This document shows positions 1-64,000 of a stretch of 64,000 bases of DNA, piece after piece. The position numbers and the translations under genes are program-made. Origin of the DNA: Escherichia phage Av-05. Location of the stretch: the sequence record KM190144, one strand, 5' to 3'. The notes beneath the pieces were generated by a model. The model saw only the letters and a program-made list of their open reading frames with translations, was not told where the DNA came from and ran no database searches. Positions within the stretch are counted from its first letter, which is position 1, and every line of letters starts with the position of its first letter.

Positions 1-138
1 AAAAGATAACACAACACGCTTCTTGTGCAAGGTTAAAGATGAAGAGAAGGGTTTTTAACATCCCACACAAAAACCTAACAGTTTTGGATCTTAATGACAA
101 CATTGTTATCTCCAGATACAGAGATAGCCACTGAAAAT

Positions 139-170
139 AAAAAAGGCCAAGAGAAATCTTGGCCTTTTTC
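139..170 (-). terminator. Rho-independent terminator-like hairpin (palindromic, usable on both strands)
   Basis: GGCCAAGA-GAAA-TCTTGGCC stem-loop at 145-164 flanked by A-run and T-run; lies downstream of minus gene 496-1215. Confidence 0.5.
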
Positions 171-495
171 TGGGTAAAAATACCCTTTTACTTTTGGTAG
201 GTACTTAAAATAAATGTCTTACTATAGCACAAAGATATTTTTCAAAATGCTACAACTCGACCTTATCATCGACCTATAGATGCTTGCCTTCAGCACAACA
301 CAAGTGTTAACGAATGTTGCGAGTTGACTACACATCGGTCTTCAGGTGCTTCTTTCGGCTATCTATTACTAGACAAAATCCGTCACCATGAACATCTGGC
401 CTTTAAAATACAAAGCGGAGAGTTCTTATACTTACCAAACATAAATCTTTAATATAAGTATACCATACTCTCTATCATAATGCAACAGCCTATGT

Positions 496-1215
496 TTATT
501 CAAAATCATCAACACCGCTATCGGTAAGGTTTTCTCTGCTCGAGGGTTTTGTTGAAAGAACTTGCTCAAGCAGAGAGGAGAATTTCTGCAAATTGCTTAC
601 AGAAGAAGTTCCTGTTGCCATGGCAAGCATATCCACTTCTTTTTCGGTAGGTTGCGTCCAGTCTAGAAACATCTCTTTCATGTACAACGTTGATGTCCCT
701 ATTGGTGTGGCGTGGTCAACCCTATCAGCATAGACCCAGAAAAGAACTTCTTTCTCTATACATACACACAAAGCAGCACCCAACGAGTATCCTGTAACGA
801 GGATCTCGACATTCAGGTCATCCCAGTGAAATACAACACCCAAACACTTCATACCCACAATGTCTTCCACTGCGGGTTTTAGCTCCTCATGGGAAGAAAG
901 GGAGTCATAGTTAATATTCTTTATGAATTTAAGAACGTCTTGGCTGTTGTAGACGCAATCACTATCTCCTTGCTTCCAGTAACCCCAAAATGAAGTCGAC
1001 AAATTCAACCAAAAACTTGCAGTTGTCCCTAATGTCTCAGCCAGTTTTTCAGCCACATCCTCTGTTACTTCTTCCATGTTATATAGGATAGTTCTTAACT
1101 TATTTACAGGTATACCAGATCTGTCGGCAAGATCATCCACACACCAACCTAATGGATCCAGATATTCGTGGATAATAACCTCACCTGGTGACGCTGGTGC
1201 TCTTTCTTTCTGCAT
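496..1215 (-). CDS. HigA-like HTH (XRE) antitoxin-domain protein fused to unknown C-terminal domain
   Basis: N-terminal PGEVIIHEYLDPLGW...LRTILYN...VAEKLAETLGTTASFWLNL matches HigA/VapI antidote pattern; RBS AAGGGGAAAG before ATG at 1215 (track start 1275 lies upstream of hairpin). Confidence 0.5.
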   Translation of the reverse strand: MQKERAPASPGEVIIHEYLDPLGWCVDDLADRSGIPVNKLRTILYNMEEVTEDVAEKLAETLGTTASFWLNLSTSFWGYWKQGDSDCVYNSQDVLKFIKNINYDSLSSHEELKPAVEDIVGMKCLGVVFHWDDLNVEILVTGYSLGAALCVCIEKEVLFWVYADRVDHATPIGTSTLYMKEMFLDWTQPTEKEVDMLAMATGTSSVSNLQKFSSLLEQVLSTKPSSRENLTDSGVDDFE

Positions 1216-1238
1216 TCTTTCCCCTTTTTCTCTACCAG

Positions 1239-1264
1239 AAAACCCTGCAAAGCAGGGTTTTGTT
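1239..1264 (-). terminator. Terminator-like hairpin between Cys-rich gene and HigA-like gene
   Basis: AACCCTGC-AAA-GCAGGGTT perfect stem at 1241-1259, T-rich flank. Confidence 0.4.
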
Positions 1265-1268
1265 ACTA

Positions 1269-1472
1269 TCAGCATTTAGGCGAGCATTTATCGCACGGGC
1301 ATGAAATGCCGTGGAAACACAAACCTGTTCCGTCTTTCTTGACCCCTGTCCCACCACATTGGGGACAACTATCGTGTAAGCATTTTGTTTTTGTTGTCTC
1401 CTCTTCATCTTTATTAAAGAGGTTTTTCATAATCATTTTCTGTTGTTCAATCGTAAACATTTGCGTCCCCAA
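1269..1472 (-). CDS. Small Cys-rich (zinc-ribbon-like) protein
   Basis: 67 aa with CPQCGG...C...CPCDKCSPKC cysteine cluster. Confidence 0.4.
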   Translation of the reverse strand: MGTQMFTIEQQKMIMKNLFNKDEEETTKTKCLHDSCPQCGGTGVKKDGTGLCFHGISCPCDKCSPKC

Positions 1473-1753
1473 AATCTTTCAAGTGCTTCTGCCTCTTCCA
1501 TGTTTGGGAAGATACCATAGAAACAGAACTTACCTTTAGAGAAGTACGGAATAAATACCTGCCCATCAGATGTTTGAAACATCTTGTCAAAATTTGGTAG
1601 CTTCAGGTGGGATTTTATAGCCTCTTTAATACTTTTATCCCATTGATGCTGCCATTTACAGACTTTTAGGTACTCACTAATATTGTAAGAACCTACTCTC
1701 CCCACAATACTGGAAAGAAACTTTTTATTTTTACGAATAATCTTCTTTTTCAC
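1433..1753 (-). CDS. Hypothetical small basic protein (paralog A)
   Basis: GTG start with GAGG RBS; N-terminus KKKIIRKNKKFLSS resembles the next ORF. Confidence 0.4.
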   Translation of the reverse strand: MKKKIIRKNKKFLSSIVGRVGSYNISEYLKVCKWQHQWDKSIKEAIKSHLKLPNFDKMFQTSDGQVFIPYFSKGKFCFYGIFPNMEEAEALERFWGRKCLRLNNRK

Positions 1754-2036
1754 TCAAAGACCTCGTCTCTTCAAACTGCTCTGGTGTCAATAAACTTGTT
1801 CCTACACGACTGCCATTACCACACATAATGGGCACGGCAATCATGTGGCTATCCTTTTCTGCATTACTTAAATCAAGGTACTGCCCATAACGTTTAATAA
1901 GTCGATGTTTCATTTTTGACTTAGCAAAAGCCCTCTCATTATAGAGATAATCCTCAAGGTACAAATGCATTGCGTTTGCGGATTTTAAGGATTTCGATAA
2001 GAATAATTTATTACGCCGTACCAGTTTTTTCTTCAT
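1731..2036 (-). CDS. Hypothetical small basic protein (paralog B)
   Basis: ATG with GAGGG RBS; N-terminus MKKKLVRRNKLFLSK. Confidence 0.4.
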   Translation of the reverse strand: MKKKLVRRNKLFLSKSLKSANAMHLYLEDYLYNERAFAKSKMKHRLIKRYGQYLDLSNAEKDSHMIAVPIMCGNGSRVGTSLLTPEQFEETRSLSEKEDYS

Positions 2037-2221
2037 GCAACCCTCGCTTGTGCCTGTACATTGCTAAGGGCCATACAGAACTCACTATAAAGCATTTCCA
2101 TGCCCAGCCCCATGCAGTTTTTGGTGCATATACCTGCTCAAGTATTTTACTATTCTCCATCTCTGCGGTATGTACAAACCATACAGCAATATACAATGTA
2201 ACTATAATGTAGATAAAGCCA

Positions 2222-3283
2222 TTAATCATTCATCTTATCCCAGCACATTTGTTGCGCTGTCATCAAAACATCGGCAGCAAAGTTAAGATCTGTTGTCTTC
2301 GGTAAATGCGTGTTCTTGTACAGAGTGTTACGAATATAATCATCCTTCTCTTCTGCCCAAGCCAAGAGCTTCTCCAAAGACCATGCACCATTCCTGATTG
2401 CAAGAAGCTCCTGAGCATCAGGTCTTTTTACTAAGACTTTACCTTCTGCTAAGATCTCCTCAGCCATACGCATCAATCTTACCAAATGGAGGGCATGTTT
2501 GCAATCGTACCCGTACTTTTCTTCTAACTCATGCCGGACCGGATTTCTGTTTTCAACCCATGCCCAGTAGTTCTTATGCTTTTCCTTCGCTTGTTTATGG
2601 TCATCTGCCAGATATTTAACGATTAAAATTGGCTTACGTTTCTTATCCTCGTCAGAGAACTGCTCGTATGGAACTTTACGAATAGAACCATCAGAGTTAA
2701 ACAAACCAGCGTTGTCATGTGTACCAATCACACCATAGATATTATCACCCATCGGCAAAAAGACACACAACTTATTAAGGTCATCCAGCATTTTCTGGAA
2801 GTCTTTATGTTTTGTAAGATTATCATCCATCCACGAGTGTGTCAAGCGCATGAACTCTTTTTGTGTTGGTTGCTCTTTAGGTTGCGGGTTATTAATCCAT
2901 TTATTATGGCCTTTGATACGCTTAAGTTGCGCCATCGCGTACCCAGAAAATGTAAAAGCAACTTTGCTTGATAGAAGTTTTGGCGCTTGCTCGCGTAGGT
3001 ACTCGTAAACATCTGAAGTTTGCAGAATGTCACCTCTATCAACAAACATAAGCTCGATAATGTTTGGGTTCATATCAACGAACAGCTTCATATAGTTTGT
3101 TAGCTCATACAGCTTACCATCCTCTTCATCAATAAGAGTCATCTCCCTGTCAACGAAAAATGGGGTAAGAATGCTTTTAGGCTCTGCACAATAAATTCCG
3201 CGAATATCCACATCGGATGTTGGCAAGTTAGTTCCATAGGCAATACTGCCGGAGTAACAACGCATTAGTTCTAGTTTCTTCAT
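2222..3283 (-). CDS. Pol-beta superfamily nucleotidyltransferase
   Basis: N-terminal GSIAYGTNLPTSDVDIRG (GS...hG[ST]...SDxD minimal NTase motif); 353 aa. Confidence 0.5.
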   Translation of the reverse strand: MKKLELMRCYSGSIAYGTNLPTSDVDIRGIYCAEPKSILTPFFVDREMTLIDEEDGKLYELTNYMKLFVDMNPNIIELMFVDRGDILQTSDVYEYLREQAPKLLSSKVAFTFSGYAMAQLKRIKGHNKWINNPQPKEQPTQKEFMRLTHSWMDDNLTKHKDFQKMLDDLNKLCVFLPMGDNIYGVIGTHDNAGLFNSDGSIRKVPYEQFSDEDKKRKPILIVKYLADDHKQAKEKHKNYWAWVENRNPVRHELEEKYGYDCKHALHLVRLMRMAEEILAEGKVLVKRPDAQELLAIRNGAWSLEKLLAWAEEKDDYIRNTLYKNTHLPKTTDLNFAADVLMTAQQMCWDKMND

Positions 3284-3642
3284 TGTTGTACCTTTTTGTC
3301 TTTTCTTGCATTATCCCAAAAATTAAGGATATTTTGGTAACGGATTTTGTCTTCCATATATTCAGCTTCATCACGAAGACCACATACATGGTCTATTAAG
3401 GCACATACTTCATTATGGTATTCTGTGCCACTCGTGATGTGTTTAATCATACAAGATCCTGCTTTCCATTTCGAGAGGGAGTATCTCAGATTATCATCTT
3501 TTTCTGTGGGGAAAGCATCAACAAGCACCTTTGCTCTATTCCCTTGTATCGTTTGCACTGTTCCTCGGCGCAGTTCGTTATTACCCCAATAGATAAATAC
3601 TGTATCGCCAACAAATAATCTTGTTCCGCTTGCATCCCTCAT
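3280..3642 (-). CDS. Hypothetical protein
   Basis: ORF in track (3280-3660); GGGGG RBS before ATG at 3642. Confidence 0.4.
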   Translation of the reverse strand: MRDASGTRLFVGDTVFIYWGNNELRRGTVQTIQGNRAKVLVDAFPTEKDDNLRYSLSKWKAGSCMIKHITSGTEYHNEVCALIDHVCGLRDEAEYMEDKIRYQNILNFWDNARKDKKVQQ

Positions 3643-3643
3643 T

Positions 3644-3988
3644 TTATGCCCCCAACACAAAGAAATAATGAACTGTTACCGCTGCAAAGTAAAGCGTTTT
3701 GGAAATCAATCGTAGCCAGCAATCTCTGTTTGTATACACTTTTCCTGCTAAGATATTACTCCCTGTTACGATATTTCCCCACAGCCACACAACAAACAAG
3801 AATGCTCCGAGCAAACCACTTGTCGGTGGTGTTAATGTAGTAATCATCGCAATACCTTCGAGGGTGGCGAATATGAAGAAGTATGGAAATGCCTCCCTTA
3901 CACATTTTATTCCTTTGCCAGTAATGCAGGTATTAACTAAACCTATAAGACAAAATATCGTCCAAAGCACATACAATGTATAAACCAT
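3644..3988 (-). CDS. Membrane protein
   Basis: 114 aa, multiple hydrophobic segments. Confidence 0.4.
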   Translation of the reverse strand: MVYTLYVLWTIFCLIGLVNTCITGKGIKCVREAFPYFFIFATLEGIAMITTLTPPTSGLLGAFLFVVWLWGNIVTGSNILAGKVYTNRDCWLRLISKTLYFAAVTVHYFFVLGA

Positions 3989-4053
3989 AATCCACTTAAC
4001 CCCAAAAATGTTAACCTCTCCAAACCTATCAGAGAGGTTTCAAAAATAATCTA

Positions 4054-4551
4054 CTACTCACCTTTTAGCTTAAAACTTTTCAATGTTTTGATAAAGTCTT
4101 TCTCCGCTGGTGTGTAAGTGTGTACGAAACCTGTCTCTTCGCAGGTGTAGGTATCATTAACCTCCATTGCGTGTGGAGGGATAAATGCACCATCAGGAAC
4201 AGACTTATATTCCGGGTTGTAGATAAATTCCGGCAGCACAACAGCTACAGCAGTCATTGCCCCATTCAAGGCTTTCTTTTCTTCACGCCACCAAGCCACA
4301 GGGTAGGTTTGTAAAGACATTGCCTGATCAAGAAAATCTTCAAGCACGGACTGATAACCACCATTCAAAACAATAATGGTCTTATCTTCTTCTTTCCAGC
4401 ATTTCAGCCAATGGTGTGCAGTGATCTGCTCTGGTGTATATGCTTCACCACTATGCAAAACCATAAGCTCTGCAATGGCGTGTGCTGATTGGATACCTGC
4501 ATGGATACCGCAGATATACTGGTTAACAATACAATACATTCTTGTTTTCAT
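4054..4551 (-). CDS. PTH2-like (peptidyl-tRNA hydrolase 2 family) domain protein
   Basis: GIHAGIQSAHAIA and W..W...DKTIIVLNG resemble PTH2 core motifs (GKGKxAAQCSHAA; KVVLK); by-eye only. Confidence 0.35.
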   Translation of the reverse strand: MKTRMYCIVNQYICGIHAGIQSAHAIAELMVLHSGEAYTPEQITAHHWLKCWKEEDKTIIVLNGGYQSVLEDFLDQAMSLQTYPVAWWREEKKALNGAMTAVAVVLPEFIYNPEYKSVPDGAFIPPHAMEVNDTYTCEETGFVHTYTPAEKDFIKTLKSFKLKGE

Positions 4552-4766
4552 TTTTGTTTCTTCCTCAAAATTATCCGTTCAGGACTGAAAAATTCTTTCA
4601 AACACAGGAAGATGGCTAATGCGCCACCCAACCACCAAAAAGGTATCAACAGCAAAGCAGGTATTAAGTCCTCTCCTGTGATACAATCCTGTGTTTTATA
4701 GGTCATGGTAAGAAATACACCTGCTGCTACTATCCCAGCAACCACATACAAGATCAGTTCAATCAT
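4548..4766 (-). CDS. Small membrane protein
   Basis: 72 aa, two hydrophobic helices. Confidence 0.4.
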   Translation of the reverse strand: MIELILYVVAGIVAAGVFLTMTYKTQDCITGEDLIPALLLIPFWWLGGALAIFLCLKEFFSPERIILRKKQK

Positions 4767-5079
4767 TATCCCGTTTCTCCAGAAACGCTTTCACCGCAAG
4801 AGCCGCAGCGTAAATTGCCACAAGACAAATACAAAATGTGAAAATAATAGGTAAAACCATTACCGCAAACATCATAAACAGTGGTCCTGCAACAGTAACG
4901 AATGCTGTTCCAAGCAACAATAGAAATACCACATATTTATCTGCCGTCTCATCCACCTTCTTAAGATACACACCTAAACACACAGAAGACAACAGGAATG
5001 ACAGAATGGACAGCAATAGATACCAATTATCAATAAAGATGATAATTGGACCAGCAACATTTTCTAGCCACCACATCAT
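4759..5079 (-). CDS. Membrane protein
   Basis: 106 aa, strongly hydrophobic. Confidence 0.4.
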   Translation of the reverse strand: MMWWLENVAGPIIIFIDNWYLLLSILSFLLSSVCLGVYLKKVDETADKYVVFLLLLGTAFVTVAGPLFMMFAVMVLPIIFTFCICLVAIYAAALAVKAFLEKRDND

Positions 5080-5093
5080 ATATACTTACCTCT

Positions 5094-6350
5094 TTAGAAT
5101 AACATATCTCTGCTGATTGCTTTACGAATAGCATCAATACGGGCTACTCGCACAGCCTCACCAATCTCTTTACCCTTCTTACCTTTTTCCAGAAGGGGTT
5201 TTGTTATAGCTTTAGAATCAACTTTTGTCATAGCGTCGTAGGCTTCCAACAAAATATGACCCTGAGGATAAGGTTTATGTCTAAAATCACCACCTCTCCC
5301 TTTAGCATCACAATAACACGCATCTGCAAGTGTGTAAACCTTTATTTTCTGATCAGCTTGTCCAGCAGCTTCAAATATTTTCATGATGCTTTTTGGTTTC
5401 AAACCGTTGTTACCATCTTTGGGGGAGATGGCGTGCACTTTTGTGTGATTTTCCGCAACATATTTTGCCGTGTCACGATAGATATTATAAATCTTCAACC
5501 TTTCACACAAGGATTGGATAACATCTACACCAGCTTTTTCATGACCATGAAGATTACCATTGTCCTTATGAGTCACAGCTTTGCCAAAATCATGGCACAG
5601 CACAGCAAACTTGGTCAGTGGATCAGCTCCTAATTCATCAGCAACCCGTAACGCTAGAATTGTATGGGTGTAAGCATCCCCTTCTGGGTGATGTTCTTTA
5701 GGTTGTTGCACACCACGTAGGGCTTCCAGTTCAGGGAGTTCGCCAATACGTCCCATATTGACAGCAAAAGATCTGAAATAACCACTCTTTAAGGCTTTCA
5801 ACATTTCCTTCCATTTACGCTCGGCGCTTATTTCTGCCAAAGAGTGTCGGTTGTCATAAGCCAGTTTAAAAGTTTCTGGATGGATATGCCATTCTTCCCC
5901 AAGCTGGGCTTTAAATCTAAACAGGCGTAGAATACGTAATGGATCTTCAATAAATGCCTGTGATGTATGACGTAATGTTTTAAGTCCTAAGTCAACCTGA
6001 CCACCAAAAGGATCTATAATTTCACCACTCTCAACATCCATCGCCATGGAATTGATGGTTAGGTCTCTACGTGCCAAATCCTCTTCCAGAGTTACATCTG
6101 GACTAAAGCATACCTCAAATCCTTTATGGCCTTCACCTGTTTTTCTTTCTGTGCGTGCAAGAGCGTACTCTTCTCTTGTTTCTGGGTGAAGATAAACTGG
6201 AAAAGATGCGCCAACTTGTGTGAACCCTCTTTTCAACATCTCTTCATGCGTAGCACCAACAACCACATAATCACGGTCTGATATTTCACGACCTAACAAT
6301 TTATCTCTTACTGCGCCACCTACCAAGTATACCTTCATTTCTTCGCCCAC
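5094..6350 (-). CDS. cca: tRNA nucleotidyltransferase (CCA-adding enzyme) with HD domain
   Basis: MKVYLVGGAVRDKLLG...DRD head motif, RRDLTINS, HD motif HHPEGDAYTHT...CHDFGK; probable ATG at 6338 (track GTG 6350). Confidence 0.8.
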   Translation of the reverse strand: MGEEMKVYLVGGAVRDKLLGREISDRDYVVVGATHEEMLKRGFTQVGASFPVYLHPETREEYALARTERKTGEGHKGFEVCFSPDVTLEEDLARRDLTINSMAMDVESGEIIDPFGGQVDLGLKTLRHTSQAFIEDPLRILRLFRFKAQLGEEWHIHPETFKLAYDNRHSLAEISAERKWKEMLKALKSGYFRSFAVNMGRIGELPELEALRGVQQPKEHHPEGDAYTHTILALRVADELGADPLTKFAVLCHDFGKAVTHKDNGNLHGHEKAGVDVIQSLCERLKIYNIYRDTAKYVAENHTKVHAISPKDGNNGLKPKSIMKIFEAAGQADQKIKVYTLADACYCDAKGRGGDFRHKPYPQGHILLEAYDAMTKVDSKAITKPLLEKGKKGKEIGEAVRVARIDAIRKAISRDMLF

Positions 6351-6661
6351 GTATTCATATAATTAACAATATCTTTTACGGCTCTCTTTCCGTCTAGTGG
6401 ATAAACTATGTCATCGCTCATCCCACCGTGTTTTAGCATTGCTACCAGTCTAGTATATACCTCTTTTGGTCTTTTGCAAGTTCTTTTCTTCCATTTATGA
6501 CCGTCTGGGGAGTACTCCTTATCTTCAAGAGAGATATGAAGTATATCCCCTATAAACTCTTTAGCCTGTGTGCTGTAAAGTGGACGGTGGAATATGTAGA
6601 ATTTCATTGCTTGCTCCTTTGTTGTAATAACAATATCAGTGCAAGCCACCTGTGTCAACAC
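6335..6661 (-). CDS. Hypothetical protein
   Basis: ORF in track; overlaps cca start (coupled). Confidence 0.4.
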   Translation of the reverse strand: MLTQVACTDIVITTKEQAMKFYIFHRPLYSTQAKEFIGDILHISLEDKEYSPDGHKWKKRTCKRPKEVYTRLVAMLKHGGMSDDIVYPLDGKRAVKDIVNYMNTWAKK

Positions 6662-6696
6662 ATAAAGAAAAACCCGCTAAAAAGCGGGTTAATCTC

Positions 6697-6978
6697 TTAC
6701 CATGTTACAAATATGTTTATAGATGTGCCTTGTTTTGTTGGTTGATAGCTAATAATATCTACCGTGAAGCCACCACCACGAAGATCGCCAACAATATGAG
6801 GCAGGTAATCACCCATTTCCTCCGGGAACTGTAGTGACATACCCATTCCAAATAGACCTTTCTTTGCACACTGGCTGATCCCGTTTACTATCTGGTCGTA
6901 CAGTTCCACCAGAGATTTTGGGGTGTCCTTTTTCGACTTGTTCGCTATCTCTCTCATTTTGCTGGCGACATTTGCCAT
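6697..6978 (-). CDS. Hypothetical protein
   Basis: 93 aa; AGAGG RBS before ATG 6978; in-frame TAA immediately upstream. Confidence 0.45.
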   Translation of the reverse strand: MANVASKMREIANKSKKDTPKSLVELYDQIVNGISQCAKKGLFGMGMSLQFPEEMGDYLPHIVGDLRGGGFTVDIISYQPTKQGTSINIFVTW

Positions 6979-7489
6979 CTTTACCTCTTAAAAAATAGAA
7001 AGGCTTCAAATTAAGGGTGTTCTTTTTGTCCCACACATACCATGCATACCCGCTTCCATCTGTCTTACCATCATCTGTAAAAGATGGTCTTTGAGAAAGT
7101 ACAAGCAGAGATGTTGGAGGATTATCTTGCCACCACTCCCACCTTTTCATACTTTCAAGAAAACCAAGGCGTAGAAGCATGATAACGACATCAGCGTCAC
7201 GTAGAGCTTTCTCAACAAATTCCTGAGCCAGTGAGTATGGAGGGTTAGAGATTATGATGTCTGTGTGATTATACTCTGTTGCCAGATAATCAACACCTTG
7301 ACGTATTTCTCCCCAAGCACTTCCGATTGGTAGAAAATTATAAATCCTACCGGAAGCCCTGCACGGCTCCATATATTTCTTTTTCATATCTATGGGGATG
7401 ACTTCCAACAGGGCTTCAACAGCCCATACTGGGGTTTCATACGTATCGTATTCTCTCCGCTCACTCTTCCTTTTCAGGGGCGCTACCAT
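6809..7489 (-). CDS. Dam-like DNA N6-adenine methyltransferase (small phage type); 3' end probably artefactually extended
   Basis: DIIISNPPYS catalytic motif; removing one T from the T6 run at 6990-6995 gives a 166-aa protein ending ...KPFYF directly before the RBS of the next gene. Confidence 0.6.
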   Translation of the reverse strand: MVAPLKRKSERREYDTYETPVWAVEALLEVIPIDMKKKYMEPCRASGRIYNFLPIGSAWGEIRQGVDYLATEYNHTDIIISNPPYSLAQEFVEKALRDADVVIMLLRLGFLESMKRWEWWQDNPPTSLLVLSQRPSFTDDGKTDGSGYAWYVWDKKNTLNLKPFYFLRGKDGKCRQQNERDSEQVEKGHPKISGGTVRPDSKRDQPVCKERSIWNGYVTTVPGGNG

Positions 7490-8415
7490 CAGTTATTCAC
7501 CTTTTCCATAGCCTCTTTCAAAAGATCTTCTGAGACACCAAGAATCTGATTTAACAAAACGTCCCGCTTATGTGGTATTGTGCGTGTTTCACTTTCACCA
7601 TATCGTAGGCTATTCAGTTGCACAAGGATTCCTTTTAACTCCTCAACATTAAAACCGTCAAAATCACGTTCATTGAGTGTTAGCATATTGAAACTGAAAT
7701 TTTCACCCCCAATCGCTATATTTAGAGGCACTTCCTGTAGTTCATCTTCAGAAACAATATCTATATTTTGCAGTGCTACACTCTTCGACTTTGCAGGTTT
7801 TGTCGTTTTCGGTCCTGTTATATACTTCAGCCCTTGTTGCTCTCTTCGGATATTCTCTTTATCCAGTAAAGCGGCTTCTGTGCGTACCAAAATATCTTCT
7901 TCTGTCAGCCAAACTTCCCCACCACCTTTAATGGTTTCCATTTCTTCAGGTGTTAGCACATCTTTATAGAAATAATCGAAGACACGATCAAAGTAGTCTT
8001 TTTGGAACACAGCTTGGCGGTAAATATTGGATCCGTCTCCACCTATCCAACCCTGGTAGTTATGGAACATAAAAATTGTCAATGGTGAAACAGTTCTCCG
8101 CTCACATGCCAACCATAATACTGTTCCTGCTGAACACACTTGGCCTTCTGCATGAACAATAACCATGGCCTGACTTTCTCTGATGGCGCTAACGTATGCC
8201 ATAGCAATAGCAACATCCCCACCCAATGTATTTATAATAATGCGTACCGTATCCTCTGGGTTGGCTGCACGAATTGTTTGTAACCGCTCTTGGTGGTCTT
8301 CCAACCAATGCATCTCGTTAACGTACACGACATGATTATTGGCATAGGCACGATATGTGAAAACATTAGAAGTCTCTACACGGTTAATATCAAATCCGTT
8401 ATTCAGTTTTTGCAT
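7489..8415 (-). CDS. ClpP-like (S14 family) serine peptidase
   Basis: INTLGGDV...GQVCSAGTVLWLA...MFHNYQGW matches ClpP core with Ser and His motifs; extra N- and C-terminal extensions. Confidence 0.5.
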   Translation of the reverse strand: MQKLNNGFDINRVETSNVFTYRAYANNHVVYVNEMHWLEDHQERLQTIRAANPEDTVRIIINTLGGDVAIAMAYVSAIRESQAMVIVHAEGQVCSAGTVLWLACERRTVSPLTIFMFHNYQGWIGGDGSNIYRQAVFQKDYFDRVFDYFYKDVLTPEEMETIKGGGEVWLTEEDILVRTEAALLDKENIRREQQGLKYITGPKTTKPAKSKSVALQNIDIVSEDELQEVPLNIAIGGENFSFNMLTLNERDFDGFNVEELKGILVQLNSLRYGESETRTIPHKRDVLLNQILGVSEDLLKEAMEKVNN

Positions 8416-8896
8416 TACAAACCTCTTCGTTTTTAATGAGGATACCCCTCAGAATGTGACTATTGCTCAAAAGCCAATCTATATTTATACCGCACTCCTC
8501 GTCAACAATAACTTTGTCACTATATCTGGAGCACCGGATAACTCTACGCGCATACTCAGCCGCTATAGCTGCTTGATGTATGATTGTAAATATGTCAAGT
8601 TCATCTTTAGTAAGATGAATGAACTTAGATTTACCATTCATGCAGATGAGATGCTCTAGCAGCTCAATTCTGTTAGAGAACATCAATTCGGCATCCTTCT
8701 TAGCAGCACTTTCAGAATAAAACATACTAGCTAAGAGGCTTTTATTAACAACTCTTAAAGAATTAGCTACCGTGGTCATATATCTGTTATAAAGCTCAGT
8801 AGCCATCTCTTCAAACACGTCAGGCTCTACAACACCACAATTCTGTAACTTTACCAAGGTATCGTTTGTTAAGACACTGTAGACAGTATTTTTCAT
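8399..8896 (-). CDS. Hypothetical protein
   Basis: ORF in track, 165 aa. Confidence 0.4.
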   Translation of the reverse strand: MKNTVYSVLTNDTLVKLQNCGVVEPDVFEEMATELYNRYMTTVANSLRVVNKSLLASMFYSESAAKKDAELMFSNRIELLEHLICMNGKSKFIHLTKDELDIFTIIHQAAIAAEYARRVIRCSRYSDKVIVDEECGINIDWLLSNSHILRGILIKNEEVCNAKTE

Positions 8897-8902
8897 TGTC
8901 CC

Positions 8903-9211
8903 CTACCTAGCAATTAGATATTGTATCTTTCCGTCATCTTCCTGATACCCAACATCTACAACATAGTATTCCCCAACATCAGGAATCAACAACTTATCCC
9001 CAACCTCGTACTCTTTTGCGGTATGGTATACCATTGATTCTGTAAAATATTTGTACTTATCCATATCGTTAATGTTGCATGAGATTTCCATTTCTCCGTT
9101 GTTGTTGGGTATGAGAATATCCTCACCATTCTTTTTCCCAACCACATAACCACCTACCAATGTTTTAACTAAGCACAGTGTTTTATTGAGTTTGTCTTGG
9201 AACTTTGGCAA
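8903..9211 (-). CDS. Hypothetical protein
   Basis: ORF in track, 102 aa. Confidence 0.4.
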   Translation of the reverse strand: MPKFQDKLNKTLCLVKTLVGGYVVGKKNGEDILIPNNNGEMEISCNINDMDKYKYFTESMVYHTAKEYEVGDKLLIPDVGEYYVVDVGYQEDDGKIQYLIAR

Positions 9212-9728
9212 AAGAATCCTCCATTTTGTCCAGGAATGTTTCCAGGAGTTTTATTCTTTCTGGTGTGTTAAGATTAAGTGTTTTAATCCCTTTCATCTTA
9301 GCAAGATTGACAGCAGTAGCCGTGCCGCCTCTTGGATTGCCATTCTTATCTTCTTTTGCAAAGTAGAGCACAAAGGAAGATGGCTTTGGGTTGTTAATAT
9401 TCACTCCCAACACTTGATGCACATTCCTAGAATGCAACGCAAATGCTGATCTGTTTCTCAACAATGCTTGTGGGTTTGGATGCACCTTTTGCACCAACTC
9501 ATCTCGATATTCTATTTGGTCGATATATAGATGGTTAATATATTGTAAGGCATAATCCCAGTTATCGTACAAACCCACTTCTTTATCACCAAAACCTTTC
9601 CATGGTATGTAGATTTCTGCGAGTCTGTTACCATACAACATTTTGGTTTTATCGTCAAGGCCATCGAAATATCGCTGCATCCCTCTCTGGAACGCTGCAT
9701 CGGCTCCTTCTGCCTTACCGCTCCGCAA
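9183..9728 (-). CDS. Hypothetical protein
   Basis: TTG start; weak DprA/SLOG-like resemblance (GKAEGADAA, RNRSA) not relied on. Confidence 0.35.
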   Translation of the reverse strand: MRSGKAEGADAAFQRGMQRYFDGLDDKTKMLYGNRLAEIYIPWKGFGDKEVGLYDNWDYALQYINHLYIDQIEYRDELVQKVHPNPQALLRNRSAFALHSRNVHQVLGVNINNPKPSSFVLYFAKEDKNGNPRGGTATAVNLAKMKGIKTLNLNTPERIKLLETFLDKMEDSFAKVPRQTQ

Positions 9729-9762
9729 TGTAAACCCTATTTTTTTTTCAAGGAGTTAAGCA

Positions 9763-11013
9763 ATGACAGCAACAACAGGTGTTGGTGGTTTAATTTATGG
9801 TCGTGCATTGGTTGATCAGAGGACAGGAAAGAAAATAAATTTTGATGAACTGGGCGGCGGGAATATTCCAGAAGACATAACAGATCTTATTGCATCTAAA
9901 GCCCCAATAGAAAGCCCTTCATTTACAGGAAACCCCCAAGCACCAACACCGTTGGATGATGCTATTGGAAAGGAAATAGCTAATGTAGAATATGTGAGGG
10001 GTTTAATTGCAAAATTGGCTGACTCAGCGCCTGAAACATTAGATACTCTCAATGAATTAGCGAAGGCATTAGGTGATGACCCTAACTTTGCGACAACCAT
10101 AACTAACGCTCTTGCTGGTAAACAACCATTGAGTGAAATACTGACATCTTTGTCAGGATTGATTACTGCCGGAAATAAACTAGCTTATTTCAGTGACAAA
10201 AACGTAATGGCTTTGGCAAATCTCTCCGCTGTTGGTCGAGTTATTATAGGGCAAGACTCAAAAACTGGGGTTCTTGATTATCTGGGGATAAAAACCGCCG
10301 CTACAAAAGATGTACAAAACGATATCTATGATGCCACCGATGGGGTAGTATCTTTGCCTGGTGCATTTGGTTTTGGGGCGTTTATCCCTGCCGAGAAAGA
10401 AGTTGTTTTTCAAGAGAAGAATGGGCCAGAGGAATGGGTTTCTTGGTTGAGAAGTGCACAACCTGGTCGTTACCTTGTTCGCCAAGATTTACCTTCAGGT
10501 GGTATACGTATTATTGAAGGGATCACATTTAGAGGTATGGTTGAGGTATTGTCCCTATTTCCAGCGGAGAGTGCGGAACAGGCATCTAAAAATAACAAAT
10601 ATGCTTATTTTTATGGTATAAATGGGGAGTTATACTCTTATCGCTTACTGACTATTTTTGCCAGTGGTGACTGGGTGAATATAAAAGGACAATTCTCTTC
10701 TTTACAGTCTACGGTAGACAATTCATGGGGGAGTCCTGATGTTGGAGGAATAATGTTAGGAGTGTATCTTGGCGCTTCGGACACTGATTCAAACAGAAAA
10801 CTTGTTCGTGGTCAGACTATCCCAGGATCCCGCATAGGGTGTATAACTCTTTACAGCAATGTTTCCGCAACAGGTGCATATCAAAGTACACCAGTTTCTG
10901 TTACACACAGTAATGAAACACAGAGAGGCACGTTTGTAGCCTTATCTGGCTCACCAAGCAACAGCGGTGGTACAGCCACAGGTTACATAGGTCTTTTTAT
11001 GAGGATTGCATAA
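9763..11013 (+). CDS. Tail fibre protein
   Basis: SPSFTGNPQAPTP tail-fibre anchor motif; AAGGAG RBS; N-terminus MTATTGVGGLIYGRALVD. Confidence 0.6.
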   Translation: MTATTGVGGLIYGRALVDQRTGKKINFDELGGGNIPEDITDLIASKAPIESPSFTGNPQAPTPLDDAIGKEIANVEYVRGLIAKLADSAPETLDTLNELAKALGDDPNFATTITNALAGKQPLSEILTSLSGLITAGNKLAYFSDKNVMALANLSAVGRVIIGQDSKTGVLDYLGIKTAATKDVQNDIYDATDGVVSLPGAFGFGAFIPAEKEVVFQEKNGPEEWVSWLRSAQPGRYLVRQDLPSGGIRIIEGITFRGMVEVLSLFPAESAEQASKNNKYAYFYGINGELYSYRLLTIFASGDWVNIKGQFSSLQSTVDNSWGSPDVGGIMLGVYLGASDTDSNRKLVRGQTIPGSRIGCITLYSNVSATGAYQSTPVSVTHSNETQRGTFVALSGSPSNSGGTATGYIGLFMRIA

Positions 11014-11582
11014 TGCTGGATATTAAAGATATTAAGTCCCCGCAGTATCTTCTTAATGGTGACGTTGATTGCCTCGTCCTTTTTGAGGGTTTCTCTGATT
11101 ATCTCCCATACACCGCTTCCAGTAACGACTGTAGCGAAACAGGAAAGGCAGTTTGGGATTCCTTACAATCTGGTAATTTTGGGGAGATTGCCCCGTATGT
11201 AGTAAACCCTCAATTTATCGAGGCATTAAAGCAACAGATGTTATCAGAAATAAAAGAGTGGAGAAAACTGGAAGAAAGCTCTACGGCTATTGTTTCTTAT
11301 AATGGTGCAAGGTATGATGTTGATAATGCAACCCTTGGTCGTATTTATCCAGTATTATTAGCACAAAAAGCATCCCCAGCCAGACAAGCTGTGGTTTGGA
11401 GAGATGTTGATAACAAACCTGTAGAGATGAGTAGCTCTGAATTTGAAAATCTTGTTGTAGCTATGTCTTCCGAGTTGGCAACTAAGAATGATTCAATATA
11501 CATCAAGCAACGAGAAATGAAAGATCAAGTGCTTTCAGCCTCTACGATTGAGGAATTACAAAGGATAAAAATTGGGTGGTAG
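11013..11582 (+). CDS. Putative tail fibre assembly/accessory protein
   Basis: Start overlaps fibre stop (ATGA); position between fibre genes. Confidence 0.3.
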   Translation: MLDIKDIKSPQYLLNGDVDCLVLFEGFSDYLPYTASSNDCSETGKAVWDSLQSGNFGEIAPYVVNPQFIEALKQQMLSEIKEWRKLEESSTAIVSYNGARYDVDNATLGRIYPVLLAQKASPARQAVVWRDVDNKPVEMSSSEFENLVVAMSSELATKNDSIYIKQREMKDQVLSASTIEELQRIKIGW

Positions 11583-13222
11583 CTATGGATTATAAGGATA
11601 AAGTTGTCAATGCTGAAGTCATACTTCCAGATGGGCATAGTATTGGAGGATCAGGACTCCCAAGCCAATCTTTTAAATTATACACAGAAGACACCGCGAC
11701 CATAAAACTTTCAGGTAATGGTGAAAAAGCAACACCACTTAAAGGTGTTGTTGTGGTGGCAGAAGATGAAAATAATGCTCTCCAAGCTGGAGATAATGGG
11801 TTAGCTGTTAAGGTGAGTCCTGCTGCAAATAACCTGCTGGAGTTGAAGCAAGGAGCATTATATGTAACAGCACCAGAGATAAATATTCCAATTTCTCCTA
11901 AAGAAGGAAACGCTTTAACAAATATAACCTCTGAAGGGGAAGAGGGGTTGTATGTTGCGCCTACCAAAGTGCAAGGATGGCTTTATGATTCTGCACCTGG
12001 TGTTGCAGCTTTGCCTGGCGCTTTCGGCTACGGAATGACAGATCCTGGAGCAATTTCACTTATTGCTAACAGTCTTGGCGATGTTGCACGTTCTGCCCAT
12101 AACCTACACCCAGGAAGGTATTATACTTTCACCACACGATCTGAGGAAATGACCGGAATAACAGAAATTATCTGGTTGGATAATGGCTGGGGCAACAAAA
12201 CCAGTCAGACAGCAACAAAGCTGGTTCTGTTTTTTGGAAAAGACGGTCGTATGAAGTATACAATCCGTGGCGACAATCTAAGCGATCCGGCAGTGTGGTA
12301 TGATTTGTTAACTACTAAGCAAACAGATATCTATGATCGTACAGAAGGTGTTGTCGCCATACCTGGCATGTTTGGATTCGGTAGTGATTTCGTCGGTATT
12401 GATACTGTCTATTTTAACAACAAAGCGGAGTTCCTTACTTGGGTGCATAATACTCGTTCTGGTCGTTATCTGGTGAGCCAGATATATGGTAGCGAGCCTA
12501 TCATTAACAGCAATGTTACGTTTAGCGGTATTCTTGAGGTTATCCCAACTGGTAGTGTTGGCGTTGGTTACGAGGAGAATTTACCTAACGTATGGAAAAA
12601 CCTTATTTTTTACGGCGCTAATTACGGCGATATCTGGTACACACGTTTTACCACACAACCGAATAACTTGTCTGGTTGGAGGTGCTTAGATAAGACAACG
12701 GATATAATCAATTTGCAGAACTCGCTTAATAGAAAAGCTCCATTGTACAACCCTAATTTCTCTGGTACACCAACAGTACCTACACCAAGCGATTCAGCAT
12801 CAGGAACCCAGATTGCCAACGTAGATTTTGTTAAAAAACAGGTATCTAATAACACTTACACACTGTCTGCTGGCACGGTTACTGTTTTAGATAGTGGATC
12901 ACAACCTACTATTGAGATAACTGGTCAATCACCATCACAGGTTTTAAATTTGGGAATACCAAAAGCACCTGATGGACAAACAATAAAATCTGTCAATGCT
13001 GTTGTTAAAGAAATAGACAGCGCACAACAGGTTACACTAACTTTTACAATGACAGATGATTCAAGTCAACAGGCGAGCTTTAATATCCCGTTTTCTCCTC
13101 AGCCGACTATGAAGCTGTCAGCAACATCTGGGAATTTCTCTTTCAATTATGGCGATACACCTTCAGCGGAAAAACGCAGCGGGAAGATCTGGGTCTTCTA
13201 TATATTTGAAAACAACAGTTGA
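11576..13222 (+). CDS. Tail fibre protein, N-terminal part (frame-shifted relative to 13149-13553)
   Basis: PNFSGTPTVPTPSDSASGTQIANVDFV fibre motif; stop at 13220 inside overlap with next frame. Confidence 0.55.
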   Translation: MVAMDYKDKVVNAEVILPDGHSIGGSGLPSQSFKLYTEDTATIKLSGNGEKATPLKGVVVVAEDENNALQAGDNGLAVKVSPAANNLLELKQGALYVTAPEINIPISPKEGNALTNITSEGEEGLYVAPTKVQGWLYDSAPGVAALPGAFGYGMTDPGAISLIANSLGDVARSAHNLHPGRYYTFTTRSEEMTGITEIIWLDNGWGNKTSQTATKLVLFFGKDGRMKYTIRGDNLSDPAVWYDLLTTKQTDIYDRTEGVVAIPGMFGFGSDFVGIDTVYFNNKAEFLTWVHNTRSGRYLVSQIYGSEPIINSNVTFSGILEVIPTGSVGVGYEENLPNVWKNLIFYGANYGDIWYTRFTTQPNNLSGWRCLDKTTDIINLQNSLNRKAPLYNPNFSGTPTVPTPSDSASGTQIANVDFVKKQVSNNTYTLSAGTVTVLDSGSQPTIEITGQSPSQVLNLGIPKAPDGQTIKSVNAVVKEIDSAQQVTLTFTMTDDSSQQASFNIPFSPQPTMKLSATSGNFSFNYGDTPSAEKRSGKIWVFYIFENNS

Positions 13223-13553
13223 TCTGAACAGAGCACCTGCTGGCAGTACAGATGTTATGGTGGATGTTCGTTTGACAGAGATACCTTGTACGGAAGACGG
13301 TACGTATCTTGATTATGATATCTATGCAGAATACCCAAGTGTTGTCGGGTCAGGGCAACCCACAGTGGCTGTATGGCTTATTCTGCCAACAGTTCCCACG
13401 CATACCATTGATCCCAAGACGAAGATAATAACTAAACTTCTTCGCGGAGACGGTGGCTTATCAGGACTTAATGGAGTCATTCCTATTGCAGGTGCAGACG
13501 AACAAGTCCACGAGTTTAAATATTTCTTGCAATATTCTTATCTAAACAACTAA
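13149..13553 (+). CDS. Tail fibre C-terminal part (+1 frame continuation, no RBS)
   Basis: No Shine-Dalgarno before ATG 13149; frame is +1 to upstream ORF; A5 run at 13170-13174 in overlap. Confidence 0.4.
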   Translation: MAIHLQRKNAAGRSGSSIYLKTTVDLNRAPAGSTDVMVDVRLTEIPCTEDGTYLDYDIYAEYPSVVGSGQPTVAVWLILPTVPTHTIDPKTKIITKLLRGDGGLSGLNGVIPIAGADEQVHEFKYFLQYSYLNN

Positions 13554-13563
13554 GGGGATAATT

Positions 13564-13821
13564 ATGGCAACAACAGGTGTGGCTGGTAAAGTATATGCAT
13601 CAAGCCTTGTTGATATTAAGACAGGTAAATCTGTTAAAGTTGGAGATATAGTTGCTGGAGGATCCGGTGGCTATGTTCTTCCAGAAGCGACAACATCTAC
13701 ATTAGGAGGTGTAAAGAAAGCAGAGTCCCAATCTGATTCTGTAGCCTCTGAGGTAGCTCAATTAGTAACAGATTTTAATGCTCTGCTTTCCAAGTTAAAA
13801 GCCGCTGGCATCATGGCGTAA
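13564..13821 (+). CDS. Small protein with tail-fibre-like N-terminal module
   Basis: MATTGVAGKVYASSLVDIKTGK parallels N-terminus of fibre 9763-11013; AAGGGGA RBS; followed by terminator. Confidence 0.5.
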   Translation: MATTGVAGKVYASSLVDIKTGKSVKVGDIVAGGSGGYVLPEATTSTLGGVKKAESQSDSVASEVAQLVTDFNALLSKLKAAGIMA

Positions 13822-13825
13822 TATA

Positions 13826-13850
13826 AAGACCCTTCGGGGTCTTTTATTTT
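13826..13850. terminator. Bidirectional Rho-independent terminator between convergent genes
   Basis: GACCC-TTCG-GGGTC hairpin (13828-13841) flanked by A-run and TTTTATTTT. Confidence 0.6.
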
Positions 13851-14248
13851 AGGAAGCTCTGTACTCTTTTGTCCAAATTTGCATTAATATACGGCTCACG
13901 CCCATTTTTGTAGAAAGTACAAATATATTTTCCTGTGTAGGATTGTTTTCCTGAGATAATTGCGACATCATCAAAATATTGATATGCTTCTGCTTGCTCT
14001 GCAATTCTGCCTTCAAAACCTGATGACACAACAATAACGTCCGGTTTAAATGCTTCTCTGAATCTTTTATCGCAAGATAATTGCACAATACGGCTGATCG
14101 CCTCATCTTTTTCTTCTGGCGATAACCAACTTGCCTCGACAGATTTGTAATCGTCAAGATCTGGGTTGTTTTTTATATAGCTGGTAATACCCGCACCAAC
14201 AAGAGCACAAGCACATACTGCAAGCGTAACTTTCAAAATACTTTTCAT
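13844..14248 (-). CDS. Secreted protein / candidate lipoprotein (signal peptide)
   Basis: AAGGAG RBS 6 nt before ATG 14248; MKSILKVTLAVCACALVGAG signal-like N-terminus with Cys near end of h-region; inverted inside tail module. Confidence 0.5.
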   Translation of the reverse strand: MKSILKVTLAVCACALVGAGITSYIKNNPDLDDYKSVEASWLSPEEKDEAISRIVQLSCDKRFREAFKPDVIVVSSGFEGRIAEQAEAYQYFDDVAIISGKQSYTGKYICTFYKNGREPYINANLDKRVQSFLK

Positions 14249-14273
14249 AATATTCTCCTTAGTTGCTAAGGAC

Positions 14274-14302
14274 ATTTTACACATAAGGGTTTTTCGTGTC
14301 AA
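14274..14302 (-). promoter_or_regulatory. Sigma70-like promoter for 13844-14248
   Basis: On minus strand: TTGACA (14297-14302), 17-nt spacer, TAAAAT (14274-14279), about 25 nt upstream of ATG. Confidence 0.5.
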
Positions 14303-14311
14303 GTGTTTTTA

Positions 14312-14340
14312 ATGACAAAAATTGTATTTTGTGATAATAT
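14312..14340 (+). promoter_or_regulatory. Sigma70-like promoter (extended -10) for plus-strand genes from 14375
   Basis: ATGACA (14312-14317), 17-nt spacer, TGaTAATAT (14332-14340); GGAGAG RBS at 14365. Confidence 0.45.
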
Positions 14341-14374
14341 AGTTACTAACAAGTAACATAAAATGGAGAGTTAG

Positions 14375-14893
14375 ATGACAGACCAAGAAATTGTTGATTA
14401 CATCAGGCTCCTGCTTGGGTCAATATCCCCAGAGGCACTACCTGATGAAGTTATCACGGCATTCCTTGAGATGGAGAAAAAAAGAGCAAACTGGCCTAAT
14501 CCGTCATCCACACCGTGTGACATGTGGAGAGTAGTTTATAACACAATGGTAGCTGTATTAAGATGGTTAATTCTTCAAGAGATAAATTCTGGGGAAGCAT
14601 CTATCACAGAAAGACTGGAAAAGATAGGTGATGAGACGATACAGGTAAAAGGGGGATCTTCCTATCAGAACTGGAAAGATTTTCTGGACTGGTTGTTACA
14701 AAACCCTGATTACGTCAATAGCTGCCTGAATGGTGTCTCTGGTTTGGTTATTGTTGGTGGTGTGCGACAGGATGAGTTTTGGCGTGTTAAGAGTAATCCT
14801 AACTCAAGAAGCCCGTTTGATGTTTCCGGTATAGTTCCTCAAACAGGAGTTCCCGGTATTCCTCGGAGATACCCAAAACACAGGTATTGTTGA
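14375..14893 (+). CDS. Hypothetical structural protein (tail/neck module)
   Basis: ORF in track, 172 aa, upstream of sheath gene. Confidence 0.4.
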   Translation: MTDQEIVDYIRLLLGSISPEALPDEVITAFLEMEKKRANWPNPSSTPCDMWRVVYNTMVAVLRWLILQEINSGEASITERLEKIGDETIQVKGGSSYQNWKDFLDWLLQNPDYVNSCLNGVSGLVIVGGVRQDEFWRVKSNPNSRSPFDVSGIVPQTGVPGIPRRYPKHRYC

Positions 14894-14958
14894 CAATCGC
14901 ATTCCTAATTATTGATTTTGCTTGGATAATGTGGTAAAATACCTTAACGGGAGTTCTT

Positions 14959-15435
14959 ATGAGAACAAAATTTAAATCTCATCAAGATTTAAGTGCTGTG
15001 GAGAATTTTTATAATTCTGTACAGCAACTTGATAAAAAACAAGTCTCTTATGGTTATTATGATGATCCACACTATTCAGGACTGAATACTGCAACTCTGG
15101 CAGCTATCCATGAACAAGGCTGGAATAATCTTCCAGCCCGTACATTCATAACTAGCGCGGCTGTATCCTTTCAAAAGGATTTGGAGAAATTACAGAAGGA
15201 GTTATTCGGCACGTTAGCATCTGGAAGTAATAATCCAACCCCGATGCTGAAAAAAATTGGTAAAGCAGGTGCTGAAAAAATTAAGTTTGTGATAGACTCT
15301 GGGCTTTTCCCTCATAATACTGTATCAGATGCATGGGCAGATGTCAAAGGTTTTAGTGCGGCTATGTATCATTATGGGGATTTAAGAGATTCCACGACTT
15401 ATAAAATTTCGAACAGAAGAGGTTCAGGGGCGTAA
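14959..15435 (+). CDS. Hypothetical structural protein
   Basis: ORF in track, 158 aa. Confidence 0.4.
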   Translation: MRTKFKSHQDLSAVENFYNSVQQLDKKQVSYGYYDDPHYSGLNTATLAAIHEQGWNNLPARTFITSAAVSFQKDLEKLQKELFGTLASGSNNPTPMLKKIGKAGAEKIKFVIDSGLFPHNTVSDAWADVKGFSAAMYHYGDLRDSTTYKISNRRGSGA

Positions 15436-15438
15436 ATT

Positions 15439-15873
15439 ATGGCGGGATACAAACTTATAGGCAAGAACAAATTGATACCCAGAGTTACCATGAAAGGTAG
15501 ACACAGGCAGTTCAAAAAGACAGACTTAGATAACCCATTTGAAAATGGTGGGTTGGATATTGAGTATGTTGAATTTGATGTACCTGAATGTGTCGTTCAA
15601 CCTATTAGTGGTAAAGCGGCGAGAGATTACACATCTCAATTAGTTCCTGAAGGTGGTAGGCAGTATGATTCCTTTACTGTGTATTCATCTGTGATGTTGA
15701 AAGGTCCAGTTGAAGGATCTGATAACATGGCTGATCAGATCCTATTAATGAACTCTCGTGGTGAGATGGAGTGGTTCACAGTTATTAAATCTGATTTGTA
15801 TCAGACCACAGGTGTCTCTAGGTTCAGAGCTTATGTGGTGGCAATACCAGAAGGAACAAACGGGGGTATTTAA
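15439..15873 (+). CDS. Hypothetical structural protein
   Basis: ORF in track, 144 aa. Confidence 0.4.
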   Translation: MAGYKLIGKNKLIPRVTMKGRHRQFKKTDLDNPFENGGLDIEYVEFDVPECVVQPISGKAARDYTSQLVPEGGRQYDSFTVYSSVMLKGPVEGSDNMADQILLMNSRGEMEWFTVIKSDLYQTTGVSRFRAYVVAIPEGTNGGI

Positions 15874-16403
15874 TGGCTGATTTTATCAGTACAGATGAGA
15901 TCTTCGATGCCTTGACGAAAACAATAGGTTCTTTTTGTAAAGAGGTTACTGGTCGAAAAGTCGTGCTGGCAGGGGAAGATGAAATACCTAAAGTTGATGG
16001 TGAGTTTATTTTGGTGGATCTTACTGCGGTAGATCAGCTTGACTGGCAATCTGATGATGGATTTACTGATGATGGTCGAGCGATGACAGTCCATAACTAC
16101 GAGGTGGTATATACATTGACTGCTTATCGCGGTAAAGCACCAAATGCCCTAAGTCGTATTTTACAGGCTATGAACTTACCTTTTATATACGATAAGTATT
16201 TCCCAACTAATTCCCCTTTTGCGTATTCCTCTTCTTCAACAATATCTCGGTTAAGAGTTCCTTTGAATGTTCAAAAATATGAAACTCGTGCTGTCGTGTT
16301 GCTAACATTCAATGTTTGCTTTGCAGAAACAGACACTGGAGTTTTCGAAGATTTGGAAACCCTCAATGCGCAACTTTCATATCATTTTCCGAAAGAGGAT
16401 TAA
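15873..16403 (+). CDS. Hypothetical structural protein (possible tail completion/terminator)
   Basis: ORF in track, ATGA overlap with previous gene. Confidence 0.4.
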   Translation: MADFISTDEIFDALTKTIGSFCKEVTGRKVVLAGEDEIPKVDGEFILVDLTAVDQLDWQSDDGFTDDGRAMTVHNYEVVYTLTAYRGKAPNALSRILQAMNLPFIYDKYFPTNSPFAYSSSSTISRLRVPLNVQKYETRAVVLLTFNVCFAETDTGVFEDLETLNAQLSYHFPKED

Positions 16404-16527
16404 AAGAAATATTTTGGTTATTGATAAGCACTGGCTTATTAGTGATCGTAAAGGGCTTTTTGCCCAAAGTACAGCACAAATAAGTGCTGGTCAATAACTG
16501 TACGTACAGAAATAAAAGAGGAAATCG

Positions 16528-17940
16528 ATGGCTTATAATGACAAGGTGGTTGATGTAACAGTCACACTTGGTACTCAACCAATCGACACAAAAGGGTTTG
16601 AAACCCCACTGTTCCTTGCGATCCATAATGTCTTCCCAGAAAGAGTTCGTGCTTATACCGAACTTAGTCAGTTAGTTGATGATGGATTTGCTGTTGGAAC
16701 ACCTGCATACAATTATGCATCTAAGGCATTTTCTGGAACATTCCGTCCACAATATCTGATGATTGGTCGTCAAGGCTTCACCAACACCGTTGTGGATTTT
16801 ACAGGACAAACTAACACAGATCCAGAGACACCTGTTGCATTGAATTTTGTTTCCGGTGCTTACCAGAAAAGCATTATTGTTAACGTTTCAGCTTCCTCTG
16901 AAGCAAATGCGATAGCTACATCTCTGGCAGCTGCGATTAATGCAGACACAACCCTGCAAACAGTACTTACTGCGACAGCAAGTGAAGCCAAAGTAACAAT
17001 TGCTCCAAAAGATGATGGTAAGTTTAGTGTTGGTAAGGACAGTGGCAACATGGTCATCACCAATACCTCTGATGAAACAGTTTCTTCTGTTCTCCCACAG
17101 GTTATGACTGCCAATGAAAACTGGTATTTCGTCAGTACTGAATCCCACACTAAGACATCTATTTTGAGTGCTGCTGCCTTTGCTGCTGCAAATTACAAGA
17201 TGCATGTTTACTCAACTGCTGACGAAAAATCTAAAACTGCCGATACCGATTCTATTGCAGATCAACTCAAAGCATTGCAATACGACACATCTATCGGTAT
17301 GTATGATCCTTTGGCAGACAGTGAGTATCCCGAGGGTGGGATTATCGGAGCGATGGCTTCGAATGACCCTTCCTATGGGGATTCTATCCACCTGAAAACT
17401 ATGGATGGGGTCATTGCTCCAACCTTAAGCGCAACGGAACGTATGACTATCTGGGGTAAGAATCTGAACTTCTACCGCATGATTAATGGTGTGGGATCCT
17501 TCTATGAAGGCAAATGTGCTTCCGGCAATTATGTAGATGTTGTGAGATTTGGTCACTGGCTTAAGTTCCGCACCGAAGAAAGTGTTTTCGGATATATGTC
17601 CCGCAGATCCAACATGGGGCTGTCTGTTAAAATGAGTGATGATGACCTCCCTAACCTGAAGTCTGTCATCATGAATAACCCTATCAACGTAGGTATTTCT
17701 AACGGAGCTATTTTAACAGGTTATGATGAGGTTAACAAGGTCTTCTTCGATCCTGTAATCACAATCCCTCTGCGTGGAAGCATACCCACTAACGATCTGG
17801 CAGCACGTACACTTAACAACGTGAAAGTGGAACTAGTGTACAACACACCACTACATTTTGTCAAGATCCGTATGACTGTCATGCTGGACAAAACAGGTTC
17901 AAATTCTGGCAACGCACAGACAGTAACAGCAGGAGTGTAA
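16528..17940 (+). CDS. Tail sheath protein (putative)
   Basis: 470 aa acidic protein directly upstream of a 157-aa tube-sized gene, chaperones and tape measure; AAGAGG RBS. Confidence 0.5.
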   Translation: MAYNDKVVDVTVTLGTQPIDTKGFETPLFLAIHNVFPERVRAYTELSQLVDDGFAVGTPAYNYASKAFSGTFRPQYLMIGRQGFTNTVVDFTGQTNTDPETPVALNFVSGAYQKSIIVNVSASSEANAIATSLAAAINADTTLQTVLTATASEAKVTIAPKDDGKFSVGKDSGNMVITNTSDETVSSVLPQVMTANENWYFVSTESHTKTSILSAAAFAAANYKMHVYSTADEKSKTADTDSIADQLKALQYDTSIGMYDPLADSEYPEGGIIGAMASNDPSYGDSIHLKTMDGVIAPTLSATERMTIWGKNLNFYRMINGVGSFYEGKCASGNYVDVVRFGHWLKFRTEESVFGYMSRRSNMGLSVKMSDDDLPNLKSVIMNNPINVGISNGAILTGYDEVNKVFFDPVITIPLRGSIPTNDLAARTLNNVKVELVYNTPLHFVKIRMTVMLDKTGSNSGNAQTVTAGV

Positions 17941-17943
17941 TAA

Positions 17944-18417
17944 ATGAATACAGCTATTCTAACGCCGTATGCATATGACCCTAAAAAAGTAAAACTGTAT
18001 CTGATGACTCAAAGAGTAACAGGATTCGCAGCGGACACGAAAATTGTGGTGTCCCGTAATGAAGACAATATCATTCCCCACATGGGGGTTGATGGTGAGC
18101 TATCTGCTGCACTGTCCCGTAACCAATCTGGTGTTATGACGGTTTCTCTTCAGAATACAGCATCATGGAATGGTAATTTAGCAAACTGGCAAAAACAAGC
18201 ATCCGTAACTGGTCTTATTTTCTTCCCTGTTCTTCTGGAAGGTTCTCAAGGTATGGGTTTGAGTACAATTGGATGGATTCAGAAGCAGCCTGACCTTACT
18301 TACGGAACGGAAGTTGGTCAAATGGACTGGGAAATTGGTATTCTGGATGCTTGGTTGAGTCCTGATACTCTGTCCTCTGTTGGCTTCGGCCTCGCTGGAC
18401 TTTCCGGTATCGTTTAA
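17944..18417 (+). CDS. Tail tube protein (putative)
   Basis: 157 aa, follows sheath gene by 3 nt. Confidence 0.5.
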   Translation: MNTAILTPYAYDPKKVKLYLMTQRVTGFAADTKIVVSRNEDNIIPHMGVDGELSAALSRNQSGVMTVSLQNTASWNGNLANWQKQASVTGLIFFPVLLEGSQGMGLSTIGWIQKQPDLTYGTEVGQMDWEIGILDAWLSPDTLSSVGFGLAGLSGIV

Positions 18418-18426
18418 TAATTTCGT

Positions 18427-18960
18427 GTGCCACATGGATGTGGCCTTTATACACGTAAGGATAATTCAACTTTTAAAGACGCAGGAGCGTGCATGAAAAT
18501 TAGACAAACAACTGAAATTGACCTCGCAGGTCACAACTTTGTTATCACACATTGGTCTCCAACAAAAGCATTTAAAAATATTCCTAAGATAGGACGTTAT
18601 ATTGCTGTTCCAATGGCATCCATCTCTGGGGCACTTATGTCTGGTGGGCAGAATCTTTCTGATGCTATCCCAACAGCAGTATTATACCTGTTTGACCAGA
18701 TGGAGCAAGATAATATTGAAGAACTTTTTGCCTTAATTCTGGACGATGTATCTGTTGATGGTATGGCAGGTAAGGTAGACATTGATGATATTTTCCAAGG
18801 GAAGATGATGGACCTTATCAAACTCGTGGCAAAAGTGCTGGAGGTTAATTACGGCTGTTTTTTCACGAAAGACGGTTTCGCAAGCCTTCAGGATCTTCTG
18901 GGACGCCTGGGTCAGACCCATCAACTGAACACGATGGATCAGGCAGAGGAAGCGGAGTAA
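18427..18960 (+). CDS. Tail assembly chaperone (putative)
   Basis: 177 aa acidic protein between tube and tape measure. Confidence 0.4.
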   Translation: MPHGCGLYTRKDNSTFKDAGACMKIRQTTEIDLAGHNFVITHWSPTKAFKNIPKIGRYIAVPMASISGALMSGGQNLSDAIPTAVLYLFDQMEQDNIEELFALILDDVSVDGMAGKVDIDDIFQGKMMDLIKLVAKVLEVNYGCFFTKDGFASLQDLLGRLGQTHQLNTMDQAEEAE

Positions 18961-18995
18961 CACCGTCCAATATTTCGAAAGTTGTCCTGAGAGCT

Positions 18996-19238
18996 ATGAA
19001 TTATGCAAGAAAAAATAGCTCATTGACTTGGTTCGATTATTTGTGGTGTCGTGCTCTGAAGAGTTTTAAAGGTGAGTCTTATTCCTCACTTGAGTCTGCT
19101 GACATGGCCTACCTGCTTAAACTGAACGAATATCTTGATATTGAAGAGTTTATCCAAGACGTACAGGAGAGAGAGGAACAAAGTGCAGCCAATGCTGCCG
19201 CCGCTGCAAATAGGTCGCGCCGAGGTAGAAGAGGTTAA
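18996..19238 (+). CDS. Small tail assembly protein (putative)
   Basis: 80 aa, immediately upstream of tape measure. Confidence 0.35.
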   Translation: MNYARKNSSLTWFDYLWCRALKSFKGESYSSLESADMAYLLKLNEYLDIEEFIQDVQEREEQSAANAAAAANRSRRGRRG

Positions 19239-19243
19239 TCTCA

Positions 19244-19278
19244 AGCCAGGTTCCTTCTCGGAACCTGGCTTTTTTATT
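19244..19278 (+). terminator. Rho-independent terminator
   Basis: AGCCAGGTTCC-TTCTC-GGAACCTGGCT 11-bp perfect stem then TTTTTTATT. Confidence 0.65.
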
Positions 19279-19289
19279 GAGGAAAATCT

Positions 19290-21671
19290 ATGGCGAATAT
19301 CATAGTAACTAAAACCGTAAATACTGTCGAGTGGTCTGTAGATCGCACCAGTTACGGTCGTGCAATGAAAGCTATAAAATCCCTGAAGAAGGAATGGGAA
19401 AAGACTAACAGAGCTTTCACTTCTAATAAAAGTAATCCGGCAGCAATTTATAAACGTTCTGCACAAGAGGCTCGTCTTGTAGCTAAAAGATTACACCAAA
19501 CTGAACGTGCAGAGCAAGCAAAATCTACGGCACATGCTATTGCAATGGCAAAAAAGGAAGCTCGTGCTCGTGAACAAATAGCTAAAGTTGAGAGCGCGAG
19601 AAGAAAGCAAGCAGTAGCCAGACTAACAAACAGAAGAACACCCGAAGAACAAAAAGAATATAATGCATTAAAATCAAAGTTGAAGCAGATGGAAAAAACA
19701 GGTTCTGGGTATGGGACAAATCCAGAAATATCTGCTGCCCGTCAAGCAAGATTGCAGCAAGAACTTGCAGCAAGGAAGTCTTCAGGATCTGCCTCTGGTA
19801 TTGTTGGGGATCCTAATAGTCGCCACGACCCAAGTCTTGTGGCTGCTCAGAACTCTGCTATGGAACGCTATCATAAATCTATCCCGAAAGAAAAAACAGC
19901 GGATGAGATTAAGGCAGAAAAAGATGCTAATAAGAAGAAAGAAAGAGAAGCGTTAAGAGCAGAAAGAATAAAGGCTGCAAAACAATCAACGATTGCTAAT
20001 GCTGCTGTAAGACTTCGTGCTAAGTATGGTGATGATTTCAGATCTAAAATTAAAGGTTATGATGATCTGGAAAAGAGATTTATGCAAAGCCAGACTATGA
20101 GAGCTTCTAATTTCCGTGCTGAATTGGCAGCAATGGAAACAGGACTCCGCAAAGCTAAGGCAAATACACTATCTCTTGATCAAGGATTGAAGAACCTTCG
20201 TAGCACATTAATTAGTGTTTCTGCTGCATACGGGGCTTTTAATGCTGCCGCAAGTGTTGTGAAAACAGGGCAATTCTTTCAAGGCATGGAAGCTACCATG
20301 TTAATGGTTTCTGATGACTCAGAAGAAGCTGCGAAAAGAATGCAGTTTGTTCGGGAGCAATCTTACAGATTGGGTTTGGATTTAAAAACCGCCGCTCAAG
20401 GTTATACCCAAATGGCTATCTCTGCTAACGGTGTTTTGAGCAAGGCGCAAAATGACGAACTGTTCAAAGGCCTCTCAGAATATGCTACTGCACTTCAGGT
20501 TGATCCTGTAAAATACCAGCGTGGTATCACTGCTATCCAACAAATGATGGGTAAAGGTCAGATCATGGCTGAGGAGTTAAAATCACAACTTTCCGAAGGT
20601 ATTCCAGGTTCTCTTAATGTATTCCTTAAAGCCACACAAGAAGCATTCAATGATTCATCTATAGACATTGCAAAATTAATGGATATGATGAAGAATGGAG
20701 AGCTAAAGGCTTCAAAAATTCTTCCTTTGGTTGCTAAGTATTATGCCGAGGCCGCAAGAAAAGGTGGTGCACTTACCAAGGCACAACAAAGCAACCGTGT
20801 TGCTATGCAGCGTTTACAACAAACGTGGATGAACTTTCAGAATCAAATATTTGAAAGTGGTTTTGGTGAAGCCTTGACAGACACGTTTAACAATCTGGCA
20901 AAAGCCTTGGATAGTAATGGGGAATTGGCACGTAACATAGGACAGATAACAAAAGGTTTTGTTGAAGGCTTTATGTGGGTATTCTACCAAATATATAATA
21001 TCTTTATAGATATTGACGGGATTTTGCAGAGATATATCCCAATTTTCAGAAGAAATGGTGATGAATTAGGGAAGGCTTGGGAATGGACAGGAATGGCTAT
21101 AGGAGCTTTGTTCTTCGCCACTTCGCTAGGTAGAGTTTTCACTATCTTATCTAAAATCGCAGGACTTTCGAAGTCTCTCAAATTTTTGAAAACACTTGGT
21201 GGTGGGGTAGCTACGCCAACCGCTCCAAGCAAAGGCCCGTGGGGGGGAGGTGGATCTGGAAAAGGATCATTTCCGTTTTTCTTAAATCCCTATGCTGCTG
21301 CAACAGTTTGGGGTTTGGATTATGCGGTCTCCACTGATAGTGAGAAAGATGATAAAAAGCGGCAGCTTGGTAATGCCTATTCCTATGGTAGTGGTGACTT
21401 CATGGCTGTGGTTGGAGGGATGTTAACAAACTGGTGGTCATCCCTGTGGGCTGGGCATATGCAGGATAAAGCTAACTATCTCCAATCCCATAATCTAATG
21501 CCTGGTGGTTCGACGGGTCAAACTGTAGCCCCTATGGTCATTCCTACCGAGCCTGTCAGTGGTGAAATAACCATTAAAATAGATGCTGGTGAATTACGCA
21601 ATATGATTGATCAGCAAATAGAGACAGCCAATATGGATAACATTAATCTTATTCTCGCTGTCCCTCAATAA
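19290..21671 (+). CDS. Tail tape measure protein
   Basis: 793 aa, long A/K/E/R-rich coiled-coil N-half, hydrophobic and Gly-rich segments (GGGVATPTAPSKGPWGGGGSGKG). Confidence 0.7.
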   Translation: MANIIVTKTVNTVEWSVDRTSYGRAMKAIKSLKKEWEKTNRAFTSNKSNPAAIYKRSAQEARLVAKRLHQTERAEQAKSTAHAIAMAKKEARAREQIAKVESARRKQAVARLTNRRTPEEQKEYNALKSKLKQMEKTGSGYGTNPEISAARQARLQQELAARKSSGSASGIVGDPNSRHDPSLVAAQNSAMERYHKSIPKEKTADEIKAEKDANKKKEREALRAERIKAAKQSTIANAAVRLRAKYGDDFRSKIKGYDDLEKRFMQSQTMRASNFRAELAAMETGLRKAKANTLSLDQGLKNLRSTLISVSAAYGAFNAAASVVKTGQFFQGMEATMLMVSDDSEEAAKRMQFVREQSYRLGLDLKTAAQGYTQMAISANGVLSKAQNDELFKGLSEYATALQVDPVKYQRGITAIQQMMGKGQIMAEELKSQLSEGIPGSLNVFLKATQEAFNDSSIDIAKLMDMMKNGELKASKILPLVAKYYAEAARKGGALTKAQQSNRVAMQRLQQTWMNFQNQIFESGFGEALTDTFNNLAKALDSNGELARNIGQITKGFVEGFMWVFYQIYNIFIDIDGILQRYIPIFRRNGDELGKAWEWTGMAIGALFFATSLGRVFTILSKIAGLSKSLKFLKTLGGGVATPTAPSKGPWGGGGSGKGSFPFFLNPYAAATVWGLDYAVSTDSEKDDKKRQLGNAYSYGSGDFMAVVGGMLTNWWSSLWAGHMQDKANYLQSHNLMPGGSTGQTVAPMVIPTEPVSGEITIKIDAGELRNMIDQQIETANMDNINLILAVPQ

Positions 21672-21675
21672 TTTG

Positions 21676-21700
21676 AAGGGGCTTTTGCCCCTTTTATTGT
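21676..21700 (+). terminator. Rho-independent terminator
   Basis: AAGGGGC-TTTT-GCCCCTT hairpin followed by TTATTGTTTT. Confidence 0.55.
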
Positions 21701-21751
21701 TTTAATAAAAGATTTATGATAAAATCATACAAGAACAAGTGAGGGTTTTTC

Positions 21752-22624
21752 ATGGCTTCAGTTTCTAATAACCAGTCAAAACCACAGCAAGGGAAGGCCA
21801 CGGCAAATGTTGAAAGAAAAGTAAACAATGCGCAGGATACAAGTGCTGGCGTTAAGTATACACTTTTTGCTAGTGGTCTTAATTATGGTGGTCGTAATAT
21901 TGAGTTAAAAGACAAAAATTATACAGATGATCTGGCAATAATTTTCGATGTTGTCGAGGAACACACCTATACAAGAGAAGTGGATAAAACATCTTACGCA
22001 GTTGAAGATAGGGTTAAATTCAGCGACCACGGTGTAATAAAAGATGGGAAATTCTCTTTTAGCGCAAGGGTTAGCTCATCACCACTCTCAATTATTCAGT
22101 TTAACTACATAGATAAAGATACTGATAATAAAAACCCTGCTGCATCAAAAAGACCAGAAAAAGCCCTAGAGATTCTTGAACGTCTTATAGACCAACGACA
22201 AATTGTAACTCTTGTGACAGAGGATAGAATCTTAGATAATTACATCCTCACTTCAATGGAAGCATCACGTAGTAATTCTGATGGTGCGGCATTAGTTTTT
22301 CAATTAGAGTTTACAGAGTTCCGTACATTTACATTGGGAAAGACCATCTTAGCCACCATCTATACAGACGCTAAAAAAACAGGAAAGACAAAGCAAAAAG
22401 GGGCTGTTCAATCTTCGGCTAACCAAGAAGAGTTAGATGTTACAGCTATGAGAACACGGTATATAGGGCCGGATGCTGAGAACAGGCAGAAAATGGCAGA
22501 CGCGAGAGGGTATGGCAATTTTACGAAACATGACACCAAAGTTGGCACATTATCTCCAGATGGGAAATTAAGAGATTTAGAAGGTAATATCACAGATTAT
22601 GATAGCCTAGTGGGGAAAAATTAA
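21752..22624 (+). CDS. Baseplate/tail protein (putative)
   Basis: 290 aa, first gene after tape measure. Confidence 0.35.
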   Translation: MASVSNNQSKPQQGKATANVERKVNNAQDTSAGVKYTLFASGLNYGGRNIELKDKNYTDDLAIIFDVVEEHTYTREVDKTSYAVEDRVKFSDHGVIKDGKFSFSARVSSSPLSIIQFNYIDKDTDNKNPAASKRPEKALEILERLIDQRQIVTLVTEDRILDNYILTSMEASRSNSDGAALVFQLEFTEFRTFTLGKTILATIYTDAKKTGKTKQKGAVQSSANQEELDVTAMRTRYIGPDAENRQKMADARGYGNFTKHDTKVGTLSPDGKLRDLEGNITDYDSLVGKN

Positions 22625-22971
22625 TGAAAGTTACATTTTCGTGGGATATTGATGGATTTGCCGACCAAACAATGAGAGTCGTTTTGGACAGCAGGACTTA
22701 TGAAATGAGATTCCAATGGAATGAGAGAGATGAATCTTGGTTGGTATATTTTGGGGATGTTGGTTCAGAACCTACGGTGTCCTTCAAATTAACAACAATA
22801 TTCGATATACTGGAACCTTTTAAGTATATGGAAAACATTCCTAATGGTGTTTTGAGTGTTTGGTCATTCAGTTCATCTACAAAACGTGTTGGAAGGTACA
22901 ATATCGGATTTCTTGCAGATCTCCAACTTCTTTATTCATCTCCTGATGAGGAGTTAACAGGTGAGGAGTAA
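22624..22971 (+). CDS. Baseplate assembly protein (putative)
   Basis: 115 aa, ATGA-coupled to previous gene. Confidence 0.35.
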   Translation: MKVTFSWDIDGFADQTMRVVLDSRTYEMRFQWNERDESWLVYFGDVGSEPTVSFKLTTIFDILEPFKYMENIPNGVLSVWSFSSSTKRVGRYNIGFLADLQLLYSSPDEELTGEE

Positions 22972-22976
22972 TAATT

Positions 22977-23975
22977 ATGCCATCTTACAGAACAAGAACA
23001 TATAAACTAACAATAGGCAAACCAGTATATATCGGAGAAAAGCCTACAAATATTTCCGATTATACAAATAAAAACAGTAAAGATGCTTATGTTGTAAGTA
23101 ATGAGTACGGTTCTGCAAATATAGAATTTGAAGTTAAAAAAGATAACTCGAAAGACCCCAACAAAGGTTACGTAACAATTTACAATTTGAGTGATGAAAC
23201 AGTTAGCTATTTAGATGCTAACCAGAGAGAATCTATAGCCATAGTGTTGGAGGCTGGGTTTGATGGTGAAAACCAAATGTTATTCTCTGGGACAGTAGAG
23301 TTTGTTCAGGATAAATGGGATGGAAATACCCGCCAAACAAAGATGATCCTTGGTGATGCAACCACAAATATTATGACTGCTAAAACAGCAAGATCATATA
23401 AAAAAGGAACACCTTTAGATACTGTTCTTAATGATTTGATTTCCGATTTAAAATTACCTATCGGAAAAGTTGTTAAATTCGGGAATAGGACTCTTCAACA
23501 ATCAATGGCATTCACAGGGAATGCTGCTAATAATCTTGAGAGATTAGCCAGAAATACAGGTTCCACATTTAGTGTCCAGGATGGCGCTGTGTACTGGACA
23601 ACACAAGGTAAAAGATTTAAGAACGCTGTTTTTGAAATAAGCGCAGAATCTGGGATGCATGATTCTCCAACCCCACAGAATCCAGAACCTGCTAAAAGAA
23701 GACTTGAGAAAGAAAGCAAAAAGAAAAAAAGGAAACCTAAACCTGGCACGGATACAAGACCAAGTAGAGCAAGAATAAAAGAAGACGCTGGGTTGGTTGT
23801 AACCACAGAGCTTAATGGGGCAATTATTCCTGAGAGCACAATTTATTTGAAGAGTCATAAATATACAGGTTTCTATAAAGTAGTATATTTGACACACAAA
23901 GGGCAACTTGAAGGTGGAGATTGGATTTCCGAAATTGGCCTTGCTGAAGCCCGTGGTGGTGTTGTGGAGGAATAA
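22977..23975 (+). CDS. Baseplate hub protein (putative, gpD/late-control-D-like)
   Basis: 332 aa, position upstream of spike; internal Lys-rich linker. Confidence 0.35.
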   Translation: MPSYRTRTYKLTIGKPVYIGEKPTNISDYTNKNSKDAYVVSNEYGSANIEFEVKKDNSKDPNKGYVTIYNLSDETVSYLDANQRESIAIVLEAGFDGENQMLFSGTVEFVQDKWDGNTRQTKMILGDATTNIMTAKTARSYKKGTPLDTVLNDLISDLKLPIGKVVKFGNRTLQQSMAFTGNAANNLERLARNTGSTFSVQDGAVYWTTQGKRFKNAVFEISAESGMHDSPTPQNPEPAKRRLEKESKKKKRKPKPGTDTRPSRARIKEDAGLVVTTELNGAIIPESTIYLKSHKYTGFYKVVYLTHKGQLEGGDWISEIGLAEARGGVVEE

Positions 23976-24676
23976 TGGCAGCAATTCAAAGAATGGACGC
24001 AGCATTGAATCAGTGGTTTGCGAGACAAGCCAGAGACATCCATACAGGATTAAGGGCGAAGGTTGTTGAGGTTGATTATAGCATACCCTCAGCAACTGTA
24101 CAACCTTTAGCATCCACCAATTTCGATGACGGAACAGTAGATGCATATCCTGCTGTTTTCGATGTGCCGCTTTCGATGCCAAGCGCAAACGGCGGTAAGG
24201 CAAGACTTACATTGCCTGTTAAACCCGGTGATATTGTCGGGTTATCTTTTTCAGAGAGAAATGAGTCAGATGCTAATGACTTAACGACACACGGTTTATT
24301 TCCTGGGTGGTCAATCATTGGTGTTCACAGTGATGGGAATGCAATGGTTATCGACCCAAACAATGTGGAATTATGGAACGATCAAGTTCATTTCTCTCTT
24401 GCCCCTGAAGGAGATTTTGTATTAAAAGGCCCAGTGGGAACATTTACTGTTGATAAAGATGGCAAAATGTCTTTTACCAACGGGTCTGCGACATTGACAG
24501 CGAAGCCTGATGGGAATATAGAGATGAATGGGGCGAAGGTGACACCAGATGGGAATATTGTGACAGCTAGAGGTGTGAATTTAAATGATTTCTACGACTG
24601 GTTTGCAAGGCACACACACCACTATGTTTGGACAGACCCATCTGGTGAAAGTGACACAAATGTCCCTAACAAATAA
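23975..24676 (+). CDS. Baseplate central spike (putative)
   Basis: 233 aa; C-terminal HTHHY (HxH-like tip motif). Confidence 0.4.
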   Translation: MAAIQRMDAALNQWFARQARDIHTGLRAKVVEVDYSIPSATVQPLASTNFDDGTVDAYPAVFDVPLSMPSANGGKARLTLPVKPGDIVGLSFSERNESDANDLTTHGLFPGWSIIGVHSDGNAMVIDPNNVELWNDQVHFSLAPEGDFVLKGPVGTFTVDKDGKMSFTNGSATLTAKPDGNIEMNGAKVTPDGNIVTARGVNLNDFYDWFARHTHHYVWTDPSGESDTNVPNK

Positions 24677-24685
24677 GGAGTCTAA

Positions 24686-25213
24686 ATGGCAACTCTCTAT
24701 TCTGATTTATTAATGGATCCTGTTACTGGGGATCTCGATGTCTCAGAAGGTCTTAAACTGATAGAATCAAACCAAGTTAGTCTTCGTCAACGTTTATGGC
24801 TAAGGTTTAATGTCTGGCAAGGAGACTGGTATTTCGATGAGACATTCGGATTCCCATATCGAACATATATTAGCAAGAAGGTTATGAAGACTGTACTTGA
24901 TAATAAGATAAAAGAGGTGACGAGGCAGGAACCGGACGTTTTGGAAATAACTTATTTTCATTCCACAATGGATTCAGGAACAAGAAGCTATCAAGCATAT
25001 TTTGAAGTGACAACCAAAGAACAAGAGGTTGTTAGGATTGCCTTTATAGGGCAGGATGAGTATTATTATCCAGAAGCTGATGCAGGGACAACAATCCTTT
25101 GCGATGATGATGGCTGGATACTTTGGGCTAACAAACTCTATTATCTCATCAATTTCCGTTTGCCTCGTACAGGCGACGCAACTTGGTGGAATAAGTGGGC
25201 AACTAATGAATAA
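24686..25213 (+). CDS. gp25-like baseplate wedge protein
   Basis: VSLRQRLWLRFNVWQGDWYFDETFGFPY resembles GPW/gp25 core. Confidence 0.45.
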   Translation: MATLYSDLLMDPVTGDLDVSEGLKLIESNQVSLRQRLWLRFNVWQGDWYFDETFGFPYRTYISKKVMKTVLDNKIKEVTRQEPDVLEITYFHSTMDSGTRSYQAYFEVTTKEQEVVRIAFIGQDEYYYPEADAGTTILCDDDGWILWANKLYYLINFRLPRTGDATWWNKWATNE

Positions 25214-25216
25214 TGG

Positions 25217-25245
25217 AAAGGGGCATAAGCCCCTTTATTTGTGTT
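25217..25245 (+). terminator. Rho-independent terminator
   Basis: AGGGGC-ATAA-GCCCCT hairpin then TTATTTGTGTTT. Confidence 0.5.
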
Positions 25246-25318
25246 TACTATTTATAATTAAGACATATTGTGGTAAAATAACCACATCTTATAATAATTT
25301 ACAAGAGGAGGCATAATC

Positions 25319-25633
25319 GTGGCTGCTCAATTTGGATTAAATGACTACGGTTTTTCAATTCCGTCCCTTGATGACTTGATAACAGATACCAAGCAATCCC
25401 TTATTAGAGCTTTTGGTGAAAACTTTAACACCCAAACTAACTCCGTTGTTGATAAGATCACTACTATTTTCAACGAAAGGGAATATCAATTAATTCTTTT
25501 GGCTGCATCTATTTATGCAGCACAAACGTTAGCAGGGGCAGAAGGTATATATCTTGACGAGATTCTTGGTCGTCGTGGGATATTCCGTAGAGGAAAAACC
25601 AAAGGGTCCGGTACTGGTTCAAATGGTAATTAA
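25319..25633 (+). CDS. Baseplate J-like protein, N-terminal part (frame-shifted)
   Basis: N-terminus of baseplate J-type protein; stop at 25631 inside overlap with next frame. Confidence 0.45.
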   Translation: MAAQFGLNDYGFSIPSLDDLITDTKQSLIRAFGENFNTQTNSVVDKITTIFNEREYQLILLAASIYAAQTLAGAEGIYLDEILGRRGIFRRGKTKGSGTGSNGN

Positions 25634-26813
25634 TAACACAGTGCCGTATAATATGATTTATGATGCCGCAACATACAGTATTGACGGTGGGAATTTTGTG
25701 TTAACAGAAGATACTGCCGTTGCTGGTAATATCATAGCGCAGCAAATAACCAATCAGGATTGGGTTCTTGGTAACTACACCATCCAGATAGTTAACCAGA
25801 ATGATGGGACAACAAAGACACTGAACCTATCTCTGAAAAACAAAACCCCAAACAGCACCGAATTAAACTCTTTTATGATGGCTATGAAAGAGTTTATAGT
25901 CGATAATACAACTTATCTGAACGAAGATAAGATCTTTATCGAATCTTCTTCAGGAAGTATGTTTATAGGTTATGATCAAAATAAGAAAATGATTGGTCTT
26001 AATGCTCCTGTTGACTTTAGAACATCACCCCTGCTTGGTCAAAGAACAATAACCATGGATGTTATTGCTGTTGAAGCAGGAGAAATATCTAGAGAAGCAG
26101 AGACAGTTACCAACATAAGCCCGACACCAAGTGGTTTTGTTAGCTTGACGAACAGGGAAGCATTTAGTGATGGTACAGATGTTGAGACGGATACAGAATA
26201 TAAGCTGAGGGCTTCGAGCACCACATCAACAGGTGCTGCCGCAACACGGCCAGCTATTGTTTCTGCTGTTTTAAATGTGCCTGGTGTAAGTAAGGTTAAA
26301 ATTTTCTCCAACAATACTGGTGTGACAAACGAGTACGGTGTTCCAGCGTATAAGTTTGAGACAGTAGTCTATGGTGGGGCCACAGAAGATATCAGTAAGG
26401 CACTTTATAATACCATAGCACTCTCTAATGCTACTTATGGTGATGTATTCTATGATGTGACTACAGAAGATGACCAAGTAGAAAGAATTTATCATAGCAA
26501 GGCAAAAGTAAGGCAACTTGAAATTCGTGTCAGATATAAAGGTAAATTACTATCCCTTACAGAACAGAACACGATCAGGGATTCCCTTAAAGCTGTTGTT
26601 GATCCTCTTAACATTGCAGATACGTTGTACAATATCCAACTTGTTTCTGCTGTGGGGTCATCCATCTCATCAGGTAGATTTACTCAACTTTTAGTAGATG
26701 TCAAAAACAAAGGTGAACCAGACAGTACGTATACTAATGATGATATTGTTGCTACTATGACAGAAGTTTTCGCTGTAGAGTTAAATGACATAACTTTCCA
26801 GCAAGTTCTTTAA
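25554..26813 (+). CDS. Baseplate J-like protein, C-terminal part (+1 frame continuation)
   Basis: 419 aa in +1 frame; A5 run at 25594-25598 in the overlap. Confidence 0.45.
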   Translation: MTRFLVVVGYSVEEKPKGPVLVQMVINNTVPYNMIYDAATYSIDGGNFVLTEDTAVAGNIIAQQITNQDWVLGNYTIQIVNQNDGTTKTLNLSLKNKTPNSTELNSFMMAMKEFIVDNTTYLNEDKIFIESSSGSMFIGYDQNKKMIGLNAPVDFRTSPLLGQRTITMDVIAVEAGEISREAETVTNISPTPSGFVSLTNREAFSDGTDVETDTEYKLRASSTTSTGAAATRPAIVSAVLNVPGVSKVKIFSNNTGVTNEYGVPAYKFETVVYGGATEDISKALYNTIALSNATYGDVFYDVTTEDDQVERIYHSKAKVRQLEIRVRYKGKLLSLTEQNTIRDSLKAVVDPLNIADTLYNIQLVSAVGSSISSGRFTQLLVDVKNKGEPDSTYTNDDIVATMTEVFAVELNDITFQQVL

Positions 26814-26823
26814 GGATGTTATT

Positions 26824-27501
26824 ATGGCAGACTATTTAAAAGATGTAAATCATATACACACACTGCCAGATTTCGTTGAGGGAGGTATTGACTATCTCCC
26901 TGGTGATTTTCTGAAAGAGAAAAAGAATCTTGTAAAATTTCTGACAATATACCTTGAAAGATTGAAAGCTGTTGATGAGATGCTTGTAAAGCTATCAGAA
27001 GGTAGATTATTAAGGAATGCCGCAGGGCTGAATCTTGATGAGATAGGTAATCAGGTTGGTATTGAGAGAAACGGGCTTGATGATGCCACCTATAGGGCAA
27101 TAATAATGATCTTGGCTGCTGGATCTGCAAGACACGGTACAAGACCAGAGTTTATTGAAACATTAAATCAACTGTTTGGTGTTGGAAATTTTACAACTTA
27201 CAAAGGGGATAATTACCGTTTTGACGTAAACGTATCGAAAAGCTGTTTCGACTTAGCAGCAGCGATAGATGAGATACTTGACCTATTACCGTTACCAACG
27301 CATCTTAGACTAACAGAGTCTGTGGGTTTGGCGTTTGGTTTTAAGAATGACAAACATGCACTTGGATTCGGATCTGTGACAGAGAAATCAAGAACTGGTG
27401 ATGGTGGTTTAGCCCATCTAGTTTACGTACCGGATCCACCAAGAACATCGGATGACATCCTTATTTATGTTGACAATATTTCTGTAGATGCTACAGAGTA
27501 G
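26824..27501 (+). CDS. Baseplate wedge protein (putative, tail-protein-I-like position)
   Basis: 225 aa directly after J-like gene. Confidence 0.35.
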   Translation: MADYLKDVNHIHTLPDFVEGGIDYLPGDFLKEKKNLVKFLTIYLERLKAVDEMLVKLSEGRLLRNAAGLNLDEIGNQVGIERNGLDDATYRAIIMILAAGSARHGTRPEFIETLNQLFGVGNFTTYKGDNYRFDVNVSKSCFDLAAAIDEILDLLPLPTHLRLTESVGLAFGFKNDKHALGFGSVTEKSRTGDGGLAHLVYVPDPPRTSDDILIYVDNISVDATE

Positions 27502-27513
27502 AGGAGACCACAT

Positions 27514-29577
27514 ATGACAGAGGCTATTTTCACAGCCAGAAGAGAAGATGACTCTGTAGCTGTTAGCTTTGACTATGAAACAATATCAAACACAGCTATT
27601 GCTGGAAGAGATTATACACCCAAAGTAGGTACGGCAACAATTCCTAAAGGGGAAAAGTCTGTACAGATACCTGTGGAGATAAAACAACATCCTAAAAACT
27701 CATTACCAAGAGAATTTACCTTGAAAATGAGTAATCCGTCTTTTGGTGCAAGGCTAGACAGGCTGGCTTCCAGATGTGTTATTAGCACCAAGGAGGATAT
27801 GTCTGAGTTGGGGTGGGGAACAAAAGAAGAGAAAATGTTTCTACCTAAATATTGGACAATTGATTCTCAGCCCACAGAAAGTTGCTCTATAATATCTAAT
27901 GGTAATATACTTACAGCTTATATGACTAATAGAACTGTAAGCGGTTTAGCAGGGGTTATTTGGAGCACAAAAGATAAGTATGATCATAAAGGGATCTCTT
28001 TTCAAGATCACACAGATCTTCGAAACGCTAAACTGTGGTTCGATATAGAGTTGGGCGACGGAATGCCTGATTTTAATAATGAGAAATTGACCCCGACATT
28101 AACTCTTAAACTTTTAGATGGGGCGACCCATTATATCCCTCTGTACGCTTATGCTGAAAATATCGGTGAGGATTATAAAAGAGCCACAATCAAACTTGAT
28201 TTTTCAAATTTAAAATCCGGCCCTGATGTGAACGTGCCAGTGGATACCTCTCAAGTGGATCAGTTTTTCTTTTCTATGATATCTGAGAAGTATGCAGAAG
28301 GAGAAGATGTTGTCCCTAAAGAAAATCAGAACCTTATGTTGAAAATAACTCTTAAAGAGCCTGATACAGGCTATACAATGATGAGAGTTAATAATTTGAC
28401 AATTCCTGCACATGATGTGCGTATGTGTACATCCTATGATGATATGTATAACCTGACACCTGAACGAGTGGTGGACAACTGCTTGAAACTTGGGTACAGG
28501 GATATGATAAACCACTATAATGGTATGTCGCATTATTACGAGTTCTCTTGGGAAAGCTCCGCATGGAAACTGAACAAAGATGTCCCTGTCAATAATGCAA
28601 CCCTACAATGGATGAATAACTATTTCGCACTGACACGAGCAAATGGTTATAAGGTTATCAATTCTATTAGTTTTGAGTTGATGAGTACTGTATGTCCGGC
28701 AGAATGGGTGCAGCATGATTGGAATGATGCATTAGCTGAAACAGGATACACACCACCAAGTTGGGTATTATCTCCTAATATTAATGAGGGTATGCAATAT
28801 ATCCAAAGTGTGATAAATAAAATAGCAGCCACATGCGAACAAGCTAACCAGGTTGTTATCATTCAGATAGGGGAGCCTTGGTGGTGGTATAATACTGCTA
28901 CAAATTTACCTTGTGTGTATGATTATACTACAAAAGCGCGTTTTAATGAAGAGACTGGATTGTATGCTCAAGACATGGGGACAATTTATGACTTTAAGAC
29001 CGGAACACCCTATGATGAGTATGTAGATTTTCTAAGACAGTGCTTAGGGGAGCGAGTGGTAAAATTCGGTGCTGATCTTAAAAAATCTTATCCTAATGCA
29101 AAAATAACACTTTTACCGTTTTTACCATCCATTATTGGTAATGGTATTATGGAAAAGATAAATTTCCCTAGTGGTAGTTATACACCTGAGAATTTTGATC
29201 TCTATTGCTCCGAGTGCTATGACTGGTTACTCCAAGGGAAAATGGAAAAATCATTCCAAGCCATCACCATTCCGCGAGATGTCTTAAAATTTAAAGAAGA
29301 TAAGATACATTATCTGGCAGGATTTGTTCCAGACGAAGGGCTAGCACCATTATACGGATTTGACCCTAATTCTAATTATAGAGAATATCTTTGGAAAATG
29401 ATTATAGGGAACATTGTCCTTAATGAGTTTAAGTTTCCAGGTATTTATCAATACATATGGGCGTATCCACAAGTAATGCATGATTCTATAACAGTGCACA
29501 ACTCTCAATCCGCAGTCTTTCATATGGGGCATACAGCATTGAAAGGGTATTTAAAAGATACCCCACCAGAAGTTTAA
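27514..29577 (+). CDS. Calx-beta domain tail protein (putative receptor-binding or glycan-interacting)
   Basis: N-terminal AVSFDYETISNTAIAGRDYTPKVGTATIPKGEKSVQIPVEI fits Calx-beta pattern; 687 aa W/Y-rich. Confidence 0.4.
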   Translation: MTEAIFTARREDDSVAVSFDYETISNTAIAGRDYTPKVGTATIPKGEKSVQIPVEIKQHPKNSLPREFTLKMSNPSFGARLDRLASRCVISTKEDMSELGWGTKEEKMFLPKYWTIDSQPTESCSIISNGNILTAYMTNRTVSGLAGVIWSTKDKYDHKGISFQDHTDLRNAKLWFDIELGDGMPDFNNEKLTPTLTLKLLDGATHYIPLYAYAENIGEDYKRATIKLDFSNLKSGPDVNVPVDTSQVDQFFFSMISEKYAEGEDVVPKENQNLMLKITLKEPDTGYTMMRVNNLTIPAHDVRMCTSYDDMYNLTPERVVDNCLKLGYRDMINHYNGMSHYYEFSWESSAWKLNKDVPVNNATLQWMNNYFALTRANGYKVINSISFELMSTVCPAEWVQHDWNDALAETGYTPPSWVLSPNINEGMQYIQSVINKIAATCEQANQVVIIQIGEPWWWYNTATNLPCVYDYTTKARFNEETGLYAQDMGTIYDFKTGTPYDEYVDFLRQCLGERVVKFGADLKKSYPNAKITLLPFLPSIIGNGIMEKINFPSGSYTPENFDLYCSECYDWLLQGKMEKSFQAITIPRDVLKFKEDKIHYLAGFVPDEGLAPLYGFDPNSNYREYLWKMIIGNIVLNEFKFPGIYQYIWAYPQVMHDSITVHNSQSAVFHMGHTALKGYLKDTPPEV

Positions 29578-29592
29578 GAAGGAGATACTTTT

Positions 29593-30663
29593 ATGGCTAT
29601 ACCAAGTATACCAATCGAGATTTGGGCAGCGGGAGATGTAATTCTCCCTAATACTCACGGGGAGAACAAAATAAGACCTATTGACGACCTTTGGTTAAAA
29701 GGTTGGGATATGGGAGAAAAACCAGCTTGTGAAGAGTTTAACTATGTTCTTCATATGATGACAAGTTGGATAAAATATGTTACAGGGGATCAAATTCCTG
29801 AATTAGATACAAGATTTTTAAGAAGAAGTGAAAATCTGTCTGATTTAGCGGATAAGGAAACATCCAGAGTCAACCTTGATGTGTGGAGCAGATCAGAGGC
29901 CGACAACCGTTACGTGAATGTAACGGGAGATACAATGACAGGAGCTTTGTCATTGCCGAGATTGAATTTTCAACCTTCTGAGACAGATACTGCGTATATC
30001 ACAACTACAAATCCGGCTTCTGACTGGACGTACTGGGATTTTGTTCTTGGAGATAATCCAGGAACAGCAGGGACAAACGGTGTAGATTCTATACGTTTCC
30101 GATTCTCTCCTTCAGGTAACTCTGGGATGTTCACTATGATGGAGCTTAATGCTATTAGCTCCTCAGCGGCTTTGTGTAAAGTAACAGGAAATGTTGTTGC
30201 CACAGGCACTGTACAAGGAACAAATGTTAATGGCACAAATGCAACATTCACCACAACAAGAACATCCTCTTTGACGGCTACAGGGCAAATTCAAGGTCAA
30301 ACTGTTGTAGCAACAAGCTCATTAACAACACCATATGCAAGGGTTAATGGGGAAGCGAATGTAAATTCACTGGTTGTAAATAATAACTCTGCAAGGGTTG
30401 CGGGGAGAAATATCGTAAGATCTGTTAATGGTGTAGGTGCTGACGGGAATGGTAATGTTAACTTACCAACAGGAAGTGTTCAGCAAATAAGACTTGGTAA
30501 TCGTTTCTCTGCGGGGGTTGTTGAGTCTACGTTTTATCCTGGACATGTAATGACTGGCTGGGCATTTGGTAATAAAAAGGAATTGAGAGGTGGTACGTAT
30601 TACACTGCTCCTTTGCAATATCTTGTGAATGGTCAATGGGTAACAGTAACAAATTTAAACTAA
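29593..30663 (+). CDS. Tail fibre protein
   Basis: T/S/G/N/V-rich beta-repeat region (TGNVVATGTVQGTNVNGTNATFTTTRTSSLTATGQIQGQTVVATSSLTT). Confidence 0.5.
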   Translation: MAIPSIPIEIWAAGDVILPNTHGENKIRPIDDLWLKGWDMGEKPACEEFNYVLHMMTSWIKYVTGDQIPELDTRFLRRSENLSDLADKETSRVNLDVWSRSEADNRYVNVTGDTMTGALSLPRLNFQPSETDTAYITTTNPASDWTYWDFVLGDNPGTAGTNGVDSIRFRFSPSGNSGMFTMMELNAISSSAALCKVTGNVVATGTVQGTNVNGTNATFTTTRTSSLTATGQIQGQTVVATSSLTTPYARVNGEANVNSLVVNNNSARVAGRNIVRSVNGVGADGNGNVNLPTGSVQQIRLGNRFSAGVVESTFYPGHVMTGWAFGNKKELRGGTYYTAPLQYLVNGQWVTVTNLN

Positions 30664-30666
30664 GGG

Positions 30667-31218
30667 GTGCATATGTACAAAATCTATGGTAATTTTCAGC
30701 CTTACACACCTGAAAGAACAGAGTATAATTCGGCCTTCATAGACACAGGGGCAGGTTTCCTTAAAGACAGTGATGGTAGAGATTGGTATGAATTATCAAA
30801 AGAACTAGCTGATAACAAAGCGGAAAACCAAAAATTTTTGCTTCTGACTTCGGATGATATAGTCCTCTGTGTCTCACAAGACCCAACCGCTTATTTTCCT
30901 TATGGAATGAAAATAGTAGTTATTGAGAATCTTACTGTAAACTTAGACCCTAAACTCGGGCATATAAAATTTACAGATGGAGAATTTTTTGATTATAACA
31001 AAGAAGCGGTAGAACAAGCTCAATCAATTATAGAAACAGAAATGATGTGGGCTTCTAATCAAATCTCTACCTTGGAGGATATGATCTCTATGGGATTGGG
31101 TACAGAGAGTAGAAAAAAATATCTGGAAAAATTAAAAGAGTATCGCATAAAACTGTTTTCGTTAGACCCTGAAGAAGATATGAATATTTCTTTACCAGAC
31201 AGACCTTCTAAAAAATAA
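30667..31218 (+). CDS. Tail fibre assembly protein (Tfa-like chaperone)
   Basis: C-terminus LKEYRIKLFSLDPEEDMNISLPDRP resembles Tfa C-terminal signature; follows a fibre gene. Confidence 0.45.
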   Translation: MHMYKIYGNFQPYTPERTEYNSAFIDTGAGFLKDSDGRDWYELSKELADNKAENQKFLLLTSDDIVLCVSQDPTAYFPYGMKIVVIENLTVNLDPKLGHIKFTDGEFFDYNKEAVEQAQSIIETEMMWASNQISTLEDMISMGLGTESRKKYLEKLKEYRIKLFSLDPEEDMNISLPDRPSKK

Positions 31219-31229
31219 GGAGACAAGGA

Positions 31230-31544
31230 ATGTCTATTGACCTATTTGCTATCTTAAAAGCCGTATGGGGTGTATTGACGTTTTTCTTAGTTGGTGTTCT
31301 GAAGTTAACATACTCAGACTATAAAAAGACACAGCAACGTCTTGATGAACTTGATAGGGACATCATAAGAATTAAGGCAGAGATGGTCACTAAAGAGAAA
31401 CTTGATGAGATTCTTGATAAAAAACTGAAAGCTGTCCGCGATGATGTTTCAGATTTTAGAAAAGACTTAAAAGAGGATGTGAGCAGTTTGAGAGTTGATC
31501 TTATAGACCAGCTTAAAATTCTTATAGAGAGTCAAATGAAATGA
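31230..31544 (+). CDS. Membrane-anchored coiled-coil protein
   Basis: N-terminal TM (LFAILKAVWGVLTFFLVGVL) then heptad-rich charged segment. Confidence 0.4.
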   Translation: MSIDLFAILKAVWGVLTFFLVGVLKLTYSDYKKTQQRLDELDRDIIRIKAEMVTKEKLDEILDKKLKAVRDDVSDFRKDLKEDVSSLRVDLIDQLKILIESQMK

Positions 31545-32014
31545 TAAGTTCTGCACTGTACTTTATATGCTTTGCAGTGCTACTTCTTGATAATGACAAA
31601 GGGATCCGAGCCATGTCAGTATTTGGCATGGTTCATATCGTGGCAGAGAATATACTGTACTGGTGGTTCTGTTCCCATATCTACGCATTTGACTTGTCAC
31701 TCTACCTAACCTTTTGTTGGTTCTTGGATATATCTCTGATTTTCTTTACTGCATGTGCTTTGACAGGATGGAGAAAAAAGCTAATGCTTACACTATCTCT
31801 TCCTGTTCTGTTTTGCCAAATTTTAGTTATGCAGTTCCCATTTATTTTACCAATCGCATTAGGCTTCACGATAAATTCATCATATCCAACATTTATGGAA
31901 GTTCTTTTATTATGCGCAGCATACAAAAGCGGCACAATAAAAGAATTGCTTGAGACTTCTGTTGTTGTTGGTTTCATAATTATAGCCAGAATTGTTCCTG
32001 GAGTAAATTATTGA
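31541..32014 (+). CDS. Polytopic membrane protein
   Basis: 157 aa with about four hydrophobic helices; ATGA-coupled to previous gene. Confidence 0.4.
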   Translation: MISSALYFICFAVLLLDNDKGIRAMSVFGMVHIVAENILYWWFCSHIYAFDLSLYLTFCWFLDISLIFFTACALTGWRKKLMLTLSLPVLFCQILVMQFPFILPIALGFTINSSYPTFMEVLLLCAAYKSGTIKELLETSVVVGFIIIARIVPGVNY

Positions 32015-32029
32015 GGATTCTAATGTATT

Positions 32030-32293
32030 ATGCTAAAATCAATATTGAAATTTTTAAAAGACCTTGTCAGATCCCCAGTAAATCCAGAGAAGGCCTCTCA
32101 CACAAAATTTTGGAGTAATATCGGCTTGGCTGCAATGACAGCAGTTTTTTTAGATTGGGGTTTCAAAGGCACATTGACGGAGTGGTATATGTGGGTGTAT
32201 GCCCCCACAGTGGCTGCTCCACAGTTAATAAGTAAGTTAATATCTCTACGTTGGGGTGTAGAAGCACAACGTAGGGAAGAATCAGACCAATAA
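32030..32293 (+). CDS. Small single-TM membrane protein
   Basis: 87 aa, central hydrophobic helix NIGLAAMTAVFLDWGF. Confidence 0.4.
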   Translation: MLKSILKFLKDLVRSPVNPEKASHTKFWSNIGLAAMTAVFLDWGFKGTLTEWYMWVYAPTVAAPQLISKLISLRWGVEAQRREESDQ

Positions 32294-32303
32294 GGAGATT
32301 CTT

Positions 32304-34058
32304 GTGGCAGACATGACTAAATTTGAACAGGCGGTCGATCAGGTTGTAGAAGATTCTGAACGCCTTCATAAAGTTGTCAATGGGGCAGCTACTGAAACTG
32401 TAGTTACAGAGGATGGCAGTCTGATACCTACAGTCAGAAAAGCATTTCTTGACAATTTATTCTTTAAAACACCTCCACTACCGTGGGTTGCTGGACAACA
32501 GGCAACGGTATTTAATCAGTTGTATGCTTATACAGGGGAAAGAGGTGTCCAATGGTGGTATGCACCCGGTGCGACAGAGAGTTCACCTGTAACACTACCT
32601 TCTAATCCAGTCAACAATGTTAACTGGAGATTATACAACGATTCAGAATCTATGTCTCAGCTATTTGCGCCTATTGACAGCCCTATCTTTACAGGGAACC
32701 CTCAAGCACCAACACCATCAGCGGATAGTAACAGTACAACTCTGGCAACAACACAATTCGTTACCAGAGCTATTGCTACCGCTTTGGCTGGAATTGCGGG
32801 TGGAAATGGTACATTCGCAGATCTTACTGTAACAGGTTTAGCTAGTCTTAATACGCTTTCTGTTGGCGGTGTATCAACATTTAATGGGCCTGTTAATGCT
32901 GACAACCAAACAGGAAAATTCCAGAATCTTATCTTAACAAAAGATAATTCAAGCCTATCTTTTGCCTACAGTGATGATTCTAACCCGACGTTTATAAAAA
33001 CAAGGCTTGAAGCATACTCAGCACAGACCCATCAGTTACATACAGATATCATCATAAACGGTGTGCCAGTAGCAGACAATACAACAATGTCTTTCACAGG
33101 TCTTGGTAATAATACCTTCGACTATGTTTATATTACAGGCAACTCTAAAAAAGACCCATCTGAAGCTCGTCTCAAAGTTTCTGGGATGACAGAACTTGAA
33201 AACTTAAAGATCACAGGTACTGTAACAGGACTTTCTTTTTCTGTCAATGGGGAAGACATCTCGCCTAATTCTGTAACAACGGCACAAGGGGTTACTGTAG
33301 GTGGTGATTTACAAGTCAATGGTAACACCAATCTCAACAGTACAACATGTGAGAGCTTAGAAGTTACTAACAACCTTGTTGTTAATGGACAAACCAGCCT
33401 CAAGGATTTCTCCTCTACAACTGGTAATGTCACAGGGCTATTAACTTTAGGGGAGGGATTCACTGCGACTGGTGACGGGTCTGTAGGTGGTGATCTAACT
33501 GTCAACGGAACTTCAACCCTTGGTAAGATAATATCTGATGGTGATGTGACTTTAAATAGATCTTCTGGCACAACAACAGTAAACAATTTGGTTGTTAAGG
33601 GGACTGTATCTGGTATTACGTTTGATTTGACAGGACAAAACGTAAACGTAGCATCTCTTTCTGCTCAAAGCAGTGTAACGACAAATCAGTTATTTGTTAA
33701 CGGCCAGGCACAACTTTCTTCCACCAATGTAAGTTTCCTAACTTTACAATCGGAAGAGGTTGACGATCCAACAGCAACATGGACACCAAGCGGCACATCC
33801 AACATTTATAATATCACAGTGAATAAAAATCTGACAATCGGAGCATGGCCTGATCCACAGCAACCTTTCTCCGCTATGATTTATCTGACGCAGGATGCCA
33901 CAGGTGGACACAGTGTAACTCTGGATCCTAATTATGTTGTCCTTAACAGTGAAACTGTTAATACGGCAGCAAATTCAGTTACCATCCTTCAATTAACCTT
34001 TAATGGTGTTGAAGATGGGGTTGTTGACACCATTATTGTCCGTAGACCACAACCATAA
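32304..34058 (+). CDS. Tail fibre protein
   Basis: SPIFTGNPQAPTPSADSNSTTLATTQFV anchor motif; repeated NGxTxL/VxG beta-repeats. Confidence 0.6.
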   Translation: MADMTKFEQAVDQVVEDSERLHKVVNGAATETVVTEDGSLIPTVRKAFLDNLFFKTPPLPWVAGQQATVFNQLYAYTGERGVQWWYAPGATESSPVTLPSNPVNNVNWRLYNDSESMSQLFAPIDSPIFTGNPQAPTPSADSNSTTLATTQFVTRAIATALAGIAGGNGTFADLTVTGLASLNTLSVGGVSTFNGPVNADNQTGKFQNLILTKDNSSLSFAYSDDSNPTFIKTRLEAYSAQTHQLHTDIIINGVPVADNTTMSFTGLGNNTFDYVYITGNSKKDPSEARLKVSGMTELENLKITGTVTGLSFSVNGEDISPNSVTTAQGVTVGGDLQVNGNTNLNSTTCESLEVTNNLVVNGQTSLKDFSSTTGNVTGLLTLGEGFTATGDGSVGGDLTVNGTSTLGKIISDGDVTLNRSSGTTTVNNLVVKGTVSGITFDLTGQNVNVASLSAQSSVTTNQLFVNGQAQLSSTNVSFLTLQSEEVDDPTATWTPSGTSNIYNITVNKNLTIGAWPDPQQPFSAMIYLTQDATGGHSVTLDPNYVVLNSETVNTAANSVTILQLTFNGVEDGVVDTIIVRRPQP

Positions 34059-34064
34059 TATAAA

Positions 34065-34090
34065 AGGCCACAGCAGTGGCCTTTGTTTTA
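34065..34090 (+). terminator. Rho-independent terminator
   Basis: AGGCCAC-AGCA-GTGGCCT hairpin then TTGTTTTA. Confidence 0.6.
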
Positions 34091-34099
34091 GGAGGATTA

Positions 34100-36043
34100 A
34101 TGTATCCAATCCCTTGTTTTTATATCATAATTTCCAATAACCCTCTAGCCAACTCCATTTCCTTAACCTCCCTCGGTACGTGTCTTAAAGGAGGCAAAGC
34201 ACAATTAATATGGTCTGTTGTGCCAGAAGGTGCAGACTTGCATGATATAACATTTACACCAGACAAACCGACAATTGTATCTGTTGATCCTACGGGGCTA
34301 GTATCTTTTCTTGAAGATGGTGATTTTATCATCACAATGTCTGCAAAGACTGGCAAAGGAGATGAAGAAAAGACCTTAACAGCACAAATCAATGGGCATG
34401 TTGACACATTACGCATTGATGTTGATCCTATAGGCAGCAGAAGCATTAGTGATAGATTCTGGTTTGTCTACAAAGGCGACCCGTCTTTTGACCCAGGCAA
34501 TCCGAATCCGAATATGATTGGCTTTAACATCTCCCCAGCAGAAGTTATGGAGGAGGATGACTTTTATGTCACCGCAGTTTCTGAAACACCTGATATATTA
34601 AGTCTGGCTCCTAGTGGTATCATTACATGTGTTAGTAAAGGTGTTGGGCATTGTGGCATGAAAGGAACCTATAAAGATGTGACAGTAACGACGCTTACCG
34701 ATGTATATGTGGATATAGCACCAGCACTTATAAATCCGACTGCTGTAGCCAACAGTTATGGTGACGTTAAGATAGCGTGGGATGTTCAATTTCCCTCCTC
34801 GGATGATATTTATACCGTAGAGGTTTATGACCCTAAAATGCCAGATGCTGTGTGGAGTAAGAAAACCAAAGACACATTCGTATTCTTTGATGTTACAGAA
34901 TCAGTGCCTATCTTTGGATTCGCCCCTACATATCTTGATGTGGTCATCAAAGGATCAAATCCAGAAACACAACCTATAAGTCCTGATAGGAATATAACTG
35001 TTGACGACTCTTTTGTTAAAGAGGTGCTTGTTTTTGCTGGCGGTGATAACGCAGCAGCGCATTTTAACTCTTTTTCTGGTAGGGATAAAACAACCCAAAG
35101 TGCGACCACAGCACGTAATGAGTATGCTCTCAGCAAAGGGTTTTACCCAGCAGAAGTATTACCAATCAATGCCGCATTCATTACATCTTGTGCAGAAGCA
35201 CAGGCAAACTCCTCTACAGGGTTAGCCACAAATTACTGGTATGACGTTAGTTCCTCCACAGCAGGTCCGTGTCTAACACAGTTCCTTGCGAAGGTTAAAC
35301 CTTATAAGGATAAAATTAAGGCTGTTTTCTGGTCGTTAGGGGAACAAGATGCCATGGTAGCAGCAGCAAAACAAGAGGGAAAACATAGCGATGATGCTCG
35401 TTTTCAGACTGCTATGACCGCCATCTTTGAAAATATCCGATCTGTTATCACAAATCCTGAAGCCAAGATTGTATTGCAGACACTTGGCAGATGCTTTGAT
35501 GATGATGTGGAAGTAGGTGGTGTTGAGTGGTATCGTTATAGAAATATTCAACAACAGTTAGTGGTAGATTCCAAGGGTGGAGTTATAATTGGCTCTTGGG
35601 TTGATGGCGCTGAACACTACGGCAATTATGTTGTTTCAGGGGCAGGGGGTGGTTTAAGAATACACTACCGACCAACAATTTATAAGAATGCCGCAATATC
35701 CTTGGCTAACATGGAGGACTTGTCGAGCACACCTCCTGCTTGGGTGGATATGAAAGTTCCCATGGGAGGAAAGGCAGTAAGGCAAGCAAACCAAGATATT
35801 CTTTTATCATGGGATACCAGAGACTACAGCAAGTTCTCTCTTTTTAACTTTGATGTCCTGACAGGGGCTGTTATATCCCAACAAACATTGACCACCAATA
35901 GTTACACATTTACCTACGCAGATCAAGTAAAACAGTACGGGTATGCTGCGGGTACAGTTTTGTTTGGTGTTGCATATGTTCAAACAACCAGTAAAGGTGA
36001 TATTACATCTCCGTTGGCGAAATTCAATATTAATGTAGCGTGA
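34100..36043 (+). CDS. Tail fibre/spike protein with Ig-like and SGNH/SASA-like esterase domains (putative)
   Basis: GGAGG RBS 4 nt before ATG 34100 (track GTG 34076 is inside terminator hairpin); VLVFAGGDNA and FWSLGEQDA resemble SASA/SGNH esterase motifs. Confidence 0.4.
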   Translation: MYPIPCFYIIISNNPLANSISLTSLGTCLKGGKAQLIWSVVPEGADLHDITFTPDKPTIVSVDPTGLVSFLEDGDFIITMSAKTGKGDEEKTLTAQINGHVDTLRIDVDPIGSRSISDRFWFVYKGDPSFDPGNPNPNMIGFNISPAEVMEEDDFYVTAVSETPDILSLAPSGIITCVSKGVGHCGMKGTYKDVTVTTLTDVYVDIAPALINPTAVANSYGDVKIAWDVQFPSSDDIYTVEVYDPKMPDAVWSKKTKDTFVFFDVTESVPIFGFAPTYLDVVIKGSNPETQPISPDRNITVDDSFVKEVLVFAGGDNAAAHFNSFSGRDKTTQSATTARNEYALSKGFYPAEVLPINAAFITSCAEAQANSSTGLATNYWYDVSSSTAGPCLTQFLAKVKPYKDKIKAVFWSLGEQDAMVAAAKQEGKHSDDARFQTAMTAIFENIRSVITNPEAKIVLQTLGRCFDDDVEVGGVEWYRYRNIQQQLVVDSKGGVIIGSWVDGAEHYGNYVVSGAGGGLRIHYRPTIYKNAAISLANMEDLSSTPPAWVDMKVPMGGKAVRQANQDILLSWDTRDYSKFSLFNFDVLTGAVISQQTLTTNSYTFTYADQVKQYGYAAGTVLFGVAYVQTTSKGDITSPLAKFNINVA

Positions 36044-36052
36044 TAGCAAAAT

Positions 36053-36077
36053 AAAAGGGAGCTAAAAGCTCCCTTTT
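36053..36077. terminator. Bidirectional Rho-independent terminator between convergent blocks
   Basis: GGGAGC-TAAAA-GCTCCC hairpin flanked by AAAA and TTTT. Confidence 0.6.
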
Positions 36078-36096
36078 ATATTAACAAATGCTACTT

Positions 36097-37269
36097 TTAG
36101 AAAGGAATATCTTCATCGTAGTCAAACTCAGGTGCTGGCGACTCCATATTCGGAATATCGCTGTTAGCACTGTTCAAAGGTTCCTTAGCATCCTGTTTGT
36201 TCTCTTGTTGTGTCTTCCCATCACCTTTAGATAAGAACTCGTAAAAAGGCTCTGACAGCGTTAGGTAAACATCTTTAGCGGCATTAAGAATGCCATCTTC
36301 TGTTAGTTTATCGATTTGATGATACAAAGCACAAGCTACTAAGATAGCATTACCCGCACTAGCACCCACCGCATTAGATTCCACATCTTTTCCTGTTCTC
36401 TCTGCCACAAAAGCCTTCATAGCTACTGTAGCGTTGTGAACCATCTTCGCGGCAGAGAGACGATCCTCGATCTTAAAACCAGCTTTAATGAGTTCCTTCA
36501 CACCGTTGATGCCGTGCCCACAAGCAACACCTAAAGCATCATAGCCGCCAGATGACTTCTTAGTCTGCCCAGCAGGACCGTAGGCTTTAAATCCACTTAA
36601 GACCGTACCATCACTTAGGTTAACAATCGCAGTGACACGACCACCTACTGCAACTTGCGACAATTGCTCATCTGTGAGGACAAGGTTTCCTTGACCATTC
36701 TTCTCATCATTAACTGTCACCACATTGCCAACGATTGCAGCAATCTCACCATAAATTTTAGTGCCTTTAACTTGGGCATTTGCAGGTGATTGGGTCGAAG
36801 ATTGCTGGCGAGGAGCACTTTGACCAACTTTGCTTTCATCAAGAATGCTGAAGGTCTTTCCGTTTAAAGTGCCGTTTGTATACGTTTTATCCACACTCTT
36901 AGTAATTTTGAGAGGGAAAGAAACAACCATCCCCGCCACAATATCTTTGTATCCAGAATCAAATTTCACCTGAATTTTGTCTGCATGGCTTGGGTGAAGT
37001 TTTTTCTCACCCATAGAAATCCACTCACCTTGGCTCTGTGGGTCAATAACGTTGTTATTATCGTCAACCTCTTGCATCAGGAAACTGATTGAGTGCGTGG
37101 CCTCAATAACTTTAGCTGGTTGCCCATTGCGAGCAGGGATATGGGTACGCCGGATACCATCTGCGTCAGCGTTTTTCACTGGACGAATATTAACATACTT
37201 GATAAAACCTTTCGCAAAATAATCAACTTTTCCGTTGATTGGGTTTTTAAATTCATTGATTACGCTCAT
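36097..37269 (-). CDS. Putative ssDNA-binding protein with SSB-like acidic C-terminal tail
   Basis: Ends PEFDYDEDIPF (bacterial SSB tails end DDDIPF); AAGGAG RBS before ATG 37269. Confidence 0.4.
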   Translation of the reverse strand: MSVINEFKNPINGKVDYFAKGFIKYVNIRPVKNADADGIRRTHIPARNGQPAKVIEATHSISFLMQEVDDNNNVIDPQSQGEWISMGEKKLHPSHADKIQVKFDSGYKDIVAGMVVSFPLKITKSVDKTYTNGTLNGKTFSILDESKVGQSAPRQQSSTQSPANAQVKGTKIYGEIAAIVGNVVTVNDEKNGQGNLVLTDEQLSQVAVGGRVTAIVNLSDGTVLSGFKAYGPAGQTKKSSGGYDALGVACGHGINGVKELIKAGFKIEDRLSAAKMVHNATVAMKAFVAERTGKDVESNAVGASAGNAILVACALYHQIDKLTEDGILNAAKDVYLTLSEPFYEFLSKGDGKTQQENKQDAKEPLNSANSDIPNMESPAPEFDYDEDIPF

Positions 37270-37282
37270 TCTCTCTCCTTTA

Positions 37283-37624
37283 TTACTTAACGCCTTCAGC
37301 AGTTTCGTTTCCAACGCTCAACATCTTATCTACCACTAAATCTTCAACTTGATTTAGCAGGTTCAATGCAAAAGTGGAAGCAGTATTTAATTTCAACAAA
37401 TTGTTGCGGTGTCCTCGGATCCATGAAATTGCATCCTCTACCGTTTTATAGTTACCACTTTGGATGAGCTTTAGCATCTCTTCTCGAATTTCTTTCGACC
37501 CGATTACTGTTCCCATCTGGTGGCTGGCGCTGGACAAGTATACAATTGTTCCAAACTGCCCTTCATCAAGATCAAGAAAACGGATATCTTCTTTGCTTTC
37601 AGGTGTTTGTTTTTCTTCAGACAT
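37283..37624 (-). CDS. Hypothetical protein
   Basis: ORF in track, 113 aa. Confidence 0.4.
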   Translation of the reverse strand: MSEEKQTPESKEDIRFLDLDEGQFGTIVYLSSASHQMGTVIGSKEIREEMLKLIQSGNYKTVEDAISWIRGHRNNLLKLNTASTFALNLLNQVEDLVVDKMLSVGNETAEGVK

Positions 37625-37680
37625 GTCTATTCCTTACAAGGTTGGTGAGTATTACATCTTACACTATGCGTGTATGTATG

Positions 37681-37872
37681 TCAAGATGATTTTTTGTCTT
37701 TTTCTTGGAGAAAAGACAGGACAAATGCTGTAACCGCTATAATCAAAGGTGGCATGACAACAATTGCCCATGGTAGGTATAGAGGGGCAAGAACTAACCA
37801 CCAAGACCAGTCTATAATCTCACACAACTTCAACGCTATGAAGAGAATGCTTAACGCAGATAAAAATCTCAT
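37681..37872 (-). CDS. Small membrane protein
   Basis: 63 aa, two hydrophobic helices. Confidence 0.4.
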   Translation of the reverse strand: MRFLSALSILFIALKLCEIIDWSWWLVLAPLYLPWAIVVMPPLIIAVTAFVLSFLQEKDKKSS

Positions 37873-37879
37873 AGAGACC

Positions 37880-38161
37880 TCAAGAGAAAAACTCTTCTAT
37901 AACTTCCCAAACCCTTTCCGAATCCCCTCCTGAAAGGATACTCCAAATAACCATATCTTGATAGCCTTTCTTACACACATCCACTTGTCGAAATGCTTTA
38001 TGGAAACCCTCTGGACAACTATATTCCACAGGGAGCATATCCACATTATCTTCGAAATATTTAAGTAGCAATTCCTCTTCTAAAGAGGGATTGTTGCGAA
38101 GTTTCTCTTTGAGATTCTCAACAAGTTGTGCACCTGTTAACTTTTTGTTTGTCATGTCCAA
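37880..38161 (-). CDS. Hypothetical protein
   Basis: ORF in track, 93 aa. Confidence 0.4.
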   Translation of the reverse strand: MDMTNKKLTGAQLVENLKEKLRNNPSLEEELLLKYFEDNVDMLPVEYSCPEGFHKAFRQVDVCKKGYQDMVIWSILSGGDSERVWEVIEEFFS

Positions 38162-38508
38162 TCTCCATTTTTAATTTCTAGTACATCCACGCTCTCTGTT
38201 GGTACAAAACCAACAACAGGCTTCATACATTTCTCTTTTACATTGTCGAAAACATACATTTCATCCAATGCTTTTTGTGTTGTGCACGATTCCCAGTTTT
38301 TTGTGTACTCTTTGTAGCCATCCTCGTAAAGGAGAAAGTAGTTAATAGTTGTTGCCCCAAGAATAACGAACATAACAAAAGAGACAACAACGTGTTTCCA
38401 TGTTCCTTTGTACGATAAAATGAAAGCCCAAATAGAACACAACACATAAAACGATAAAGCAGGGAACCAGTTATTATGCACCTGGACCCACTCTAAAAAA
38501 GACATCAT
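38152..38508 (-). CDS. Membrane protein
   Basis: 118 aa, N-terminal hydrophobic helices. Confidence 0.4.
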   Translation of the reverse strand: MMSFLEWVQVHNNWFPALSFYVLCSIWAFILSYKGTWKHVVVSFVMFVILGATTINYFLLYEDGYKEYTKNWESCTTQKALDEMYVFDNVKEKCMKPVVGFVPTESVDVLEIKNGDWT

Positions 38509-38512
38509 GTTT

Positions 38513-38806
38513 CTATCCTTTATTCATATATCTCTTCCAGTCAGAAACAATGTTAGATGCAAGCTGATAAGTTCCGTTGGCATGCCCATCAGCTTTTGCA
38601 GCCGCTTTTACATATGGTAGGGCTTGTTCGAGAGCATCCACAATCAAGGGACACATTGCAATAGCCAAAGCTAGGTTCCCGTTTTCAGCGGTACAGATTG
38701 GGGAGTAGCTCTCTATTCCGTTTCCGTATTTCTCAAGACTACCTTTAACAATAACTTGGTTTTCACCGAACAAATCCTCGTGATGTTCCCACATTTCTTT
38801 GGTCAT
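38513..38806 (-). CDS. Hypothetical protein
   Basis: ORF in track, 97 aa. Confidence 0.4.
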   Translation of the reverse strand: MTKEMWEHHEDLFGENQVIVKGSLEKYGNGIESYSPICTAENGNLALAIAMCPLIVDALEQALPYVKAAAKADGHANGTYQLASNIVSDWKRYMNKG

Positions 38807-39028
38807 CTAGTTGTTCCTCAATTTTGCCATTGCATTATTAAATATTTTTTCGAGTTTCCTGTATTTAATCTTTTGTTTTATGCTTAACTTTTTTCTCTCT
38901 CCGGCAACCATTGCGCCATAATACTTAAATAAAACAACACGTCTATTGCTTACTTTTAATACTTGGGATTCCCTTTTCCTTGGCAGGAGAAGGATTTTAG
39001 CTTTGCGATTTTTCAACTTTACCTCCAA
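38807..39028 (-). CDS. Small basic protein
   Basis: 73 aa, K/R-rich. Confidence 0.35.
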   Translation of the reverse strand: MEVKLKNRKAKILLLPRKRESQVLKVSNRRVVLFKYYGAMVAGERKKLSIKQKIKYRKLEKIFNNAMAKLRNN

Positions 39029-39539
39029 TCATCTTATCCAGTTTTCGCCACATATCCCACACACCACCATTACCTATTGTGTTTTTCGATGGAGTCACAC
39101 AGGCGATAAATTCCAGATCAGTGCCCTTATTCATAAGATATTCAGATACCAACCCTGAAGCGATCAGTTTTATATTTTCAAGGTCTTCTTCAAGCTCCTG
39201 AATACGAGCCTGTGCTTTTTCAATTTCTTCCTTATGTCTTTTGTATTCTTGAAAAGCGTGCCAAGATTGTCCTTTATGAACACTTTCACAAATGGCCTCT
39301 ACTTGCTCTTTTGAGAGCACAGTGAGTGGTTGAGATGGGAAAATCATTATTTGTCCACTATCCCAATCGAATCCTGCATGTATAGATTGAACATCAACCG
39401 AAGGTGTTGCTCCAACAGTGCCTGGGGAATGAATAACGATTGTTACTTTAGTGTCTGGATCCAGATATTGTTTTCCACGTAGAGATGCTATGTGATTAAC
39501 CAAGTCTGTAAATTTTGAAAATTTCATGTAAAACCTCAA
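38997..39539 (-). CDS. Hypothetical protein
   Basis: ORF in track, 180 aa, C-terminal coiled-coil-like segment. Confidence 0.4.
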   Translation of the reverse strand: MRFYMKFSKFTDLVNHIASLRGKQYLDPDTKVTIVIHSPGTVGATPSVDVQSIHAGFDWDSGQIMIFPSQPLTVLSKEQVEAICESVHKGQSWHAFQEYKRHKEEIEKAQARIQELEEDLENIKLIASGLVSEYLMNKGTDLEFIACVTPSKNTIGNGGVWDMWRKLDKMIGGKVEKSQS

Positions 39540-39946
39540 TATGCAAAATAAACTGTTGCCACGCCGTTATAGTGGTCAAACGATACGGCGTTTACTTCAT
39601 AGCTGGCCGGGAGCTTCGAGCCGAGAACGTATCTGGGCCACGTATTCCATGGAGTTTCTATACCCTTACCATTTTTATATACGACACATCCAAGCGAACC
39701 TACAACCTCCCCAGAACGTTTGCCACATGTTACGAAACCTATATTTTTGTTGCTGTCATTAATAACTATTTGGTCATACCTGACTGATGCATTAGCAGCA
39801 CGCTGTGCCAGTTGAGTTGCGATATTCGTAGAGTTCGCAGCAGCCACAGTAGCCATGGTCGCGGCGGTAGATGCCATAATAGCCGTTGAAGCCTGCACCT
39901 GTTGGGTAATTGTCAGCAATGCCGCTGCAAAAATGATCTTCTTCAC
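39536..39946 (-). CDS. Secreted (signal-peptide) early protein
   Basis: MKKIIFAAALLTITQQVQA signal peptide with AxA-type cleavage site. Confidence 0.45.
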   Translation of the reverse strand: MKKIIFAAALLTITQQVQASTAIMASTAATMATVAAANSTNIATQLAQRAANASVRYDQIVINDSNKNIGFVTCGKRSGEVVGSLGCVVYKNGKGIETPWNTWPRYVLGSKLPASYEVNAVSFDHYNGVATVYFAY

Positions 39947-40011
39947 TTGTTATCTCCTTGATGAAGCTGGGCAACTAACCTATCACAGATATGCCAAATA
40001 TTTGTTAATGT

Positions 40012-40266
40012 TCATGCGGCATCGCTATGGTAGATAAAGTCTTCTTTGAACTGTTTGTATGTTAAGCAGTGCTCTAAATAACCCTCGTTAATTTTAATCA
40101 AAGGGAAGTCAGTAATCAAGACATGATTTAAACCAACGGCAGTAACAAGGTATTTCTGCTCTGGATCCCAAGACAATTTAGACTTGTACAAACAACCTTG
40201 TCTAATTTTAAAATCTTCCATATACCCACCCTTCGCAGTTGTGATCACGACATCCTTCAAAATCAT
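40012..40266 (-). CDS. Hypothetical protein
   Basis: ORF in track, 84 aa. Confidence 0.35.
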   Translation of the reverse strand: MILKDVVITTAKGGYMEDFKIRQGCLYKSKLSWDPEQKYLVTAVGLNHVLITDFPLIKINEGYLEHCLTYKQFKEDFIYHSDAA

Positions 40267-40981
40267 AAGGATTGTACTGCCAGGTTATTTTTCCGCAGTG
40301 CGGACAATTCCAGCGCACCTTCCCGCTTCGCGACTTCTTTCTTCTGTTCTGCTTTTTCAACCAGTCAGGCATGACCAAACCTGCGCCCTGAACCATTGTT
40401 CTGCGGTTAAAGTTATTGATATTGAACGTCAGGCGCTTTGCTGAATCAGCAATGGAAAATGGCAACCAAACTATTCCTGGTTCGTTTTTGTTGGCGACGC
40501 TAAAGATGGTCGCTTTACTGAAGTCATCTGTTGGCAATCCACCGTGTTGAAGCCAGTAAACATCGTTGCCGTTCCAGCTACCTTTTTTGTAGGCCACATA
40601 CGCAGTGCAATCTGGCTCAATCAGGTTTTCTGTAGGGATGTACTGGCAATCAACGTGCCACACAGCCATTGCATCAACGCTATCAGCGCAAACAGGCCGA
40701 TCGATATCTCGACCACAATTCCAGGCTTTTTGGGCTTCTTCCAGCGTGTAAACATGGGCGCGATCGATATCAGAACTGTAACCATTACCGTTATGGCAAT
40801 GGAATGAGGCGTTATTACCTACAGTTTCACGCAAGCACATCATGTAAAAACGATTTTTACACATCTTTAGCAACCACCTGTAGACAAGTGAGTAAACCCA
40901 TGATAAAAGCACCAATATGCCCAGCAAAAAGCAGCCCTTTATGAACAGGTAGCCCCGCCATAACCAACGCCACAGGAACAC
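40208..40981 (-). CDS. Cys-rich hypothetical protein (true start uncertain)
   Basis: C-terminal CPHCGKITWQ...CRDHNCEGW zinc-binding-like cluster; N-terminal part of track ORF may be non-coding. Confidence 0.35.
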   Translation of the reverse strand: MFLWRWLWRGYLFIKGCFLLGILVLLSWVYSLVYRWLLKMCKNRFYMMCLRETVGNNASFHCHNGNGYSSDIDRAHVYTLEEAQKAWNCGRDIDRPVCADSVDAMAVWHVDCQYIPTENLIEPDCTAYVAYKKGSWNGNDVYWLQHGGLPTDDFSKATIFSVANKNEPGIVWLPFSIADSAKRLTFNINNFNRRTMVQGAGLVMPDWLKKQNRRKKSRSGKVRWNCPHCGKITWQYNPYDFEGCRDHNCEGWVYGRF

Positions 40982-41195
40982 TTACAAGTGTGAACAGGAA
41001 TGCCCATAATAATTCTTTCATTATTTTCTCTTATGTTTTGACTTTCTACGTATCTTAGCTGCTCGTCGTGCCGCTGCAATACCTGTACGGCGTTTCGAGG
41101 TTGTGATGCCGTTGCCACCCTTCTCTGGCTCTAGAGTGCCTGTGGCATCCAAAAACGGATCGGATATGGTAATAAACTACATAATGCCACACGCA

Positions 41196-41654
41196 TTACT
41201 CACCTCCTTTGCGAAGCTCTGCGGCGAAATATACGGCTGCGGAAACAATAGCTGCATGTAGGTTTTCACCATCAGAAAATAAAGGATCCCCCTTAAGTGC
41301 ATTGACGATACTCTGATGATTTTTTGCCAACATCTCCACCCCCTGCGCCCGTACTTCAGCCAAGAAAGCATCTGTTGCCGGAGTTTCAGGAATCAGTCTC
41401 CTCATCAGTCCTATTGCATGATTGAACCCGAAATCTTCAGCAAGAGATACGTCATCCATATTGTCATTGTCGTCCTCAATATCCCGTGGTTCTGGAATTG
41501 CAGACTTTATTGCCGCATTCTCCGCAGCCAGCGCCGCAAGATTAGCTTCCAGTTCTGAGATTTTCTTTTTGTCATGGTATTTCTCTTCTAAAAGAGTTGC
41601 ACATTTAGCACCAAGGCGTTTGATTTCATCAATGTACACCGATTTCTCAGTCAT
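41196..41654 (-). CDS. Hypothetical protein
   Basis: ORF in track, 152 aa, coiled-coil-like. Confidence 0.4.
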   Translation of the reverse strand: MTEKSVYIDEIKRLGAKCATLLEEKYHDKKKISELEANLAALAAENAAIKSAIPEPRDIEDDNDNMDDVSLAEDFGFNHAIGLMRRLIPETPATDAFLAEVRAQGVEMLAKNHQSIVNALKGDPLFSDGENLHAAIVSAAVYFAAELRKGGE

Positions 41655-41874
41655 GGCTAATTACCTCTCCCTTCAACAACTTGACATTAATTTTGAGTTC
41701 TGCAATTTGACACATAGCGTCAATATTTGTGTCTTCTAACTTCTTAATTTCATCAAGAAGTGCCAGCACAAGCTGGGGCGTGACCATAGCACGGTAGTCA
41801 GTTATTTCTTGATGAGTACCACCATCTTTTGCTATCTCTGCTAACTTACGTAATTCTTGGTAGTCAATTTTCAT
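41647..41874 (-). CDS. Hypothetical protein
   Basis: Track ORF 41647-41994 trimmed to internal Met MKIDYQELRK to avoid overlap. Confidence 0.35.
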   Translation of the reverse strand: MKIDYQELRKLAEIAKDGGTHQEITDYRAMVTPQLVLALLDEIKKLEDTNIDAMCQIAELKINVKLLKGEVISHD

Positions 41875-42250
41875 AACTTGATAAGTCCTGTGTTGTTTTA
41901 TTGACTGCATTATATGCCTCTTTGAGCACCCAGTCAACAGCATCTTTCCATGCTCCGGTTTCGACGGGTGGATTCTCACGCTTAACCTGCTCATAGAAGC
42001 GCACTGCTTTAATCAATCCTTCTAAGGTTACAGGTGTGGTGTATAACGCCTGAATTTCGTAGTTTGGTCTGTCGTTACAATCTTCTTTTGTTGGGACATA
42101 TTTCCAGTCACCAGTCCACAGATTTCCCTGTTTTACATAACGATAGCGCCAAGCAACTGGTTGTTGGGTTGCTGTTTTAAGGCTTGGTGACGAAGGTGGG
42201 AGCGAAACATTAGCCATTTCCGAGATGACAGGTTGATAACCATTGCTCAT
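41864..42250 (-). CDS. Hypothetical protein
   Basis: ORF in track, 128 aa. Confidence 0.4.
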   Translation of the reverse strand: MSNGYQPVISEMANVSLPPSSPSLKTATQQPVAWRYRYVKQGNLWTGDWKYVPTKEDCNDRPNYEIQALYTTPVTLEGLIKAVRFYEQVKRENPPVETGAWKDAVDWVLKEAYNAVNKTTQDLSSYEN

Positions 42251-42425
42251 CTAAATCTCCTCCTGCCTCATATGCCACTTGTAACCAATACATAAATGTT
42301 TCAATAGAAACACAACCACAATCCACATCAATCTGGTCATGTTGTTGTTCCAACCACTGCTGAAAACGTGATTTTTGAGTGTCATTCTCTGGCTGTTCTT
42401 TTATCATTATCACCCCCATCGGCAA
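42210..42425 (-). CDS. Hypothetical protein
   Basis: ORF in track, 71 aa. Confidence 0.35.
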   Translation of the reverse strand: MPMGVIMIKEQPENDTQKSRFQQWLEQQHDQIDVDCGCVSIETFMYWLQVAYEAGGDLDEQWLSTCHLGNG

Positions 42426-42489
42426 ACTGAGTACACTGCAAAGGCTACAGCCATTACAACCCCTACCGTTGTGAATGCTTCAGGCCAAG

Positions 42490-43152
42490 TCATTGATTCA
42501 TCCCCTTCTTCTTGAGCATGGCGGCACGGCAAGCGTTCCAGCCATCAACATAATCAAACGTATTACTATCGTCTGGCTCGATTTCATCCGGTACTGCCAA
42601 TGTCGGCTGGGCGGCAACATTGGCAAAGGCTGCACGCAACCCTGTCTTAATTTCCTCTACCTCATCAGCGCCTAGCGATGAATCTGACAGTGCATGATGG
42701 AATGCGTATGCCATGTCGTCGTTTACTGTTATCGGTTCCACTTTCTGTACTGTAAGTGTTGGCGGCACATGATACAACGGGATTACACGACGCGGGTCTG
42801 TGCCTTTACCTGGTGGGTACGGCATTATCCAGCCTAAACCAATCTGATCAACATCCCGCAACTCCTCTTCGTCCGTCCATCCCACCGGTTCTGCTCTCAA
42901 CTCCACCTGTGCATTAGGGGAGGTGTAGAGCGGGATTCCTTTCCTCCCACCAGAAAATTCATTGCGAGCGTTATACTCACGACCATCTGCGTCCTCACAC
43001 ATCCATGCTACAGGCTTTGTCTCCAGCACTGCCAAAGCAATCCGTGCCAGTTCTTGCGCTTCTTCTGCTGGCAGTACAACGTTGCTACCAAGTCCGTATG
43101 TTTCACGCCACTGCTTGATTGTCAGAAGGCGTTCTTTGGTAAGAATACTCAT
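42490..43152 (-). CDS. Hypothetical protein
   Basis: ORF in track, 220 aa. Confidence 0.4.
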   Translation of the reverse strand: MSILTKERLLTIKQWRETYGLGSNVVLPAEEAQELARIALAVLETKPVAWMCEDADGREYNARNEFSGGRKGIPLYTSPNAQVELRAEPVGWTDEEELRDVDQIGLGWIMPYPPGKGTDPRRVIPLYHVPPTLTVQKVEPITVNDDMAYAFHHALSDSSLGADEVEEIKTGLRAAFANVAAQPTLAVPDEIEPDDSNTFDYVDGWNACRAAMLKKKGMNQ

Positions 43153-43154
43153 AT

Positions 43155-43418
43155 CTATTTCACCTTAATCTCAACATTTCTCACATCTAGCTCTACGGGG
43201 AGTTCTGCCTTTCCAGTCAGTGCTAATGCAAGATTTTCTGGAGTAATAATGACAGTTATTGTTTTTCCTCTCTCCAGACGAATAGCCATTCTTATCTTGT
43301 CATCATCATCACCTGTGTTAGGTCGAGTAATTGATATTTGTCCGTTCATATATTTATCCTCTGTTATTAACATGCCAATCCTTAACAAATGGTTATGTGA
43401 ATGAAAGAAAGCAGCCAA
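43155..43418 (-). CDS. Hypothetical protein
   Basis: ORF in track, 87 aa. Confidence 0.4.
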   Translation of the reverse strand: MAAFFHSHNHLLRIGMLITEDKYMNGQISITRPNTGDDDDKIRMAIRLERGKTITVIITPENLALALTGKAELPVELDVRNVEIKVK

Positions 43419-43525
43419 AGAATTGACTCAATAGCTGCCCAACCAATAACTGCACAAACAACACCAAGAAACAAGAAAAAACCAGGACCTGGCAAATTAT
43501 TGAACATCCTCACTCCCCTTTGTTA

Positions 43526-43831
43526 TTAGCACGCTGTAAAAGCAAGTGGTGAAGTGTACACTTCAATTTTTCCGTTATCAATAGGCCATTCTCCATCTTT
43601 GATATAGTCGCTTGTACCATCGACTCGCTGCTCTGCGATATGGAAAGCACCAATCGGTTTTGCTTCTAATGCATTTAATGCGATCTTGGCAATCTCCAAA
43701 TCAAGAGATACCATATCAAAAATCTTCTTATACTCATCCCCAGCCTCACCAACACGCTGTTGGAGGTCTTTCAGATGGTCAACATTAGAGCGCACATGCT
43801 TAAGTAGCTTCTCTTTTGTAAATCTTTTCAT
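43526..43831 (-). CDS. Hypothetical protein
   Basis: ORF in track, 101 aa. Confidence 0.4.
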   Translation of the reverse strand: MKRFTKEKLLKHVRSNVDHLKDLQQRVGEAGDEYKKIFDMVSLDLEIAKIALNALEAKPIGAFHIAEQRVDGTSDYIKDGEWPIDNGKIEVYTSPLAFTAC

Positions 43832-43839
43832 AAGTCACC

Positions 43840-44103
43840 TTATCCTGCTGTACTTGCCACTACCGAGGGAAATGTAATACTCTCTTCAAACAAAGCGCCA
43901 AGGTTTTCAACAGCCATGCAAAAATCAAATGCCGTCCCAGAGTCCAGTGCCTTAAAAATTTCATCTTCACGGCGTAAATCGTACAGATAAATATGCCTAT
44001 CCCCTATGGTATAAAAACCTATCCTTTTTGGGGATGGGTAACGATCAATGATGCTTTGAAGGTCTCTTAACCACTTCTTTTCTTCTTTTGTCAGTTTTGG
44101 CAT
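43840..44103 (-). CDS. Hypothetical protein
   Basis: ORF in track, 87 aa. Confidence 0.4.
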   Translation of the reverse strand: MPKLTKEEKKWLRDLQSIIDRYPSPKRIGFYTIGDRHIYLYDLRREDEIFKALDSGTAFDFCMAVENLGALFEESITFPSVVASTAG

Positions 44104-44105
44104 AG

Positions 44106-44597
44106 TTACTCTTCCCTTTTGAATAATACATCCCGTAATACAGGAACGCTTTTATCCATACTTGCTTCAAGTTGCTTACTGTCCGCACTTGCCCATGCAT
44201 ACACAACCATTTTAGCAACGTCGCTCAAAGTTTCATACTTATTTCTTAAAGCTCCTTGCTCCTTCTTGAAAAAATCTATATTGTCTTGTACCCATTGCAA
44301 GCGTTCTTTGTTCTCATGGCAAGTATTTTTAAACATTTCTCTACTATAGGGACTTGTCTGGTTAAAAGGCAATCTTTTATCTAGCCCCGCCTTTTCGAAA
44401 TCATCATGCAGCATGTCTAGTAGGTCATCTCTGTAGCCGGACAAATGATTCACATTACACCAATCATATAAATTAGCACACAAACCGCAGTCACGAGAGA
44501 AAATATCAGAGTCTGGTGCTCCTCTTTTTACCCAAGCATCGTAAGAAAGGTAAAAACTTTGTAATAAGACATGTAGCTTTGTAATATCAAAATTCAT
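44106..44597 (-). CDS. Hypothetical protein
   Basis: ORF in track, 163 aa. Confidence 0.4.
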   Translation of the reverse strand: MNFDITKLHVLLQSFYLSYDAWVKRGAPDSDIFSRDCGLCANLYDWCNVNHLSGYRDDLLDMLHDDFEKAGLDKRLPFNQTSPYSREMFKNTCHENKERLQWVQDNIDFFKKEQGALRNKYETLSDVAKMVVYAWASADSKQLEASMDKSVPVLRDVLFKREE

Positions 44598-45055
44598 TGC
44601 TCGAAATCTCCATTGCGAAGTTGCTCTGCATAAAGAAGGGCTTGTTTTCCCGCATAGATGATGCTTTCTTCTTGCTCCTGCTCTCCGATACGGATTGTGA
44701 GCATACCGTACATATGAACACCTTGAGCCATCATCTCTGTGGAGAACTTCTTTGTGGCTTCCAAACTGGGCATCAAAGGTGACTGATCTGCTGGGGTATA
44801 TGCATCAGAGATATCAGATTGTTCCCCATCAAAAACATAACAACTCTCACGAATGAACTTCTTTAGGAGTGCATTTTCTGATGCTACGTCAATGAACATA
44901 CCCTCCAGTTTCTTGTAGTCATCGTAAGAAACCATGTCTGTACAGAAGGAACTCCCTTGTACAGGGGGTGATAAATAGTCACTTGGTATTGCATGTATCT
45001 TTACATTTCTCATAGAAATTCTCCACAAAGTGTCAGGTAGTGAAATGATACACAA
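44594..45055 (-). CDS. Hypothetical protein
   Basis: ORF in track, 153 aa. Confidence 0.4.
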   Translation of the reverse strand: MCIISLPDTLWRISMRNVKIHAIPSDYLSPPVQGSSFCTDMVSYDDYKKLEGMFIDVASENALLKKFIRESCYVFDGEQSDISDAYTPADQSPLMPSLEATKKFSTEMMAQGVHMYGMLTIRIGEQEQEESIIYAGKQALLYAEQLRNGDFEQ

Positions 45056-45079
45056 ACAGATTGCCTATAGCAAGTGTTC

Positions 45080-45451
45080 TTAATTAGCCAATTCAGCATC
45101 CAACGACATTATATACTCAGGTAGCTTTCGAATGTTCTCATACAGCACAATCTCTCCGTGTGTCAATGGCCTGATTTCTTTATCCACACCAACATTATTA
45201 TGGTAATCCCAATCTGCATCGACATGGACGAAGACCAGCGTTCCTCTATTGCCAGTCTTAGCGGCCTTTCTTACGATAATCTCTCCGTCTATTGAAGGTA
45301 GGCATCTTTTAAAGAACTTGTTTAAAAGTTTTTGTTGAATTGCTTCTGCCAAGATCATTTTGTCTTGGCTATCTATGATTCTTTTAATTTCAGAGTTGTT
45401 TACTTCAACATCAATAAGTTGTGTTGTTGTCTGGGTTCCTTTTACTTTCAT
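45080..45451 (-). CDS. Hypothetical protein
   Basis: Track ORF 45080-45544 trimmed to Met MKVKGTQ (45451) so it does not overlap the HNH gene. Confidence 0.35.
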   Translation of the reverse strand: MKVKGTQTTTQLIDVEVNNSEIKRIIDSQDKMILAEAIQQKLLNKFFKRCLPSIDGEIIVRKAAKTGNRGTLVFVHVDADWDYHNNVGVDKEIRPLTHGEIVLYENIRKLPEYIMSLDAELAN

Positions 45452-45461
45452 TATTTTTACC

Positions 45462-46100
45462 TTACTCTGATATAGGGTCTGTTTTTGATCTTCTTTTCTG
45501 GACTTTCTTGGGTCTTCCTGTGATATGTGACCATGAGTATCCATTATTTAAAGAAGATATTGTATTTCTGGAAACTCCGAATAGTTCCGCAATAGCTTTG
45601 TGTGTTATCCCACAATCAATAAGCCGTACAATCTCTAAAACTTTCTCCTTTGTAAGGACAGATAAATGATAATCATCACCAAATTTTTGGATTCTCCCCA
45701 TACTATAAGCCACTGTATTGTTATGGCTATAGGTACACCACTCAAGATTTTCAACTCTATTATTATGTCTGTTACCATCTATGTGGTTTATAATTGGAAC
45801 TCCTAGCACAGTTTTTCTGCATTCTTTCTGCAATTCTGGAGAAGGAGGCTCTTTAAAAGCCTCCGCTACAAGTCTATGGACTGAAAAACTTTTCCCTGAA
45901 TCTTTACCCCTTTTGTACAAGCACACGCTCGGATAGCATTGTGGAGATAAATTTTCACTTTTAGTTTTTAAATATTTCCACATTCCTGATTTAAAAGATC
46001 TTACATTTCCATAATTACTTACTTGATAATCAGGATACCCTACAATATCCTTCCAAATTTCCTCTACTTCATCAGTGGGAATCTGCCCATGTGTATCCAC
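45462..46100 (-). CDS. Free-standing HNH homing endonuclease (NUMOD4-like N-terminus)
   Basis: GYPDYQVSNYGNVRS motif and NHIDGNRHNNRVENLEW HNH motif; GTG start overlaps 3' end of polymerase exon 3. Confidence 0.65.
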   Translation of the reverse strand: MDTHGQIPTDEVEEIWKDIVGYPDYQVSNYGNVRSFKSGMWKYLKTKSENLSPQCYPSVCLYKRGKDSGKSFSVHRLVAEAFKEPPSPELQKECRKTVLGVPIINHIDGNRHNNRVENLEWCTYSHNNTVAYSMGRIQKFGDDYHLSVLTKEKVLEIVRLIDCGITHKAIAELFGVSRNTISSLNNGYSWSHITGRPKKVQKRRSKTDPISE

Positions 46101-46371
46101 AAAGATATTCTCCTGTAATTAAAACGGGAAGCCCCATTATCTTAGACGCTTTTTCTACACATTTTGTTGCAAGCTCTCCTACTGGGCAATGCAGTATCCT
46201 GTATTTCCCATACACATCAGGTTCAACAATAACTTTACCTGCTTTCACATAATGTCCGTCGAAACGATGGCCTTTTTCAAGCATCATATCTACATAGCTT
46301 TGTGCAGCCTCTAAGTTAGAATGCTCCGTTATTGATTTAAATCTTTCCGGTACTTGTACCTGTATCTCATC
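46072..46371 (-). CDS. DNA polymerase (family A), exon 3
   Basis: Begins DEIQV (completes motif C as ...YYH|DEIQV) and ends GLPVLITGEYLCGYTWADSH, like Pol I/T7 pol C-terminus. Confidence 0.6.
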   Translation of the reverse strand, partial: DEIQVQVPERFKSITEHSNLEAAQSYVDMMLEKGHRFDGHYVKAGKVIVEPDVYGKYRILHCPVGELATKCVEKASKIMGLPVLITGEYLCGYTWADSH

Positions 46372-47214
46372 CACTAGTTCAAGGAGTTCGCTACTCTCCC
46401 CCGCACCGTTACGTGCATAGCCACAAGATTTCTCCTGTGGGTCAGACTATATCATAACCCTTTTTCAAGGGTTCCTCCCGTTTGGACCGCGCTTGCTGGC
46501 CTACTCTACTCGCTTCTTCACATCAGATGAAGCTGATGCTATGCTTTCGATAGTCGTTGAACGTCACTTACCAAGTATAGTCTTTAGAGATATGCACCCA
46601 CAATCTCCGTTGTTTAATTCCTTTTACGGATGGGTAGGGGTATCCGAGATCTCTAATCTCGCATTGCCTTAGCCCTGACTGTAGCAATTCACAAATCTCT
46701 CTCACATCTTTTTCTGTGAGAATGGCATTCGCATTGTTTTCACCAATAGGTATAACACGTAATCCTGTATCGTAAGCATGTTTTATATTGCTGCCATGTG
46801 TCCCCCACTCAAGATTCCACGCTGCGTTATTAAGTTTGTTTCCATCTTTATGATTAACGCTGGTGAATCTTTCTGGATCTGGATTAGGCACAAAACATTC
46901 TGCCACCATCCGATGTATGGCTTTCGTACAGGACTTACCGTCTATCCTTATAATTGTACACAGATATCCCCTCCCATTATCAAATACCTGCAAGGGAAGT
47001 TTATCTCTTTTTGAAAGAGGCGTGGAACCATCTTCAAAAACTGTATACCCATGGTAATCTTTTGCTTTTACCATTTTACTATACCTCTTTAAGTTTTCGC
47101 TGCGGATTGGCATATTGTCCTTATAACACAATACATTATAAGAATCAACTTAGCTTTCCCGACAATTAGAGAGGTTTTCGACATGCATTACTGCATGAAG
47201 CCACAATGTTATTT
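46372..47214 (-). mobile_element. Group-I-intron-like insertion 2 in DNA polymerase gene, with HNH ORF
   Basis: Splits motif C; minus strand has R-like GTTCAACGACTA and S-like ATGATATAGTC elements; 5' exon ends U, insertion ends G. Confidence 0.55.
46568..47131 (-). CDS. Intron-encoded HNH homing endonuclease
   Basis: VNHKDGNKLNNAAWNLEWGTHGSN HNH motif; 187 aa inside insertion 2. Confidence 0.65.
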   Translation of the reverse strand: MCYKDNMPIRSENLKRYSKMVKAKDYHGYTVFEDGSTPLSKRDKLPLQVFDNGRGYLCTIIRIDGKSCTKAIHRMVAECFVPNPDPERFTSVNHKDGNKLNNAAWNLEWGTHGSNIKHAYDTGLRVIPIGENNANAILTEKDVREICELLQSGLRQCEIRDLGYPYPSVKGIKQRRLWVHISKDYTW

Positions 47215-47547
47215 ATGGTAGTAGATAACCCTTCTGACACCCTGGTCGTACCATCCCCGTTTCACCAATTCCCAATGGAACAGGACTCCCATGAGGTCAA
47301 ACAATGAAGCACCACCGTTTTGTTGGTAAGCATTCAGCAGAGAATGTTTAGAACGAGTCCAAATTTTACGCCCATCCATACCTGGAATATAGCGTCTCCC
47401 ATTTGCCTCCCAGAATTTTTCTAACCACTCCCTACGCATTTTCAACCCGAAGTTACTATCCCAGAATGCGTCTATTACAGCCTGTGCTCTATTAAGGGGG
47501 ATACCCAGCATTGCGGCTATCTTAGGAGCTTGTGCTCCATACATGAT
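47215..47547 (-). CDS. DNA polymerase (family A), exon 2
   Basis: IMYGAQAPKIAAMLG...YIPGMDGRKIWTRSKHSLLNAYQQNGGASL parallels T7 gp5 region FLYGAG...IKGLDGRKVHVRSPHAALNTLLQSAG. Confidence 0.6.
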
Positions 47548-48281
47548 CATATTGTTCAACATGGCTCGCTACACCATGCCCGTCCTTTTAGGAACTGCTA
47601 CATATTTCTATGCAGATCAGACTATATCTTCATCCTTTTCAGGATGCCCACCGCTTCGGCAGTCTGAAAGACTGGAGGTTTCCCTCACCGCTTGGCCCTA
47701 CGCCTTTCGGCTAGTCGTTGAAGTTTCGAATGCTTCCCAACATTTATGTTCTATTTGATGGCATTTTTTACAAAGTAATTCAAAATTACTTATTTCGTTA
47801 TTCGTCCTGTCATGGTCAATATGATGAACGCACCATTCATCTTTACCTGCATAAAGAAGATCTTTATTACATCTATTACAGTATCTTCTCTGTTCCTTTA
47901 TGACAGGGGATAACTTACGAAACATCGATATGCCATTTTTATAAAATTTGGACAATTTCCCACGAGGCTGCCCACCACCTTTTCCTATGCCAACTCTGTC
48001 AAGCCTATTTTCTCTTTCGGCCTTTCTGCGTCTATATTCTCTGGTTTTTATCTTTGAATATTCTCTTCTACAACCTTCAGAGAGACATACTTTTTGATTT
48101 TTACCAGTTTTAACACATTGTTCACCGCAGATTATACAACAAAATGTGCCCATATTCTCCCTCCTTTTGTAAGAGGGAAGCATTCGCTTACCTGCTGATT
48201 ATCTTCGACATAACTCGGTCAGATTTCCCAGCAATTCAATGGGTGCACCTTACAAATTACTTTGTAAGGGGGCTATCATTA
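47548..48281 (-). mobile_element. Group-I-intron-like insertion 1 in DNA polymerase gene, with HNH ORF
   Basis: Splits motif B region; R-like CTTCAACGACTA and S-like GAAGATATAGTC on minus strand; TAATGATAG stops in all frames right after exon 1. Confidence 0.55.
47698..48183 (-). CDS. Intron-encoded HNH endonuclease (Cys-rich zinc-finger N-terminus)
   Basis: CVHHIDHDRTNNEISNFELLCKKCHQIEH HNH motif; GGAGGGAG RBS. Confidence 0.65.
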   Translation of the reverse strand: MLPSYKRRENMGTFCCIICGEQCVKTGKNQKVCLSEGCRREYSKIKTREYRRRKAERENRLDRVGIGKGGGQPRGKLSKFYKNGISMFRKLSPVIKEQRRYCNRCNKDLLYAGKDEWCVHHIDHDRTNNEISNFELLCKKCHQIEHKCWEAFETSTTSRKA

Positions 48282-50318
48282 ACCATACGTAATCCCCTTT
48301 CCTCCAGAGCGTGTTACCTCCTTTCCTGCTGCTATTGTGTATGCTCTTGCGTTTCGTTCATGGGCATCCTCTTCCATCATGATACGTAAATACTCACCAC
48401 CATCAAACTCAAAAGCCCCTGCTGCAGCAATCATACCTTCTAAGTTAGACCCGTCACAACCCATCAGGTAGTAGCCTTCAGGGACTGTCCAAAGACCCCG
48501 CATTTCTTTTCCCAACAAAACCTTCGGATCAGGCTTGGGCATGTTTGCGCAAACAGTGTGCTTGCACCTGCCCGTGTTAGTGATTCCAGAAAAACGTGCT
48601 GGAAGTTTTCCGTCAATGTCTAAACGAGGGTGATTTAATAACCCTGTATCCGTCTTGTCCTCATCCATTGGGTCTAAAACAGATCGCCTGTTACGAAGTG
48701 ATAACCACTTAACAATCTGTTTTGCCATATGCACATCAATTTTCTCCAGATTTGGACACAGATGCCCAAAATTATCTTTTAGTTGAGGAGATGTCGGTAA
48801 CTGGCGTGCCTTACGCCGAAATTTCTTAAATATCTCTGAATAACCTCTTTCAGATGCATGTCGATGGTCAAACTTACGCTCTGAAATGTTGAATTTCTCA
48901 TCTGAATCATTAAGGTAGTCAAGAATAAGAGATTTATACTCAGACTCAGCCAACTCTTCTATGTACTTCTTAACTAGTACATCAATTTCAGAATCTTCTC
49001 TGGCCTTTTTAAATTGATCCTTCGTAACGTCCTTTACACGCCACAGTGTAGGTTTCCAACCAGCATCTTTGATCAGATATTTTTTAATGTCATCTTGATT
49101 GGAGATTTTCATTGGAACCATTAAATCTGGCATTTTTCTGTTTCGAAGGTCTTCTTTAGCCTTCTCTAGAAGATCCGGCGGCAAAGGTTCGAGTGTGTTC
49201 TCTTTGGTTCGCTGGGAACGAATGAAATTACCGTATAAAGCCGGATCTTCAATGCCATTCTGGATGCAATATCTCTCCCCTGCTGCACTTACATCCCCAT
49301 TACTCTTAAAAGCTGTTTTTGGTGGGGCTTTAAACTCTAGAGCTTCTCTGTTAACAGGATAACCAAGTTTATATTCCAACCAATTCCACCCATGATAAGA
49401 TATATTACCCGCTGTGTCAAAAGGGTTAGCTGGGAATTTTGGTTGTTGGGATTTCGTCATCTCTTTTTTTGGAAGAAGTGGTTCTACCTCTTCTTCAATC
49501 TCCCGCATCATCTTATCTATGCGGTCTCTTAATTTTTCTGCCTCCTCTCGATTAAAGTATACACCCTGTATTTCTTGCTCTATCATCAAATAGTCTGTGA
49601 GCATTCTCCTACGTAATGCATTTTTCCAATTAATCTGGTGCATCCCGTGAGGTTTATCAGCATACATGAACTGCTTGTCATCAGGCCATCGCGTACCATT
49701 TGACTCGTCAATAAGAGCTTTCCACACAAGTTCGTTAATGATAACGTCTTCCCACACACGGTTTACATATTCCCACAATGGTTGATTACGCCAATCATCA
49801 ATCTGTACTTTCTTGTTTGCCACACGATAACCCCATGCCAATAAGCCGTGTGGCCCAACCCTATCACGTTTTCCTGTTACAGGGTTTAATACAGAGTCTG
49901 GGCAGCCATTAGGCAATGGGCGATCTGGGTAAAGAACACGACTCATTGAAAGAGTGTCGTAAAGATTTACCTGTTTATTACCTATCGTCCCCATACATTT
50001 TGGGTCTTTGAACATATCATATTCAATCCCAGAAAGTTTTTTCCACAGACGTAAATCATAGCCAAACAGGTTATGTATTGCTATCCCTCTTGGTTCGGTC
50101 TGTAACCAAGAGTAAAAATCATCATAAGAAAGGATTCGTAAATTAACACCTTCTTTGCTGCGTGCAAAATTAACTGCACTCTGGTATTCCTTGTGAGCAG
50201 GATCGAGAAACAACACCCAGTTATTTACAGCATATTCTTTAAAAAGTGTGCAGTGATATTTAGTTGCCTCTTCTAATAATCCGTCAGCCTCTGTATCGGC
50301 TAAAAAAAGTCCTTTCAT
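48282..50318 (-). CDS. DNA polymerase (family A, T7-like), exon 1 (3'-5' exo plus N-terminal polymerase part)
   Basis: Exo I motif FLADTEADGL; motif A region CDGSNLE; ends ...RSGGKGITYG; AGGAGG RBS before ATG 50318 (track start 50360 upstream of RBS). Confidence 0.65.
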
Positions 50319-50513
50319 ACTCCTCCTATTCAAGATGGGCTTGACTGTATCGTCGCCCATCTCTTAGTTGGTTATAGATTATGTGGAAAACTACCTATTT
50401 TTGATTTATGTTTCTTTGCCAAAGGGCTTCTCTTGGCGGGAATGTATCCCTCAAGCCCCTTGGCAACACGAATAGCTAACTCATCATATTTTACATGTAT
50501 CCTCTTTTTTCTC

Positions 50514-52514
50514 TCAAAATGGAGAATCGCTATCTAAATCTTCAGGTTGCTCAATCACAACAGCAGGTTCTTGTTGAGGAACAGAAACAGCAATTTTCCC
50601 CACAGGTGTTTCAAGTTCCAGACTTTGAATCATTGATTTAGGTCTTAGCATTACCTCCCCATTAAGTTTAAACATACCATCTTCCCACACCCAACCAGAT
50701 GCATCAGAAAACTGACCATTATCATCCATAATCAGAGTATCCGCTATGCCTAATTTTTTGTGTGGACGGTTTTTCAAAACAACACTACGAATACGCCCAC
50801 GAGATCGGTCAGGGAGTTCTTCAGGCTCGACACCTAAGACAACCCACGATAACTGTTCGAGTGCTGCACTTCCCCTTAAAGATTCTTTTCTCACCGGATA
50901 CCAGAAAGGTAACAAATTACCTTCTTTATCTTTCGGAATTTGTATATCAACACGCTTCATATGACTGATACTGAGGATAAACACGTCATATTTTTTGCAG
51001 AAGGCAGCCAATTCCGTCATGATGTTATCTAAATCTCTTCTCTCGTTATCAGATTTTAATCCTGATATCACCATCGACAAGTGATCTAAAATAATCCACC
51101 TACACCCGTCAAGGAAAACCATCTGTTTCAATTTTTGTAGTAATTGGTCAGTCGGTATTGAACCAAAGTGATCAAAAATTTTAACCTTATCTTCGGCAAT
51201 CCACCGTTGGTGTATAGCTAAGTGCTGCTCATCGGTAAGAAATTGCTCTGGATCTGCAACAAATGCTTTCGGGTCAATTTTTAACTCCTCAGCATATAGA
51301 CTGTTTACAGACTCCTCTTCATCCTCCTCTAGACGGATAATTGCAATTTTCTCGTTCTCTTTCCAACCGTCCAGTCGGGGAATATCCATGTTACGGAGGT
51401 ACTCGATAATTGCATACTCAATCTTTCTTGAGAAAGTTGATTTCCCAGCTCCAGATGGGCCTGTCAGTGTCCACAATTCTCCTGTTCGTGGGCCTCTTGT
51501 TAGTTCATACAAACGAGGAAAGCACGGCAACGGAACGCCATCTTTTTTCTTTTTACGGAGATTTTCAATAGATATTCTCTCCAACCCAATCAATTTGTCT
51601 GGAACATATTTATCCTGCGCTTTAGCAAACATGTTCCAGATATCCATCCACTTACCTTTTTTGTAAATATCCCGGATATCTTTAACACCATTTGGGTCAT
51701 TGCGTTCATTTGGGTATCGTGCAACGTAGATATTGTCAGACAGTAAAAAACCTGCGACATCATCTGTAGCTTCCTTGCCTTTCTTAATTCTGTGTTCTTT
51801 TTCCCTTGCTGTGGCTTCATCATTGTCTAAACCAAGGACAATCTTTTCATATTCCCTGATAAACTTTTCGTTGTGGGCAAATGTATCTACCGCATTGGCT
51901 GTTCCACAGTTCAACCCGATAAAAGGTAATGTCGGGCAATTAGAAACCTCCTCACCATCCTGAATGGCTTTGATACCTTTTAAAGCATTGTTTGCCCACT
52001 CACGTACTGAACGTGACGTATTAGGATTACTATGAAGAAATTTAATATACTCAAACCCAGCTTGCCAGCCAGCCGTTACATCGCCTTCCCCCTCAACAAT
52101 AAAGATCTGTTTTTTACCAGATCCCATAGAGGCCTCATGTTGACCAAAAAATTGAGAGGAAGCCTTTACTGTGCCAACAACAGAGAAATGCCCCTTTTTC
52201 TCTTTCGGAACAGTCCAGTCTCGTTTCTTGTACCCTGTCAATTTCCCATATTTGTCATAATATGGAAGATATGTTGCCACTACTGTAGTACCGTCTTTCA
52301 AATCTGTTGCAGATCTGATCTTGAAGTACTTAGCTGCATCTAAACTAATATCCATTTGGGGGACAGCCAAGATCCTTGTACTATCCAGGACAGACTCTAC
52401 AGTTTCTTCTTCTTTTTTCTGATAATTCACTTTACCACCACTTTTTGTAGGTCGGAATGCTTTTGGGTTCTCACCTTCAAAGTATGCACCAGCCCCCCAT
52501 TTTGTAATCTTCAT
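50514..52514 (-). CDS. Primase-helicase (TOPRIM primase fused to DnaB-like helicase, T7 gp4-like)
   Basis: TOPRIM IFIVEGEGD and LGLDNDEAT; Walker A LTGPSGAGKST; Walker B WIILDHLS; acidic C-terminus ending DSDSPF. Confidence 0.7.
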   Translation of the reverse strand: MKITKWGAGAYFEGENPKAFRPTKSGGKVNYQKKEEETVESVLDSTRILAVPQMDISLDAAKYFKIRSATDLKDGTTVVATYLPYYDKYGKLTGYKKRDWTVPKEKKGHFSVVGTVKASSQFFGQHEASMGSGKKQIFIVEGEGDVTAGWQAGFEYIKFLHSNPNTSRSVREWANNALKGIKAIQDGEEVSNCPTLPFIGLNCGTANAVDTFAHNEKFIREYEKIVLGLDNDEATAREKEHRIKKGKEATDDVAGFLLSDNIYVARYPNERNDPNGVKDIRDIYKKGKWMDIWNMFAKAQDKYVPDKLIGLERISIENLRKKKKDGVPLPCFPRLYELTRGPRTGELWTLTGPSGAGKSTFSRKIEYAIIEYLRNMDIPRLDGWKENEKIAIIRLEEDEEESVNSLYAEELKIDPKAFVADPEQFLTDEQHLAIHQRWIAEDKVKIFDHFGSIPTDQLLQKLKQMVFLDGCRWIILDHLSMVISGLKSDNERRDLDNIMTELAAFCKKYDVFILSISHMKRVDIQIPKDKEGNLLPFWYPVRKESLRGSAALEQLSWVVLGVEPEELPDRSRGRIRSVVLKNRPHKKLGIADTLIMDDNGQFSDASGWVWEDGMFKLNGEVMLRPKSMIQSLELETPVGKIAVSVPQQEPAVVIEQPEDLDSDSPF

Positions 52515-52665
52515 CTCTTCTCCTTAGAAGGGTTTGGCAACTACAGCCATATACCAGCCATTACACACAGATATGCCACCTGAGATACAGTAGCCTTTTC
52601 TAAACCAAGTGTTTAGTTTTGATTCTAATTCTGAAATACTGGTTCCTGTGAGAATCTTGACATTT

Positions 52666-53406
52666 TTATCCACCAACCCTCCTAAAATCATTATATAGGA
52701 ATACAGCTTTGGCAAAACCTCTTGGGGTTAACGATCTTATAACCTTTGTCTTTTTTGATTTGCCACCCAATTTTAGGTGCTGCTCAGAATACCCGTCTAA
52801 CACGGGGACGGGTAATTTCTCAGGCATCTTAAAACCATTGCCTGTCCACAAACAAGTCTTTTTAGGGTAGGCATCTCTGGGTTTTATGTATTCTGGAAAA
52901 AATGGATGAACATCATTCTCTGGTAGATACCCGCCGTACTCATAAGGATGAAATGAATAGTCTGGTTTACGCCACAGAGAAGATAGAACACTAACTGGAT
53001 TTTCTATCATGTAAGGGCAGCCGTATTCATCTGCCAGCCTTGCTGCCACTTTTGCTGTATTTACAGCCTTTATCTGGAATAAAGGGTCTTTTGCAGCTTT
53101 TCTTGCGAAATGCGCTGCGCCACTAACAGCCATATCTGTGCATGGTGGGAATGCGAATATAATACTTGGCGTACATATCCCTATCTCTACTGGGTTAAAC
53201 TGGTCGTCTATCCAAACATTGATATATTCTATATTTTTGTGTTTTATTCTGATACTTTCATAACCACCGTGATCAGCGCCATCATAGTTAAGGCATATTA
53301 CTTTGTACCCATTCTTTGCCCACTCATAACCCATGATGCCGGATCCGTCAAACATGCACAAAACTGTATCACTCAATACACCTCCTATACCAGAAAACAG
53401 GCCCAT
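52666..53406 (-). CDS. DNA (cytosine-5)-methyltransferase-like protein
   Basis: Motif I LFSGIGG, motif IV FPPCTDMAVSG, ENV-like IENPVS; short (246 aa) for this family. Confidence 0.45.
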   Translation of the reverse strand: MGLFSGIGGVLSDTVLCMFDGSGIMGYEWAKNGYKVICLNYDGADHGGYESIRIKHKNIEYINVWIDDQFNPVEIGICTPSIIFAFPPCTDMAVSGAAHFARKAAKDPLFQIKAVNTAKVAARLADEYGCPYMIENPVSVLSSLWRKPDYSFHPYEYGGYLPENDVHPFFPEYIKPRDAYPKKTCLWTGNGFKMPEKLPVPVLDGYSEQHLKLGGKSKKTKVIRSLTPRGFAKAVFLYNDFRRVGG

Positions 53407-53433
53407 AGCTGGGCCTTTTAAGTTACGCTAAAA

Positions 53434-53655
53434 TCAGTGCAATACTGCATGAACAGGGCTTCCATCAGCCCCGTAAGGAATGTCTCGTACCTGGGCCAGC
53501 CTTTTCACTAAAGTATACACCAGCCAACCTTCAGCTTCATGTTGTCCTGCAATATCATAACCATCATCAAGAAGTTCAGCCAGTTTGTTCTCTACTTCTT
53601 CTCTTTTTGTTCTGCTAATTTTGAACTCAATGAGTTTAACAGTGTTTTTAACCAT
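53434..53655 (-). CDS. Hypothetical protein
   Basis: ORF in track, 73 aa. Confidence 0.35.
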   Translation of the reverse strand: MVKNTVKLIEFKISRTKREEVENKLAELLDDGYDIAGQHEAEGWLVYTLVKRLAQVRDIPYGADGSPVHAVLH

Positions 53656-53659
53656 AATT

Positions 53660-53944
53660 CTAGAAACCTTCTTCTCTATTGTAACACCCGTTTATCTCTA
53701 GATCTCTCAGGTATTCTCTTAAATGATGGTATAGCACATCATCTGGAATGTCAAGATAGATTTGCTTACCGTTTTTGAATACAGCGTAATATTCCAGTTC
53801 CTGAAAGCCGTTGTAATCCCAGTCGCTTTCTTTACTGAAGAAGTCAGGTTTTTGAACAGAAAATAGAGCTTCGACAACCACCAATCCGCAATCCTCATGG
53901 TCGTATTCGAACTCAATGTCTACCATAGGGGATTTGCTATTCAT
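53660..53944 (-). CDS. Hypothetical acidic protein
   Basis: ORF in track, 94 aa. Confidence 0.4.
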   Translation of the reverse strand: MNSKSPMVDIEFEYDHEDCGLVVVEALFSVQKPDFFSKESDWDYNGFQELEYYAVFKNGKQIYLDIPDDVLYHHLREYLRDLEINGCYNREEGF

Positions 53945-54410
53945 ACTCCCCCAACTCTTGTTTTAACTCAATATTTTCTTTTAACAGGGCATTCACAAAA
54001 GCTAATATGTGAACAAGAGAACTCTGACAACCATTAGCATATAGTTCAGCTTCTACACGCTTTTTCAATTTCGCACCATAACCGTCTAAGTTGTCGAGAT
54101 GCTCTTTAATTTTATCATAAGCATCTCGTTTTCCTCTTAGCTCATTAATAATGTACAGAACATTATCTGGGCTTGCGGTGGCAATGTAACTGGCATCGTA
54201 GTCATTTTGCCAGTGAGATAAATTCCCAGTTCCCTCATGTCTCTTTGCCGGACCCATTTTAGGATCTGTGATGAAAACAGTTTTTACCTCCTTATCATCC
54301 TGAAAGGATACCATCGAATGTCCATGGCTATCTATCCACCAGTGCCCTCTGGTGGCTTTCTTTGCCAGTTTCTCAATATCTCCGATTAAGATATCAGCTT
54401 TTGTCTGCAT
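53937..54410 (-). CDS. Hypothetical protein
   Basis: ORF in track, 157 aa. Confidence 0.4.
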   Translation of the reverse strand: MQTKADILIGDIEKLAKKATRGHWWIDSHGHSMVSFQDDKEVKTVFITDPKMGPAKRHEGTGNLSHWQNDYDASYIATASPDNVLYIINELRGKRDAYDKIKEHLDNLDGYGAKLKKRVEAELYANGCQSSLVHILAFVNALLKENIELKQELGEYE

Positions 54411-54663
54411 TGATATCCTCCTTCTTCAAGACTAAACTTGCTCTTGAGATCTCAGAAGAAACATACTCTATGTGACTAATCACATATGTCGTTACTTCGC
54501 TTCCATCGCCAAAAATATTATCAAGATCTACGATAACAAGATCACCATTCTCCGGTTTTTCTACATCATCGGATAAGATAATCACAGCTTCTGCAACCTC
54601 CCCAGATTGGTTGAGACGCAGTGTAATATCATGACCATTACCCCTATACTCAGTAAAATCCAA
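54394..54663 (-). CDS. Hypothetical protein
   Basis: ORF in track, 89 aa. Confidence 0.4.
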   Translation of the reverse strand: MDFTEYRGNGHDITLRLNQSGEVAEAVIILSDDVEKPENGDLVIVDLDNIFGDGSEVTTYVISHIEYVSSEISRASLVLKKEDINADKS

Positions 54664-54701
54664 AACCTTTTTCTGCTTTTTGGTGTGGTGGGAAAAACCA
54701 C

Positions 54702-54884
54702 TTAAAGAGCTTCTTCAACATGCATTCGCTCCTTAATTTCATTTAGGATGTCTTCGTATCGCTGCCACGACTCTTCGGCAGACAACTTTGCTTCGAGAAA
54801 GTTGTCTCGTGCAACATCTCGTAATTTCAACAATTTTTCAGTTGAAACTTGACTCAAATCTGTAAAGTCTTCGACTTTAAACAT
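54702..54884 (-). CDS. Small hypothetical protein
   Basis: Track ORF 54702-55100 trimmed to Met MFKVEDF with AAGGA RBS; start overlaps stop of upstream gene. Confidence 0.35.
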   Translation of the reverse strand: MFKVEDFTDLSQVSTEKLLKLRDVARDNFLEAKLSAEESWQRYEDILNEIKERMHVEEAL

Positions 54885-55248
54885 CTTTATTTTCCTTAAA
54901 GTAGTTAAATAAATCAGTGATTTTCTCTTCCACACCTTTATAGAAGAGATACTTTGTGTCTGCCATACGAGAATTATATGCGTCTTGACCTTTTTCCTGC
55001 AACCAGAAGAACGCTTGTGCAAACTCACCCTCTTTGAGGGTCGGGTCATATTCAAAACCAATTCTTTTACAGGCTTGCAAAGACTGATGGATAAGAACAT
55101 CCAAGGAGTTTATTATATGTGCAGCATTCTCAACATCGCACGCCATACGATGCTCACCTTTTGCAGAGAGTTCTTTAGAAATCTCCATAAGTCGACGGAA
55201 AGTTTCTTCTGCCACTGTTCTTGTACCTTTACTTGTAGATATTTTCAT
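54877..55248 (-). CDS. Hypothetical protein
   Basis: ORF in track, 123 aa. Confidence 0.4.
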   Translation of the reverse strand: MKISTSKGTRTVAEETFRRLMEISKELSAKGEHRMACDVENAAHIINSLDVLIHQSLQACKRIGFEYDPTLKEGEFAQAFFWLQEKGQDAYNSRMADTKYLFYKGVEEKITDLFNYFKENKDV

Positions 55249-55250
55249 AA

Positions 55251-55676
55251 TTAGTCCTCGAATTTAATCCAACGCTTCTGGGATTTGATCTGACCTTTCT
55301 CACCTTTACCTTTCAAACGCTGGACAGCCACCTGTTGTACAATTTTACTCCGTAAAGCAAAGCTGATAGCGTCAGGAGCTAAAACACGAGCTTTACAAAC
55401 ACAATTATTATGAAGTGACACAGCATCTTCAAAAGACAGGTTTAAAGGGTGTTTTTCAGAACCCCAAACACGATAATATCCAAAACGACCATCCTTAACA
55501 TCTGGGTAGTTAGGTAGTAAACGAGGTGCATATCCTAATGCAGCCATCATTTCATCAACCGATGCCATCTGGATATGTGTGGTGTCTTTACCATGATGAG
55601 ATTCTTTATTATCCCACCAACCCTTTAATTCAGCTTTAAATTTCTTCAAAAGTTCACTTTTTGAATATGAGGTCAT
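55251..55676 (-). CDS. Hypothetical protein
   Basis: ORF in track, 141 aa. Confidence 0.4.
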   Translation of the reverse strand: MTSYSKSELLKKFKAELKGWWDNKESHHGKDTTHIQMASVDEMMAALGYAPRLLPNYPDVKDGRFGYYRVWGSEKHPLNLSFEDAVSLHNNCVCKARVLAPDAISFALRSKIVQQVAVQRLKGKGEKGQIKSQKRWIKFED

Positions 55677-55686
55677 CAGCTATCTC

Positions 55687-56991
55687 CTACTTACCAGGGA
55701 AAGTCTCTTCATAAAACTTAACAAGACGTTGATCAACGATAATATCTTTATCCCTGATCCTACGTAATAACCTTAATCCTTTTGCACTTGTTGCTCTGCT
55801 AAAAGCCACGTATGCCATGCCCGGTGCAAAAGTCCCATTGCCAAAGTCAACATTAACTTCCGGTAATGTTAATCCTTGTGCTTTGTGTATTGTAACAGCC
55901 CACCCAAGACGAATCGGTAAAGCCCTGTACTCACCAATGATAATCTTCTCAATTTCTTCAGTTATTGTACCATCTGGGTTTTTCACCTTTATGGGGTTAT
56001 ACTCAACATTTTCCCACACATAAGGTTCTACGTCAACAATATCCCCATTTTCAAGACGGACTCTAACACTGTACCTACGTAGTTCAACAATCTCTCCACG
56101 GGAACCATTCACATAGCTTGGTTCATTTAGTCCTTTAGGGTCATTGACAGTAATCATCACCTGCGCCCCCTCTTTCAGATACAACTCTTCCGGTACAGGT
56201 GTCTGGTTAAATTGCCCTGTCTTTTTTGCCTTGTAAACTGTTGGGATTCCAGGTATTGCATCAAAACGTTTTTTGTTTATTTTGTCTGCTGCCGCGTTTG
56301 TTGAGGTTATTGTTATAGCATCCAAGGGTTTTCCCATGTTGTAGCAATAAGTATTCATAAACTCAACAATCTCTGGAATACGCTCTCCCTTGCGAAGGCA
56401 ATTAAGAAGTGTTGAAAAATGAACACTACTTTGCCTGTATATTTTATCAAGAAATACAGGATATGGGTTCAATTCTTTCCATGTTTTAGAAAAGCAACAA
56501 AGTTCTGTGTCGTGGAACTGGTAGTAGATCTCTTTTTCTTCACCTTTCAAAACAGGTGGATTCTGTAAGAAATCCCCGAACATGCACACCTGCAAACCAC
56601 CGAAAGGCTCTTTAGGTTTTTTACGTGCCAGACGACATTTCATGTCCATTTCCCAAAGTTTGTCTGCCCTGAACATACTTATCTCTTCAATAATAAGAAT
56701 CTTCAGTGCTTTACTTTTAAGCAACTTCTTAGCCTTTGCCTTTATCTCTTCTGCATCTTTTTTAGTGGACACGCCTAATGAAAGTCCGAAAGCTCTGTGT
56801 GCCGTCATACCATCCACATTAATGGCAGCAGCCCCTGTAGGGGCCACTGTCAAGACTGAACCTGCGTATAAGGATTGGATAGTTTTTATGGTATGGCTCT
56901 TTCCAGCACCTGCATAACCACTGATAAACACATTTTCACCGGACATTATAGCGCCAAGAGCATCTTCAACGCCAACCCCGTATTGAGACAT
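55687..56991 (-). CDS. Dda/RecD-like SF1 DNA helicase
   Basis: Walker A ISGYAGAGKS, VLTVAPTGAAA, Walker B IIEEISM, TIHKAQGLT and AYVAFSRA motifs. Confidence 0.7.
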   Translation of the reverse strand: MSQYGVGVEDALGAIMSGENVFISGYAGAGKSHTIKTIQSLYAGSVLTVAPTGAAAINVDGMTAHRAFGLSLGVSTKKDAEEIKAKAKKLLKSKALKILIIEEISMFRADKLWEMDMKCRLARKKPKEPFGGLQVCMFGDFLQNPPVLKGEEKEIYYQFHDTELCCFSKTWKELNPYPVFLDKIYRQSSVHFSTLLNCLRKGERIPEIVEFMNTYCYNMGKPLDAITITSTNAAADKINKKRFDAIPGIPTVYKAKKTGQFNQTPVPEELYLKEGAQVMITVNDPKGLNEPSYVNGSRGEIVELRRYSVRVRLENGDIVDVEPYVWENVEYNPIKVKNPDGTITEEIEKIIIGEYRALPIRLGWAVTIHKAQGLTLPEVNVDFGNGTFAPGMAYVAFSRATSAKGLRLLRRIRDKDIIVDQRLVKFYEETFPGK

Positions 56992-58004
56992 CAGTCCTCC
57001 TTAGATTCTTGTAGATAAATCTCTTCAAGAATTTTACCCTGTACACCAATGACAATAATATCTGGCGCACCTGCTGGTTTTGGTGTTCCTGTCAGAACTT
57101 CATAACGACAGCAACGGCATTTTTTCTGGTTATAGTCATAAGGGACACTGACAATATCTGCCGGATCCACAGATACTTCTACAAGTACCCTTGAAGTCTT
57201 CTCAAAGGTAGTGGCATAGTCAATAGATGCAACATGCAAACCTTGGCTACATGTTCTATTGGGATTATCCTCAACCATATTACGTGGCATGGAAATAACT
57301 TGCCCTTTATAATTAGGAACTTTACCTGTATGACAATCTCGTGGGCCATCTACAGTTATCTTAATTTTCTTGTATGCCTTAATATTTCCGTTTTCAAGGA
57401 TCTCAAGATCATTATGTTTTACAAAATCATAAAGCATTTTAACAGAAGCATACGACGGGTTGTGTAGCAACTTCTGCATGAATTTGACATATCGTTCGTC
57501 AAAGCAATCATTCTCAATATCTTTAATGATTCGTTTAGCAATACTGCTTTCCTGTTTTTGCCCGTGCCAATACAAAACACCATCTATCAATACTAAATTA
57601 TCACCAAAATCAATGGTCTTTTTCTTTTCTGCTTCTTTCTCTTCTAAAATACGTTGTACAGCAGCATCTATTCCTCCTGTCCAAAGGATAACACCAACTT
57701 CTTTGAAGATGGGGCTGCTACTATTTAGAGTATATTGTTCACCATTTAACAAAGTGATATGAATATTGTCTTGGGTAACAAGGACAATTGGTTGTGCAAG
57801 AGAATGCACTGGCTTCATAATACCTACAGGATCTTCCTTGGCCTTTTTGGTTGTCGGCATTCCTTTTTTGGGTGCAACTGTCCAGCGTTTAAGAACATTT
57901 AGACCACGATCAACAACCATCATATTATTTTTCTTAGCGTATTCACGAGCTTCACGACGTGACATGAATAAAGGATTACTCACCTTTTCCTCCTTTGCTG
58001 TCAA
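56991..58004 (-). CDS. rIIB: rIIB-like protein
   Basis: Immediately downstream of rIIA-like gene; C-terminal MPRNMVEDNPNRTCSQGLHV...DPADIVSVPYDYNQKKCRCCRYEV resembles rIIB conserved C-terminus as recalled. Confidence 0.45.
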   Translation of the reverse strand: MTAKEEKVSNPLFMSRREAREYAKKNNMMVVDRGLNVLKRWTVAPKKGMPTTKKAKEDPVGIMKPVHSLAQPIVLVTQDNIHITLLNGEQYTLNSSSPIFKEVGVILWTGGIDAAVQRILEEKEAEKKKTIDFGDNLVLIDGVLYWHGQKQESSIAKRIIKDIENDCFDERYVKFMQKLLHNPSYASVKMLYDFVKHNDLEILENGNIKAYKKIKITVDGPRDCHTGKVPNYKGQVISMPRNMVEDNPNRTCSQGLHVASIDYATTFEKTSRVLVEVSVDPADIVSVPYDYNQKKCRCCRYEVLTGTPKPAGAPDIIVIGVQGKILEEIYLQESKED

Positions 58005-59976
58005 TAAATTTACGATACTCTAGCATCTCTGGAGTATTGAAATGCCTAATATTAATGTATTTTAACAATGGGTAGCGATCTTTCTTAATTTGTAGCAGCT
58101 TTTTACCAATTCTCTTCTTGGCCTCTATCATCCATAATGCTTTCTCACGGCTATCTTCGTAGCCAGGAACTGAACAATAACTGGGCATGTTTACCTTCAT
58201 CTCCCATTTTGGGAAACTGGCTACCATCACACCAAAATAGCTAAGCTCTTTAACAATGTTATGATACTCATGATCTTTCCCCACTTCTTGATATAAATGA
58301 TATTCAAGAAGGTTAGTTTTTGCAAGAGCATGAATATCCTCCTCAGTTATAACCCGTGCCTCATCTGGCAGCCAACTTGATCTGTTTAAAGGCACAATGT
58401 ATAACTTACCTGCCACACCAAGATGTTTAAGAAATGTTGGTGGTTGCTTTCTCCAAGTTGTTCTAAGATTGGAAACGTATCCTAACGGGCATAATCCTTT
58501 CACCTGCCCACCCCAGTAGACCATAGCCGCCTCAATATCTTCAAATTGAGCACGGGAAATACGGGTTACATCTACGGAGCCATCTTGGTTGATTATCCAA
58601 ACTTTATGACCCGGTTCGTAATAACCATAGCCACCATACTTTTTATCTGCTTTTTGCACTGGTCGTTTTTCAAGTTCAGATAACTTGAAAATCATCCCTT
58701 CAAAGAATTTATCACTGTATAAGGACAGAGCGTAATCAGCATCGGTTATAAACGATCTCTTACCGAACTTCTCTGCAAGCCAGTTACATTTAGAACGCAC
58801 ATACTTGCGATCATCATTGTAAACCAGTGGATGACCATTCATCAACTCTGCGTATGAATAACGCTCATCCTTACCACGGCGTGAGCCTTCGCCACCATAT
58901 GTTTCACAGTAATCTATGTAAGAACCATCAGTATAATTCTTGAATTTATTTGCAATAAAAGCAGCACCGTATTTTGTGGCGAAGTAACCGCCAATAAACT
59001 TCATATGATCAAGGACTGCTTTTAAAGTTGGCAGATCGCTTAATTCTTTTGTGATTTCTTCTCCGCGAAGTCGGATAGCTTTCGTCACAAAACTTTCAAG
59101 TTTATCACGGAATCCTCCGTCATTCTTTCCTTCTACTGTCCATTCTCGGCCTGGGTCTACATTACAATCCCCAATAGGGATAGATACCGTCATCATGGGC
59201 AGTTCTTTACGAGTCGAGAGATAATCAGAAAGATATGGTTGCTGACCCATGATAACAACACTATCCGCGTTTCTTGAAATGCTACTATACATCTCAAGAA
59301 CCCAGCCAGTCTCCTCATCCTCATAACGATACTGAACAGGATAAGTGCGATCTTCAATCTGAGTTTTAACAAAAGGATCGTTAATGATATATGGAAATTT
59401 AGCATAGCGAAGGCATTTTACAATAGCCAGCCGATAAGCTCCTGTTTCCCAAGTGTTTACGTTAAATTTAACCTCTACACCATTCTCCTCTGTTGTTTCA
59501 CAAGAGAATAAAGGCACAACCTCTGGGATTCCACTGTTTTTATGGACAGAGTATGTTGTTTTCACTCCATCTTTAACAGAAATAACTGTGAACATATCTG
59601 TTACTGCAAGAGGCGCTTTTGACCCAATACCTTTCGCGCCAATCAGATCATTACTGTTTCTTTTTGTGGACTCACCAATCATCATGAATGTACGTGTTAC
59701 CATCTCATGATCCATACCTAACCCTGTATCCTTAACAGAATACCAAGGTTCCAAGTCTGTTGGTGAGTGGATGATGATGGGTTTGTCAGAACACCCTGCC
59801 TCTGTGTGAGCATCTACAGCGTTGAAGAGAGGCTCTCGTACTGCTGCTAAAGGTTTATCTTTATAAATTCCATCGATAAGAATACTGAAAGTCTCAGGAT
59901 TCATTGCAATTGATGCTTGGTATCTTTCTACGTTCCCAGTTACCTGAACTTTGTTGTCAGATCTTTGAATAATCAT
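57976..59976 (-). CDS. rIIA: rIIA-like protein (N-terminal GHKL ATPase-like domain)
   Basis: N-box AVREPLFNAVDAH, G1 VKDTGLGM, G2 GAKGIGSKA. Confidence 0.55.
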   Translation of the reverse strand: MIIQRSDNKVQVTGNVERYQASIAMNPETFSILIDGIYKDKPLAAVREPLFNAVDAHTEAGCSDKPIIIHSPTDLEPWYSVKDTGLGMDHEMVTRTFMMIGESTKRNSNDLIGAKGIGSKAPLAVTDMFTVISVKDGVKTTYSVHKNSGIPEVVPLFSCETTEENGVEVKFNVNTWETGAYRLAIVKCLRYAKFPYIINDPFVKTQIEDRTYPVQYRYEDEETGWVLEMYSSISRNADSVVIMGQQPYLSDYLSTRKELPMMTVSIPIGDCNVDPGREWTVEGKNDGGFRDKLESFVTKAIRLRGEEITKELSDLPTLKAVLDHMKFIGGYFATKYGAAFIANKFKNYTDGSYIDYCETYGGEGSRRGKDERYSYAELMNGHPLVYNDDRKYVRSKCNWLAEKFGKRSFITDADYALSLYSDKFFEGMIFKLSELEKRPVQKADKKYGGYGYYEPGHKVWIINQDGSVDVTRISRAQFEDIEAAMVYWGGQVKGLCPLGYVSNLRTTWRKQPPTFLKHLGVAGKLYIVPLNRSSWLPDEARVITEEDIHALAKTNLLEYHLYQEVGKDHEYHNIVKELSYFGVMVASFPKWEMKVNMPSYCSVPGYEDSREKALWMIEAKKRIGKKLLQIKKDRYPLLKYINIRHFNTPEMLEYRKFIDSKGGKGE

Positions 59977-59996
59977 TCAATACCTCTATGAACTAA

Positions 59997-60515
59997 TTAT
60001 GCGTCAGGATGCTTGTAAAAAATATGATTCCCAACCTTCACTGTTCTCACCATAACTTTTGTCCAAGATGGTCTAACAGTAGTTGCATGATAGTACGTTG
60101 CTGATTTTGTGTAGTCAAGAGCTTTGTATAAACTTTTGTGGTCTTTATGCAATCTCATCAAGATTTTAGCATAAAATTTAGCCCTCAACCATCTATCCTT
60201 TTCATAAACTTTAAAGGATTGCCCACCGAATGTCCAAGAGAATTGCCCTCGCTGATAAACTACTTTCTTGATAGTACGAGGGAAATTTTTGTCATCCTTT
60301 CTGTTCAGCGTGGCAAACGCGACACCCATCATTCCATAATCGCCTTCACCTCTTCCTTCTTTATACATATTACAGGCAAGAATATTAAGCTCTGTATCAT
60401 TCTTCTTGCAAATGTGAAGAACTCTGGGCTTCTTTGCACTTTCTTTGGCTAGAACAGGAGTAATAGACAGAGAAAGTGCACAGCAAACTGCAAATAATAA
60501 AGATCTTATTTTCAA
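59997..60515 (-). CDS. SleB-like cell wall hydrolase (Hydrolase_2 family) with signal peptide
   Basis: LACNMYKEGRGEGDYGMMGVAFATLNR and YQRGQFSW motifs; probable TTG start at 60515 with GGAG RBS gives MKIRSLLFAVCCALSLSITPVLA signal peptide; track ATG 60542 lies in a hairpin. Confidence 0.5.
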   Translation of the reverse strand: MKIRSLLFAVCCALSLSITPVLAKESAKKPRVLHICKKNDTELNILACNMYKEGRGEGDYGMMGVAFATLNRKDDKNFPRTIKKVVYQRGQFSWTFGGQSFKVYEKDRWLRAKFYAKILMRLHKDHKSLYKALDYTKSATYYHATTVRPSWTKVMVRTVKVGNHIFYKHPDA

Positions 60516-60534
60516 AACTAACTCCAGACAAATA

Positions 60535-60551
60535 AGCCCCATGAAGGGGCT
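60535..60551 (-). terminator. Terminator-like hairpin after 60557-60901
   Basis: Minus strand AAGCCCC-TTCAT-GGGGCTT then ATTTGT; weak U-tract. Confidence 0.35.
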
Positions 60552-60556
60552 TCTTG

Positions 60557-60901
60557 TTAACGATGGGTAATATCTCCAGATATTGTGTTCACACTACCAT
60601 GGATCGTATTTGCGCAAACATCACCAGACACCGAAGACACATTGCCTAAAATATCTTTTTCAACATTAATATCCCCAGATGTTGAGATCACACCATTAGA
60701 GACATTTCCATAAACATTGATACCACCTGATGTTGTGCGTACCTCTTTAGCATCACCTTTGATAATAACTGTGATGTTTTTATCGTTTGTGGTGTGAACT
60801 AAATCACCATTGATATATACATTATCACCCTTAGTAGTGATAGAGATACTACCATTGGTATAGTTTCCAGAAATTGTATTGCCGTTAATTGTAATCATTG
60901 T
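60557..60901 (-). CDS. Beta-helical repeat protein (bactofilin-like repeats)
   Basis: Repeats of G(N/D)xxVxGxV/I (ITINGNTISGNYTNGSISITTKGDNVYINGD...); start taken at MITINGN. Confidence 0.35.
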   Translation of the reverse strand, partial: TMITINGNTISGNYTNGSISITTKGDNVYINGDLVHTTNDKNITVIIKGDAKEVRTTSGGINVYGNVSNGVISTSGDINVEKDILGNVSSVSGDVCANTIHGSVNTISGDITHR

Positions 60902-61070
60902 TTTGTTTCTCTTTAACAATATGTGCTTTCTGAACAGAGTATACAAATGTTTTATTGTCTTCAATAAACTCTCTGCCCTGTTCTTCATTCTCAAAAATAA
61001 TTGTGTCACACTTTGCCTTTAACATACCACGTTCTACAGTTGTGTGTGTCGTAGAAACAATTAAAGCCAT
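60885..61070 (-). CDS. Small hypothetical protein
   Basis: ORF in track, 61 aa. Confidence 0.35.
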   Translation of the reverse strand: MALIVSTTHTTVERGMLKAKCDTIIFENEEQGREFIEDNKTFVYSVQKAHIVKEKQNNDYN

Positions 61071-62110
61071 TAAGACACCTCGTTAAGTTGTTCCATGTAC
61101 CAGCTACGGGCTTTATTTGTTGTAAATTTTGCCACGTCTTTCATAGAAAGAGAATTGGCTTCTAGCACATCAGCTTCTTCTTTGTTGATATCTCGGTTAA
61201 CCCATGCGATAAATGCCCCCAGAGATGCGATGTCCAATCCAATCTCTTGCAAACCTTGTTGCAAGCGGTTCTCGGTGACTGCATACTCCACAAAATCTTT
61301 GATAGATTGCAGTTTCACAGGATCAACAAAGGCTAGGGTTTTCACTTTAGAGACAGAATGTTTTTGCCCTTTCACTTTAAACCAAAGTGCAGAAACATGT
61401 GCCAAGTGGCGATCTTTAGGTGTCCATACCACACCCTCACCAACACCAGATACACCAAAATATTTACCTACTGGGCACTCTTTTTCCACACCTTCGGTGA
61501 TCTGTGCAATTTCTGATTGCACTGTCTCTGGCATGTTAAAAGGAATATCCAGTTCCCACTTACCAAAAGTTAAAATATTATAAATGCGTTGTTCTGGTAA
61601 TCCAATGCCAAGAATATCGTCTAAAGCTAACCATTTTCGATGGTCATTCTCTTTTCCTACTGCCACACGGAAAATAGTAAAGAAAGGCATGATTTCAGAT
61701 ACCGCAACACCTTTCTGGATACCTTTTCCTGAAAATTCTCCAGCAATTTCTACTGGGAACTTAAATTCAATACCCCGATCTTCGCAGAGTTGCTTAACTT
61801 GCTCCAACAGGAGCTTATGGTCCTTTTCAACCATAAAGGCCATAAACCCATAATTGTCTTCTTCCAAAGACAAAACGCGTTCTTTGGACTGGTATACAAC
61901 CTCATCTTCAGAATTAAAGACTACACGGCAATTAGTCCCGTGAATTTTAACTGTTCCCACATAAGGAATGAGATATTGGTCTGGAGAGGCAACCTTACGC
62001 TTTATATTGCCATTCTCATCACGACCATCATAGGTTAAACGATCATGAATCGCTCGGATAACATTGCGAAATTGGCTAGTGCTTGGATACTTAGTTACTT
62101 GCATTATCAT
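61070..62110 (-). CDS. RNA ligase (T4 Rnl2-like)
   Basis: Motif I KIHGTN, motif III-like GEFSGKGIQKGV, motif IV EGVVW, motif V WFKVKG. Confidence 0.6.
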   Translation of the reverse strand: MIMQVTKYPSTSQFRNVIRAIHDRLTYDGRDENGNIKRKVASPDQYLIPYVGTVKIHGTNCRVVFNSEDEVVYQSKERVLSLEEDNYGFMAFMVEKDHKLLLEQVKQLCEDRGIEFKFPVEIAGEFSGKGIQKGVAVSEIMPFFTIFRVAVGKENDHRKWLALDDILGIGLPEQRIYNILTFGKWELDIPFNMPETVQSEIAQITEGVEKECPVGKYFGVSGVGEGVVWTPKDRHLAHVSALWFKVKGQKHSVSKVKTLAFVDPVKLQSIKDFVEYAVTENRLQQGLQEIGLDIASLGAFIAWVNRDINKEEADVLEANSLSMKDVAKFTTNKARSWYMEQLNEVS

Positions 62111-62477
62111 CTTCCTTATTAATAAAAGTCACACCAAGAGTTGCCTGGGCAAGAAGTTTCGTGATCTCCTGGCTCCATACAGGACTGGAGATAAAATGTT
62201 GTAATTGGAGGCTACCTAAGCGATAGGCACTGTTCATCGTAATAGCATAGATTTCTCCATCGTGCAGGATCAGACTTTCGACAACAGAAGTCCTGATATT
62301 AGAACCACTAAATCCACGCTTTTTGAGGTCATCTGCTAAGTATCCACAAATGCATCGAACATCTTTTGTATAACCAAAACCGAAATAGGGTTCAGCACCG
62401 AACAGGATACCAGCGTATCTCTTCCCACAGACATAGGTATCTTTAGATATGCCTGTTACAGATTTACTTTCCATCAT
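62091..62477 (-). CDS. Hypothetical protein
   Basis: ORF in track, 128 aa. Confidence 0.4.
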   Translation of the reverse strand: MMESKSVTGISKDTYVCGKRYAGILFGAEPYFGFGYTKDVRCICGYLADDLKKRGFSGSNIRTSVVESLILHDGEIYAITMNSAYRLGSLQLQHFISSPVWSQEITKLLAQATLGVTFINKEDDNASN

Positions 62478-62677
62478 TGGCCCTCCACATCGTCAATATC
62501 TTCCATACCATCTTGCCACAGAACTTCATAGCAAGCGTCATAAATTGCGCTCATAGCATCTTTACGATCTAACACATCTACAATTTTTGGATCAATACTT
62601 TTAATTGCTTCCGCAATTTTATCGTAAGCAATATCAGGATGCATGTTCTTTTTTGCCATCTGGGATCTCCTCTTCAT
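62474..62677 (-). CDS. Small acidic hypothetical protein
   Basis: ORF in track, 67 aa. Confidence 0.35.
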   Translation of the reverse strand: MKRRSQMAKKNMHPDIAYDKIAEAIKSIDPKIVDVLDRKDAMSAIYDACYEVLWQDGMEDIDDVEGQ

Positions 62678-63242
62678 TTAAGACATAAATTGTCACATCA
62701 CAATCATGGAGAACAGATTCTATCATAGTTTCTATGATTTTCCAATCCCCACCTGCTAGTCCAGCACCTATTTTTGGCAGCCCGATCTTATAATCAGACA
62801 TAAAACCATCTGTGTGCCTTTGCAAACAATCTCGCATTGCTGCTAAGGAATCGTAAAGGGCGTTATAATTCAGATCCCTCACACCCATTCTACGCCCATT
62901 ATAACCGTATTGTGTGTACAGATTAAAACCAGCCAGTTTACCTTCGTTCATGACAACCCAAGTATAACTGCCCAGTTTTGTTCGATCACCTTTCTCTGTC
63001 TTTAAATCTTCAGCATACATTTTTGGGAATGCATTCTTTATTTCTTTAGCAATTCCAGACCCCATGGTGCAAAATGTATTACAACCATGAGCTATTACAT
63101 TAACATCCCTTTTAAGTGCTGCCTCTATTAAGCAACCAACTTTATACTTAAGCATTGTCTGATACCTCTTCGCATTCGTATGGATAGATATCCAGTCTTT
63201 TCCCATTCCATTCGCAAGAGTAACACTCAAGAAAACTACCAT
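62634..63242 (-). CDS. Macro-domain-like protein (ADP-ribose binding/processing fold)
   Basis: VNVIAHGCNTFCTMGSGIAKEI and KIGLPKIGAGLAGGDW resemble the two glycine-rich macro domain loops. Confidence 0.45.
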   Translation of the reverse strand: MVVFLSVTLANGMGKDWISIHTNAKRYQTMLKYKVGCLIEAALKRDVNVIAHGCNTFCTMGSGIAKEIKNAFPKMYAEDLKTEKGDRTKLGSYTWVVMNEGKLAGFNLYTQYGYNGRRMGVRDLNYNALYDSLAAMRDCLQRHTDGFMSDYKIGLPKIGAGLAGGDWKIIETMIESVLHDCDVTIYVLNEEEIPDGKKEHAS

Positions 63243-63330
63243 TAAATATTTCTTCTCTTACTTCAAGAATATCTCCTGTTTTTGGATATCCATCAACATC
63301 CGAAAAATCAGAAATCATTTTAACCTTCAT
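63148..63330 (-). CDS. Small hypothetical protein
   Basis: ORF in track; GAAAGGAG RBS. Confidence 0.4.
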   Translation of the reverse strand: MKVKMISDFSDVDGYPKTGDILEVREEIFNGSFLECYSCEWNGKRLDIYPYECEEVSDNA

Positions 63331-63502
63331 TCACAACTCCTTTCAAGGAAGGCATTCATACTTTCCAATGCCTCGCTTTTATTTTTAGCACAAACAACAA
63401 ACACACGCTTATTTTTATAGGTGTATCCTGCCATGACCATATCGGATCTTTCAATCCACCATTTCTCATGTAGCTGGTCTTTCTTAAATTTATGTTTTGC
63501 CA
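63327..63502 (-). CDS. Small hypothetical protein (58 aa, below track cutoff)
   Basis: ATG at 63502 to TGA at 63327 (MAKHKFKKDQ...); stop overlaps next start (ATGA). Confidence 0.3.
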
Positions 63503-63919
63503 TCAACGATTATACCATACCACATGTGTGGCCCAGTCTGGTTTTTTATCCCATACTGAAACGTCAGATTCATAGCTATCGTTAGGACACCAGTATCCGT
63601 TCCCATCTTCAGGGCTGAAAATCGCAGCTAGGACACCAAAATTCCAATCATCAAGATCCATCACCTTAGCCCCAGCGGTCTTAAAATTAGCCTCTGTTTT
63701 AAGATGATCTTTCAGAAAATCACTGATAGATGGAATTGGCATGTAAGCAATAACAGGTTCAAAATCAAAGTAGAAAGACCCATTGATGACATGAATAATA
63801 CAGTTATTGCCTTGATAGGATTCACAAATGCCAATCTTACCATCTGCCAAGACGACAAGCCATCTACCAACATCAAGATCTTCAACACCATTGGGAGTTT
63901 TTATCCACACATCATTCAT
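63503..63919 (-). CDS. Hypothetical protein
   Basis: ORF in track, 138 aa. Confidence 0.4.
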   Translation of the reverse strand: MNDVWIKTPNGVEDLDVGRWLVVLADGKIGICESYQGNNCIIHVINGSFYFDFEPVIAYMPIPSISDFLKDHLKTEANFKTAGAKVMDLDDWNFGVLAAIFSPEDGNGYWCPNDSYESDVSVWDKKPDWATHVVWYNR

Positions 63920-64000
63920 TTAGGTATTCCTAGGAAAAGCAGCCATTAGGCTGCTGCTATTAATTTAAAATTGCATCTACATCTTTTGCAAAGTTCTTGT

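Follow-up and report, generated by a model that had tools for sequence, protein, structure and literature searches.

A HigA-type helix-turn-helix fused to a phage-specific domain in Escherichia phage Av-05: a candidate counter-defence protein beside an RNA-like element shared with plasmids

The stretch of Escherichia phage Av-05 DNA that we analysed (64,000 nt of record KM190144, hereafter the window) carries near its left end a minus-strand gene for a protein of 239 amino acids (496-1215), in which a HigA-type helix-turn-helix (HTH) domain is followed by a linker and by a second, phage-specific domain. The coding sequence was taken from the ORF list and the sequence itself, with the ATG at 1215-1213 and the stop codon at 498-496, and its full-length homologues are 92-96% identical. 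Both N-terminal motifs quoted in an earlier note on this DNA, PGEVIIHEYLDPLG and TTASFWLNL, are present in the ORF. The gene also has a ribosome-binding site (RBS) of its own, as had been claimed: on direct reading of the sequence, a Shine-Dalgarno-like AAGGGG lies at 1226-1221 on the minus strand, 5 nt before the ATG. This site is kept as AGGAG or AGGGG in Escherichia phage vB_EcoM_TH18 (TH18) and in the metagenome phage contig L009, and the start codon is kept in both as well.

The gene had further been described as sitting between two hairpins, which holds for its upstream side and fails for its downstream side. Upstream, between the gene for a 67-aa protein and the fusion gene, a perfect 10-bp stem with a 3-nt loop is followed by TTTT (1239-1261, minus strand; AAAACCCTGC-TTT-GCAGGGTTTT). 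Its stem is conserved in TH18 and L009, the hairpin occurs once within the 64-kb window, and a leaky terminator or an attenuator is its probable role. The Av-05 window has no hairpin directly behind the stop codon, unlike TH18, where one is found immediately 3' of the stop. The first terminator downstream of the fusion gene in Av-05 is a strong bidirectional intrinsic one (139-170, minus strand; a 14-bp stem and then a T run), located 326 nt past the stop, behind an inserted RNA-like element, and identical in the plasmid copies of that element. Upstream of the gene, a scan limited to the sigma-70 consensus found no sigma-70-like promoter, and the region holds no repeated operator-like palindrome, the sole palindrome being the terminator-like one at 1239-1261.

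Av-05 is an rV5-like phage of the Vequintavirinae, and its first 6 kb are approximately 90% identical to TH18, which confirms the phage origin of the gene that the earlier note had presumed. The fusion gene closes a leftward operon to which genes for a CCA-adding enzyme and an RlaP-type nucleotidyltransferase also belong; the genes 5' of the fusion gene encode the Cys-rich 67-aa protein (phrog_17149), two paralogous proteins of about 100 aa (phrog_12809), a 72-aa protein and the RlaP-type nucleotidyltransferase. Genes of RNA-repair type are abundant nearby (RlaP, the CCA-adding enzyme and a weak PTH2 match below cut-off), and the downstream side of the fusion gene is non-coding. Searches of the eight upstream operon genes with Pfam and PHROGs, extended to PADLOC for four of them, revealed no toxin family. 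A phmmer query with a plasmid RelE/ParE toxin matched none of the 552 stop-to-stop frames of 45 or more codons that the 64-kb window contains (best E 1.6). Judged by its sequence surroundings, the fusion gene is not one half of a toxin-antitoxin pair.

The N-terminal domain (residues 1-76; 988-1215, minus strand) is an unusually acidic XRE helix-turn-helix of the HigA/VapI/YbaQ type, recognised by TIGR02607 and by PDB sequence matches. The TIGR02607 model (antidote_HigA) aligned with residues 5-74 at 58.7 bits (E 3.7e-16), above the curated NCBI cut-off of 47.7 bits, and the domain matched a series of solved chains, namely Escherichia coli YbaQ (2eby, E 1.3e-11), Coxiella VapI (3trb), Pseudomonas putida GraA (6f8s and 6f8h), 3cec, and HigA (2icp, 4mcx and 6jpi), with E values from 1e-11 to 1e-7 and alignments devoid of large gaps. 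With a family model above its cut-off and solved HigA-family chains among the matches, the assignment to the HigA family, which the earlier note had made from motifs, stands. The generic Pfam models HTH_3 and HTH_26 both stayed below threshold. Among PHROGs, the whole protein was assigned to PHROG 1381, 'plasmid antitoxin with HTH domain', and the HTH matched transcriptional-regulator families weakly.

The nearest HigA subfamily is YbaQ-like; the best identities, to HigA proteins of bacteria, plasmids and phages, are 33-41%. When the domain was used as a query against a large protein index, only fragments of the same fusion protein were returned and no close bacterial relatives; lacking a close relative outside the fusion, the domain does not look like a recent capture of a host antitoxin. 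Homology to HigA stops at residue 76, ahead of the extended helix 5 that forms the dimer of Pseudomonas aeruginosa HigA (PaHigA), so the HigA dimerisation helix is missing from the fusion; PaHigA dimerises through helices 4 and 5 (PMC6987408). The linker that follows (WGYWKQGDSDCVYN, residues 77-90; 946-987, minus strand) fills the space between the end of the HigA homology and the start of the homology to stand-alone phage proteins, and it has low pLDDT in the full-length AlphaFold model.

The rest of the protein (residues 91-239; 499-945, minus strand) is a phrog_19128-type domain, delimited by a phrog_19128 match, tblastn, alignment and AlphaFold. It had been described as a domain without any recognisable motif, and residues ~91-239 are indeed unannotated, having no Pfam, NCBIfam, PADLOC or PDB sequence match; unique they are not, since the domain is a diverged copy of a stand-alone phrog_19128 protein. 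By tblastn, its relatives are hypothetical proteins of 160-168 aa encoded by Seunavirus phages and 25-29% identical to it, including PVP-SE1 gp172, GAP31_104, 4MG gp179 and SSE121 gp155, all of which belong to phrog_19128. The single-sequence PHROG match to phrog_19128 spans residues 151-220 only. The fused protein P0002 matched a phrog_19128-family profile at 1e-49 over profile positions 1-163, a score from a profile whose alignment already contained the C-terminal domains of the Av-05 window and TH18. Thirteen columns are invariant across the C-terminal domain and the stand-alone proteins, including the pattern Y..MF....PT..E..ML.M..G, and the stand-alone proteins start to align at fusion residue ~91.

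Structure prediction of this domain, which had been suggested earlier, gave a confident AlphaFold model from 26 sequences (pLDDT 83.7, pTM 0.77), with a predicted fold of three helices, a six-stranded antiparallel sheet, two helices and an acidic tail; the best Foldseek match in the viral library BFVD was the SSE121 homologue (TM 0.72). The PDB offered no structural relatives, its matches being too weak for assignment to a fold family. As modelled, the domain is not a RelE/HigB-type fold. The full-length model was poor (pLDDT 57.6, with an unreliable N-terminal half) because the N-terminal alignment was shallow and the opening residues of the stand-alone proteins had been set in the wrong place by MAFFT. 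We also considered an ImmA/IrrE-type peptidase as the partner of the HTH and discarded it, finding no HEXXH motif and no Pfam match. The PVP-SE1 gp172-type genes occupy the same position as the fusion gene, at the end of an operon that leads from the CCA-adding enzyme via DUF7205 and the RlaP-type nucleotidyltransferase; a terminator and a convergent gene follow. Their products differ from the fusion in standing alone and in being near-neutral (net charge about 0, pI 5.9-7.8), whereas the C-terminal domain of the fusion has a net charge of -13 and an HTH at its N-terminus; in place of the strand formed by the last ~25 residues of the stand-alone proteins, the fusion has an acidic tail.

To trace the distribution of the family, a profile search of 1.84 billion representative proteins was used, and it recovered eight phrog_19128-family representatives, one of them a fusion. 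Clustering of the C-terminal domain family at 90% gave 23 clusters, about ten of which lie on long phage-sized contigs (~137-150 kb) and many others on short fragments. Full-length fused homologues were confined to the TH18-like lineage (four GenBank records and four metagenome clusters, at least 92% identical), where at least four distinct full-length variants have an unbroken reading frame, with one truncated variant (P0004) in addition, and more than 100 metagenome member sequences carry the fusion. As the stand-alone proteins align from residue ~91 onwards, the added piece is the HTH (1-76) together with the 14-residue linker. On sequence grounds it is well supported that the gene is a lineage-specific fusion of the TH18-like branch, in which a HigA/YbaQ-type HTH and a linker were grafted onto the N-terminus of a phrog_19128 protein, which the phage subfamily conserves as an accessory protein. 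The Seunavirus upstream gene gp171 was tried as a source of the HTH and showed no similarity. In pairwise comparisons among the Av-05 window, TH18 and one metagenome contig, dN/dS was 0.10-0.14 for the whole gene, 0.05-0.12 for its N-terminal part and 0.11-0.20 for its C-terminal part, with dS up to 0.42; by this measure both halves are under purifying selection, which is stronger in the HTH.

The fusion protein is strongly acidic, with a net charge of -21 and a pI of 4.4. The aligned HTH core alone has a net charge of -8 and only four Lys/Arg residues, in comparison with 0 to -2 for YbaQ, VapI, GraA and 3cec. Residues 45-49, the five positions ahead of the conserved (I/V/L)-(T/S) after the recognition helix, read YNMEE and contain no Lys or Arg. 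At the same five positions, all seven homologues compared (YbaQ, VapI, 3cec, PaHigA, GraA, gp216 of Klebsiella phage FBKp24 and a plasmid HigA) carry at least one Arg or Lys, their counterparts of YNMEE being NNNRK, NGARS, NGQRS, REQRG, RERGG and DGKSK. In P. aeruginosa HigA, alanine mutants of Thr40, Asp43 and Arg49 each lose operator binding (PMC6987408), and these residues correspond in a gap-free alignment to Lys39, Thr42 and Glu48 of the fusion protein. The recognition helix itself retains Asn38, Lys39, Arg41 and Thr42, residue types that typically contact DNA. A classical repressor that binds an operator is made somewhat less likely by the acidity and by the missing basic patch behind the recognition helix; together with the lost dimerisation helix, these features slightly favour protein binding over the role of an operator-bound repressor. 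Acidity and the lost basic patch would modestly favour a counter-defence function; acidity taken alone is weak evidence for a decoy.

From these sequence features the fusion protein emerges as a candidate counter-defence factor. Our leading, still tentative reading is that its main role is to bind protein, as an orphan HigA-type antitoxin that acts as a decoy for a toxin. After the fusion, both halves would have turned strongly acidic, and the HTH would have lost the basic residues past its recognition helix along with the C-terminal HigA dimerisation helix. The likeliest partner would be a basic toxin of the RelE/ParE/HigB type, encoded by the host or by host plasmids, whose toxin-mediated abortive infection such a decoy might blunt, and the phage-specific C-terminal domain could give the decoy a stably folded body or a surface for oligomerisation. 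In favour of the decoy count, besides the features just named, the TIGR02607 score above its cut-off and the alignments to solved antitoxins, the YbaQ-like HigA that adjoins a RelE/ParE toxin on enterobacterial plasmids, the stronger constraint on the HTH, an upstream region in which the sigma-70 scan found no promoter and which has no repeated palindrome, and the RNA-repair-type neighbours. Antitoxin-toxin pairing is highly specific. With at most ~41% identity to any HigA and no toxin partner nearby, no target toxin can be named, which speaks against the decoy, as do the DNA-contacting residue types kept in the recognition helix, the deposition of YbaQ as a putative regulator and the lack of any close relative of the HTH; moreover, the stand-alone homologues work without an HTH, so the C-terminal domain may be the real effector, perhaps one unrelated to toxins. 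That possibility finds its fullest form in a self-regulating effector of the AcrIIA1 type, in which the phrog_19128 domain would be a host-takeover or anti-defence effector and the HTH would autoregulate or tether it, with no toxins involved. HTH-effector fusions are known among anti-CRISPR proteins (AcrIIA1, AcrIIA13-15), the C-terminal domain is the ancestral conserved part of the locus, and an independent fusion of a HigA HTH with an unrelated partner is present in the Klebsiella jumbo phage protein FBKp24 gp216. The sigma-70 consensus scan, however, located no promoter or operator of its own upstream, the HTH appears by its sequence poorly suited to DNA binding, the phrog_19128 proteins are hypothetical proteins, and the structural matches of the domain are too weak for a fold family; we consider an effector of this kind unlikely.

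The fusion would be a transcription factor if its HTH bound a phage or host operator and its C-terminal domain served, as in one-component regulators, for dimerisation or for sensing a ligand or protein. This account draws on the recognition-helix residues listed above, on the weak matches to transcriptional-regulator PHROGs, on the top PDB match YbaQ, which was deposited as a putative regulator, and on the fact that all characterised HigA-family proteins bind DNA (PMC6987408); a replacement oligomerisation domain would also make sense where the HigA dimerisation helix is missing. Against it stand an HTH core of net charge -8 with four Lys/Arg, Glu48-Glu49 at the Arg/Lys sites of the homologues, including the Arg essential in PaHigA, and surroundings that hold no promoter and no repeated palindrome, the one palindrome being terminator-like and unique in 64 kb. 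Nor is the C-terminal domain a typical regulator sensor domain, as its family lacks an HTH in all other lineages. On balance, we regard a transcription factor as somewhat unlikely, slightly behind the decoy. The confinement of the fusion to one narrow lineage would also be expected of a decaying, functionless passenger that arose by chance read-through of two genes. Such an origin is highly improbable given the dN/dS of either half (0.05-0.20, with dS reaching 0.42), the frame preserved in at least four full-length variants, the more than 100 metagenome member sequences, and the conserved RBS and start codon.

Outside the protein, between the fusion gene and the terminator at 139-170, lies an insert (171-485, minus strand) that consists of a promoter-like site and an RNA-like element of ~310 nt and runs to that terminator. 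The promoter-like site is an extended -10 site, TTGCAT-17-TGgTATACT, at 485-457 on the strand of the fusion gene. The ~330 nt between the fusion-gene stop and the terminator are absent from TH18, and the insert is common to two metagenome phage contigs, L009 and L010, at 94-96% identity; searches of GenBank phages and IMG/VR with the RNA-like element gave no hits. Its counterparts belong to enterobacterial plasmids and share 89-97% identity with it: they occur on a 4.6-kb ColE1-type plasmid of Klebsiella, on IncF-type plasmids of E. coli and E. albertii, and on one 6.4-kb MAG contig. Each of the four plasmid contexts has the element convergent with a two-gene operon for proteins of 131 and 279 aa, neither of which matched Pfam, NCBIfam, PADLOC, PHROG or the PDB. 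The phage carries the RNA-like part alone of this plasmid module of two genes plus element.

The fold z-score of the element was -7.5 with its terminators, a value due largely to the terminator hairpins, -2.7 for the core and -1.2 for the opposite strand. Covariation was near absent (one compensatory pair) because the copies are too similar. From its sequence, the element may with moderate confidence be taken for a structured RNA. Comparison with Rfam gave no family above threshold, and no tRNA was found. An identity as RNAI/RNAII was ruled out, RNAI being located separately in the small plasmid. As a putative antisense to the plasmid operon mRNA, the element formed a best duplex of -35.8 kcal/mol versus a shuffled mean of -39.7, which is nothing beyond chance. 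A 19-codon ORF inside the element is not conserved in the Klebsiella copy, leaving the element without a conserved ORF.

Both features of the locus might be joined in a more speculative proposal, which we consider quite unlikely as it stands: that the 3' end of the operon is a two-part counter-defence islet, combining a HigA-derived toxin decoy with a hijacking RNA copied from a plasmid. One part would be the HigA module, no longer a repressor, mounted on the phage-specific domain and acting as a decoy in trans for RelE/HigB-type toxins of the host or its plasmids. The other, found in the Av-05 lineage, would be the ~310-nt RNA, copied from the plasmid module and expressed in order to neutralise that module or mislead it.

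Phages and plasmids carry orphan antitoxin homologues for which an anti-defence role has often been put forward (for plasmids, PMC11541004), and few of these have been tested. What is new here, as far as the sequence allows, is the fusion itself, an unusual and phage-specific one, in which an HTH of the HigA family presents an atypically acidic DNA-binding face; searches of the literature for phage HigA fusions, for 'plasmid antitoxin with HTH domain' and for the plasmid protein accessions returned nothing specific. The fusion offers a clean test case, being a protein of a virulent phage with no toxin partner and an HTH apparently reshaped away from DNA binding, and the stand-alone gp172-type proteins of related phages provide a natural 'minus-HTH' control. 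If it neutralises a RelE/HigB-type toxin, domain fusion would be a phage route from an antitoxin module to a stable decoy. If it does not, the result would give a first handle on the role of a protein that Seunavirus, one genus of the therapeutically used rV5/PVP-SE1 group, has conserved. The plasmid-derived RNA nearby may be a sign that enterobacterial plasmids carry an undescribed module of proteins plus RNA.

Among known systems, the N-terminal domain has in common with the HigA/VapI/YbaQ family (TIGR02607, COG3093; 2EBY, 3TRB, 6F8S, 6JPI, 4MCX) the signature PGE...FWLNL, and the fusion protein is acidic, as antitoxins tend to be. The differences lie in size, surroundings and the DNA-binding face. 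Members of the family are small proteins of ~95-140 aa, whereas the Av-05 protein has 239 aa and continues after residue 76 into a linker and an unrelated domain; their toxin gene adjoins them, normally just upstream, whereas the fusion gene has no HigB/RelE neighbour and resides in a virulent phage; and where they have a basic patch after the recognition helix, the fusion has Glu-Glu, in addition to the 150-aa unrelated domain. On enterobacterial ColE1-type plasmids, a YbaQ-like HigA that is 36.5% identical to the N-terminal domain adjoins the RelE/ParE toxin WP_001183575.1. Escherichia phage-plasmid D6 (orf70/orf71) and small enterobacterial plasmids likewise encode HTH proteins of PHROG 1381, 32-37% identical to the fusion HTH. 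Unlike the fusion, these HigA proteins of D6 and the plasmids are antitoxins of 112-118 aa, encoded directly 3' of the toxin gene and serving plasmid maintenance.

A closer parallel is gp216 of Klebsiella jumbo phage vB_KpM_FBKp24 ('plasmid antitoxin with HTH domain', 240 aa), whose HigA-type HTH is 36% identical to that of the fusion. Like the fusion, gp216 is a virulent-phage protein with an extra domain and no toxin gene alongside; unlike it, gp216 has its HTH at the C-terminus, in the reversed order, and retains basic residues (GKSK) behind its recognition helix. The idea that both share a partner domain was rejected (hhalign probability 0.1%). As a second, independent HigA-HTH fusion, gp216 shows that such fusions recur in lytic phages.

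Antitoxin mimics of phages include the Dmd protein of T4 and the pseudo-ToxI RNA of PhiTE. Neither Dmd, which is cited in PMC11879866, nor pseudo-ToxI has any sequence or structural relationship to the fusion protein. In each of them, a virulent phage supplies an antitoxin in trans against toxin-mediated abortive infection, which is the logic proposed here for the fusion protein. Pseudo-ToxI is, in addition, an RNA-antitoxin or cofactor hijack comparable to the role that the Av-05 RNA element may have.

Between the gene for the HTH fusion protein (window 496-1215, minus strand) and its convergent neighbour lies an inserted RNA-like element of ~310 nt (window 139-485, minus-strand sense). It carries a strong terminator as well as a promoter-like site, TTGCAT-17-TGgTATACT. 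The fold z-score of its core was -2.7, and no Rfam family or tRNA was found within the element. The related phage TH18 lacks the element, two phage contigs from metagenomes share it at 94-96% identity, and enterobacterial plasmid sequences match it at 89-97% identity.

On plasmids, the element belongs to a module kept in four contexts (L016 2197-4090; L013 2126-4026; L015 3142-4616, wrapping to 1-88; L019 1642-3574), where it is joined by a two-gene operon encoding proteins of 131 and 279 amino acids. The operon and the element are convergent; the phage has only the RNA part. One 4.6-kb Klebsiella plasmid of the ColE1 type carries the module and no other cargo. Neither protein matched any library searched; together with the RNA, they may constitute an undescribed toxin/RNA or defence module.

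Immediately upstream of the fusion gene, a 67-aa Cys-rich protein (phrog_17149; window 1269-1472, minus strand) carries CPQCGGTG, a CxxCxGxG motif resembling the DnaJ zinc-finger repeat; in the metagenome phage contig L009, a 1-nt deletion alters its C-terminus. Two adjacent, overlapping minus-strand paralogues of 106 and 101 aa (window 1433-1753 and 1731-2036) both match phrog_12809 (E 1e-3 and 2e-39, respectively) and look like a tandem duplication; the TH18 annotation has just one of them. The same operon includes a cluster of genes with an RNA-repair flavour (window 2222-6350), all on the minus strand: an RlaP-type nucleotidyltransferase (2222-3283), a DUF7205 gene (3280-3660), a phrog_3668 hydrolase (4054-4551) whose Pfam PTH2 match is below the cut-off (19.1 bits versus 23), and a CCA tRNA nucleotidyltransferase (5094-6350). 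The cluster may represent a tRNA/RNA damage-repair toolkit.

The fusion protein itself varies in length at a loop linking two strands of the C-domain sheet. A 7-residue segment, ARYPSIV, present in the 246-aa TH18 and metagenome homologues, is missing here between residues 139 and 140 (window ~795), and a third variant of 243 aa has a different loop at this position. Among the BFVD hits, two further uncharacterised phage proteins, K9L3T6 (Pectobacterium phage phiTE) and A0A8T8L6Q7, of 149 and 167 aa, have the predicted C-domain fold in common with it (13-14% identity, Foldseek probability 0.90-0.99, TM 0.46-0.56). Sequence searches may underestimate how widely phages use this fold.

An independent HigA-HTH fusion is gp216 of the virulent Klebsiella jumbo phage vB_KpM_FBKp24 (L018 1084-1806), with no toxin gene adjoining it in L018. 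The same HTH was found in related ~300-kb Klebsiella/Serratia phages. In gp216, the HTH follows an unrelated N-terminal domain of 139 aa.

Follow-up and report, generated by a model that had tools for sequence, protein, structure and literature searches.

Two adjacent small basic proteins of Escherichia phage Av-05 share a Lys/Arg-rich N-terminal peptide and may stem from an old tandem duplication

Phage antiterminators such as lambda N possess N-terminal arginine-rich arms that bind RNA. The internal proteins IPI, IPII and IPIII of phage T4 are small, basic, dispensable and diverse, and only an N-terminal capsid targeting sequence is common to them (PMC3012670). Here we report an in silico analysis of two adjacent open reading frames of Escherichia phage Av-05, in the following called A and B, which were found in a stretch of 64,000 nucleotides (sequence record KM190144, “the window”). 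Both are located on the minus strand, and both encode proteins of about equal length and about 11-13 kDa each. The initial annotation had described them as adjacent genes for small basic proteins with a nearly identical Lys/Arg-rich start, and on all these points it was confirmed (Table 1 and below). A0A076G7Y3, an uncharacterized protein of Escherichia phage Av-05 (genus Avunavirus), is 100% identical to the B protein. The genome note on Av-05 gives no function to either reading frame (PMC4463512).

Table 1. Features of the A/B locus and its neighbourhood (positions refer to the window).
Feature	Position	Strand	Remark
RlaP-family nucleotidyltransferase	3283..2222	minus	
U, 72-aa predicted membrane protein, phrog_11850	2011..2229	minus	conserved in Seunavirus relatives
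Shine-Dalgarno of A, GAGGG, 4 nt before ATG	2041..2045	minus	read from sequence
ORF A, 101 aa, pI 9.6, ATG start	2036..1731	minus	phrog_12809 member, intact in 17/17 copies
Shared motif in A, codons 1-16: MKKKLVRRNKLFLSKS	1989..2036	minus	
Shine-Dalgarno of B, GAGG, 7-nt spacer to GTG	1761..1764	minus	read from sequence
ORF B, 106 aa, pI 10.0, GTG start	1753..1433	minus	broken in several relatives
Shared motif in B, codons 1-16: MKKKIIRKNKKFLSSI	1706..1753	minus	
A/B overlap, 23 nt	1731..1753	minus	B in +1 frame relative to A
Z, 63-67 aa, ATG 1460 or TTG 1472, phrog_17149	1269..1472	minus	conserved in relatives
Hairpin AACCCTGC-TTT-GCAGGGTT then TTCT, GC-rich	1241..1259	minus	conserved; 10 nt past the stop of Z

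To assess the coding status of both reading frames we compared 17 copies of the locus, namely the window and 16 others: phage vB_EcoM_TH18 (L001), an E. coli assembly contig (L002), Logan and ENA contigs (L007-L017) and metagenome contigs (L018-L020). For the non-overlapping parts of the genes the Nei-Gojobori estimates of omega are 0.14-0.37 for A and 0.11-0.29 for B, compared to 0.67-1.39 and many stops in the other two frames of the same DNA. A and B are both real genes, and purifying selection acts on them in their own frame only. The GenBank record of TH18 leaves an intact 106-aa homologue of B unannotated; it lies between peg155 and peg156 (L001 4237-4557, minus strand), which corresponds to about 99530-99850 in ON075799.1.

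The fate of the two copies is different. While A is intact in every copy examined, six relatives (L007-L009, L018-L020) have a broken B, owing to frameshifts or deletions that arose independently at least three times. A single nucleotide of B is missing at codon 60 in L007-L009 (74 Logan blocks index this sequence), and B has suffered a 1-nt insertion and two 12-nt deletions in L019. L018 and L020 lack 88 nt of B, and in L020 a further 9 nt are deleted within the motif of B. A 12-nt deletion in L010 and L011 is in frame. Judged from these sequences, B is dispensable and decaying in several lineages, as would be the case for a partly redundant duplicate. The intact copies of B are still constrained. 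The “diversifying C-termini” proposed for the pair are contradicted by this finding, because the bodies of both proteins are under purifying selection (omega 0.11-0.37), and B is being lost rather than diversifying.

The motif common to A and B reads MKKK(L/I)(V/I)R(R/K)NK(L/K)FLS. If both proteins are compared by BLASTP only residues 1-14 align (MKKKIIRKNKKFLS vs MKKKLVRRNKLFLS), with 10 out of 14 residues identical, 13 out of 14 positive and an E-value of 1e-4. Local alignment of the full proteins leads to z = 6.1, and none of 2000 shuffles matched the score. We further ranked the position-locked N-terminal pairs of all 276 open reading frames in the window with a length of 50 aa or more. 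A and B form the best among 37,950 pairs, with a score of 48 compared to 25 for the next one; if the ranking is narrowed to the 39 out of 276 reading frames that start with M[KR], the runner-up reaches 18. The match between A and B is therefore not due to the trivial MKKK at their start. A degenerate back-translation of the motif into DNA occurs in the window just at the two sites in A and B and in none of 100 shuffled sequences, and the same two sites are the only ones found by a peptide regular expression in all six frames.

At the nucleotide level A and B agree in 23 out of 42 positions over the 14 motif codons. Different codons are used at 8 out of the 10 identical residues, and the repeat finder detected no DNA repeat between the genes. 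From this it follows that the event is old and that the constraint acts on the protein and not on the RNA. The different codons are also the reason to reject the reservation, made together with the initial annotation, that the similarity might merely reflect A-rich codons. In A and B alike residues 1-20 contain eight Lys/Arg and no acidic residue, leading to a net charge of +8. The motif itself is composed of six Lys and two Arg, and residues 2-10 of A hold five Lys and two Arg. The ribosome-binding sites of A and B have CGAGG in common, and the Shine-Dalgarno of B within it is kept in TH18 and L002. The comparison of the sequences supports a homologous 5' module of A and B that comprises the Shine-Dalgarno, the start and the 14-16 initial codons.

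Alignment of the A family to the B family by hhalign spans columns 1-31 (probability 80%, E 1.4e-5), and columns 1-32 if more sequences are included (E 2.5e-5). If the first 16 residues are taken away, Smith-Waterman alignment of A and B gives no signal (z about 0). The local hhalign score is then 11.3, compared to 9.9 ± 1.9 for a column-shuffle null in which 25 out of 150 shuffles reach that value. The position-locked hydropathy of both proteins correlates weakly (r 0.19-0.25, reached by 216 out of 3000 permutations), and MAFFT favours another, non-collinear alignment of the bodies. At the sequence level, by Smith-Waterman as well as by hhalign, the similarity is limited to the first residues, as had been considered from the outset. 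Regarding the proposed tandem duplication, the part that stands is the homologous 5' module, whereas a whole-gene duplication is left without a signal past residue 16.

A is a full-length member of phrog_12809, a family to which no function is assigned (E 2.4e-39, residues 1-101 on positions 1-106). B is not a clear member; its match is weak and covers residues 1-72 only (E 9.6e-4, 20.4 bits), and it is probably the N-terminal motif that contributes most of the score. A further hint arises from the AlphaFold2 models, which were run independently for A and B and are of low confidence (pLDDT 46 and 60). For A helices are predicted at residues 2-32, 34-37, 41-50, 56-59 and 85-99 and strands at 66-71 and 77-83, for B helices at residues 2-20, 25-35, 40-50, 55-58 and 85-95 and strands at 68-72 and 75-80. 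Over residues 21-95 the predicted secondary structure agrees at 57 out of 75 positions (76%), and no circular shift leads to more than 39. The equal size, the weak match of B to phrog_12809 and the same predicted order of elements hint at relatedness over the full length, while one must keep in mind that the agreement in secondary structure is soft evidence because of the low confidence of the models.

A and B are part of a same-strand run of small genes, in the order RlaP-family nucleotidyltransferase, U, A, B, Z and a hairpin. The 3' end of U overlaps the start of A by 26 nt, with the same frame relation as that of A over B (+1), and Z overlaps the 3' end of B by 28 or 40 nt. Out-of-frame overlaps of 26, 23 and 28-40 nt along U, A, B and Z are far above the usual 1-4 nt. 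The last eight codons of A (LSEKEDYS) are the motif of B in another reading frame, and the stop of both U and A is a TAA that arises within CGT-AAN in the motif of the next gene. In L002 a T run is shorter by 1 nt; the eight-codon tail of A is gone, and a TGA is placed directly before the GTG of B. Z carries a CxxCxGxG zinc-finger motif of the DnaJ type (CPQCGGTG) and further Cys pairs. Its family phrog_17149 is widespread, with 151 phage records, mostly from Klebsiella phages.

The hairpin behind Z is probably the end of the transcription unit and a terminator, as its sequence suggests; it was not flagged by a consensus terminator scan because its T tract is short. A terminator-like hairpin is also located at 6690-6671 on the minus strand, directly followed by the sigma-70-like promoter TTGACA-17-TATTGT with a TG (6658-6630). 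This promoter is the best sigma-70-like one in the first 8 kb and lies upstream of the gene of a CCA-adding enzyme. It could possibly represent the start of a leftward transcription unit including A and B.

The window shows 91% DNA identity to vB_EcoM_TH18, a member of the Vequintavirinae, and the same value was obtained for three partial records from the same source. The nucleotidyltransferase, U and Z are also conserved in the Seunavirus phages PVP-SE1 (gp166-169), GAP31, 4MG and FENT2, where the genes between U and Z are unrelated to A and B, acidic and 51-58 aa long. This indicates that A and B occupy a replaceable accessory slot. The genes just downstream of the slot are annotated as virion structural proteins in PVP-SE1 and GAP31. 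The nucleotidyltransferase also varies: it has 353 aa in the window and TH18 and 699 aa in most relatives (L019 3394-5493, minus strand, also L002 and L007-L017). The long allele contains an insertion of 346 aa after ...EEKYGYD, which starts with CYSFDTEF and ends with ...SLHGN in front of CKHALHL. It matches LAGLIDADG_3 below threshold (20.5 bits vs a cutoff of 22.5). By its sequence this insertion looks like an intein, and the window would then hold the empty allele.

A search for the family in related phages, suggested along with the initial annotation, was successful in Av-05/TH18-like phages, while the Seunavirus relatives gave only the unrelated genes in the slot. According to the sequence collections searched the A/B pair is limited to Av-05/TH18-like Vequintavirinae, a rare lineage. 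Among 5.8 billion protein clusters a word-indexed search found two clusters for A and five for B, all belonging to their own families, and a combined A and B profile found no third type in them. The B profile was compared by HMMER to 1.84 billion representatives and retrieved only B itself and P0008. The latter was rejected as a relative of B; it is a spurious eukaryote-like repeat protein, and its score arises from five short GKSNITEYQMTC repeats. Neither peptide patterns nor the degenerate DNA motif matched anything in IMG/VR, and no match to A or B was found in 100,044 reference genomes or in complete E. coli genomes. A metagenome scan led to three loci, each of which is the A-B locus again. 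No genome with a single ancestral A/B-like copy was found, and neither body occurs with another N-terminus in any collection searched.

We therefore favor the following reading of the locus as the best explanation. A small accessory gene would have been duplicated in tandem long ago in the Av-05/TH18 lineage, and its start and ribosome-binding site would have been copied along with it. The two genes are situated in a variable slot, which is flanked on one side by the conserved gene of a small membrane protein and on the other by the conserved zinc-finger gene, and they would be made as separate proteins in a run of overlapping, probably translationally coupled genes. Each protein is predicted to possess an N-terminal helix with a charge of +8, followed by a small helical region, a β-hairpin and a helix. 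Selection may have held the N-terminal peptide almost constant, whereas the bodies changed until their relationship could no longer be seen in the sequence; this peptide would then be the shared working part. Most likely it would act as an arm for binding a polyanion (DNA or RNA) or for docking to a partner, and the bodies might provide different specificities. A is the maintained copy, and B is dispensable and on its way to being lost in several lineages. The homology of the motifs, the coding of both frames, the purifying selection on them, the narrow distribution of the pair and the decay of B are shown by the data above, whereas we infer the whole-gene duplication as well as any binding function of A and B. 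As the hints at full-length relatedness come from poor models and are soft evidence, we consider the chances of a whole-gene tandem duplication to be about even.

The alternative that survives best, possible although on the unlikely side in our view, is that only the 5' module, with its ribosome-binding site and 14-30 initial codons, was copied onto a neighbour with an unrelated body. The sequence similarity of A and B ends at residue 16-31, and the slot is a gene-replacement site within the subfamily. There is also a precedent in the same window. The free-standing HNH homing endonuclease ORF 46100..45462 (minus strand; NUMOD4, HNH_3 and HTH_7) starts with MDTHGQI, and ORF 45544..45080 (minus strand), which overlaps and adjoins it, starts with MDTHGHI, with about 19 out of 22 nt identical. 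In the ranking of N-terminal pairs these two come second, and from the sequence they look like the result of a gene insertion that copied the 5' end of the neighbour. Like A and B these are adjacent same-strand genes with the same first residues. The shared stretch is, however, short (7 aa), its DNA is still similar and one of the genes is a recognisable mobile gene, whereas A and B show no endonuclease signature. A copied 5' module would furthermore not account for the equal size of A and B and for the same order and positions of predicted helices and strands, and neither body turned up with a different N-terminus in any of the collections mentioned. Since the codons have diverged, the copying would have to be as old as a whole-gene duplication.

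With regard to function, no assignment of A or B came from searches in Pfam, NCBIfam, PADLOC and PHROGs, in which the neighbouring genes were included. A sequence search of the PDB with both family profiles had no match, and comparison of the models to PDB and BFVD by Foldseek returned only the Av-05 entry of B itself. None of these searches, be it Pfam, NCBIfam, PADLOC, PDB or Foldseek, revealed a family, fold or motif typical of DNA or RNA binding. Weak matches to GIY-YIG, DUF1173, AbiGi, Cmr5 and Csx1 are all below threshold and were rejected. For the GIY-YIG nuclease (PF01541) B reaches 14.6 bits vs a cutoff of 22.6, over profile positions 43-70 out of 78 only, and the GIY...YIG motif is absent from its sequence. 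A helix-turn-helix or winged-helix protein was likewise dismissed, as there is no Pfam or NCBIfam HTH match and the low-confidence models led to HTH proteins only among the non-significant BFVD matches (E > 5). A signal peptide is not compatible with residues 11-19 of A and B, which are too polar, and a toxin-antitoxin pair not with two proteins that are both basic.

Residues 1-20 of A and B are helical in the low-confidence models. The amphipathicity of this helix is not significant, with a fraction of 0.15-0.22 of shuffles reaching the observed moment. A pI of about 10 and the charge of +8 in the first 20 residues make nucleic-acid binding by A and B plausible. Our best guess from the sequences is that the basic N-terminal peptide is a DNA- or RNA-binding or partner-docking arm.

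The shared N-terminus could, in analogy to T4, also be a targeting or leader peptide, i.e. a portable address tag by which two small basic proteins unrelated to each other would be loaded into the virion or onto another common target. We regard this as improbable. A and B are adjacent, small, basic and non-essential, they are encoded at a variable locus with only the N-terminal peptide in common, and the virion structural annotations just downstream of the slot in PVP-SE1 and GAP31 would fit such a role. In T4 prohead cleavage after the capsid targeting sequence follows the rule L/I-x-E. No Glu is present in residues 1-26 of A or B, and the first one (E28 in A, E27 in B) occurs where the similarity ends. 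The sequence I25-S26-E27 of B agrees with the rule, but Y26-L27-E28 of A is outside of it. In addition, the T4 targeting sequence has no likeness to the A/B motif, and the motif occurs on no other protein of the window or of the databases searched, although several virion proteins would be expected to carry it. If the address tag were true, the slot could be a site where cassettes for injected anti-defence proteins are exchanged, and B would be in the course of being swapped out or lost.

It is very improbable that the conserved element is RNA, in the form of a shared translation-initiation region for efficient or co-regulated translation. Such an element would agree with CGAGG and A-rich Lys codons at both starts, and with the DNA of the N-terminal coding region being nearly invariant within each family. 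Between the families the identity of 23 out of 42 nt stands against 10 out of 14 residues, the differences between A and B are at synonymous positions, and the non-Lys residues N9, F12, L13 and S14 are conserved as well. The Rfam search of the window matched no family.

A fusion of A and B by recoding, either through a +1 frameshift at the GAAAAAG overlap in the window or through UGA readthrough in L002, is hardly credible. The GTG of B does follow in frame right after the TGA of A in L002, and the reading frame of B in the window is shifted by +1 from that of A across the A-rich run, but this frame relation varies among relatives, B has its own conserved Shine-Dalgarno and start, and several lineages lose B and keep A intact. 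A chance or compositional likeness of Lys-rich N-termini, or A and/or B not being genes, for which the commonness of MKK-type starts (M[KR] in 39 out of 276 reading frames) and the missing annotation of B in the TH18 record might be quoted, is effectively refuted by the wide margin of the first-ranked pair, by the shuffles of alignment and pattern, and by selection in the own frames only.

If the reading as a whole-gene duplication is true, a lineage-specific gene without known relatives was duplicated in a variable slot, one short peptide was frozen while the remaining protein diverged, and one copy then decays, which would provide a small and clean example of accessory-gene evolution. In the two uncharacterized proteins of Av-05/TH18, the basic peptide of 16 residues would be the stretch under the strongest constraint. 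The practical value of this observation is modest, and features of such a kind are ordinary in phage genomes, with no bearing on a long-standing open question.

Compared to described systems, A and B resemble the N-terminal RNA-binding arm of the lambda N type in having a strongly basic, helix-prone N-terminus on a small phage protein. The arm of lambda N is Arg-rich whereas the A/B motif is Lys-rich, and both are without sequence similarity, making this an analogy only. The closest known pattern is that of the T4 internal proteins, in which an N-terminal peptide is carried by otherwise dissimilar proteins; in the case of A and B the motif is present on two proteins only.

Follow-up and report, generated by a model that had tools for sequence, protein, structure and literature searches.

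A conserved three-enzyme core, probably acting on RNA 3' ends, in an auxiliary gene block of Escherichia phage Av-05

The genome of Escherichia phage Av-05 carries, on its minus strand, an auxiliary gene block whose conserved core probably consists of three enzymes acting on the 3' ends of RNA, most likely tRNA. We analyzed a window of 64,000 nucleotides from this Vequintavirinae-like phage (KM190144), in which public records already carry annotations for the genes of this cassette. The original prediction had placed a Pol-beta-superfamily nucleotidyltransferase, a PTH2-like protein, and a CCA-adding enzyme within positions 2222-6350, and all three were found there. Profile searches, which could have put the nucleotidyltransferase and PTH2-like ORFs in unrelated families, did not do so: each of the three enzymes is a member of an RNA/tRNA-end family or shares the fold of one. 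Their clustering also goes beyond chance, as the same three genes adjoin in phages of other lineages, where their flanks are unrelated.

The class II CCA-adding/repair enzyme (5094..6338, minus strand, 414 aa) comprises a nucleotidyltransferase head and neck and a C-terminal HD phosphohydrolase domain. The ORF reaches a GTG at 6350 (5094-6350), but its likely start is the ATG at 6338, which gives the 414-aa product and overlaps the stop of the upstream gene (ATGA). The predicted combination of a CCA-adding enzyme with an HD domain was borne out by matches to the Pfam families PolyA_pol (PF01743, 78.2 bits), HD (PF01966, 35.3 bits), and PolyA_pol_RNAbd (28.5 bits), and to NCBIfam NF008137, "multifunctional CCA addition/repair protein", at 424.5 bits, slightly short of the 451 required of an equivalog. 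The alignment with NF008137 is full-length and collinear (residues 5-412 against positions 1-404 of 409), phrog_2244 was matched with an E-value of 2.5e-144, and the copies in relatives are annotated as "CCA tRNA nucleotidyltransferase". The class II motifs A (GGxVRD...DxD), B (RRD), and D (EDxxR) are all present in the head, where GGAVRD, DRD, RRD, and EDPLR align with the CCA enzyme of B. stearothermophilus (1miv). The PcnB and A-adding models scored far lower than NF008137 (82 and 44 bits), and these model scores favor CCA addition over poly(A) or A-only addition. CCA addition, as opposed to CC-only or A-only addition, and phosphoesterase activities of the HD domain are thus predicted from sequence for the phage enzyme. 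Its nucleotidyltransferase part, of the E. coli type, would rebuild lost C74, C75, and A76, and the HD domain, by homology with E. coli Cca, would remove 2',3'-cyclic or 3'/2' phosphates.

At the other end of the cluster lies a nucleotidyltransferase of the RlaP family (PF10127; 2222..3283, minus strand, 353 aa), a distant homolog of T4 NrdC.11. The claim of a Pol-beta-superfamily enzyme with a GS...SDVD motif held up: the protein passes the PF10127 cut-off (49.6 bits against 23, with the match confined to the N-terminal 120 of 353 residues), matches phrog_388 "nucleotidyltransferase" over its full length (E-value 5e-77), and carries the catalytic residues G12, S13, S23, D24, and D26 of the motif, all invariant among 31 aligned homologs. 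It fits the Pol-beta signature hG[GS] x9-13 DxD, with E54/D55 and E77, invariant in the same 31 homologs, as candidates for the third carboxylate. There are 3157 homologs; among the matches listed, 119 of 120 were precomputed as PF10127, and the remaining one aligns with 57% of the query. A tblastn search from this protein reaches nrdC.11 of RB16, and T4 NrdC.11 has itself been classed as RlaP (PMC12776372). Two bacterial RlaP enzymes (P. fluorescens/P. aeruginosa) add one or two untemplated nucleotides onto an RNA 3'-OH, and favor damaged tRNA ends or their mimics; bacterial RlaP also brings back aminoacylation of a tRNA missing one anticodon-loop nucleotide (PMC12776372). By analogy with the Pseudomonas enzymes, addition of nucleotides to a 3'-OH is predicted for this phage subfamily.

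The third member, annotated "hydrolase" in Av-05 (YP_009111139.1, identical), is a PTH2-fold hydrolase-like protein of 165 aa (4054..4551, minus strand). Residues 1 to about 110 form its PTH2-like core, and a 55-residue C-terminal extension specific to the clade follows. The claim of a PTH2-like protein stood as regards the alpha/beta fold of PTH2, which was found, but the match to PF01981 is below the cut-off (19.1 bits against 23), and the canonical catalytic lysine is replaced. The best PF01981 E-value across 60 relatives was 2.7e-4, and a profile of the protein retrieved no PTH2 chain from the PDB sequences. Fromant et al. are said to have assigned, in 2005, the catalytic role in S. solfataricus Pth2 to Lys18, Asp86, and Thr90. 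In our alignments, His17 of the phage protein stands at the position of Lys18, Asp86 pairs with E89 or the invariant E90, depending on the alignment, and Thr90 has no conserved counterpart; a Q-x-x-H motif, a W, a G, and a T are common to both proteins. Judged by its residues, then, this appears to be a PTH2 fold with a remodeled active site, and its activity is uncertain because the canonical catalytic lysine is missing. If active, the protein would cleave the ester joining an aminoacyl, N-acyl-aminoacyl, or peptidyl group to A76, and thereby release the 3' end of the tRNA so that it can be reused or repaired.

Synteny among Vequintavirinae-like phages could be simple inheritance. Phages of other lineages also have the CCA, PTH2-like, and RlaP genes as a compact operon, which lacks the membrane genes and whose flanks are unrelated. 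The three genes are contiguous and overlapping in a Rheinheimera phage Barba19A-like contig and other contigs (loci L021, L026, L035, and L094 of our set), while the CCA and RlaP genes directly adjoin in another (L068). Of the 22-39 ORFs that reach 100 aa in the compact-cassette loci, only 3-6 have a homolog in the Av-05 lineage, and 2-4 of those 3-6 matches fall inside the cassette itself. It follows that the three genes are conserved together, or move together, and their recurrence supports, at the level of gene order, a functional unit of three enzymes. The association of the CCA gene is facultative, since most RlaP and PTH2-like loci have none nearby: it lies within 10 kb in 19 of 53 viral loci centered on the PTH2-like gene (34 have none nearby) and, often abutting, in 17 of 80 loci centered on RlaP (63 without).

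These counts also bear on whether the three are independent auxiliary genes that share no pathway and are neighbors through an inherited early-gene region, with the PTH2-like protein acting on or binding a non-tRNA substrate. The scarcity of CCA genes near RlaP loci fits such independence, as do the remodeled PTH2-like active site and the frequent occurrence of the PTH2-like gene alone or beside unrelated genes, for example a DexA-like exonuclease and DsbA in a T4-like contig. We nonetheless regard it as improbable, as neither chance nor vertical inheritance of the whole region suffices to explain contiguous, overlapping CCA–PTH2-like–RlaP operons whose flanks share almost nothing with Av-05.

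The remaining genes of the block appear to be confined to this lineage. Three small membrane proteins had been described as interleaved with the enzymes, and each indeed has at least two hydrophobic segments, but they lie outside the conserved unit. The first, of 106 aa (4759..5079, minus strand; Kyte-Doolittle segments, weak match to phrog_29214), occurs only in Vequintavirinae-like loci and is missing from the compact cassettes; the second, of 72 aa (4548..4766, minus strand), matches phrog_14512 "membrane protein" (E-value 7e-32) and has hydrophobic segments at residues 1-23 and 33-57; the third, of 114 aa (3644..3988, minus strand), also has hydrophobic segments, matches phrog_16835 "membrane protein" (E-value 2e-51), and is found in few related loci. 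We infer that all three are lineage-specific additions whose roles may be unrelated to the core. A seventh gene of the block, absent from the original prediction, encodes a DUF7205 protein of 120 aa (3280..3642, minus strand; identical to Av-05 YP_009111137.1) in which a small beta-barrel, SH3/Tudor/KOW-like, precedes a helical hairpin. The stop codon of this gene overlaps the start of RlaP (ATGA), and the protein may serve RlaP as an accessory or an RNA-binding partner. Immediately upstream of the CCA gene lies a small conserved protein (6335..6661, minus strand) matching phrog_7526 over residues 19-108 (E-value 1e-45), which likely starts at M19 (position 6607) and is kept next to the CCA gene in Vequintavirinae-like loci only. 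Like the membrane proteins, the DUF7205 and phrog_7526 proteins thus appear to be limited to this lineage.

Successive genes of the minus-strand array are tightly packed, their starts and stops overlapping, and the cassette would be co-transcribed within a long early/middle array. The best sigma-70-like promoter match of the region (6658-6630, minus strand; TTGACA, 17-nt spacer, TG-TATTGT) is a consensus match, in a scan whose overall count did not exceed the shuffled expectation. It is preceded by a terminator-like hairpin from a pattern scan (6690-6671, minus strand), and the two together (6630..6690) are a candidate start of the transcription unit that holds the cassette. Just one intergenic gap in the array is sizeable; it separates the PTH2-like gene from the gene for the 114-aa membrane protein and contains a hairpin of 11 pairs (4013..4039, minus strand), a pattern match in the terminator-like scan and a possible attenuator or processing site.

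Neither tRNAs nor other known RNAs were detected in the window by ARAGORN and Rfam, in agreement with the original prediction. The reasoning built on this there, that the CCA enzyme may act on host tRNAs, is weak: phage tRNAs are equally possible substrates, because Av-05 is reported to carry 9 tRNAs (PMC4463512), outside the window, and its closest sequenced relative has 16 tRNA genes, all outside the homologous region. Such numbers, together with the frequency of CCA enzymes in large tRNA-rich phages (PMC7824862), could mean that the cassette matures or adapts the phage's own tRNAs rather than repairing any, with the CCA enzyme and RlaP finishing precursor 3' ends and the PTH2-like protein supporting a high translational load. 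We consider this very unlikely, as CCA is already encoded in 16/16 tRNA genes of the relative, host Cca would be on hand, and a tRNA gene lies within 10 kb in just 1 of the 14 related cassette or RlaP loci scanned (window excluded). Since all 16 of these tRNA genes encode CCA, the CCA enzyme would serve repair and not synthesis.

The original prediction had also tied the cluster to an RNA ligase at 61070. The ligase is real, an Rnl2-type ATP-dependent enzyme of 346 aa (61070..62110, minus strand; PF09414 39.2 bits, cut-off 27; TIGR02307 Rnl2 E-value 4e-9, below the cut-off) that is annotated "RNA ligase 2" in relatives, but it is not physically linked to the cassette: 55 kb separate the two in the window, and 33-41 kb in complete relatives. 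All the Vequintavirinae-like relatives listed have a ligase of the Rnl2 type, which thus co-occurs with RlaP at the genome level in this lineage. Repair of anticodon loops, as raised in the original prediction, would have RlaP refill lost nucleotides and Rnl2 seal the break, as in T4 against PrrC or RloC, while the PTH2-like protein would free peptides from cleaved peptidyl-tRNA and the CCA gene would be an unrelated neighbor. This reading draws on that co-occurrence, on the rescue by bacterial RlaP of aminoacylation of an anticodon-loop-deficient tRNA (PMC12776372), and on the name RlaP, which stems from an association with RNA ligases (PMC7824862). That neighborhood was not seen here or in relatives, where the ligase is 33-55 kb from RlaP. 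A search that covered the Rnl2 type of ligase placed one within 10 kb in none of the 80 RlaP-centered loci, against a CCA gene in 17. A T4-like heal-and-seal pathway is not evident, because no T4-type polynucleotide kinase (Pnkp) for end healing was detected in the window, which is weak evidence. We therefore view anticodon-loop repair as possible but unlikely. The distant ligase would belong to the general RNA-repair repertoire of the phage, outside the cassette.

The reading that we prefer is that the three enzymes jointly keep host and phage tRNA pools chargeable during infection, and that the cassette would reverse trimming or blockage of 3' ends by host exonucleases, toxins, or immune nucleases. 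Cleavage of tRNA 3' tails, an immune strategy documented for Cas12a3 (PMC12851939), speaks for it; against it, the NTP specificity of RlaP in vitro is low, which is hard to square with the accurate return of one particular nucleotide. Comparative genomics has described RlaP, RNA ligases, a CCA enzyme, and PTH2 as a phage kit for RNA repair and ribosome rescue (PMC7824862), and the general idea of phage investment in tRNA repair fits both that work and the biochemistry of RlaP (PMC12776372). A tRNA-repair or counter-defense reading is plausible and has been outlined before (Iyer et al. 2021); counter-defense against PrrC, RloC, or VapC is purely a matter of inference. The concept is thus already in the literature, and the cassette, of a kind already described in outline, is common to many large phages, its genes being conserved and annotated in many sequenced genomes. 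For Av-05, the annotation gains are that the "hydrolase" becomes a divergent PTH2-fold protein, the "nucleotidyltransferase" becomes a member of the RlaP/NrdC.11 family, and the core cassette is set apart from lineage-specific membrane genes.

A more specific version, to which we give a low probability, is that the cassette goes beyond the CCA enzyme alone and forms a self-contained pathway rebuilding the whole tRNA 3' tail: the PTH2-like protein would strip the acyl group, RlaP would re-add the discriminator N73, the CCA enzyme would re-add C74, C75, and A76, and the HD domain would clean phosphorylated ends. The only evidence specific to this version is the position of RlaP beside a CCA enzyme, not a ligase, in several phage lineages. 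Cleavage of tRNA 3' tails is a documented immune strategy of Cas12a3, which cuts away the discriminator plus CCA, and the means of viral resistance to it are "yet unknown" according to the same paper (PMC12851939). tRNAs are a common target of bacterial immunity and toxins, and the known phage answers are to supply replacement tRNAs or, as T4 does, to ligate anticodon loops that have been cut. A portable set of three genes for the acceptor 3' end would make a third route and an obvious candidate against tail-cleaving defenses; rebuilding of the whole tail, if true, would allow phages to survive the clipping or blocking of tRNA tails by defenses such as Cas12a3. Further candidates for clipping or blocking tails are HepT-type HEPN toxins and the tail-modifying toxins of the MenT, CapRel, and GNAT classes.

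Compared with known systems, the CCA enzyme resembles E. coli Cca (NF008137 / PRK10885) in its full-length collinear match, class II head motifs, and C-terminal HD domain, and the tRNA genes of the nearest relative encode CCA as those of E. coli do; it differs in being phage-encoded and in scoring slightly under the equivalog cut-off. The PTH2-like protein departs from its archaeal and eukaryotic models (PF01981; S. solfataricus Pth2 1xty, P. horikoshii 1wn2, and human PTRH2/Bit1 1q7s): a nearly invariant His takes the place of the Lys, the acidic residue is a Glu in a loop two residues shorter, its own family has invariant Y6, N10, Y12, K57, T58, G64, G65, and N96, and the phage clade has the C-terminal extension of 55 residues. 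The nucleotidyltransferase shares with Pseudomonas RlaP and T4 NrdC.11 the catalytic signature and the order of a nucleotidyltransferase domain and a long C-terminal domain, and an RNA ligase is present in the same phage, but here and in several other phages the RlaP gene stands beside a CCA enzyme instead of a ligase. As in T4, where Pnkp and Rnl1 repair tRNA against PrrC and where RlaP (NrdC.11) and Rnl2 are also found, this would be a phage-encoded answer to tRNA damage; unlike in T4, no Pnkp-like gene was detected in the window, and it is the acceptor 3' end, not the anticodon loop, to which the cassette points.

The closest record in the phage collection was Escherichia phage vB_EcoM_TH18 (Vequintavirinae; hereafter TH18), with a nucleotide identity of ~90-95%, and two proteins encoded in the window are identical in every residue to Av-05 proteins: YP_009111139.1, annotated as a 'hydrolase', and YP_009111137.1, a DUF7205 protein. 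Both belong to an array of eight closely packed genes on the minus strand (2222-6661), with stop/start overlaps or near-abutment. In transcription order, the array encodes a small phrog_7526 protein, a CCA-adding enzyme (5094-6338), two hydrophobic proteins of 106 and 72 aa, the 'hydrolase' (4054-4551; here called the PTH2-like protein, after peptidyl-tRNA hydrolase 2), a 114-aa membrane protein beyond a 65-nt gap with a hairpin, the DUF7205 protein, and a nucleotidyltransferase (2222-3283). Just upstream (6690-6630) lie a terminator-like hairpin and, after it, the strongest promoter-like match in this region, both recognised by pattern only. We refer to the second, fifth and eighth genes as the cassette; PADLOC returned no matches among their products. 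A ClpP-like serine protease domain protein (7489-8415, minus strand; 308 aa; PF00574, 41 bits) is encoded in the early/middle gene array, and in relatives its gene is kept together with that of a Dam-like methyltransferase, upstream of the cassette.

The product of the second gene is unambiguously predicted to be a CCA-adding enzyme. It comprises a PolyA_pol head, an RNA-binding neck and an HD domain, scores 424.5 bits along its whole length against the NCBI 'multifunctional CCA addition/repair protein' model, a little short of the equivalog cut-off (451), and carries the class II motifs GGAVRD, DxD, RRD and EDxxR, which align with the B. stearothermophilus enzyme. This gene has already been noted in genome papers of related phages (e.g., PMC7344957). 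The nucleotidyltransferase matches RlaP (PF10127) at 49.6 bits, above the threshold of 23, with an alignment covering the N-terminal third only. A total of 3157 homologues were found, 119 of the 120 listed being precomputed as PF10127, and residues G12, S13, D24 and D26 are invariant in the homologue alignment. The original prediction of a CCA-adding enzyme with an HD domain and of a Pol-beta-superfamily nucleotidyltransferase was thus borne out, by domains, model and motifs for the former and by the Pfam score and invariant catalytic residues for the latter. For the nucleotidyltransferase, a search of PDB-chain sequences gave no informative relative and NCBIfam gave no match. Using tblastn, its similarity extended to nrdC.11 of the T4-like phage RB16, in line with the assignment of T4 NrdC.11 to RlaP (PMC12776372, preprint). 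The same preprint shows that RNA 3'-OH ends are extended by one or two nucleotides by two Pseudomonas RlaP enzymes, with a preference for damaged-tRNA mimics, and that Pseudomonas RlaP can make a tRNA with one lost nucleotide chargeable again.

On the basis of its predicted structure, the PTH2-like protein has a PTH2 fold. The AlphaFold model, obtained with 60 homologues, is confident (pLDDT 94.5), and its best 12 Foldseek matches were all PTH2 (E-values from 5e-5), with essentially no other structures. The Pfam PTH2 model scored 19.1 bits, under its cut-off of 23, which leaves the protein outside PF01981 in the strict sense; the same weak match was seen in 31 of 60 diverse relatives. A profile-profile comparison of the family with five solved PTH2 sequences gave an E-value of 2.3e-4 and a probability of 44%, and five columns of the joint alignment (Q21, H24, W52, G97 and T100) are invariant in both groups. 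Searches of PDB-chain sequences with the protein alone and with the family profile returned no informative relative, and NCBIfam no match; an IgA1 protease match among the PDB chains was rejected as a low-complexity repeat artefact. The catalytic residues of S. solfataricus Pth2 are reportedly Lys18, Asp86 and Thr90. In the phage protein, Lys18 corresponds to His17, which is nearly invariant, Asp86 aligns with the invariant Glu90 or its neighbour, where the loop is two residues shorter, and Thr90 has no counterpart. The fold of the PTH2-like protein first proposed, the weakest of the three assignments, therefore stands in the model and structural matches, but the Pfam score is below the cut-off and the active site differs. 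We infer that the protein would hydrolyse tRNA esters. In a 184-kb T4-like contig (L005; 7405-8649 and 14184-14618), a short homologue of 124 aa lies between a DexA/Rv2179c-like 3'-5' exonuclease and DsbA. With PhoH located 7 kb upstream and a phage SmpB (the tmRNA partner) at 6 kb on the downstream side, this neighbourhood is another translation-rescue context of the family.

Gene neighbourhoods were compared in 53 viral loci around PTH2-like genes and 80 around RlaP genes of this subfamily, whose six-frame ORFs were searched with the window proteins. Of these, 19 PTH2-like and 17 RlaP loci had a CCA gene no more than 10 kb away. The Vequintavirinae-like loci have the same arrangement as the window, while in other contigs, for example L021 (the genome of Rheinheimera phage Barba19A), L026, L035 and L094, the CCA, PTH2-like and RlaP genes follow each other in that order, contiguous and overlapping, without the membrane genes; in a further locus, L068, the CCA gene directly abuts RlaP. 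The loci with these compact arrangements share few flanking genes with this phage lineage (among 22-39 ORFs that reach 100 aa, only 3-6 are matched by a homologue there, and 2-4 of these matches are inside the cassette), which argues that the triad is conserved, or transferred, as a unit. The three small membrane/hydrophobic proteins, the DUF7205 protein and the phrog_7526 protein are limited to the Vequintavirinae-like lineage and lie outside the cassette core. Conservation or transfer of the triad is good evidence that the three cassette products are functionally coupled. The association with the CCA gene is facultative, since the majority of RlaP genes, and likewise of PTH2-like genes, occur on their own. 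That the three are independent genes within an inherited block is a less likely reading, as both these neighbourhoods and the CCA ends described below count against it.

In the viral contig L035 (95 kb), the compact cassette has an RlaP gene (10396-12241) that is apparently divided into two ORFs (10396-10935 and 11564-12241) ~630 nt apart, which may reflect an intron, the insertion of a homing endonuclease or a frameshift. Upstream of that cassette lie homologues of two proteins encoded on the minus strand of the window, one of 666 aa with a GHKL/HATPase_c_3 ATPase domain (57976-59976) and, after it, one of 337 aa with no Pfam matches (56991-58004).

The RNA ligase at 61070, initially grouped with these enzymes, is a real gene, identified by profile searches as Rnl2-type (61070-62110), but it has no physical linkage to the cassette: the two are 55 kb apart in the window and 33-41 kb apart in complete relatives, and none of the 80 RlaP loci had an Rnl2-type ligase near RlaP. 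With an approximate query, so that the negative is a weak one, no T4-type polynucleotide kinase/phosphatase (Pnkp) was detected in the window, and one marginal match was obtained in a relative, outside the homologous region. The 'RNA-ligase-associated' nucleotidyltransferase of this lineage is in fact CCA-associated. Anticodon-loop repair by the cassette jointly with the distant ligase, genuine as that gene is, is a less likely explanation in view of the gene neighbourhoods and of the CCA ends encoded by tRNA genes.

A macro-domain protein is encoded 0.5 kb upstream of the ligase (62634-63242, minus strand; Pfam Macro, 23.5 bits) and is DarG-like (PADLOC, E 5e-11; NCBIfam antitoxin_DarG, E 7e-10); it may act in counter-defence by removing ADP-ribose (anti-DarT or a similar activity) or belong to RNA-end processing. 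Just past the right end of the window, TH18 encodes a small protein (4250-4561) annotated as guanosine-3',5'-bis(diphosphate) 3'-pyrophosphohydrolase, similar to small alarmone hydrolases. Such enzymes can remove the pyrophosphate that toxSAS/CapRel-type toxins place on tRNA 3' ends, and the TH18 protein would fit a theme of tRNA-tail maintenance if it reverses this modification.

No tRNA genes or other Rfam families were found in the window, from which host tRNAs had been put forward as possible substrates. This argument did not hold, since Av-05 was reported with 9 tRNAs (genome announcement, PMC4463512) and the 16 tRNA genes of TH18 lie in a stretch of its genome without counterpart in the window; the absence of tRNA genes from the window is therefore uninformative on the substrate. 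CCA is encoded in all 16 TH18 tRNA genes, so that the CCA enzyme would serve repair rather than biogenesis. Maturation of the phage's own tRNAs is thus less likely, with the neighbourhood data also counting against it; a tRNA gene was found within 10 kb in 1 of 14 related loci. A tRNA cluster beside the cassette, just past the window, was considered and rejected, the cluster being ~25 kb off in TH18. Published work on Mom and tRNA-dependent DNA modification proved irrelevant.

At 9739/9740 (window 9728-9763), sequence homologous to TH18 position 107,833 runs straight into that of TH18 position 58,383, with the orientation reversed, 23 nt before the start of a tail-fibre gene. The junction removes ~88 nt of the 5' end of the TH18 peg170 homologue, whose remaining ORF starts with TTG at 9728, and ~26 kb of TH18 past this point is absent here (PhoH, endolysin, ribonucleotide reductases, thymidylate synthase, DNA ligase and Sir2). 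The Av-05 genome (120,938 bp) is a de novo assembly of 36-nt reads (PMC4463512) and its relatives measure 134-148 kb, so that the source record probably contains a misassembly or a deletion.

Many sequenced phages already carry the cassette genes, annotated as 'tRNA nucleotidyltransferase', 'nucleotidyltransferase' or 'hydrolase', and the concept of phage RNA repair was set out in 2021 (PMC7824862) and, as cited there, in earlier work naming RlaP (ref. 178 of PMC7824862). What is new is the recognition of a compact, portable CCA-PTH2-like-RlaP cassette, the linkage of RlaP in these phages with the CCA enzyme and not with a ligase, and the confirmation, in a predicted structure, of a divergent PTH2 fold for the 'hydrolase', in whose active site His takes the place of Lys.

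The best-supported interpretation of the cassette is a set for the maintenance and repair of tRNA 3' ends. A role in counter-defence is plausible and would agree with how phage RNA-repair kits have been viewed in the literature (PMC7824862). That it specifically rebuilds the discriminator nucleotide and CCA after tail-cleaving immunity, such as that of Cas12a3, seems unlikely to us; phage resistance mechanisms to Cas12a3 are stated as unknown by its authors (PMC12851939). In such a maintenance set, the PTH2-like protein would free acylated ends, the HD domain of the CCA enzyme may clear phosphorylated ones, and the CCA enzyme would rebuild trimmed tails, a task of repair and not of biogenesis, as is likewise that of the CCA enzyme of E. 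coli.

Follow-up and report, generated by a model that had tools for sequence, protein, structure and literature searches.

Near relatives of both DNA methyltransferases described here have already been studied in related phages, so the genes are real but ordinary. In phage Bas51, bas51_0176 is the trigger of retrons Asa1 and Squ1, and the reported escape mutations are D69G, D79G and T83P; by nanopore sequencing, 6mA at GATC was nearly abolished in the T83P mutant, the GATC result having been obtained in a dam+ host, and all three mutants formed plaques at control levels, so that the gene is dispensable in the laboratory (PMC12548924). The Dcm of phage K42 triggers retron Ec86/Eco1: it raises 5mC on Ec86 msDNA as measured by LC-MS, a loss-of-function quadruple mutant, in which C82 is one of the four residues changed, does not, and defence is lost when the CCTGG of the msDNA is altered; that this enzyme recognises CCWGG had been presumed by comparison with E. 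coli Dcm, to which it is unrelated, and was tested only via mutation of the msDNA site (bioRxiv 10.1101/2023.08.16.553469). In phenotyping of the BASEL collection, Vequintavirinae and their relatives were found to be 'exceptionally susceptible' to restriction-modification systems (PMC8594841).

Two solitary methyltransferase genes in Av-05

We analysed a stretch of 64,000 nucleotides from Escherichia phage Av-05 (KM190144; hereafter, the window), the source of which is a TH18-like member of Vequintavirinae (rV5-like coliphages), with nucleotide identities to vB_EcoM_TH18 of 94% and 92%. The two open reading frames (ORFs) in question, gene 1 (6809-7489) and gene 2 (52666-53406), are both present at the coordinates given in the original prediction, on the minus strand. 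Judged from sequence, neither ORF arises by chance, because gene 1 matches phrog_799 ('DNA methyltransferase', E = 2e-80) and gene 2 matches phrog_757 (E = 9.4e-88). Neither protein scored over a curated cut-off in Pfam or NCBIfam, and the assignments were therefore drawn from PHROGs, profile searches, predicted folds and characterised relatives; single-sequence searches of the PDB with both proteins returned noise only. What the analysis established for both genes is their homology and synteny, their boundaries, and the motifs and predicted folds of their products. The prediction that one methyltransferase is of the N6-adenine type and the other of the C5-cytosine type is supported.

The neighbours of the two genes are a ClpP-like protease, a tRNA nucleotidyltransferase, a primase/helicase and small proteins of unknown function. 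No restriction nuclease gene was detected beside either methyltransferase, in agreement with the orphan status proposed for both, and the two SAM-dependent enzymes are conserved, syntenic core genes of Vequintavirinae. Gene 2 adjoins the primase/helicase, as does bas51_0074 of Bas51 (annotated as 'Dcm-like C5 cytosine methyltransferase'). Bas51 has orthologues of both genes and a third methyltransferase; a motif scan of all plausible ORFs of the window yielded no third candidate, and the 441-aa DPPF enzyme of Bas51, bas51_0070, had no tblastn match in the window. In the extra 309 aa of the TH18 primase/helicase, a search for an intein or homing endonuclease gave only DnaB_C and AAA_25 among Pfam families.

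Gene 1: N6-adenine methyltransferase

The features of the gene 1 core are as follows.

6989-7489, minus strand: catalytic core, aa 1-167, putative minimal gamma-class N6-adenine DNA methyltransferase and bas51_0176 orthologue (homology, predicted fold)
7430-7441, minus strand: motif X-like YETP, aa 17-20; Y17 and T19 invariant, aligned to ETP of M.TaqI
7349-7369, minus strand: motif I EPCRASG, aa 41-47, predicted SAM-binding loop, aligned to LEPACAHG of M.TaqI
7235-7246, minus strand: motif IV NPPY, aa 82-85, predicted catalytic motif; N82, P83 and P84 invariant in the family

We identified 110 homologues of gene 1. The family profile matched M.TaqI (E = 7e-9) with the register kept over motifs X to IV, and the order of the motifs, X-I-II-III-IV, is that of M.TaqI: YETP, EPCRASG (P42 and G47 kept in at least 90% of relatives), the acidic residues D67 and D77, and NPPY, the motif named in the original prediction. 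Re-translation of the sequence confirmed YETP, EPCRASG and NPPY at their positions. In the AF2 model the core has a pLDDT above 90, and its Foldseek matches (HsdM, PacII and CamA) share a Rossmann-type catalytic fold. The family core ends at aa 166-170, leaving no C-terminal target-recognition domain, and no HsdS-like gene was found among the neighbours. Scores of gene 1 against the gamma-type families Eco57I (PF07669, 12.0 bits vs. 25.3) and EcoRI_methylase (PF13651, 15.4 vs. 26.4) were under the Pfam cut-offs, as were those against phage Dam (PF05869, 14.8 bits vs. 28.1) and TIGR01712 (14.1 vs. 97.05); no alpha-class Dam family was matched in Pfam or NCBIfam. Dam is an alpha-class methyltransferase, whereas the motif order of gene 1 is gamma-type, and gene 1 is therefore not a member of the Dam family. 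Accordingly, the earlier description of gene 1 as 'Dam-like' applies to its probable product, GATC 6mA by transfer from the relative, and fails for its homology, which is TaqI/HsdM-like and gamma-class.

The relative in question is bas51_0176. Residues D69, D79 and T83 are present in bas51_0176, whereas the other adenine methyltransferase of Bas51, bas51_0070, has C69, G79 and E83; because of these residues, the reported escape mutations fit bas51_0176 and not bas51_0070. The three positions map to D67, D77 and S81 of gene 1, and S81, which corresponds to the loss-of-function substitution T83P, immediately precedes NPPY. Over aa 1-167, gene 1 is 60% identical to the 177-aa protein of Bas48/Bas51, and gene 1 and bas51_0176 have a common neighbourhood, with a ClpP-like protease upstream and a homologous gene of 93/94 aa downstream. 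By best match, conservation of the mutated residues and conservation of the neighbourhood, gene 1 is classified as the orthologue of bas51_0176, and by analogy it most likely makes 6mA at GATC.

The tail of gene 1

Beyond the core, which in gene 1 ends at aa 167, the ORF continues across the next gene.

6809-6988, minus strand: 59-codon C-terminal tail (codons 168-226) and stop codon, a second frame over the next gene; poorly conserved
6697-6978, minus strand: downstream 93-aa gene, matching phrog_12158 over its full length; 170-nt overlap with the methyltransferase tail

The downstream protein is 41% identical to bas48_0175 of Bas48 over aa 7-93. The tail is missing in 35 of 67 close homologue clusters; it is found in TH18-like phages, Seunavirus and Mydovirus, and not in Vequintavirus. 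In the AF2 model it contains a helix at aa 172-188 (pLDDT ~70), the remainder being below 60. When the downstream gene was reshuffled synonymously, the tail frame stayed open in at most 0.12% of cases, and selection seems to have kept this overlapping frame in three genera of phages. The reduced synonymous change expected from dual coding was not seen in the overlap, which looks if anything more diverged (nucleotide identity 0.59-0.73, vs. 0.64-0.86 outside).

Tentatively, the tail could be a selectively maintained, overprinted extension and no accident of annotation, a reading of somewhat less than even probability. It may supply a charged, partly helical appendage, DNA-binding or regulatory, to an enzyme that otherwise lacks a recognition domain; alternatively, it may uncouple the translation of gene 1 from that of the downstream gene. 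Should the tail frame prove to have a function, a DNA-modifying enzyme would offer a small but clear-cut case of gene overprinting. As a separate candidate, we considered that the T_TTT_TTA heptamer located where the methyltransferase core ends (in the window and in TH18) might direct programmed -1 frameshifting, which would give a short, Bas51-like product; since Seunavirus reads TAT TTC CTG at the heptamer position, this was discarded as a conserved mechanism.

Gene 2: start codon and cytosine methyltransferase motifs

Residues of gene 2 are numbered here from the 246-aa ORF that starts at ATG 53406; the revised coding sequence has 236 aa. The features around the start are these.

52666-53376, minus strand: putative Dcm-like minimal C5-cytosine DNA methyltransferase, revised coding sequence of 236 aa with a TTG start
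53381-53386, minus strand: Shine-Dalgarno sequence AGGAGG, 4 nt upstream of TTG 53376-53374 (read from the sequence)
53380-53397, minus strand: 'FSGIGG' pseudo-motif, aa 4-9, in which a terminator tail and ribosome-binding site are read as codons (intergenic)
53399-53416, minus strand: terminator-like hairpin AGGCCCA-GCTA-TGGGCCT followed by GTTTTCT, found by scan and containing the ATG 53404-53406 formerly used as start

The original prediction had read FSGIGG as a motif of the cytosine methyltransferase, and it is this element that did not survive. All alignments with relatives of gene 2 start at aa 13-16 and none extends over FSGIGG; the codons GGT ATA GGA GGT within it include the Shine-Dalgarno sequence AGGAGG; the ATG lies inside the hairpin; and aa 1-6 have a pLDDT below 50 in the AF2 model. 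TH18, which is 94% identical, is without this ATG and is annotated with the TTG start, has GGGAGG at the Shine-Dalgarno position, and keeps the hairpin and the T-run despite the loss of the ATG. Gene 2 thus most likely starts at TTG 53376 and encodes a product of 236 aa. FSGIGG was rejected as motif I, the real SAM-loop motif being most probably FDGSG (aa 19-23). The motifs of the enzyme are as follows.

53338-53352, minus strand: probable motif I FDGSG, aa 19-23; family consensus SLFDxTG / FDGSG
53140-53148, minus strand: motif IV PPC, aa 87-89, with predicted catalytic Cys89 (C82 of K42 Dcm); aligned to FPC of M.HhaI
52996-53004, minus strand: motif VI ENP, aa 135-137, with Glu135 (E128 of K42 Dcm); aligned to ENV of M.HhaI
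52858-52863, minus strand: Lys182-Lys183, proposed substrate-binding residues (K175/K176 of K42 Dcm); K182 kept in at least 90% of relatives

FDGSG is a variant of the FxGxGG loop of C5-methyltransferases at the expected position, and in a profile search it was aligned with motif I of DNMT2 and M.HaeIII, as was the PPC motif with theirs. The other two motifs named in the original prediction were recovered in a sample of 81 relatives: C89, in an FPPC context, is kept in at least 90%, and in the ENP motif E135 is invariant and N136 and P137 are kept in at least 90%. Gene 2 is 56% identical to the Dcm of KarlJaspers over 229 aa, and C82, E128, K175 and K176 of K42 Dcm correspond to C89, E135, K182 and K183. 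We identified 4556 homologues of gene 2. A homologue is carried by 1506 phage records, in many of which it is labelled DNA cytosine methyltransferase. In the closest GenBank genomes, the homologue is annotated as 'hypothetical protein'.

PF00145 gave no match to gene 2 at E up to 1 and weak matches in 7 of the 81 relatives (best E = 0.0067). An hhalign comparison of gene 2 with M.HhaI aligned only motifs IV to VI (E = 0.055), motif X and N304 being unaligned. The predicted structure has the C5-methyltransferase fold and is DNMT3-like. About 35 residues separate the strand at 184-189 from the helix at 218-225, so that there is no sizeable target-recognition domain (motifs VIII-IX), and the recognition region is very small and of the DNMT3 kind. 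The remark that the enzyme is short for a C5-methyltransferase, with a reduced recognition region, is thus correct, and it is short because the whole family is (roughly 225-260 aa throughout). The further suggestion of another substrate is unlikely, given that DNA receives 5mC from K42 Dcm, to which gene 2 is 56% identical (bioRxiv 10.1101/2023.08.16.553469). By analogy with that enzyme, gene 2 most likely makes 5mC, with CCWGG probably as its site.

Target sites and biological role

The 6mA-GATC and 5mC activities come from the papers on relatives, and we infer that the Av-05 enzymes most likely have the same specificities and the role outlined here. We consider the proposal as a whole likely: gene 1 would make 6mA at GATC and gene 2 would make 5mC, probably in CCWGG, so that the rapidly replicating phage DNA would acquire methylation like that left by Dam and Dcm. 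Narrow protection would follow against GATC or CCWGG cutters (MboI/DpnII-type, EcoRII-type), with no broad anti-restriction effect; the known cost is that retrons detect members of both enzyme families.

Word frequencies in the window bear on the target sites. CCWGG is the most under-represented 5-mer (47 observed vs. 108.8 expected, rank 1 of 512), but the depletion of GGWCC is almost as strong; the k-mer signal could thus stem from avoidance of restriction in general and not from the target of the enzyme. GATC is mildly depleted (O/E 0.72), as are several other 4-mer palindromes. A signature of 5mC deamination was considered as proof of CCWGG methylation and discarded as ambiguous: enrichment is seen for CTTGG/CCAAG (O/E 1.19) but not for CTAGG/CCTAG (0.68), and the depletion extends to GGWCC.

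Four other readings were weighed against this proposal. The enzymes might be active DNA methyltransferases with a mainly phage-internal role and not an anti-restriction one, possibly as a tag on newly made DNA that serves replication, packaging or the timing of gene expression, or as a means to escape MutH and very-short-patch repair. P1 Dam, for instance, is required for pac-site cutting. Both Av-05 genes are syntenic and conserved across genera of Vequintavirinae, yet the phages stay sensitive to restriction-modification, and gene 2 sits in the replication module beside the primase/helicase. We regard this reading as rather unlikely, since the window holds no direct support for it and the Bas51 mutants D69G, D79G and T83P plaque at control levels (PMC12548924).

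Equally doubtful is the reading that both enzymes are active with specificities other than GATC and/or CCWGG. Gene 1 and gene 2 are no more than 56-60% identical to the relatives that have been characterised, and specificity can shift among minimal methyltransferases. For K42 Dcm, CCWGG was itself inferred and not mapped genome-wide, and the parts that may read DNA (aa 141-224 of gene 2 and loops of gene 1) differ from their counterparts in the relatives. However, the segments of gene 2 from motif VI to motif X are among its most conserved (consensus WRKPD..F.P.EYGGYLP and RDAY.K.TCLWTG), and CCWGG tops the 5-mer depletion in the window.

The original prediction had interpreted the pair as jointly conferring broad protection against host restriction systems. 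Phages are known to use orphan methyltransferases against restriction, and the two enzymes do differ in base chemistry and have no partner nuclease. This interpretation is nevertheless very improbable: the expected sites comprise a single 4-mer and a single 5-mer, both of them methylated by E. coli K-12 itself, so that GATC and CCWGG merely repeat the host Dam/Dcm patterns; the avoidance of CCWGG and GGWCC in the sequence suggests that the phage, in parallel, dispenses with restriction sites; and it conflicts with the BASEL finding of exceptional susceptibility in Vequintavirinae (PMC8594841), although Bas51 carries both orthologues and a third methyltransferase.

Least credible of all is that gene 2 transfers another group, as CmoX-like enzymes do, or acts on RNA or nucleotides, and that gene 1 is an RNA adenine methyltransferase: gene 1 also resembles the Erm and KsgA/DIMT1 rRNA methyltransferases and its orthologue is labelled TrmN6 in one phage record, but GATC 6mA in the DNA of Bas51 depends on the orthologue of gene 1 (PMC12548924), and the K42 orthologue of gene 2 gives 5mC by LC-MS (bioRxiv 10.1101/2023.08.16.553469). 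The published definition of CmoX candidates asks for an SPPC motif and Arg in place of N304 of HhaI, typically together with CmoA and CmoY-type ligase genes (PMC12783734), whereas gene 2 has FPPC and no neighbour labelled methyltransferase or AMP-forming ligase. A CmoX-like carboxymethyltransferase was rejected on this motif and gene context. In its favour, Cx-SAM is made by E. coli.

The pair is thus better read as Dam/Dcm mimics, and as liabilities against retrons, than as a broad anti-restriction kit. This changes little for the biology, since both genes are conserved and already annotated in rV5-like phages, and studies of 2023 and 2025 characterised their relatives. What is of practical use is the correction (gene 2 most likely mis-started from ATG, 'FSGIGG' a ribosome-binding site, gene 1 TaqI-like), which is relevant to predicting host range, or sensitivity to defence systems, for Vequintavirinae used in therapy.

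Comparison with known systems

Gene 1 is closest to bas51_0176 of Bas51 (Escherichia phage WalterGehring; 'putative N6 adenine methyltransferase'), with which it has all motifs in common, S81 replacing T83; the Bas51 protein ends 10 residues past the core, whereas the Av-05 ORF adds the 59-codon tail over the downstream gene. M.TaqI and type I HsdM have motifs X, I, II, III and IV in the same order and the same Rossmann-type catalytic fold, but gene 1, with ~167 aa, is without a target-recognition domain or specificity subunit, and the M.TaqI chain has 421 aa. With E. coli Dam, T4 Dam and the family PF05869, gene 1 probably shares its product, in the absence of family-level homology.

The Dcm of K42 and KarlJaspers (Bas06) has 711 nt, like gene 2 with the revised start, and a DNMT3-like fold in common with it; the former phages are Drexlerviridae, whereas Av-05 belongs to Vequintavirinae and its gene 2 adjoins the primase/helicase. 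From DNMT3A/DNMT3B, M.HhaI and M.HaeIII, gene 2 differs by FDGSG for FxGxGG, TPRGFA for motif X and the lack of a PF00145 match; compared with the 327 aa of M.HhaI, its 236 aa include a few dozen residues in place of the target-recognition domain. E. coli Dcm (M.EcoKDcm, CCWGG) possibly has its target site and product in common with gene 2, but the two are not orthologous, sharing no Pfam or NCBIfam family at threshold, and 'Dcm-like' in phage annotations denotes a presumed function.

Two methyltransferase genes in the window

We identified both methyltransferase ORFs of the original prediction on the minus strand of the window:

6809-7489, minus strand: gene 1, adenine methyltransferase ORF of 226 aa, with NPPY at aa 82-85
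52666-53406, minus strand: gene 2, cytosine methyltransferase ORF, 246 aa as first read

The genes do exist but are unremarkable: both encode known, conserved and previously annotated phage enzymes with characterised relatives. The motifs, the boundaries of both genes and the function first assigned to them need correction. Comparison of the two regions with Escherichia phage vB_EcoM_TH18 (TH18) and three sister isolates, all classified in Vequintavirinae (rV5-like myoviruses), shows DNA identities of 94% and 92%. The ten ORFs around both genes comprise a ClpP-like protease, a tRNA nucleotidyltransferase, a primase/helicase, one small ORF labelled as a ligase and small unknowns; none of the ten is a restriction nuclease, in line with the orphan status that had been proposed. 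When all window ORFs were scanned for motifs, no plausible gene besides these two carried an amino- or C5-methyltransferase signature.

Descent of the adenine methyltransferase

Gene 1 reached no curated threshold in NCBIfam, and its Pfam scores were all far under the cut-off (15.4 bits for EcoRI_methylase, 14.8 for phage Dam, and 12.0 for Eco57I), while in PHROGs it is matched by phrog_799, 'DNA methyltransferase' (E = 2e-80). Alignment of 41 relatives shows Y17, T19, N82, P83 and P84 to be invariant in the family, and P42, G47 and D67 to be nearly so. The family profile matched M.TaqI (E = 7e-9), and ETP, LEPACAHG, NPPY and the acidic residues all fell in register; lower-ranking matches were Erm/KsgA rRNA methyltransferases and type I HsdM subunits. 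AlphaFold modelled the core with confidence (pLDDT >90 for about aa 20-167), and Foldseek matched the model best to HsdM, PacII, CamA and DIMT1. Taken together, the profile, the motif register and the fold matches indicate that gene 1 is by descent a gamma-class TaqI/HsdM-like amino-methyltransferase cut down to its catalytic domain, which belongs to no Dam family.

An overlapping tail at the 3' end of gene 1

Most relatives of gene 1 end at aa 166-171, and its codons 168-226 run, in another frame, across the initial 170 nt of the following gene:

6697-6978, minus strand: downstream gene of 93 aa, 41% identical over aa 7-93 to its homologue in the BASEL phage Bas48, and matched end to end by phrog_12158

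By both matches, this downstream gene is real along its whole length. At 6809-6978 (minus strand), two different frames are open along one 170-nt stretch, that of the gene 1 ORF and that of the downstream gene; GenBank annotators have escaped the overlap by shortening the downstream gene to 39-49 aa.

With the downstream protein held fixed and synonymous codons reshuffled by the phage's own usage (20,000 trials), the methyltransferase frame was open in only 0.035-0.115% of reshuffles (the window, two Seunavirus phages and two Mydovirus phages). In the same relative frame of 68 window genes, stops occur at a rate of 0.10 per codon, and 0.43% of 56-codon stretches lack one. Before the terminal stop, 0/19, 0/18 and 0/14 at-risk codon junctions are preceded by T in three long-tail lineages, whereas in Bas48, which has a short methyltransferase, 5/14 are, so that its first 55 codon junctions contain five stops. 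In the three genera, stop codons are avoided in the methyltransferase frame far more than chance would allow; Bas48 shows no such avoidance. The overlap region is well diverged (nucleotide identity 0.59-0.73), and the tail sequence is poorly conserved (16-29 of 59 residues). Among 67 close homologue clusters of gene 1, 35 lack the tail, 20 have a long tail and 12 are intermediate; unrelated Lys/Arg-rich tails occur in three. In the phage records, 74 matches extend over 80% or more of the 226-aa gene 1 query. The tail frame looks as if it were kept open by selection, that is, by overprinting, a reading to which we assign somewhat less than an even chance because the lineages are related and the statistics ignore their kinship.

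Start codon of gene 2

All relatives of gene 2 align only from aa 13-16, and the first six residues of its AlphaFold model have pLDDT <50. The DNA 5' of the gene reads AGGCCCA-GCTA-TGGGCCT GTTTTCT GGTATAGGAGGT GTA TTG and includes the following feature, found by sequence scan:

53399-53416, minus strand: terminator-like hairpin, with the ATG in its loop and 3' arm

The hairpin is followed by a T-run and then by a perfect AGGAGG 4 nt before the TTG at 53376. In TH18, the ATG is lost (TTACGGG), the hairpin, GGGAGG and TTG are kept, and the CDS is annotated with an equal length of 711 nt. Given the placement of the ATG in the hairpin, the AGGAGG before the TTG and the TTG-initiated CDS of TH18, gene 2 most likely spans 52666-53376 (236 aa). 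The FSGIGG listed as its motif in the original prediction is an artefact, ruled out by the alignment start of the relatives, the low pLDDT, TH18, and the 'GIGG' codons (GGT ATA GGA GGT), which are the ribosome-binding site; the SAM-loop motif of gene 2 is FDGSG. The hairpin with its T-run, the AGGAGG and the TTG lie at 53374-53416 (minus strand), between the upstream 73-aa gene and gene 2. The hairpin ATG was also chosen by gene callers, including for a 98%-identical metagenome protein (P0001).

Family and fold of gene 2

Gene 2 had no match at all in Pfam and NCBIfam, and is matched in PHROGs by phrog_757, 'DNA methyltransferase' (E = 9.4e-88). Its homologues number 4556 in 90%-identity clusters, with 1082 cluster representatives at 50% identity, and 1506 of 50,697 phage records hold one (including Dhillonvirus, Drexlerviridae, Webervirus and Vequintavirus), many annotated as DNA cytosine methyltransferase. 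Across 81 diverse relatives, E135 never varies, and F86, P87, C89, N136 and P137 hardly ever do. The gene 2 profile matches DNMT2 and M.HaeIII weakly but in register over motifs I to IV, and hhalign places PPC and ENP of gene 2 on FPC and ENV of M.HhaI. AlphaFold models gene 2 with very high confidence (pLDDT 92.9); in Foldseek, each of the top 50 matches of the model is a DNMT3-family chain, in most cases DNMT3A or DNMT3B.

Neighbouring genes

Three further ORFs lie close to the two genes:

5094-6350, minus strand: full-length CCA-adding tRNA nucleotidyltransferase, two genes downstream of gene 1 (phrog_2244, E = 2.5e-144)
52524-52715, minus strand: 63-aa ORF, overlapping the 3' end of gene 2 by 50 nt
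53434-53655, minus strand: 73-aa ORF directly upstream of gene 2 (phrog_10384 'DNA ligase', E = 2.7e-30)

Since phrog_17689 covers only aa 16-63 of the 63-aa ORF, this ORF probably begins further downstream than called, and its overlap with gene 2 is probably spurious. The 73-aa ORF is far too short for a ligase, and its label is therefore probably an annotation carry-over. The TH18 primase/helicase has about 930 bp extra (L001 3948-4877) relative to window position about 50870-50879, and is annotated as 975 aa vs. a 666-aa ORF in the window; the Pfam matches of the TH18 protein are limited to DnaB_C and AAA_25, and the insert may be an intein or another domain.

Site usage

CCWGG is the most under-represented pentamer of the window (47 observed vs. 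108.8 expected, O/E 0.43, rank 1 of 512), with GGWCC second (O/E 0.34); GATC is mildly low (O/E 0.72), and the lowest 4-mer palindromes are GGCC, CTAG and CGCG. The depletion of CCWGG fits pressure from CCWGG-cutting enzymes, without proving the target of gene 2, and that of the two pentamers together suggests avoidance of EcoRII- and AvaII/SinI-kind restriction sites.

Comparison with characterised relatives

The 177-aa 'putative N6 adenine methyltransferase' of the BASEL phages Bas48 and Bas51 is 60% identical to gene 1 over aa 1-167 and shares its neighbours: upstream lies a ClpP-like protease, downstream a homologous gene of 93/94 aa. An N6-adenine methyltransferase of Bas51 triggers retrons Asa1 and Squ1, with escape mutations D69G, D79G and T83P, the last of which leaves almost no 6mA at the GATC sites of the phage (2025 paper, PMC12548924). 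Bas51 carries two adenine methyltransferase genes, bas51_0176 and bas51_0070, and the mutation numbering fits the former (D69, D79, T83), not the latter (C69, G79, E83). The equivalent gene 1 residues are D67, D77 and S81, and the earlier label 'Dam-like' would thus probably be right for its product (GATC 6mA) and wrong for its family. The 441-aa bas51_0070 (L011 24457-25782) has a DPPF motif and lies between the helicase and Dcm-like genes; it is the third methyltransferase of Bas51, a Vequintavirus, and nothing in the window matches it. The retron paper also quantified methylated adenines at GTAC, and its S2 Fig gives the predominant 6mA motif of the T83P mutant (PMC12548924), a motif that might be the bas51_0070 site.

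For gene 2, the 711-bp dcm of KarlJaspers (Bas06) shows 56% identity over 229 aa, and the syntenic Bas51 gene, adjoining the primase/helicase, is annotated 'Dcm-like C5 cytosine methyltransferase'. K42 Dcm, a phage enzyme near-identical to KarlJaspers dcm, triggers retron Ec86, raises 5mC on msDNA by LC-MS, requires the CCTGG site of msDNA for its effect, and loses 5mC activity in a C82A/E128A/K175A/K176A mutant (bioRxiv 10.1101/2023.08.16.553469); these residues correspond to C89, E135, K182 and K183 of gene 2. That gene 2 is instead a DNA cytosine carboxymethyltransferase (CmoX), moving carboxymethyl from Cx-SAM, is very unlikely: phage CmoX enzymes share its fold, but CmoX candidates were picked by SPPC and an Arg replacing HhaI N304, whereas the gene 2 motif is FPPC, and gene 2 lacks the neighbouring CmoA and CmoY-type ligase genes typical of CmoX (PMC12783734); the 5mC made by its relative also argues against this.

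GATC and CCWGG, the specificities expected from these relatives, would merely copy host Dam and Dcm, and protection would extend only to MboI/DpnII- or EcoRII-kind enzymes. The 'broad protection' once attributed to the pair is contradicted by BASEL phenotyping, in which Vequintavirinae were 'exceptionally susceptible' to restriction-modification systems (PMC8594841). The enzymes may instead serve the phage internally, in replication, in packaging or in escaping repair. Both methyltransferase families are documented retron triggers, a cost to the phage and not a benefit.
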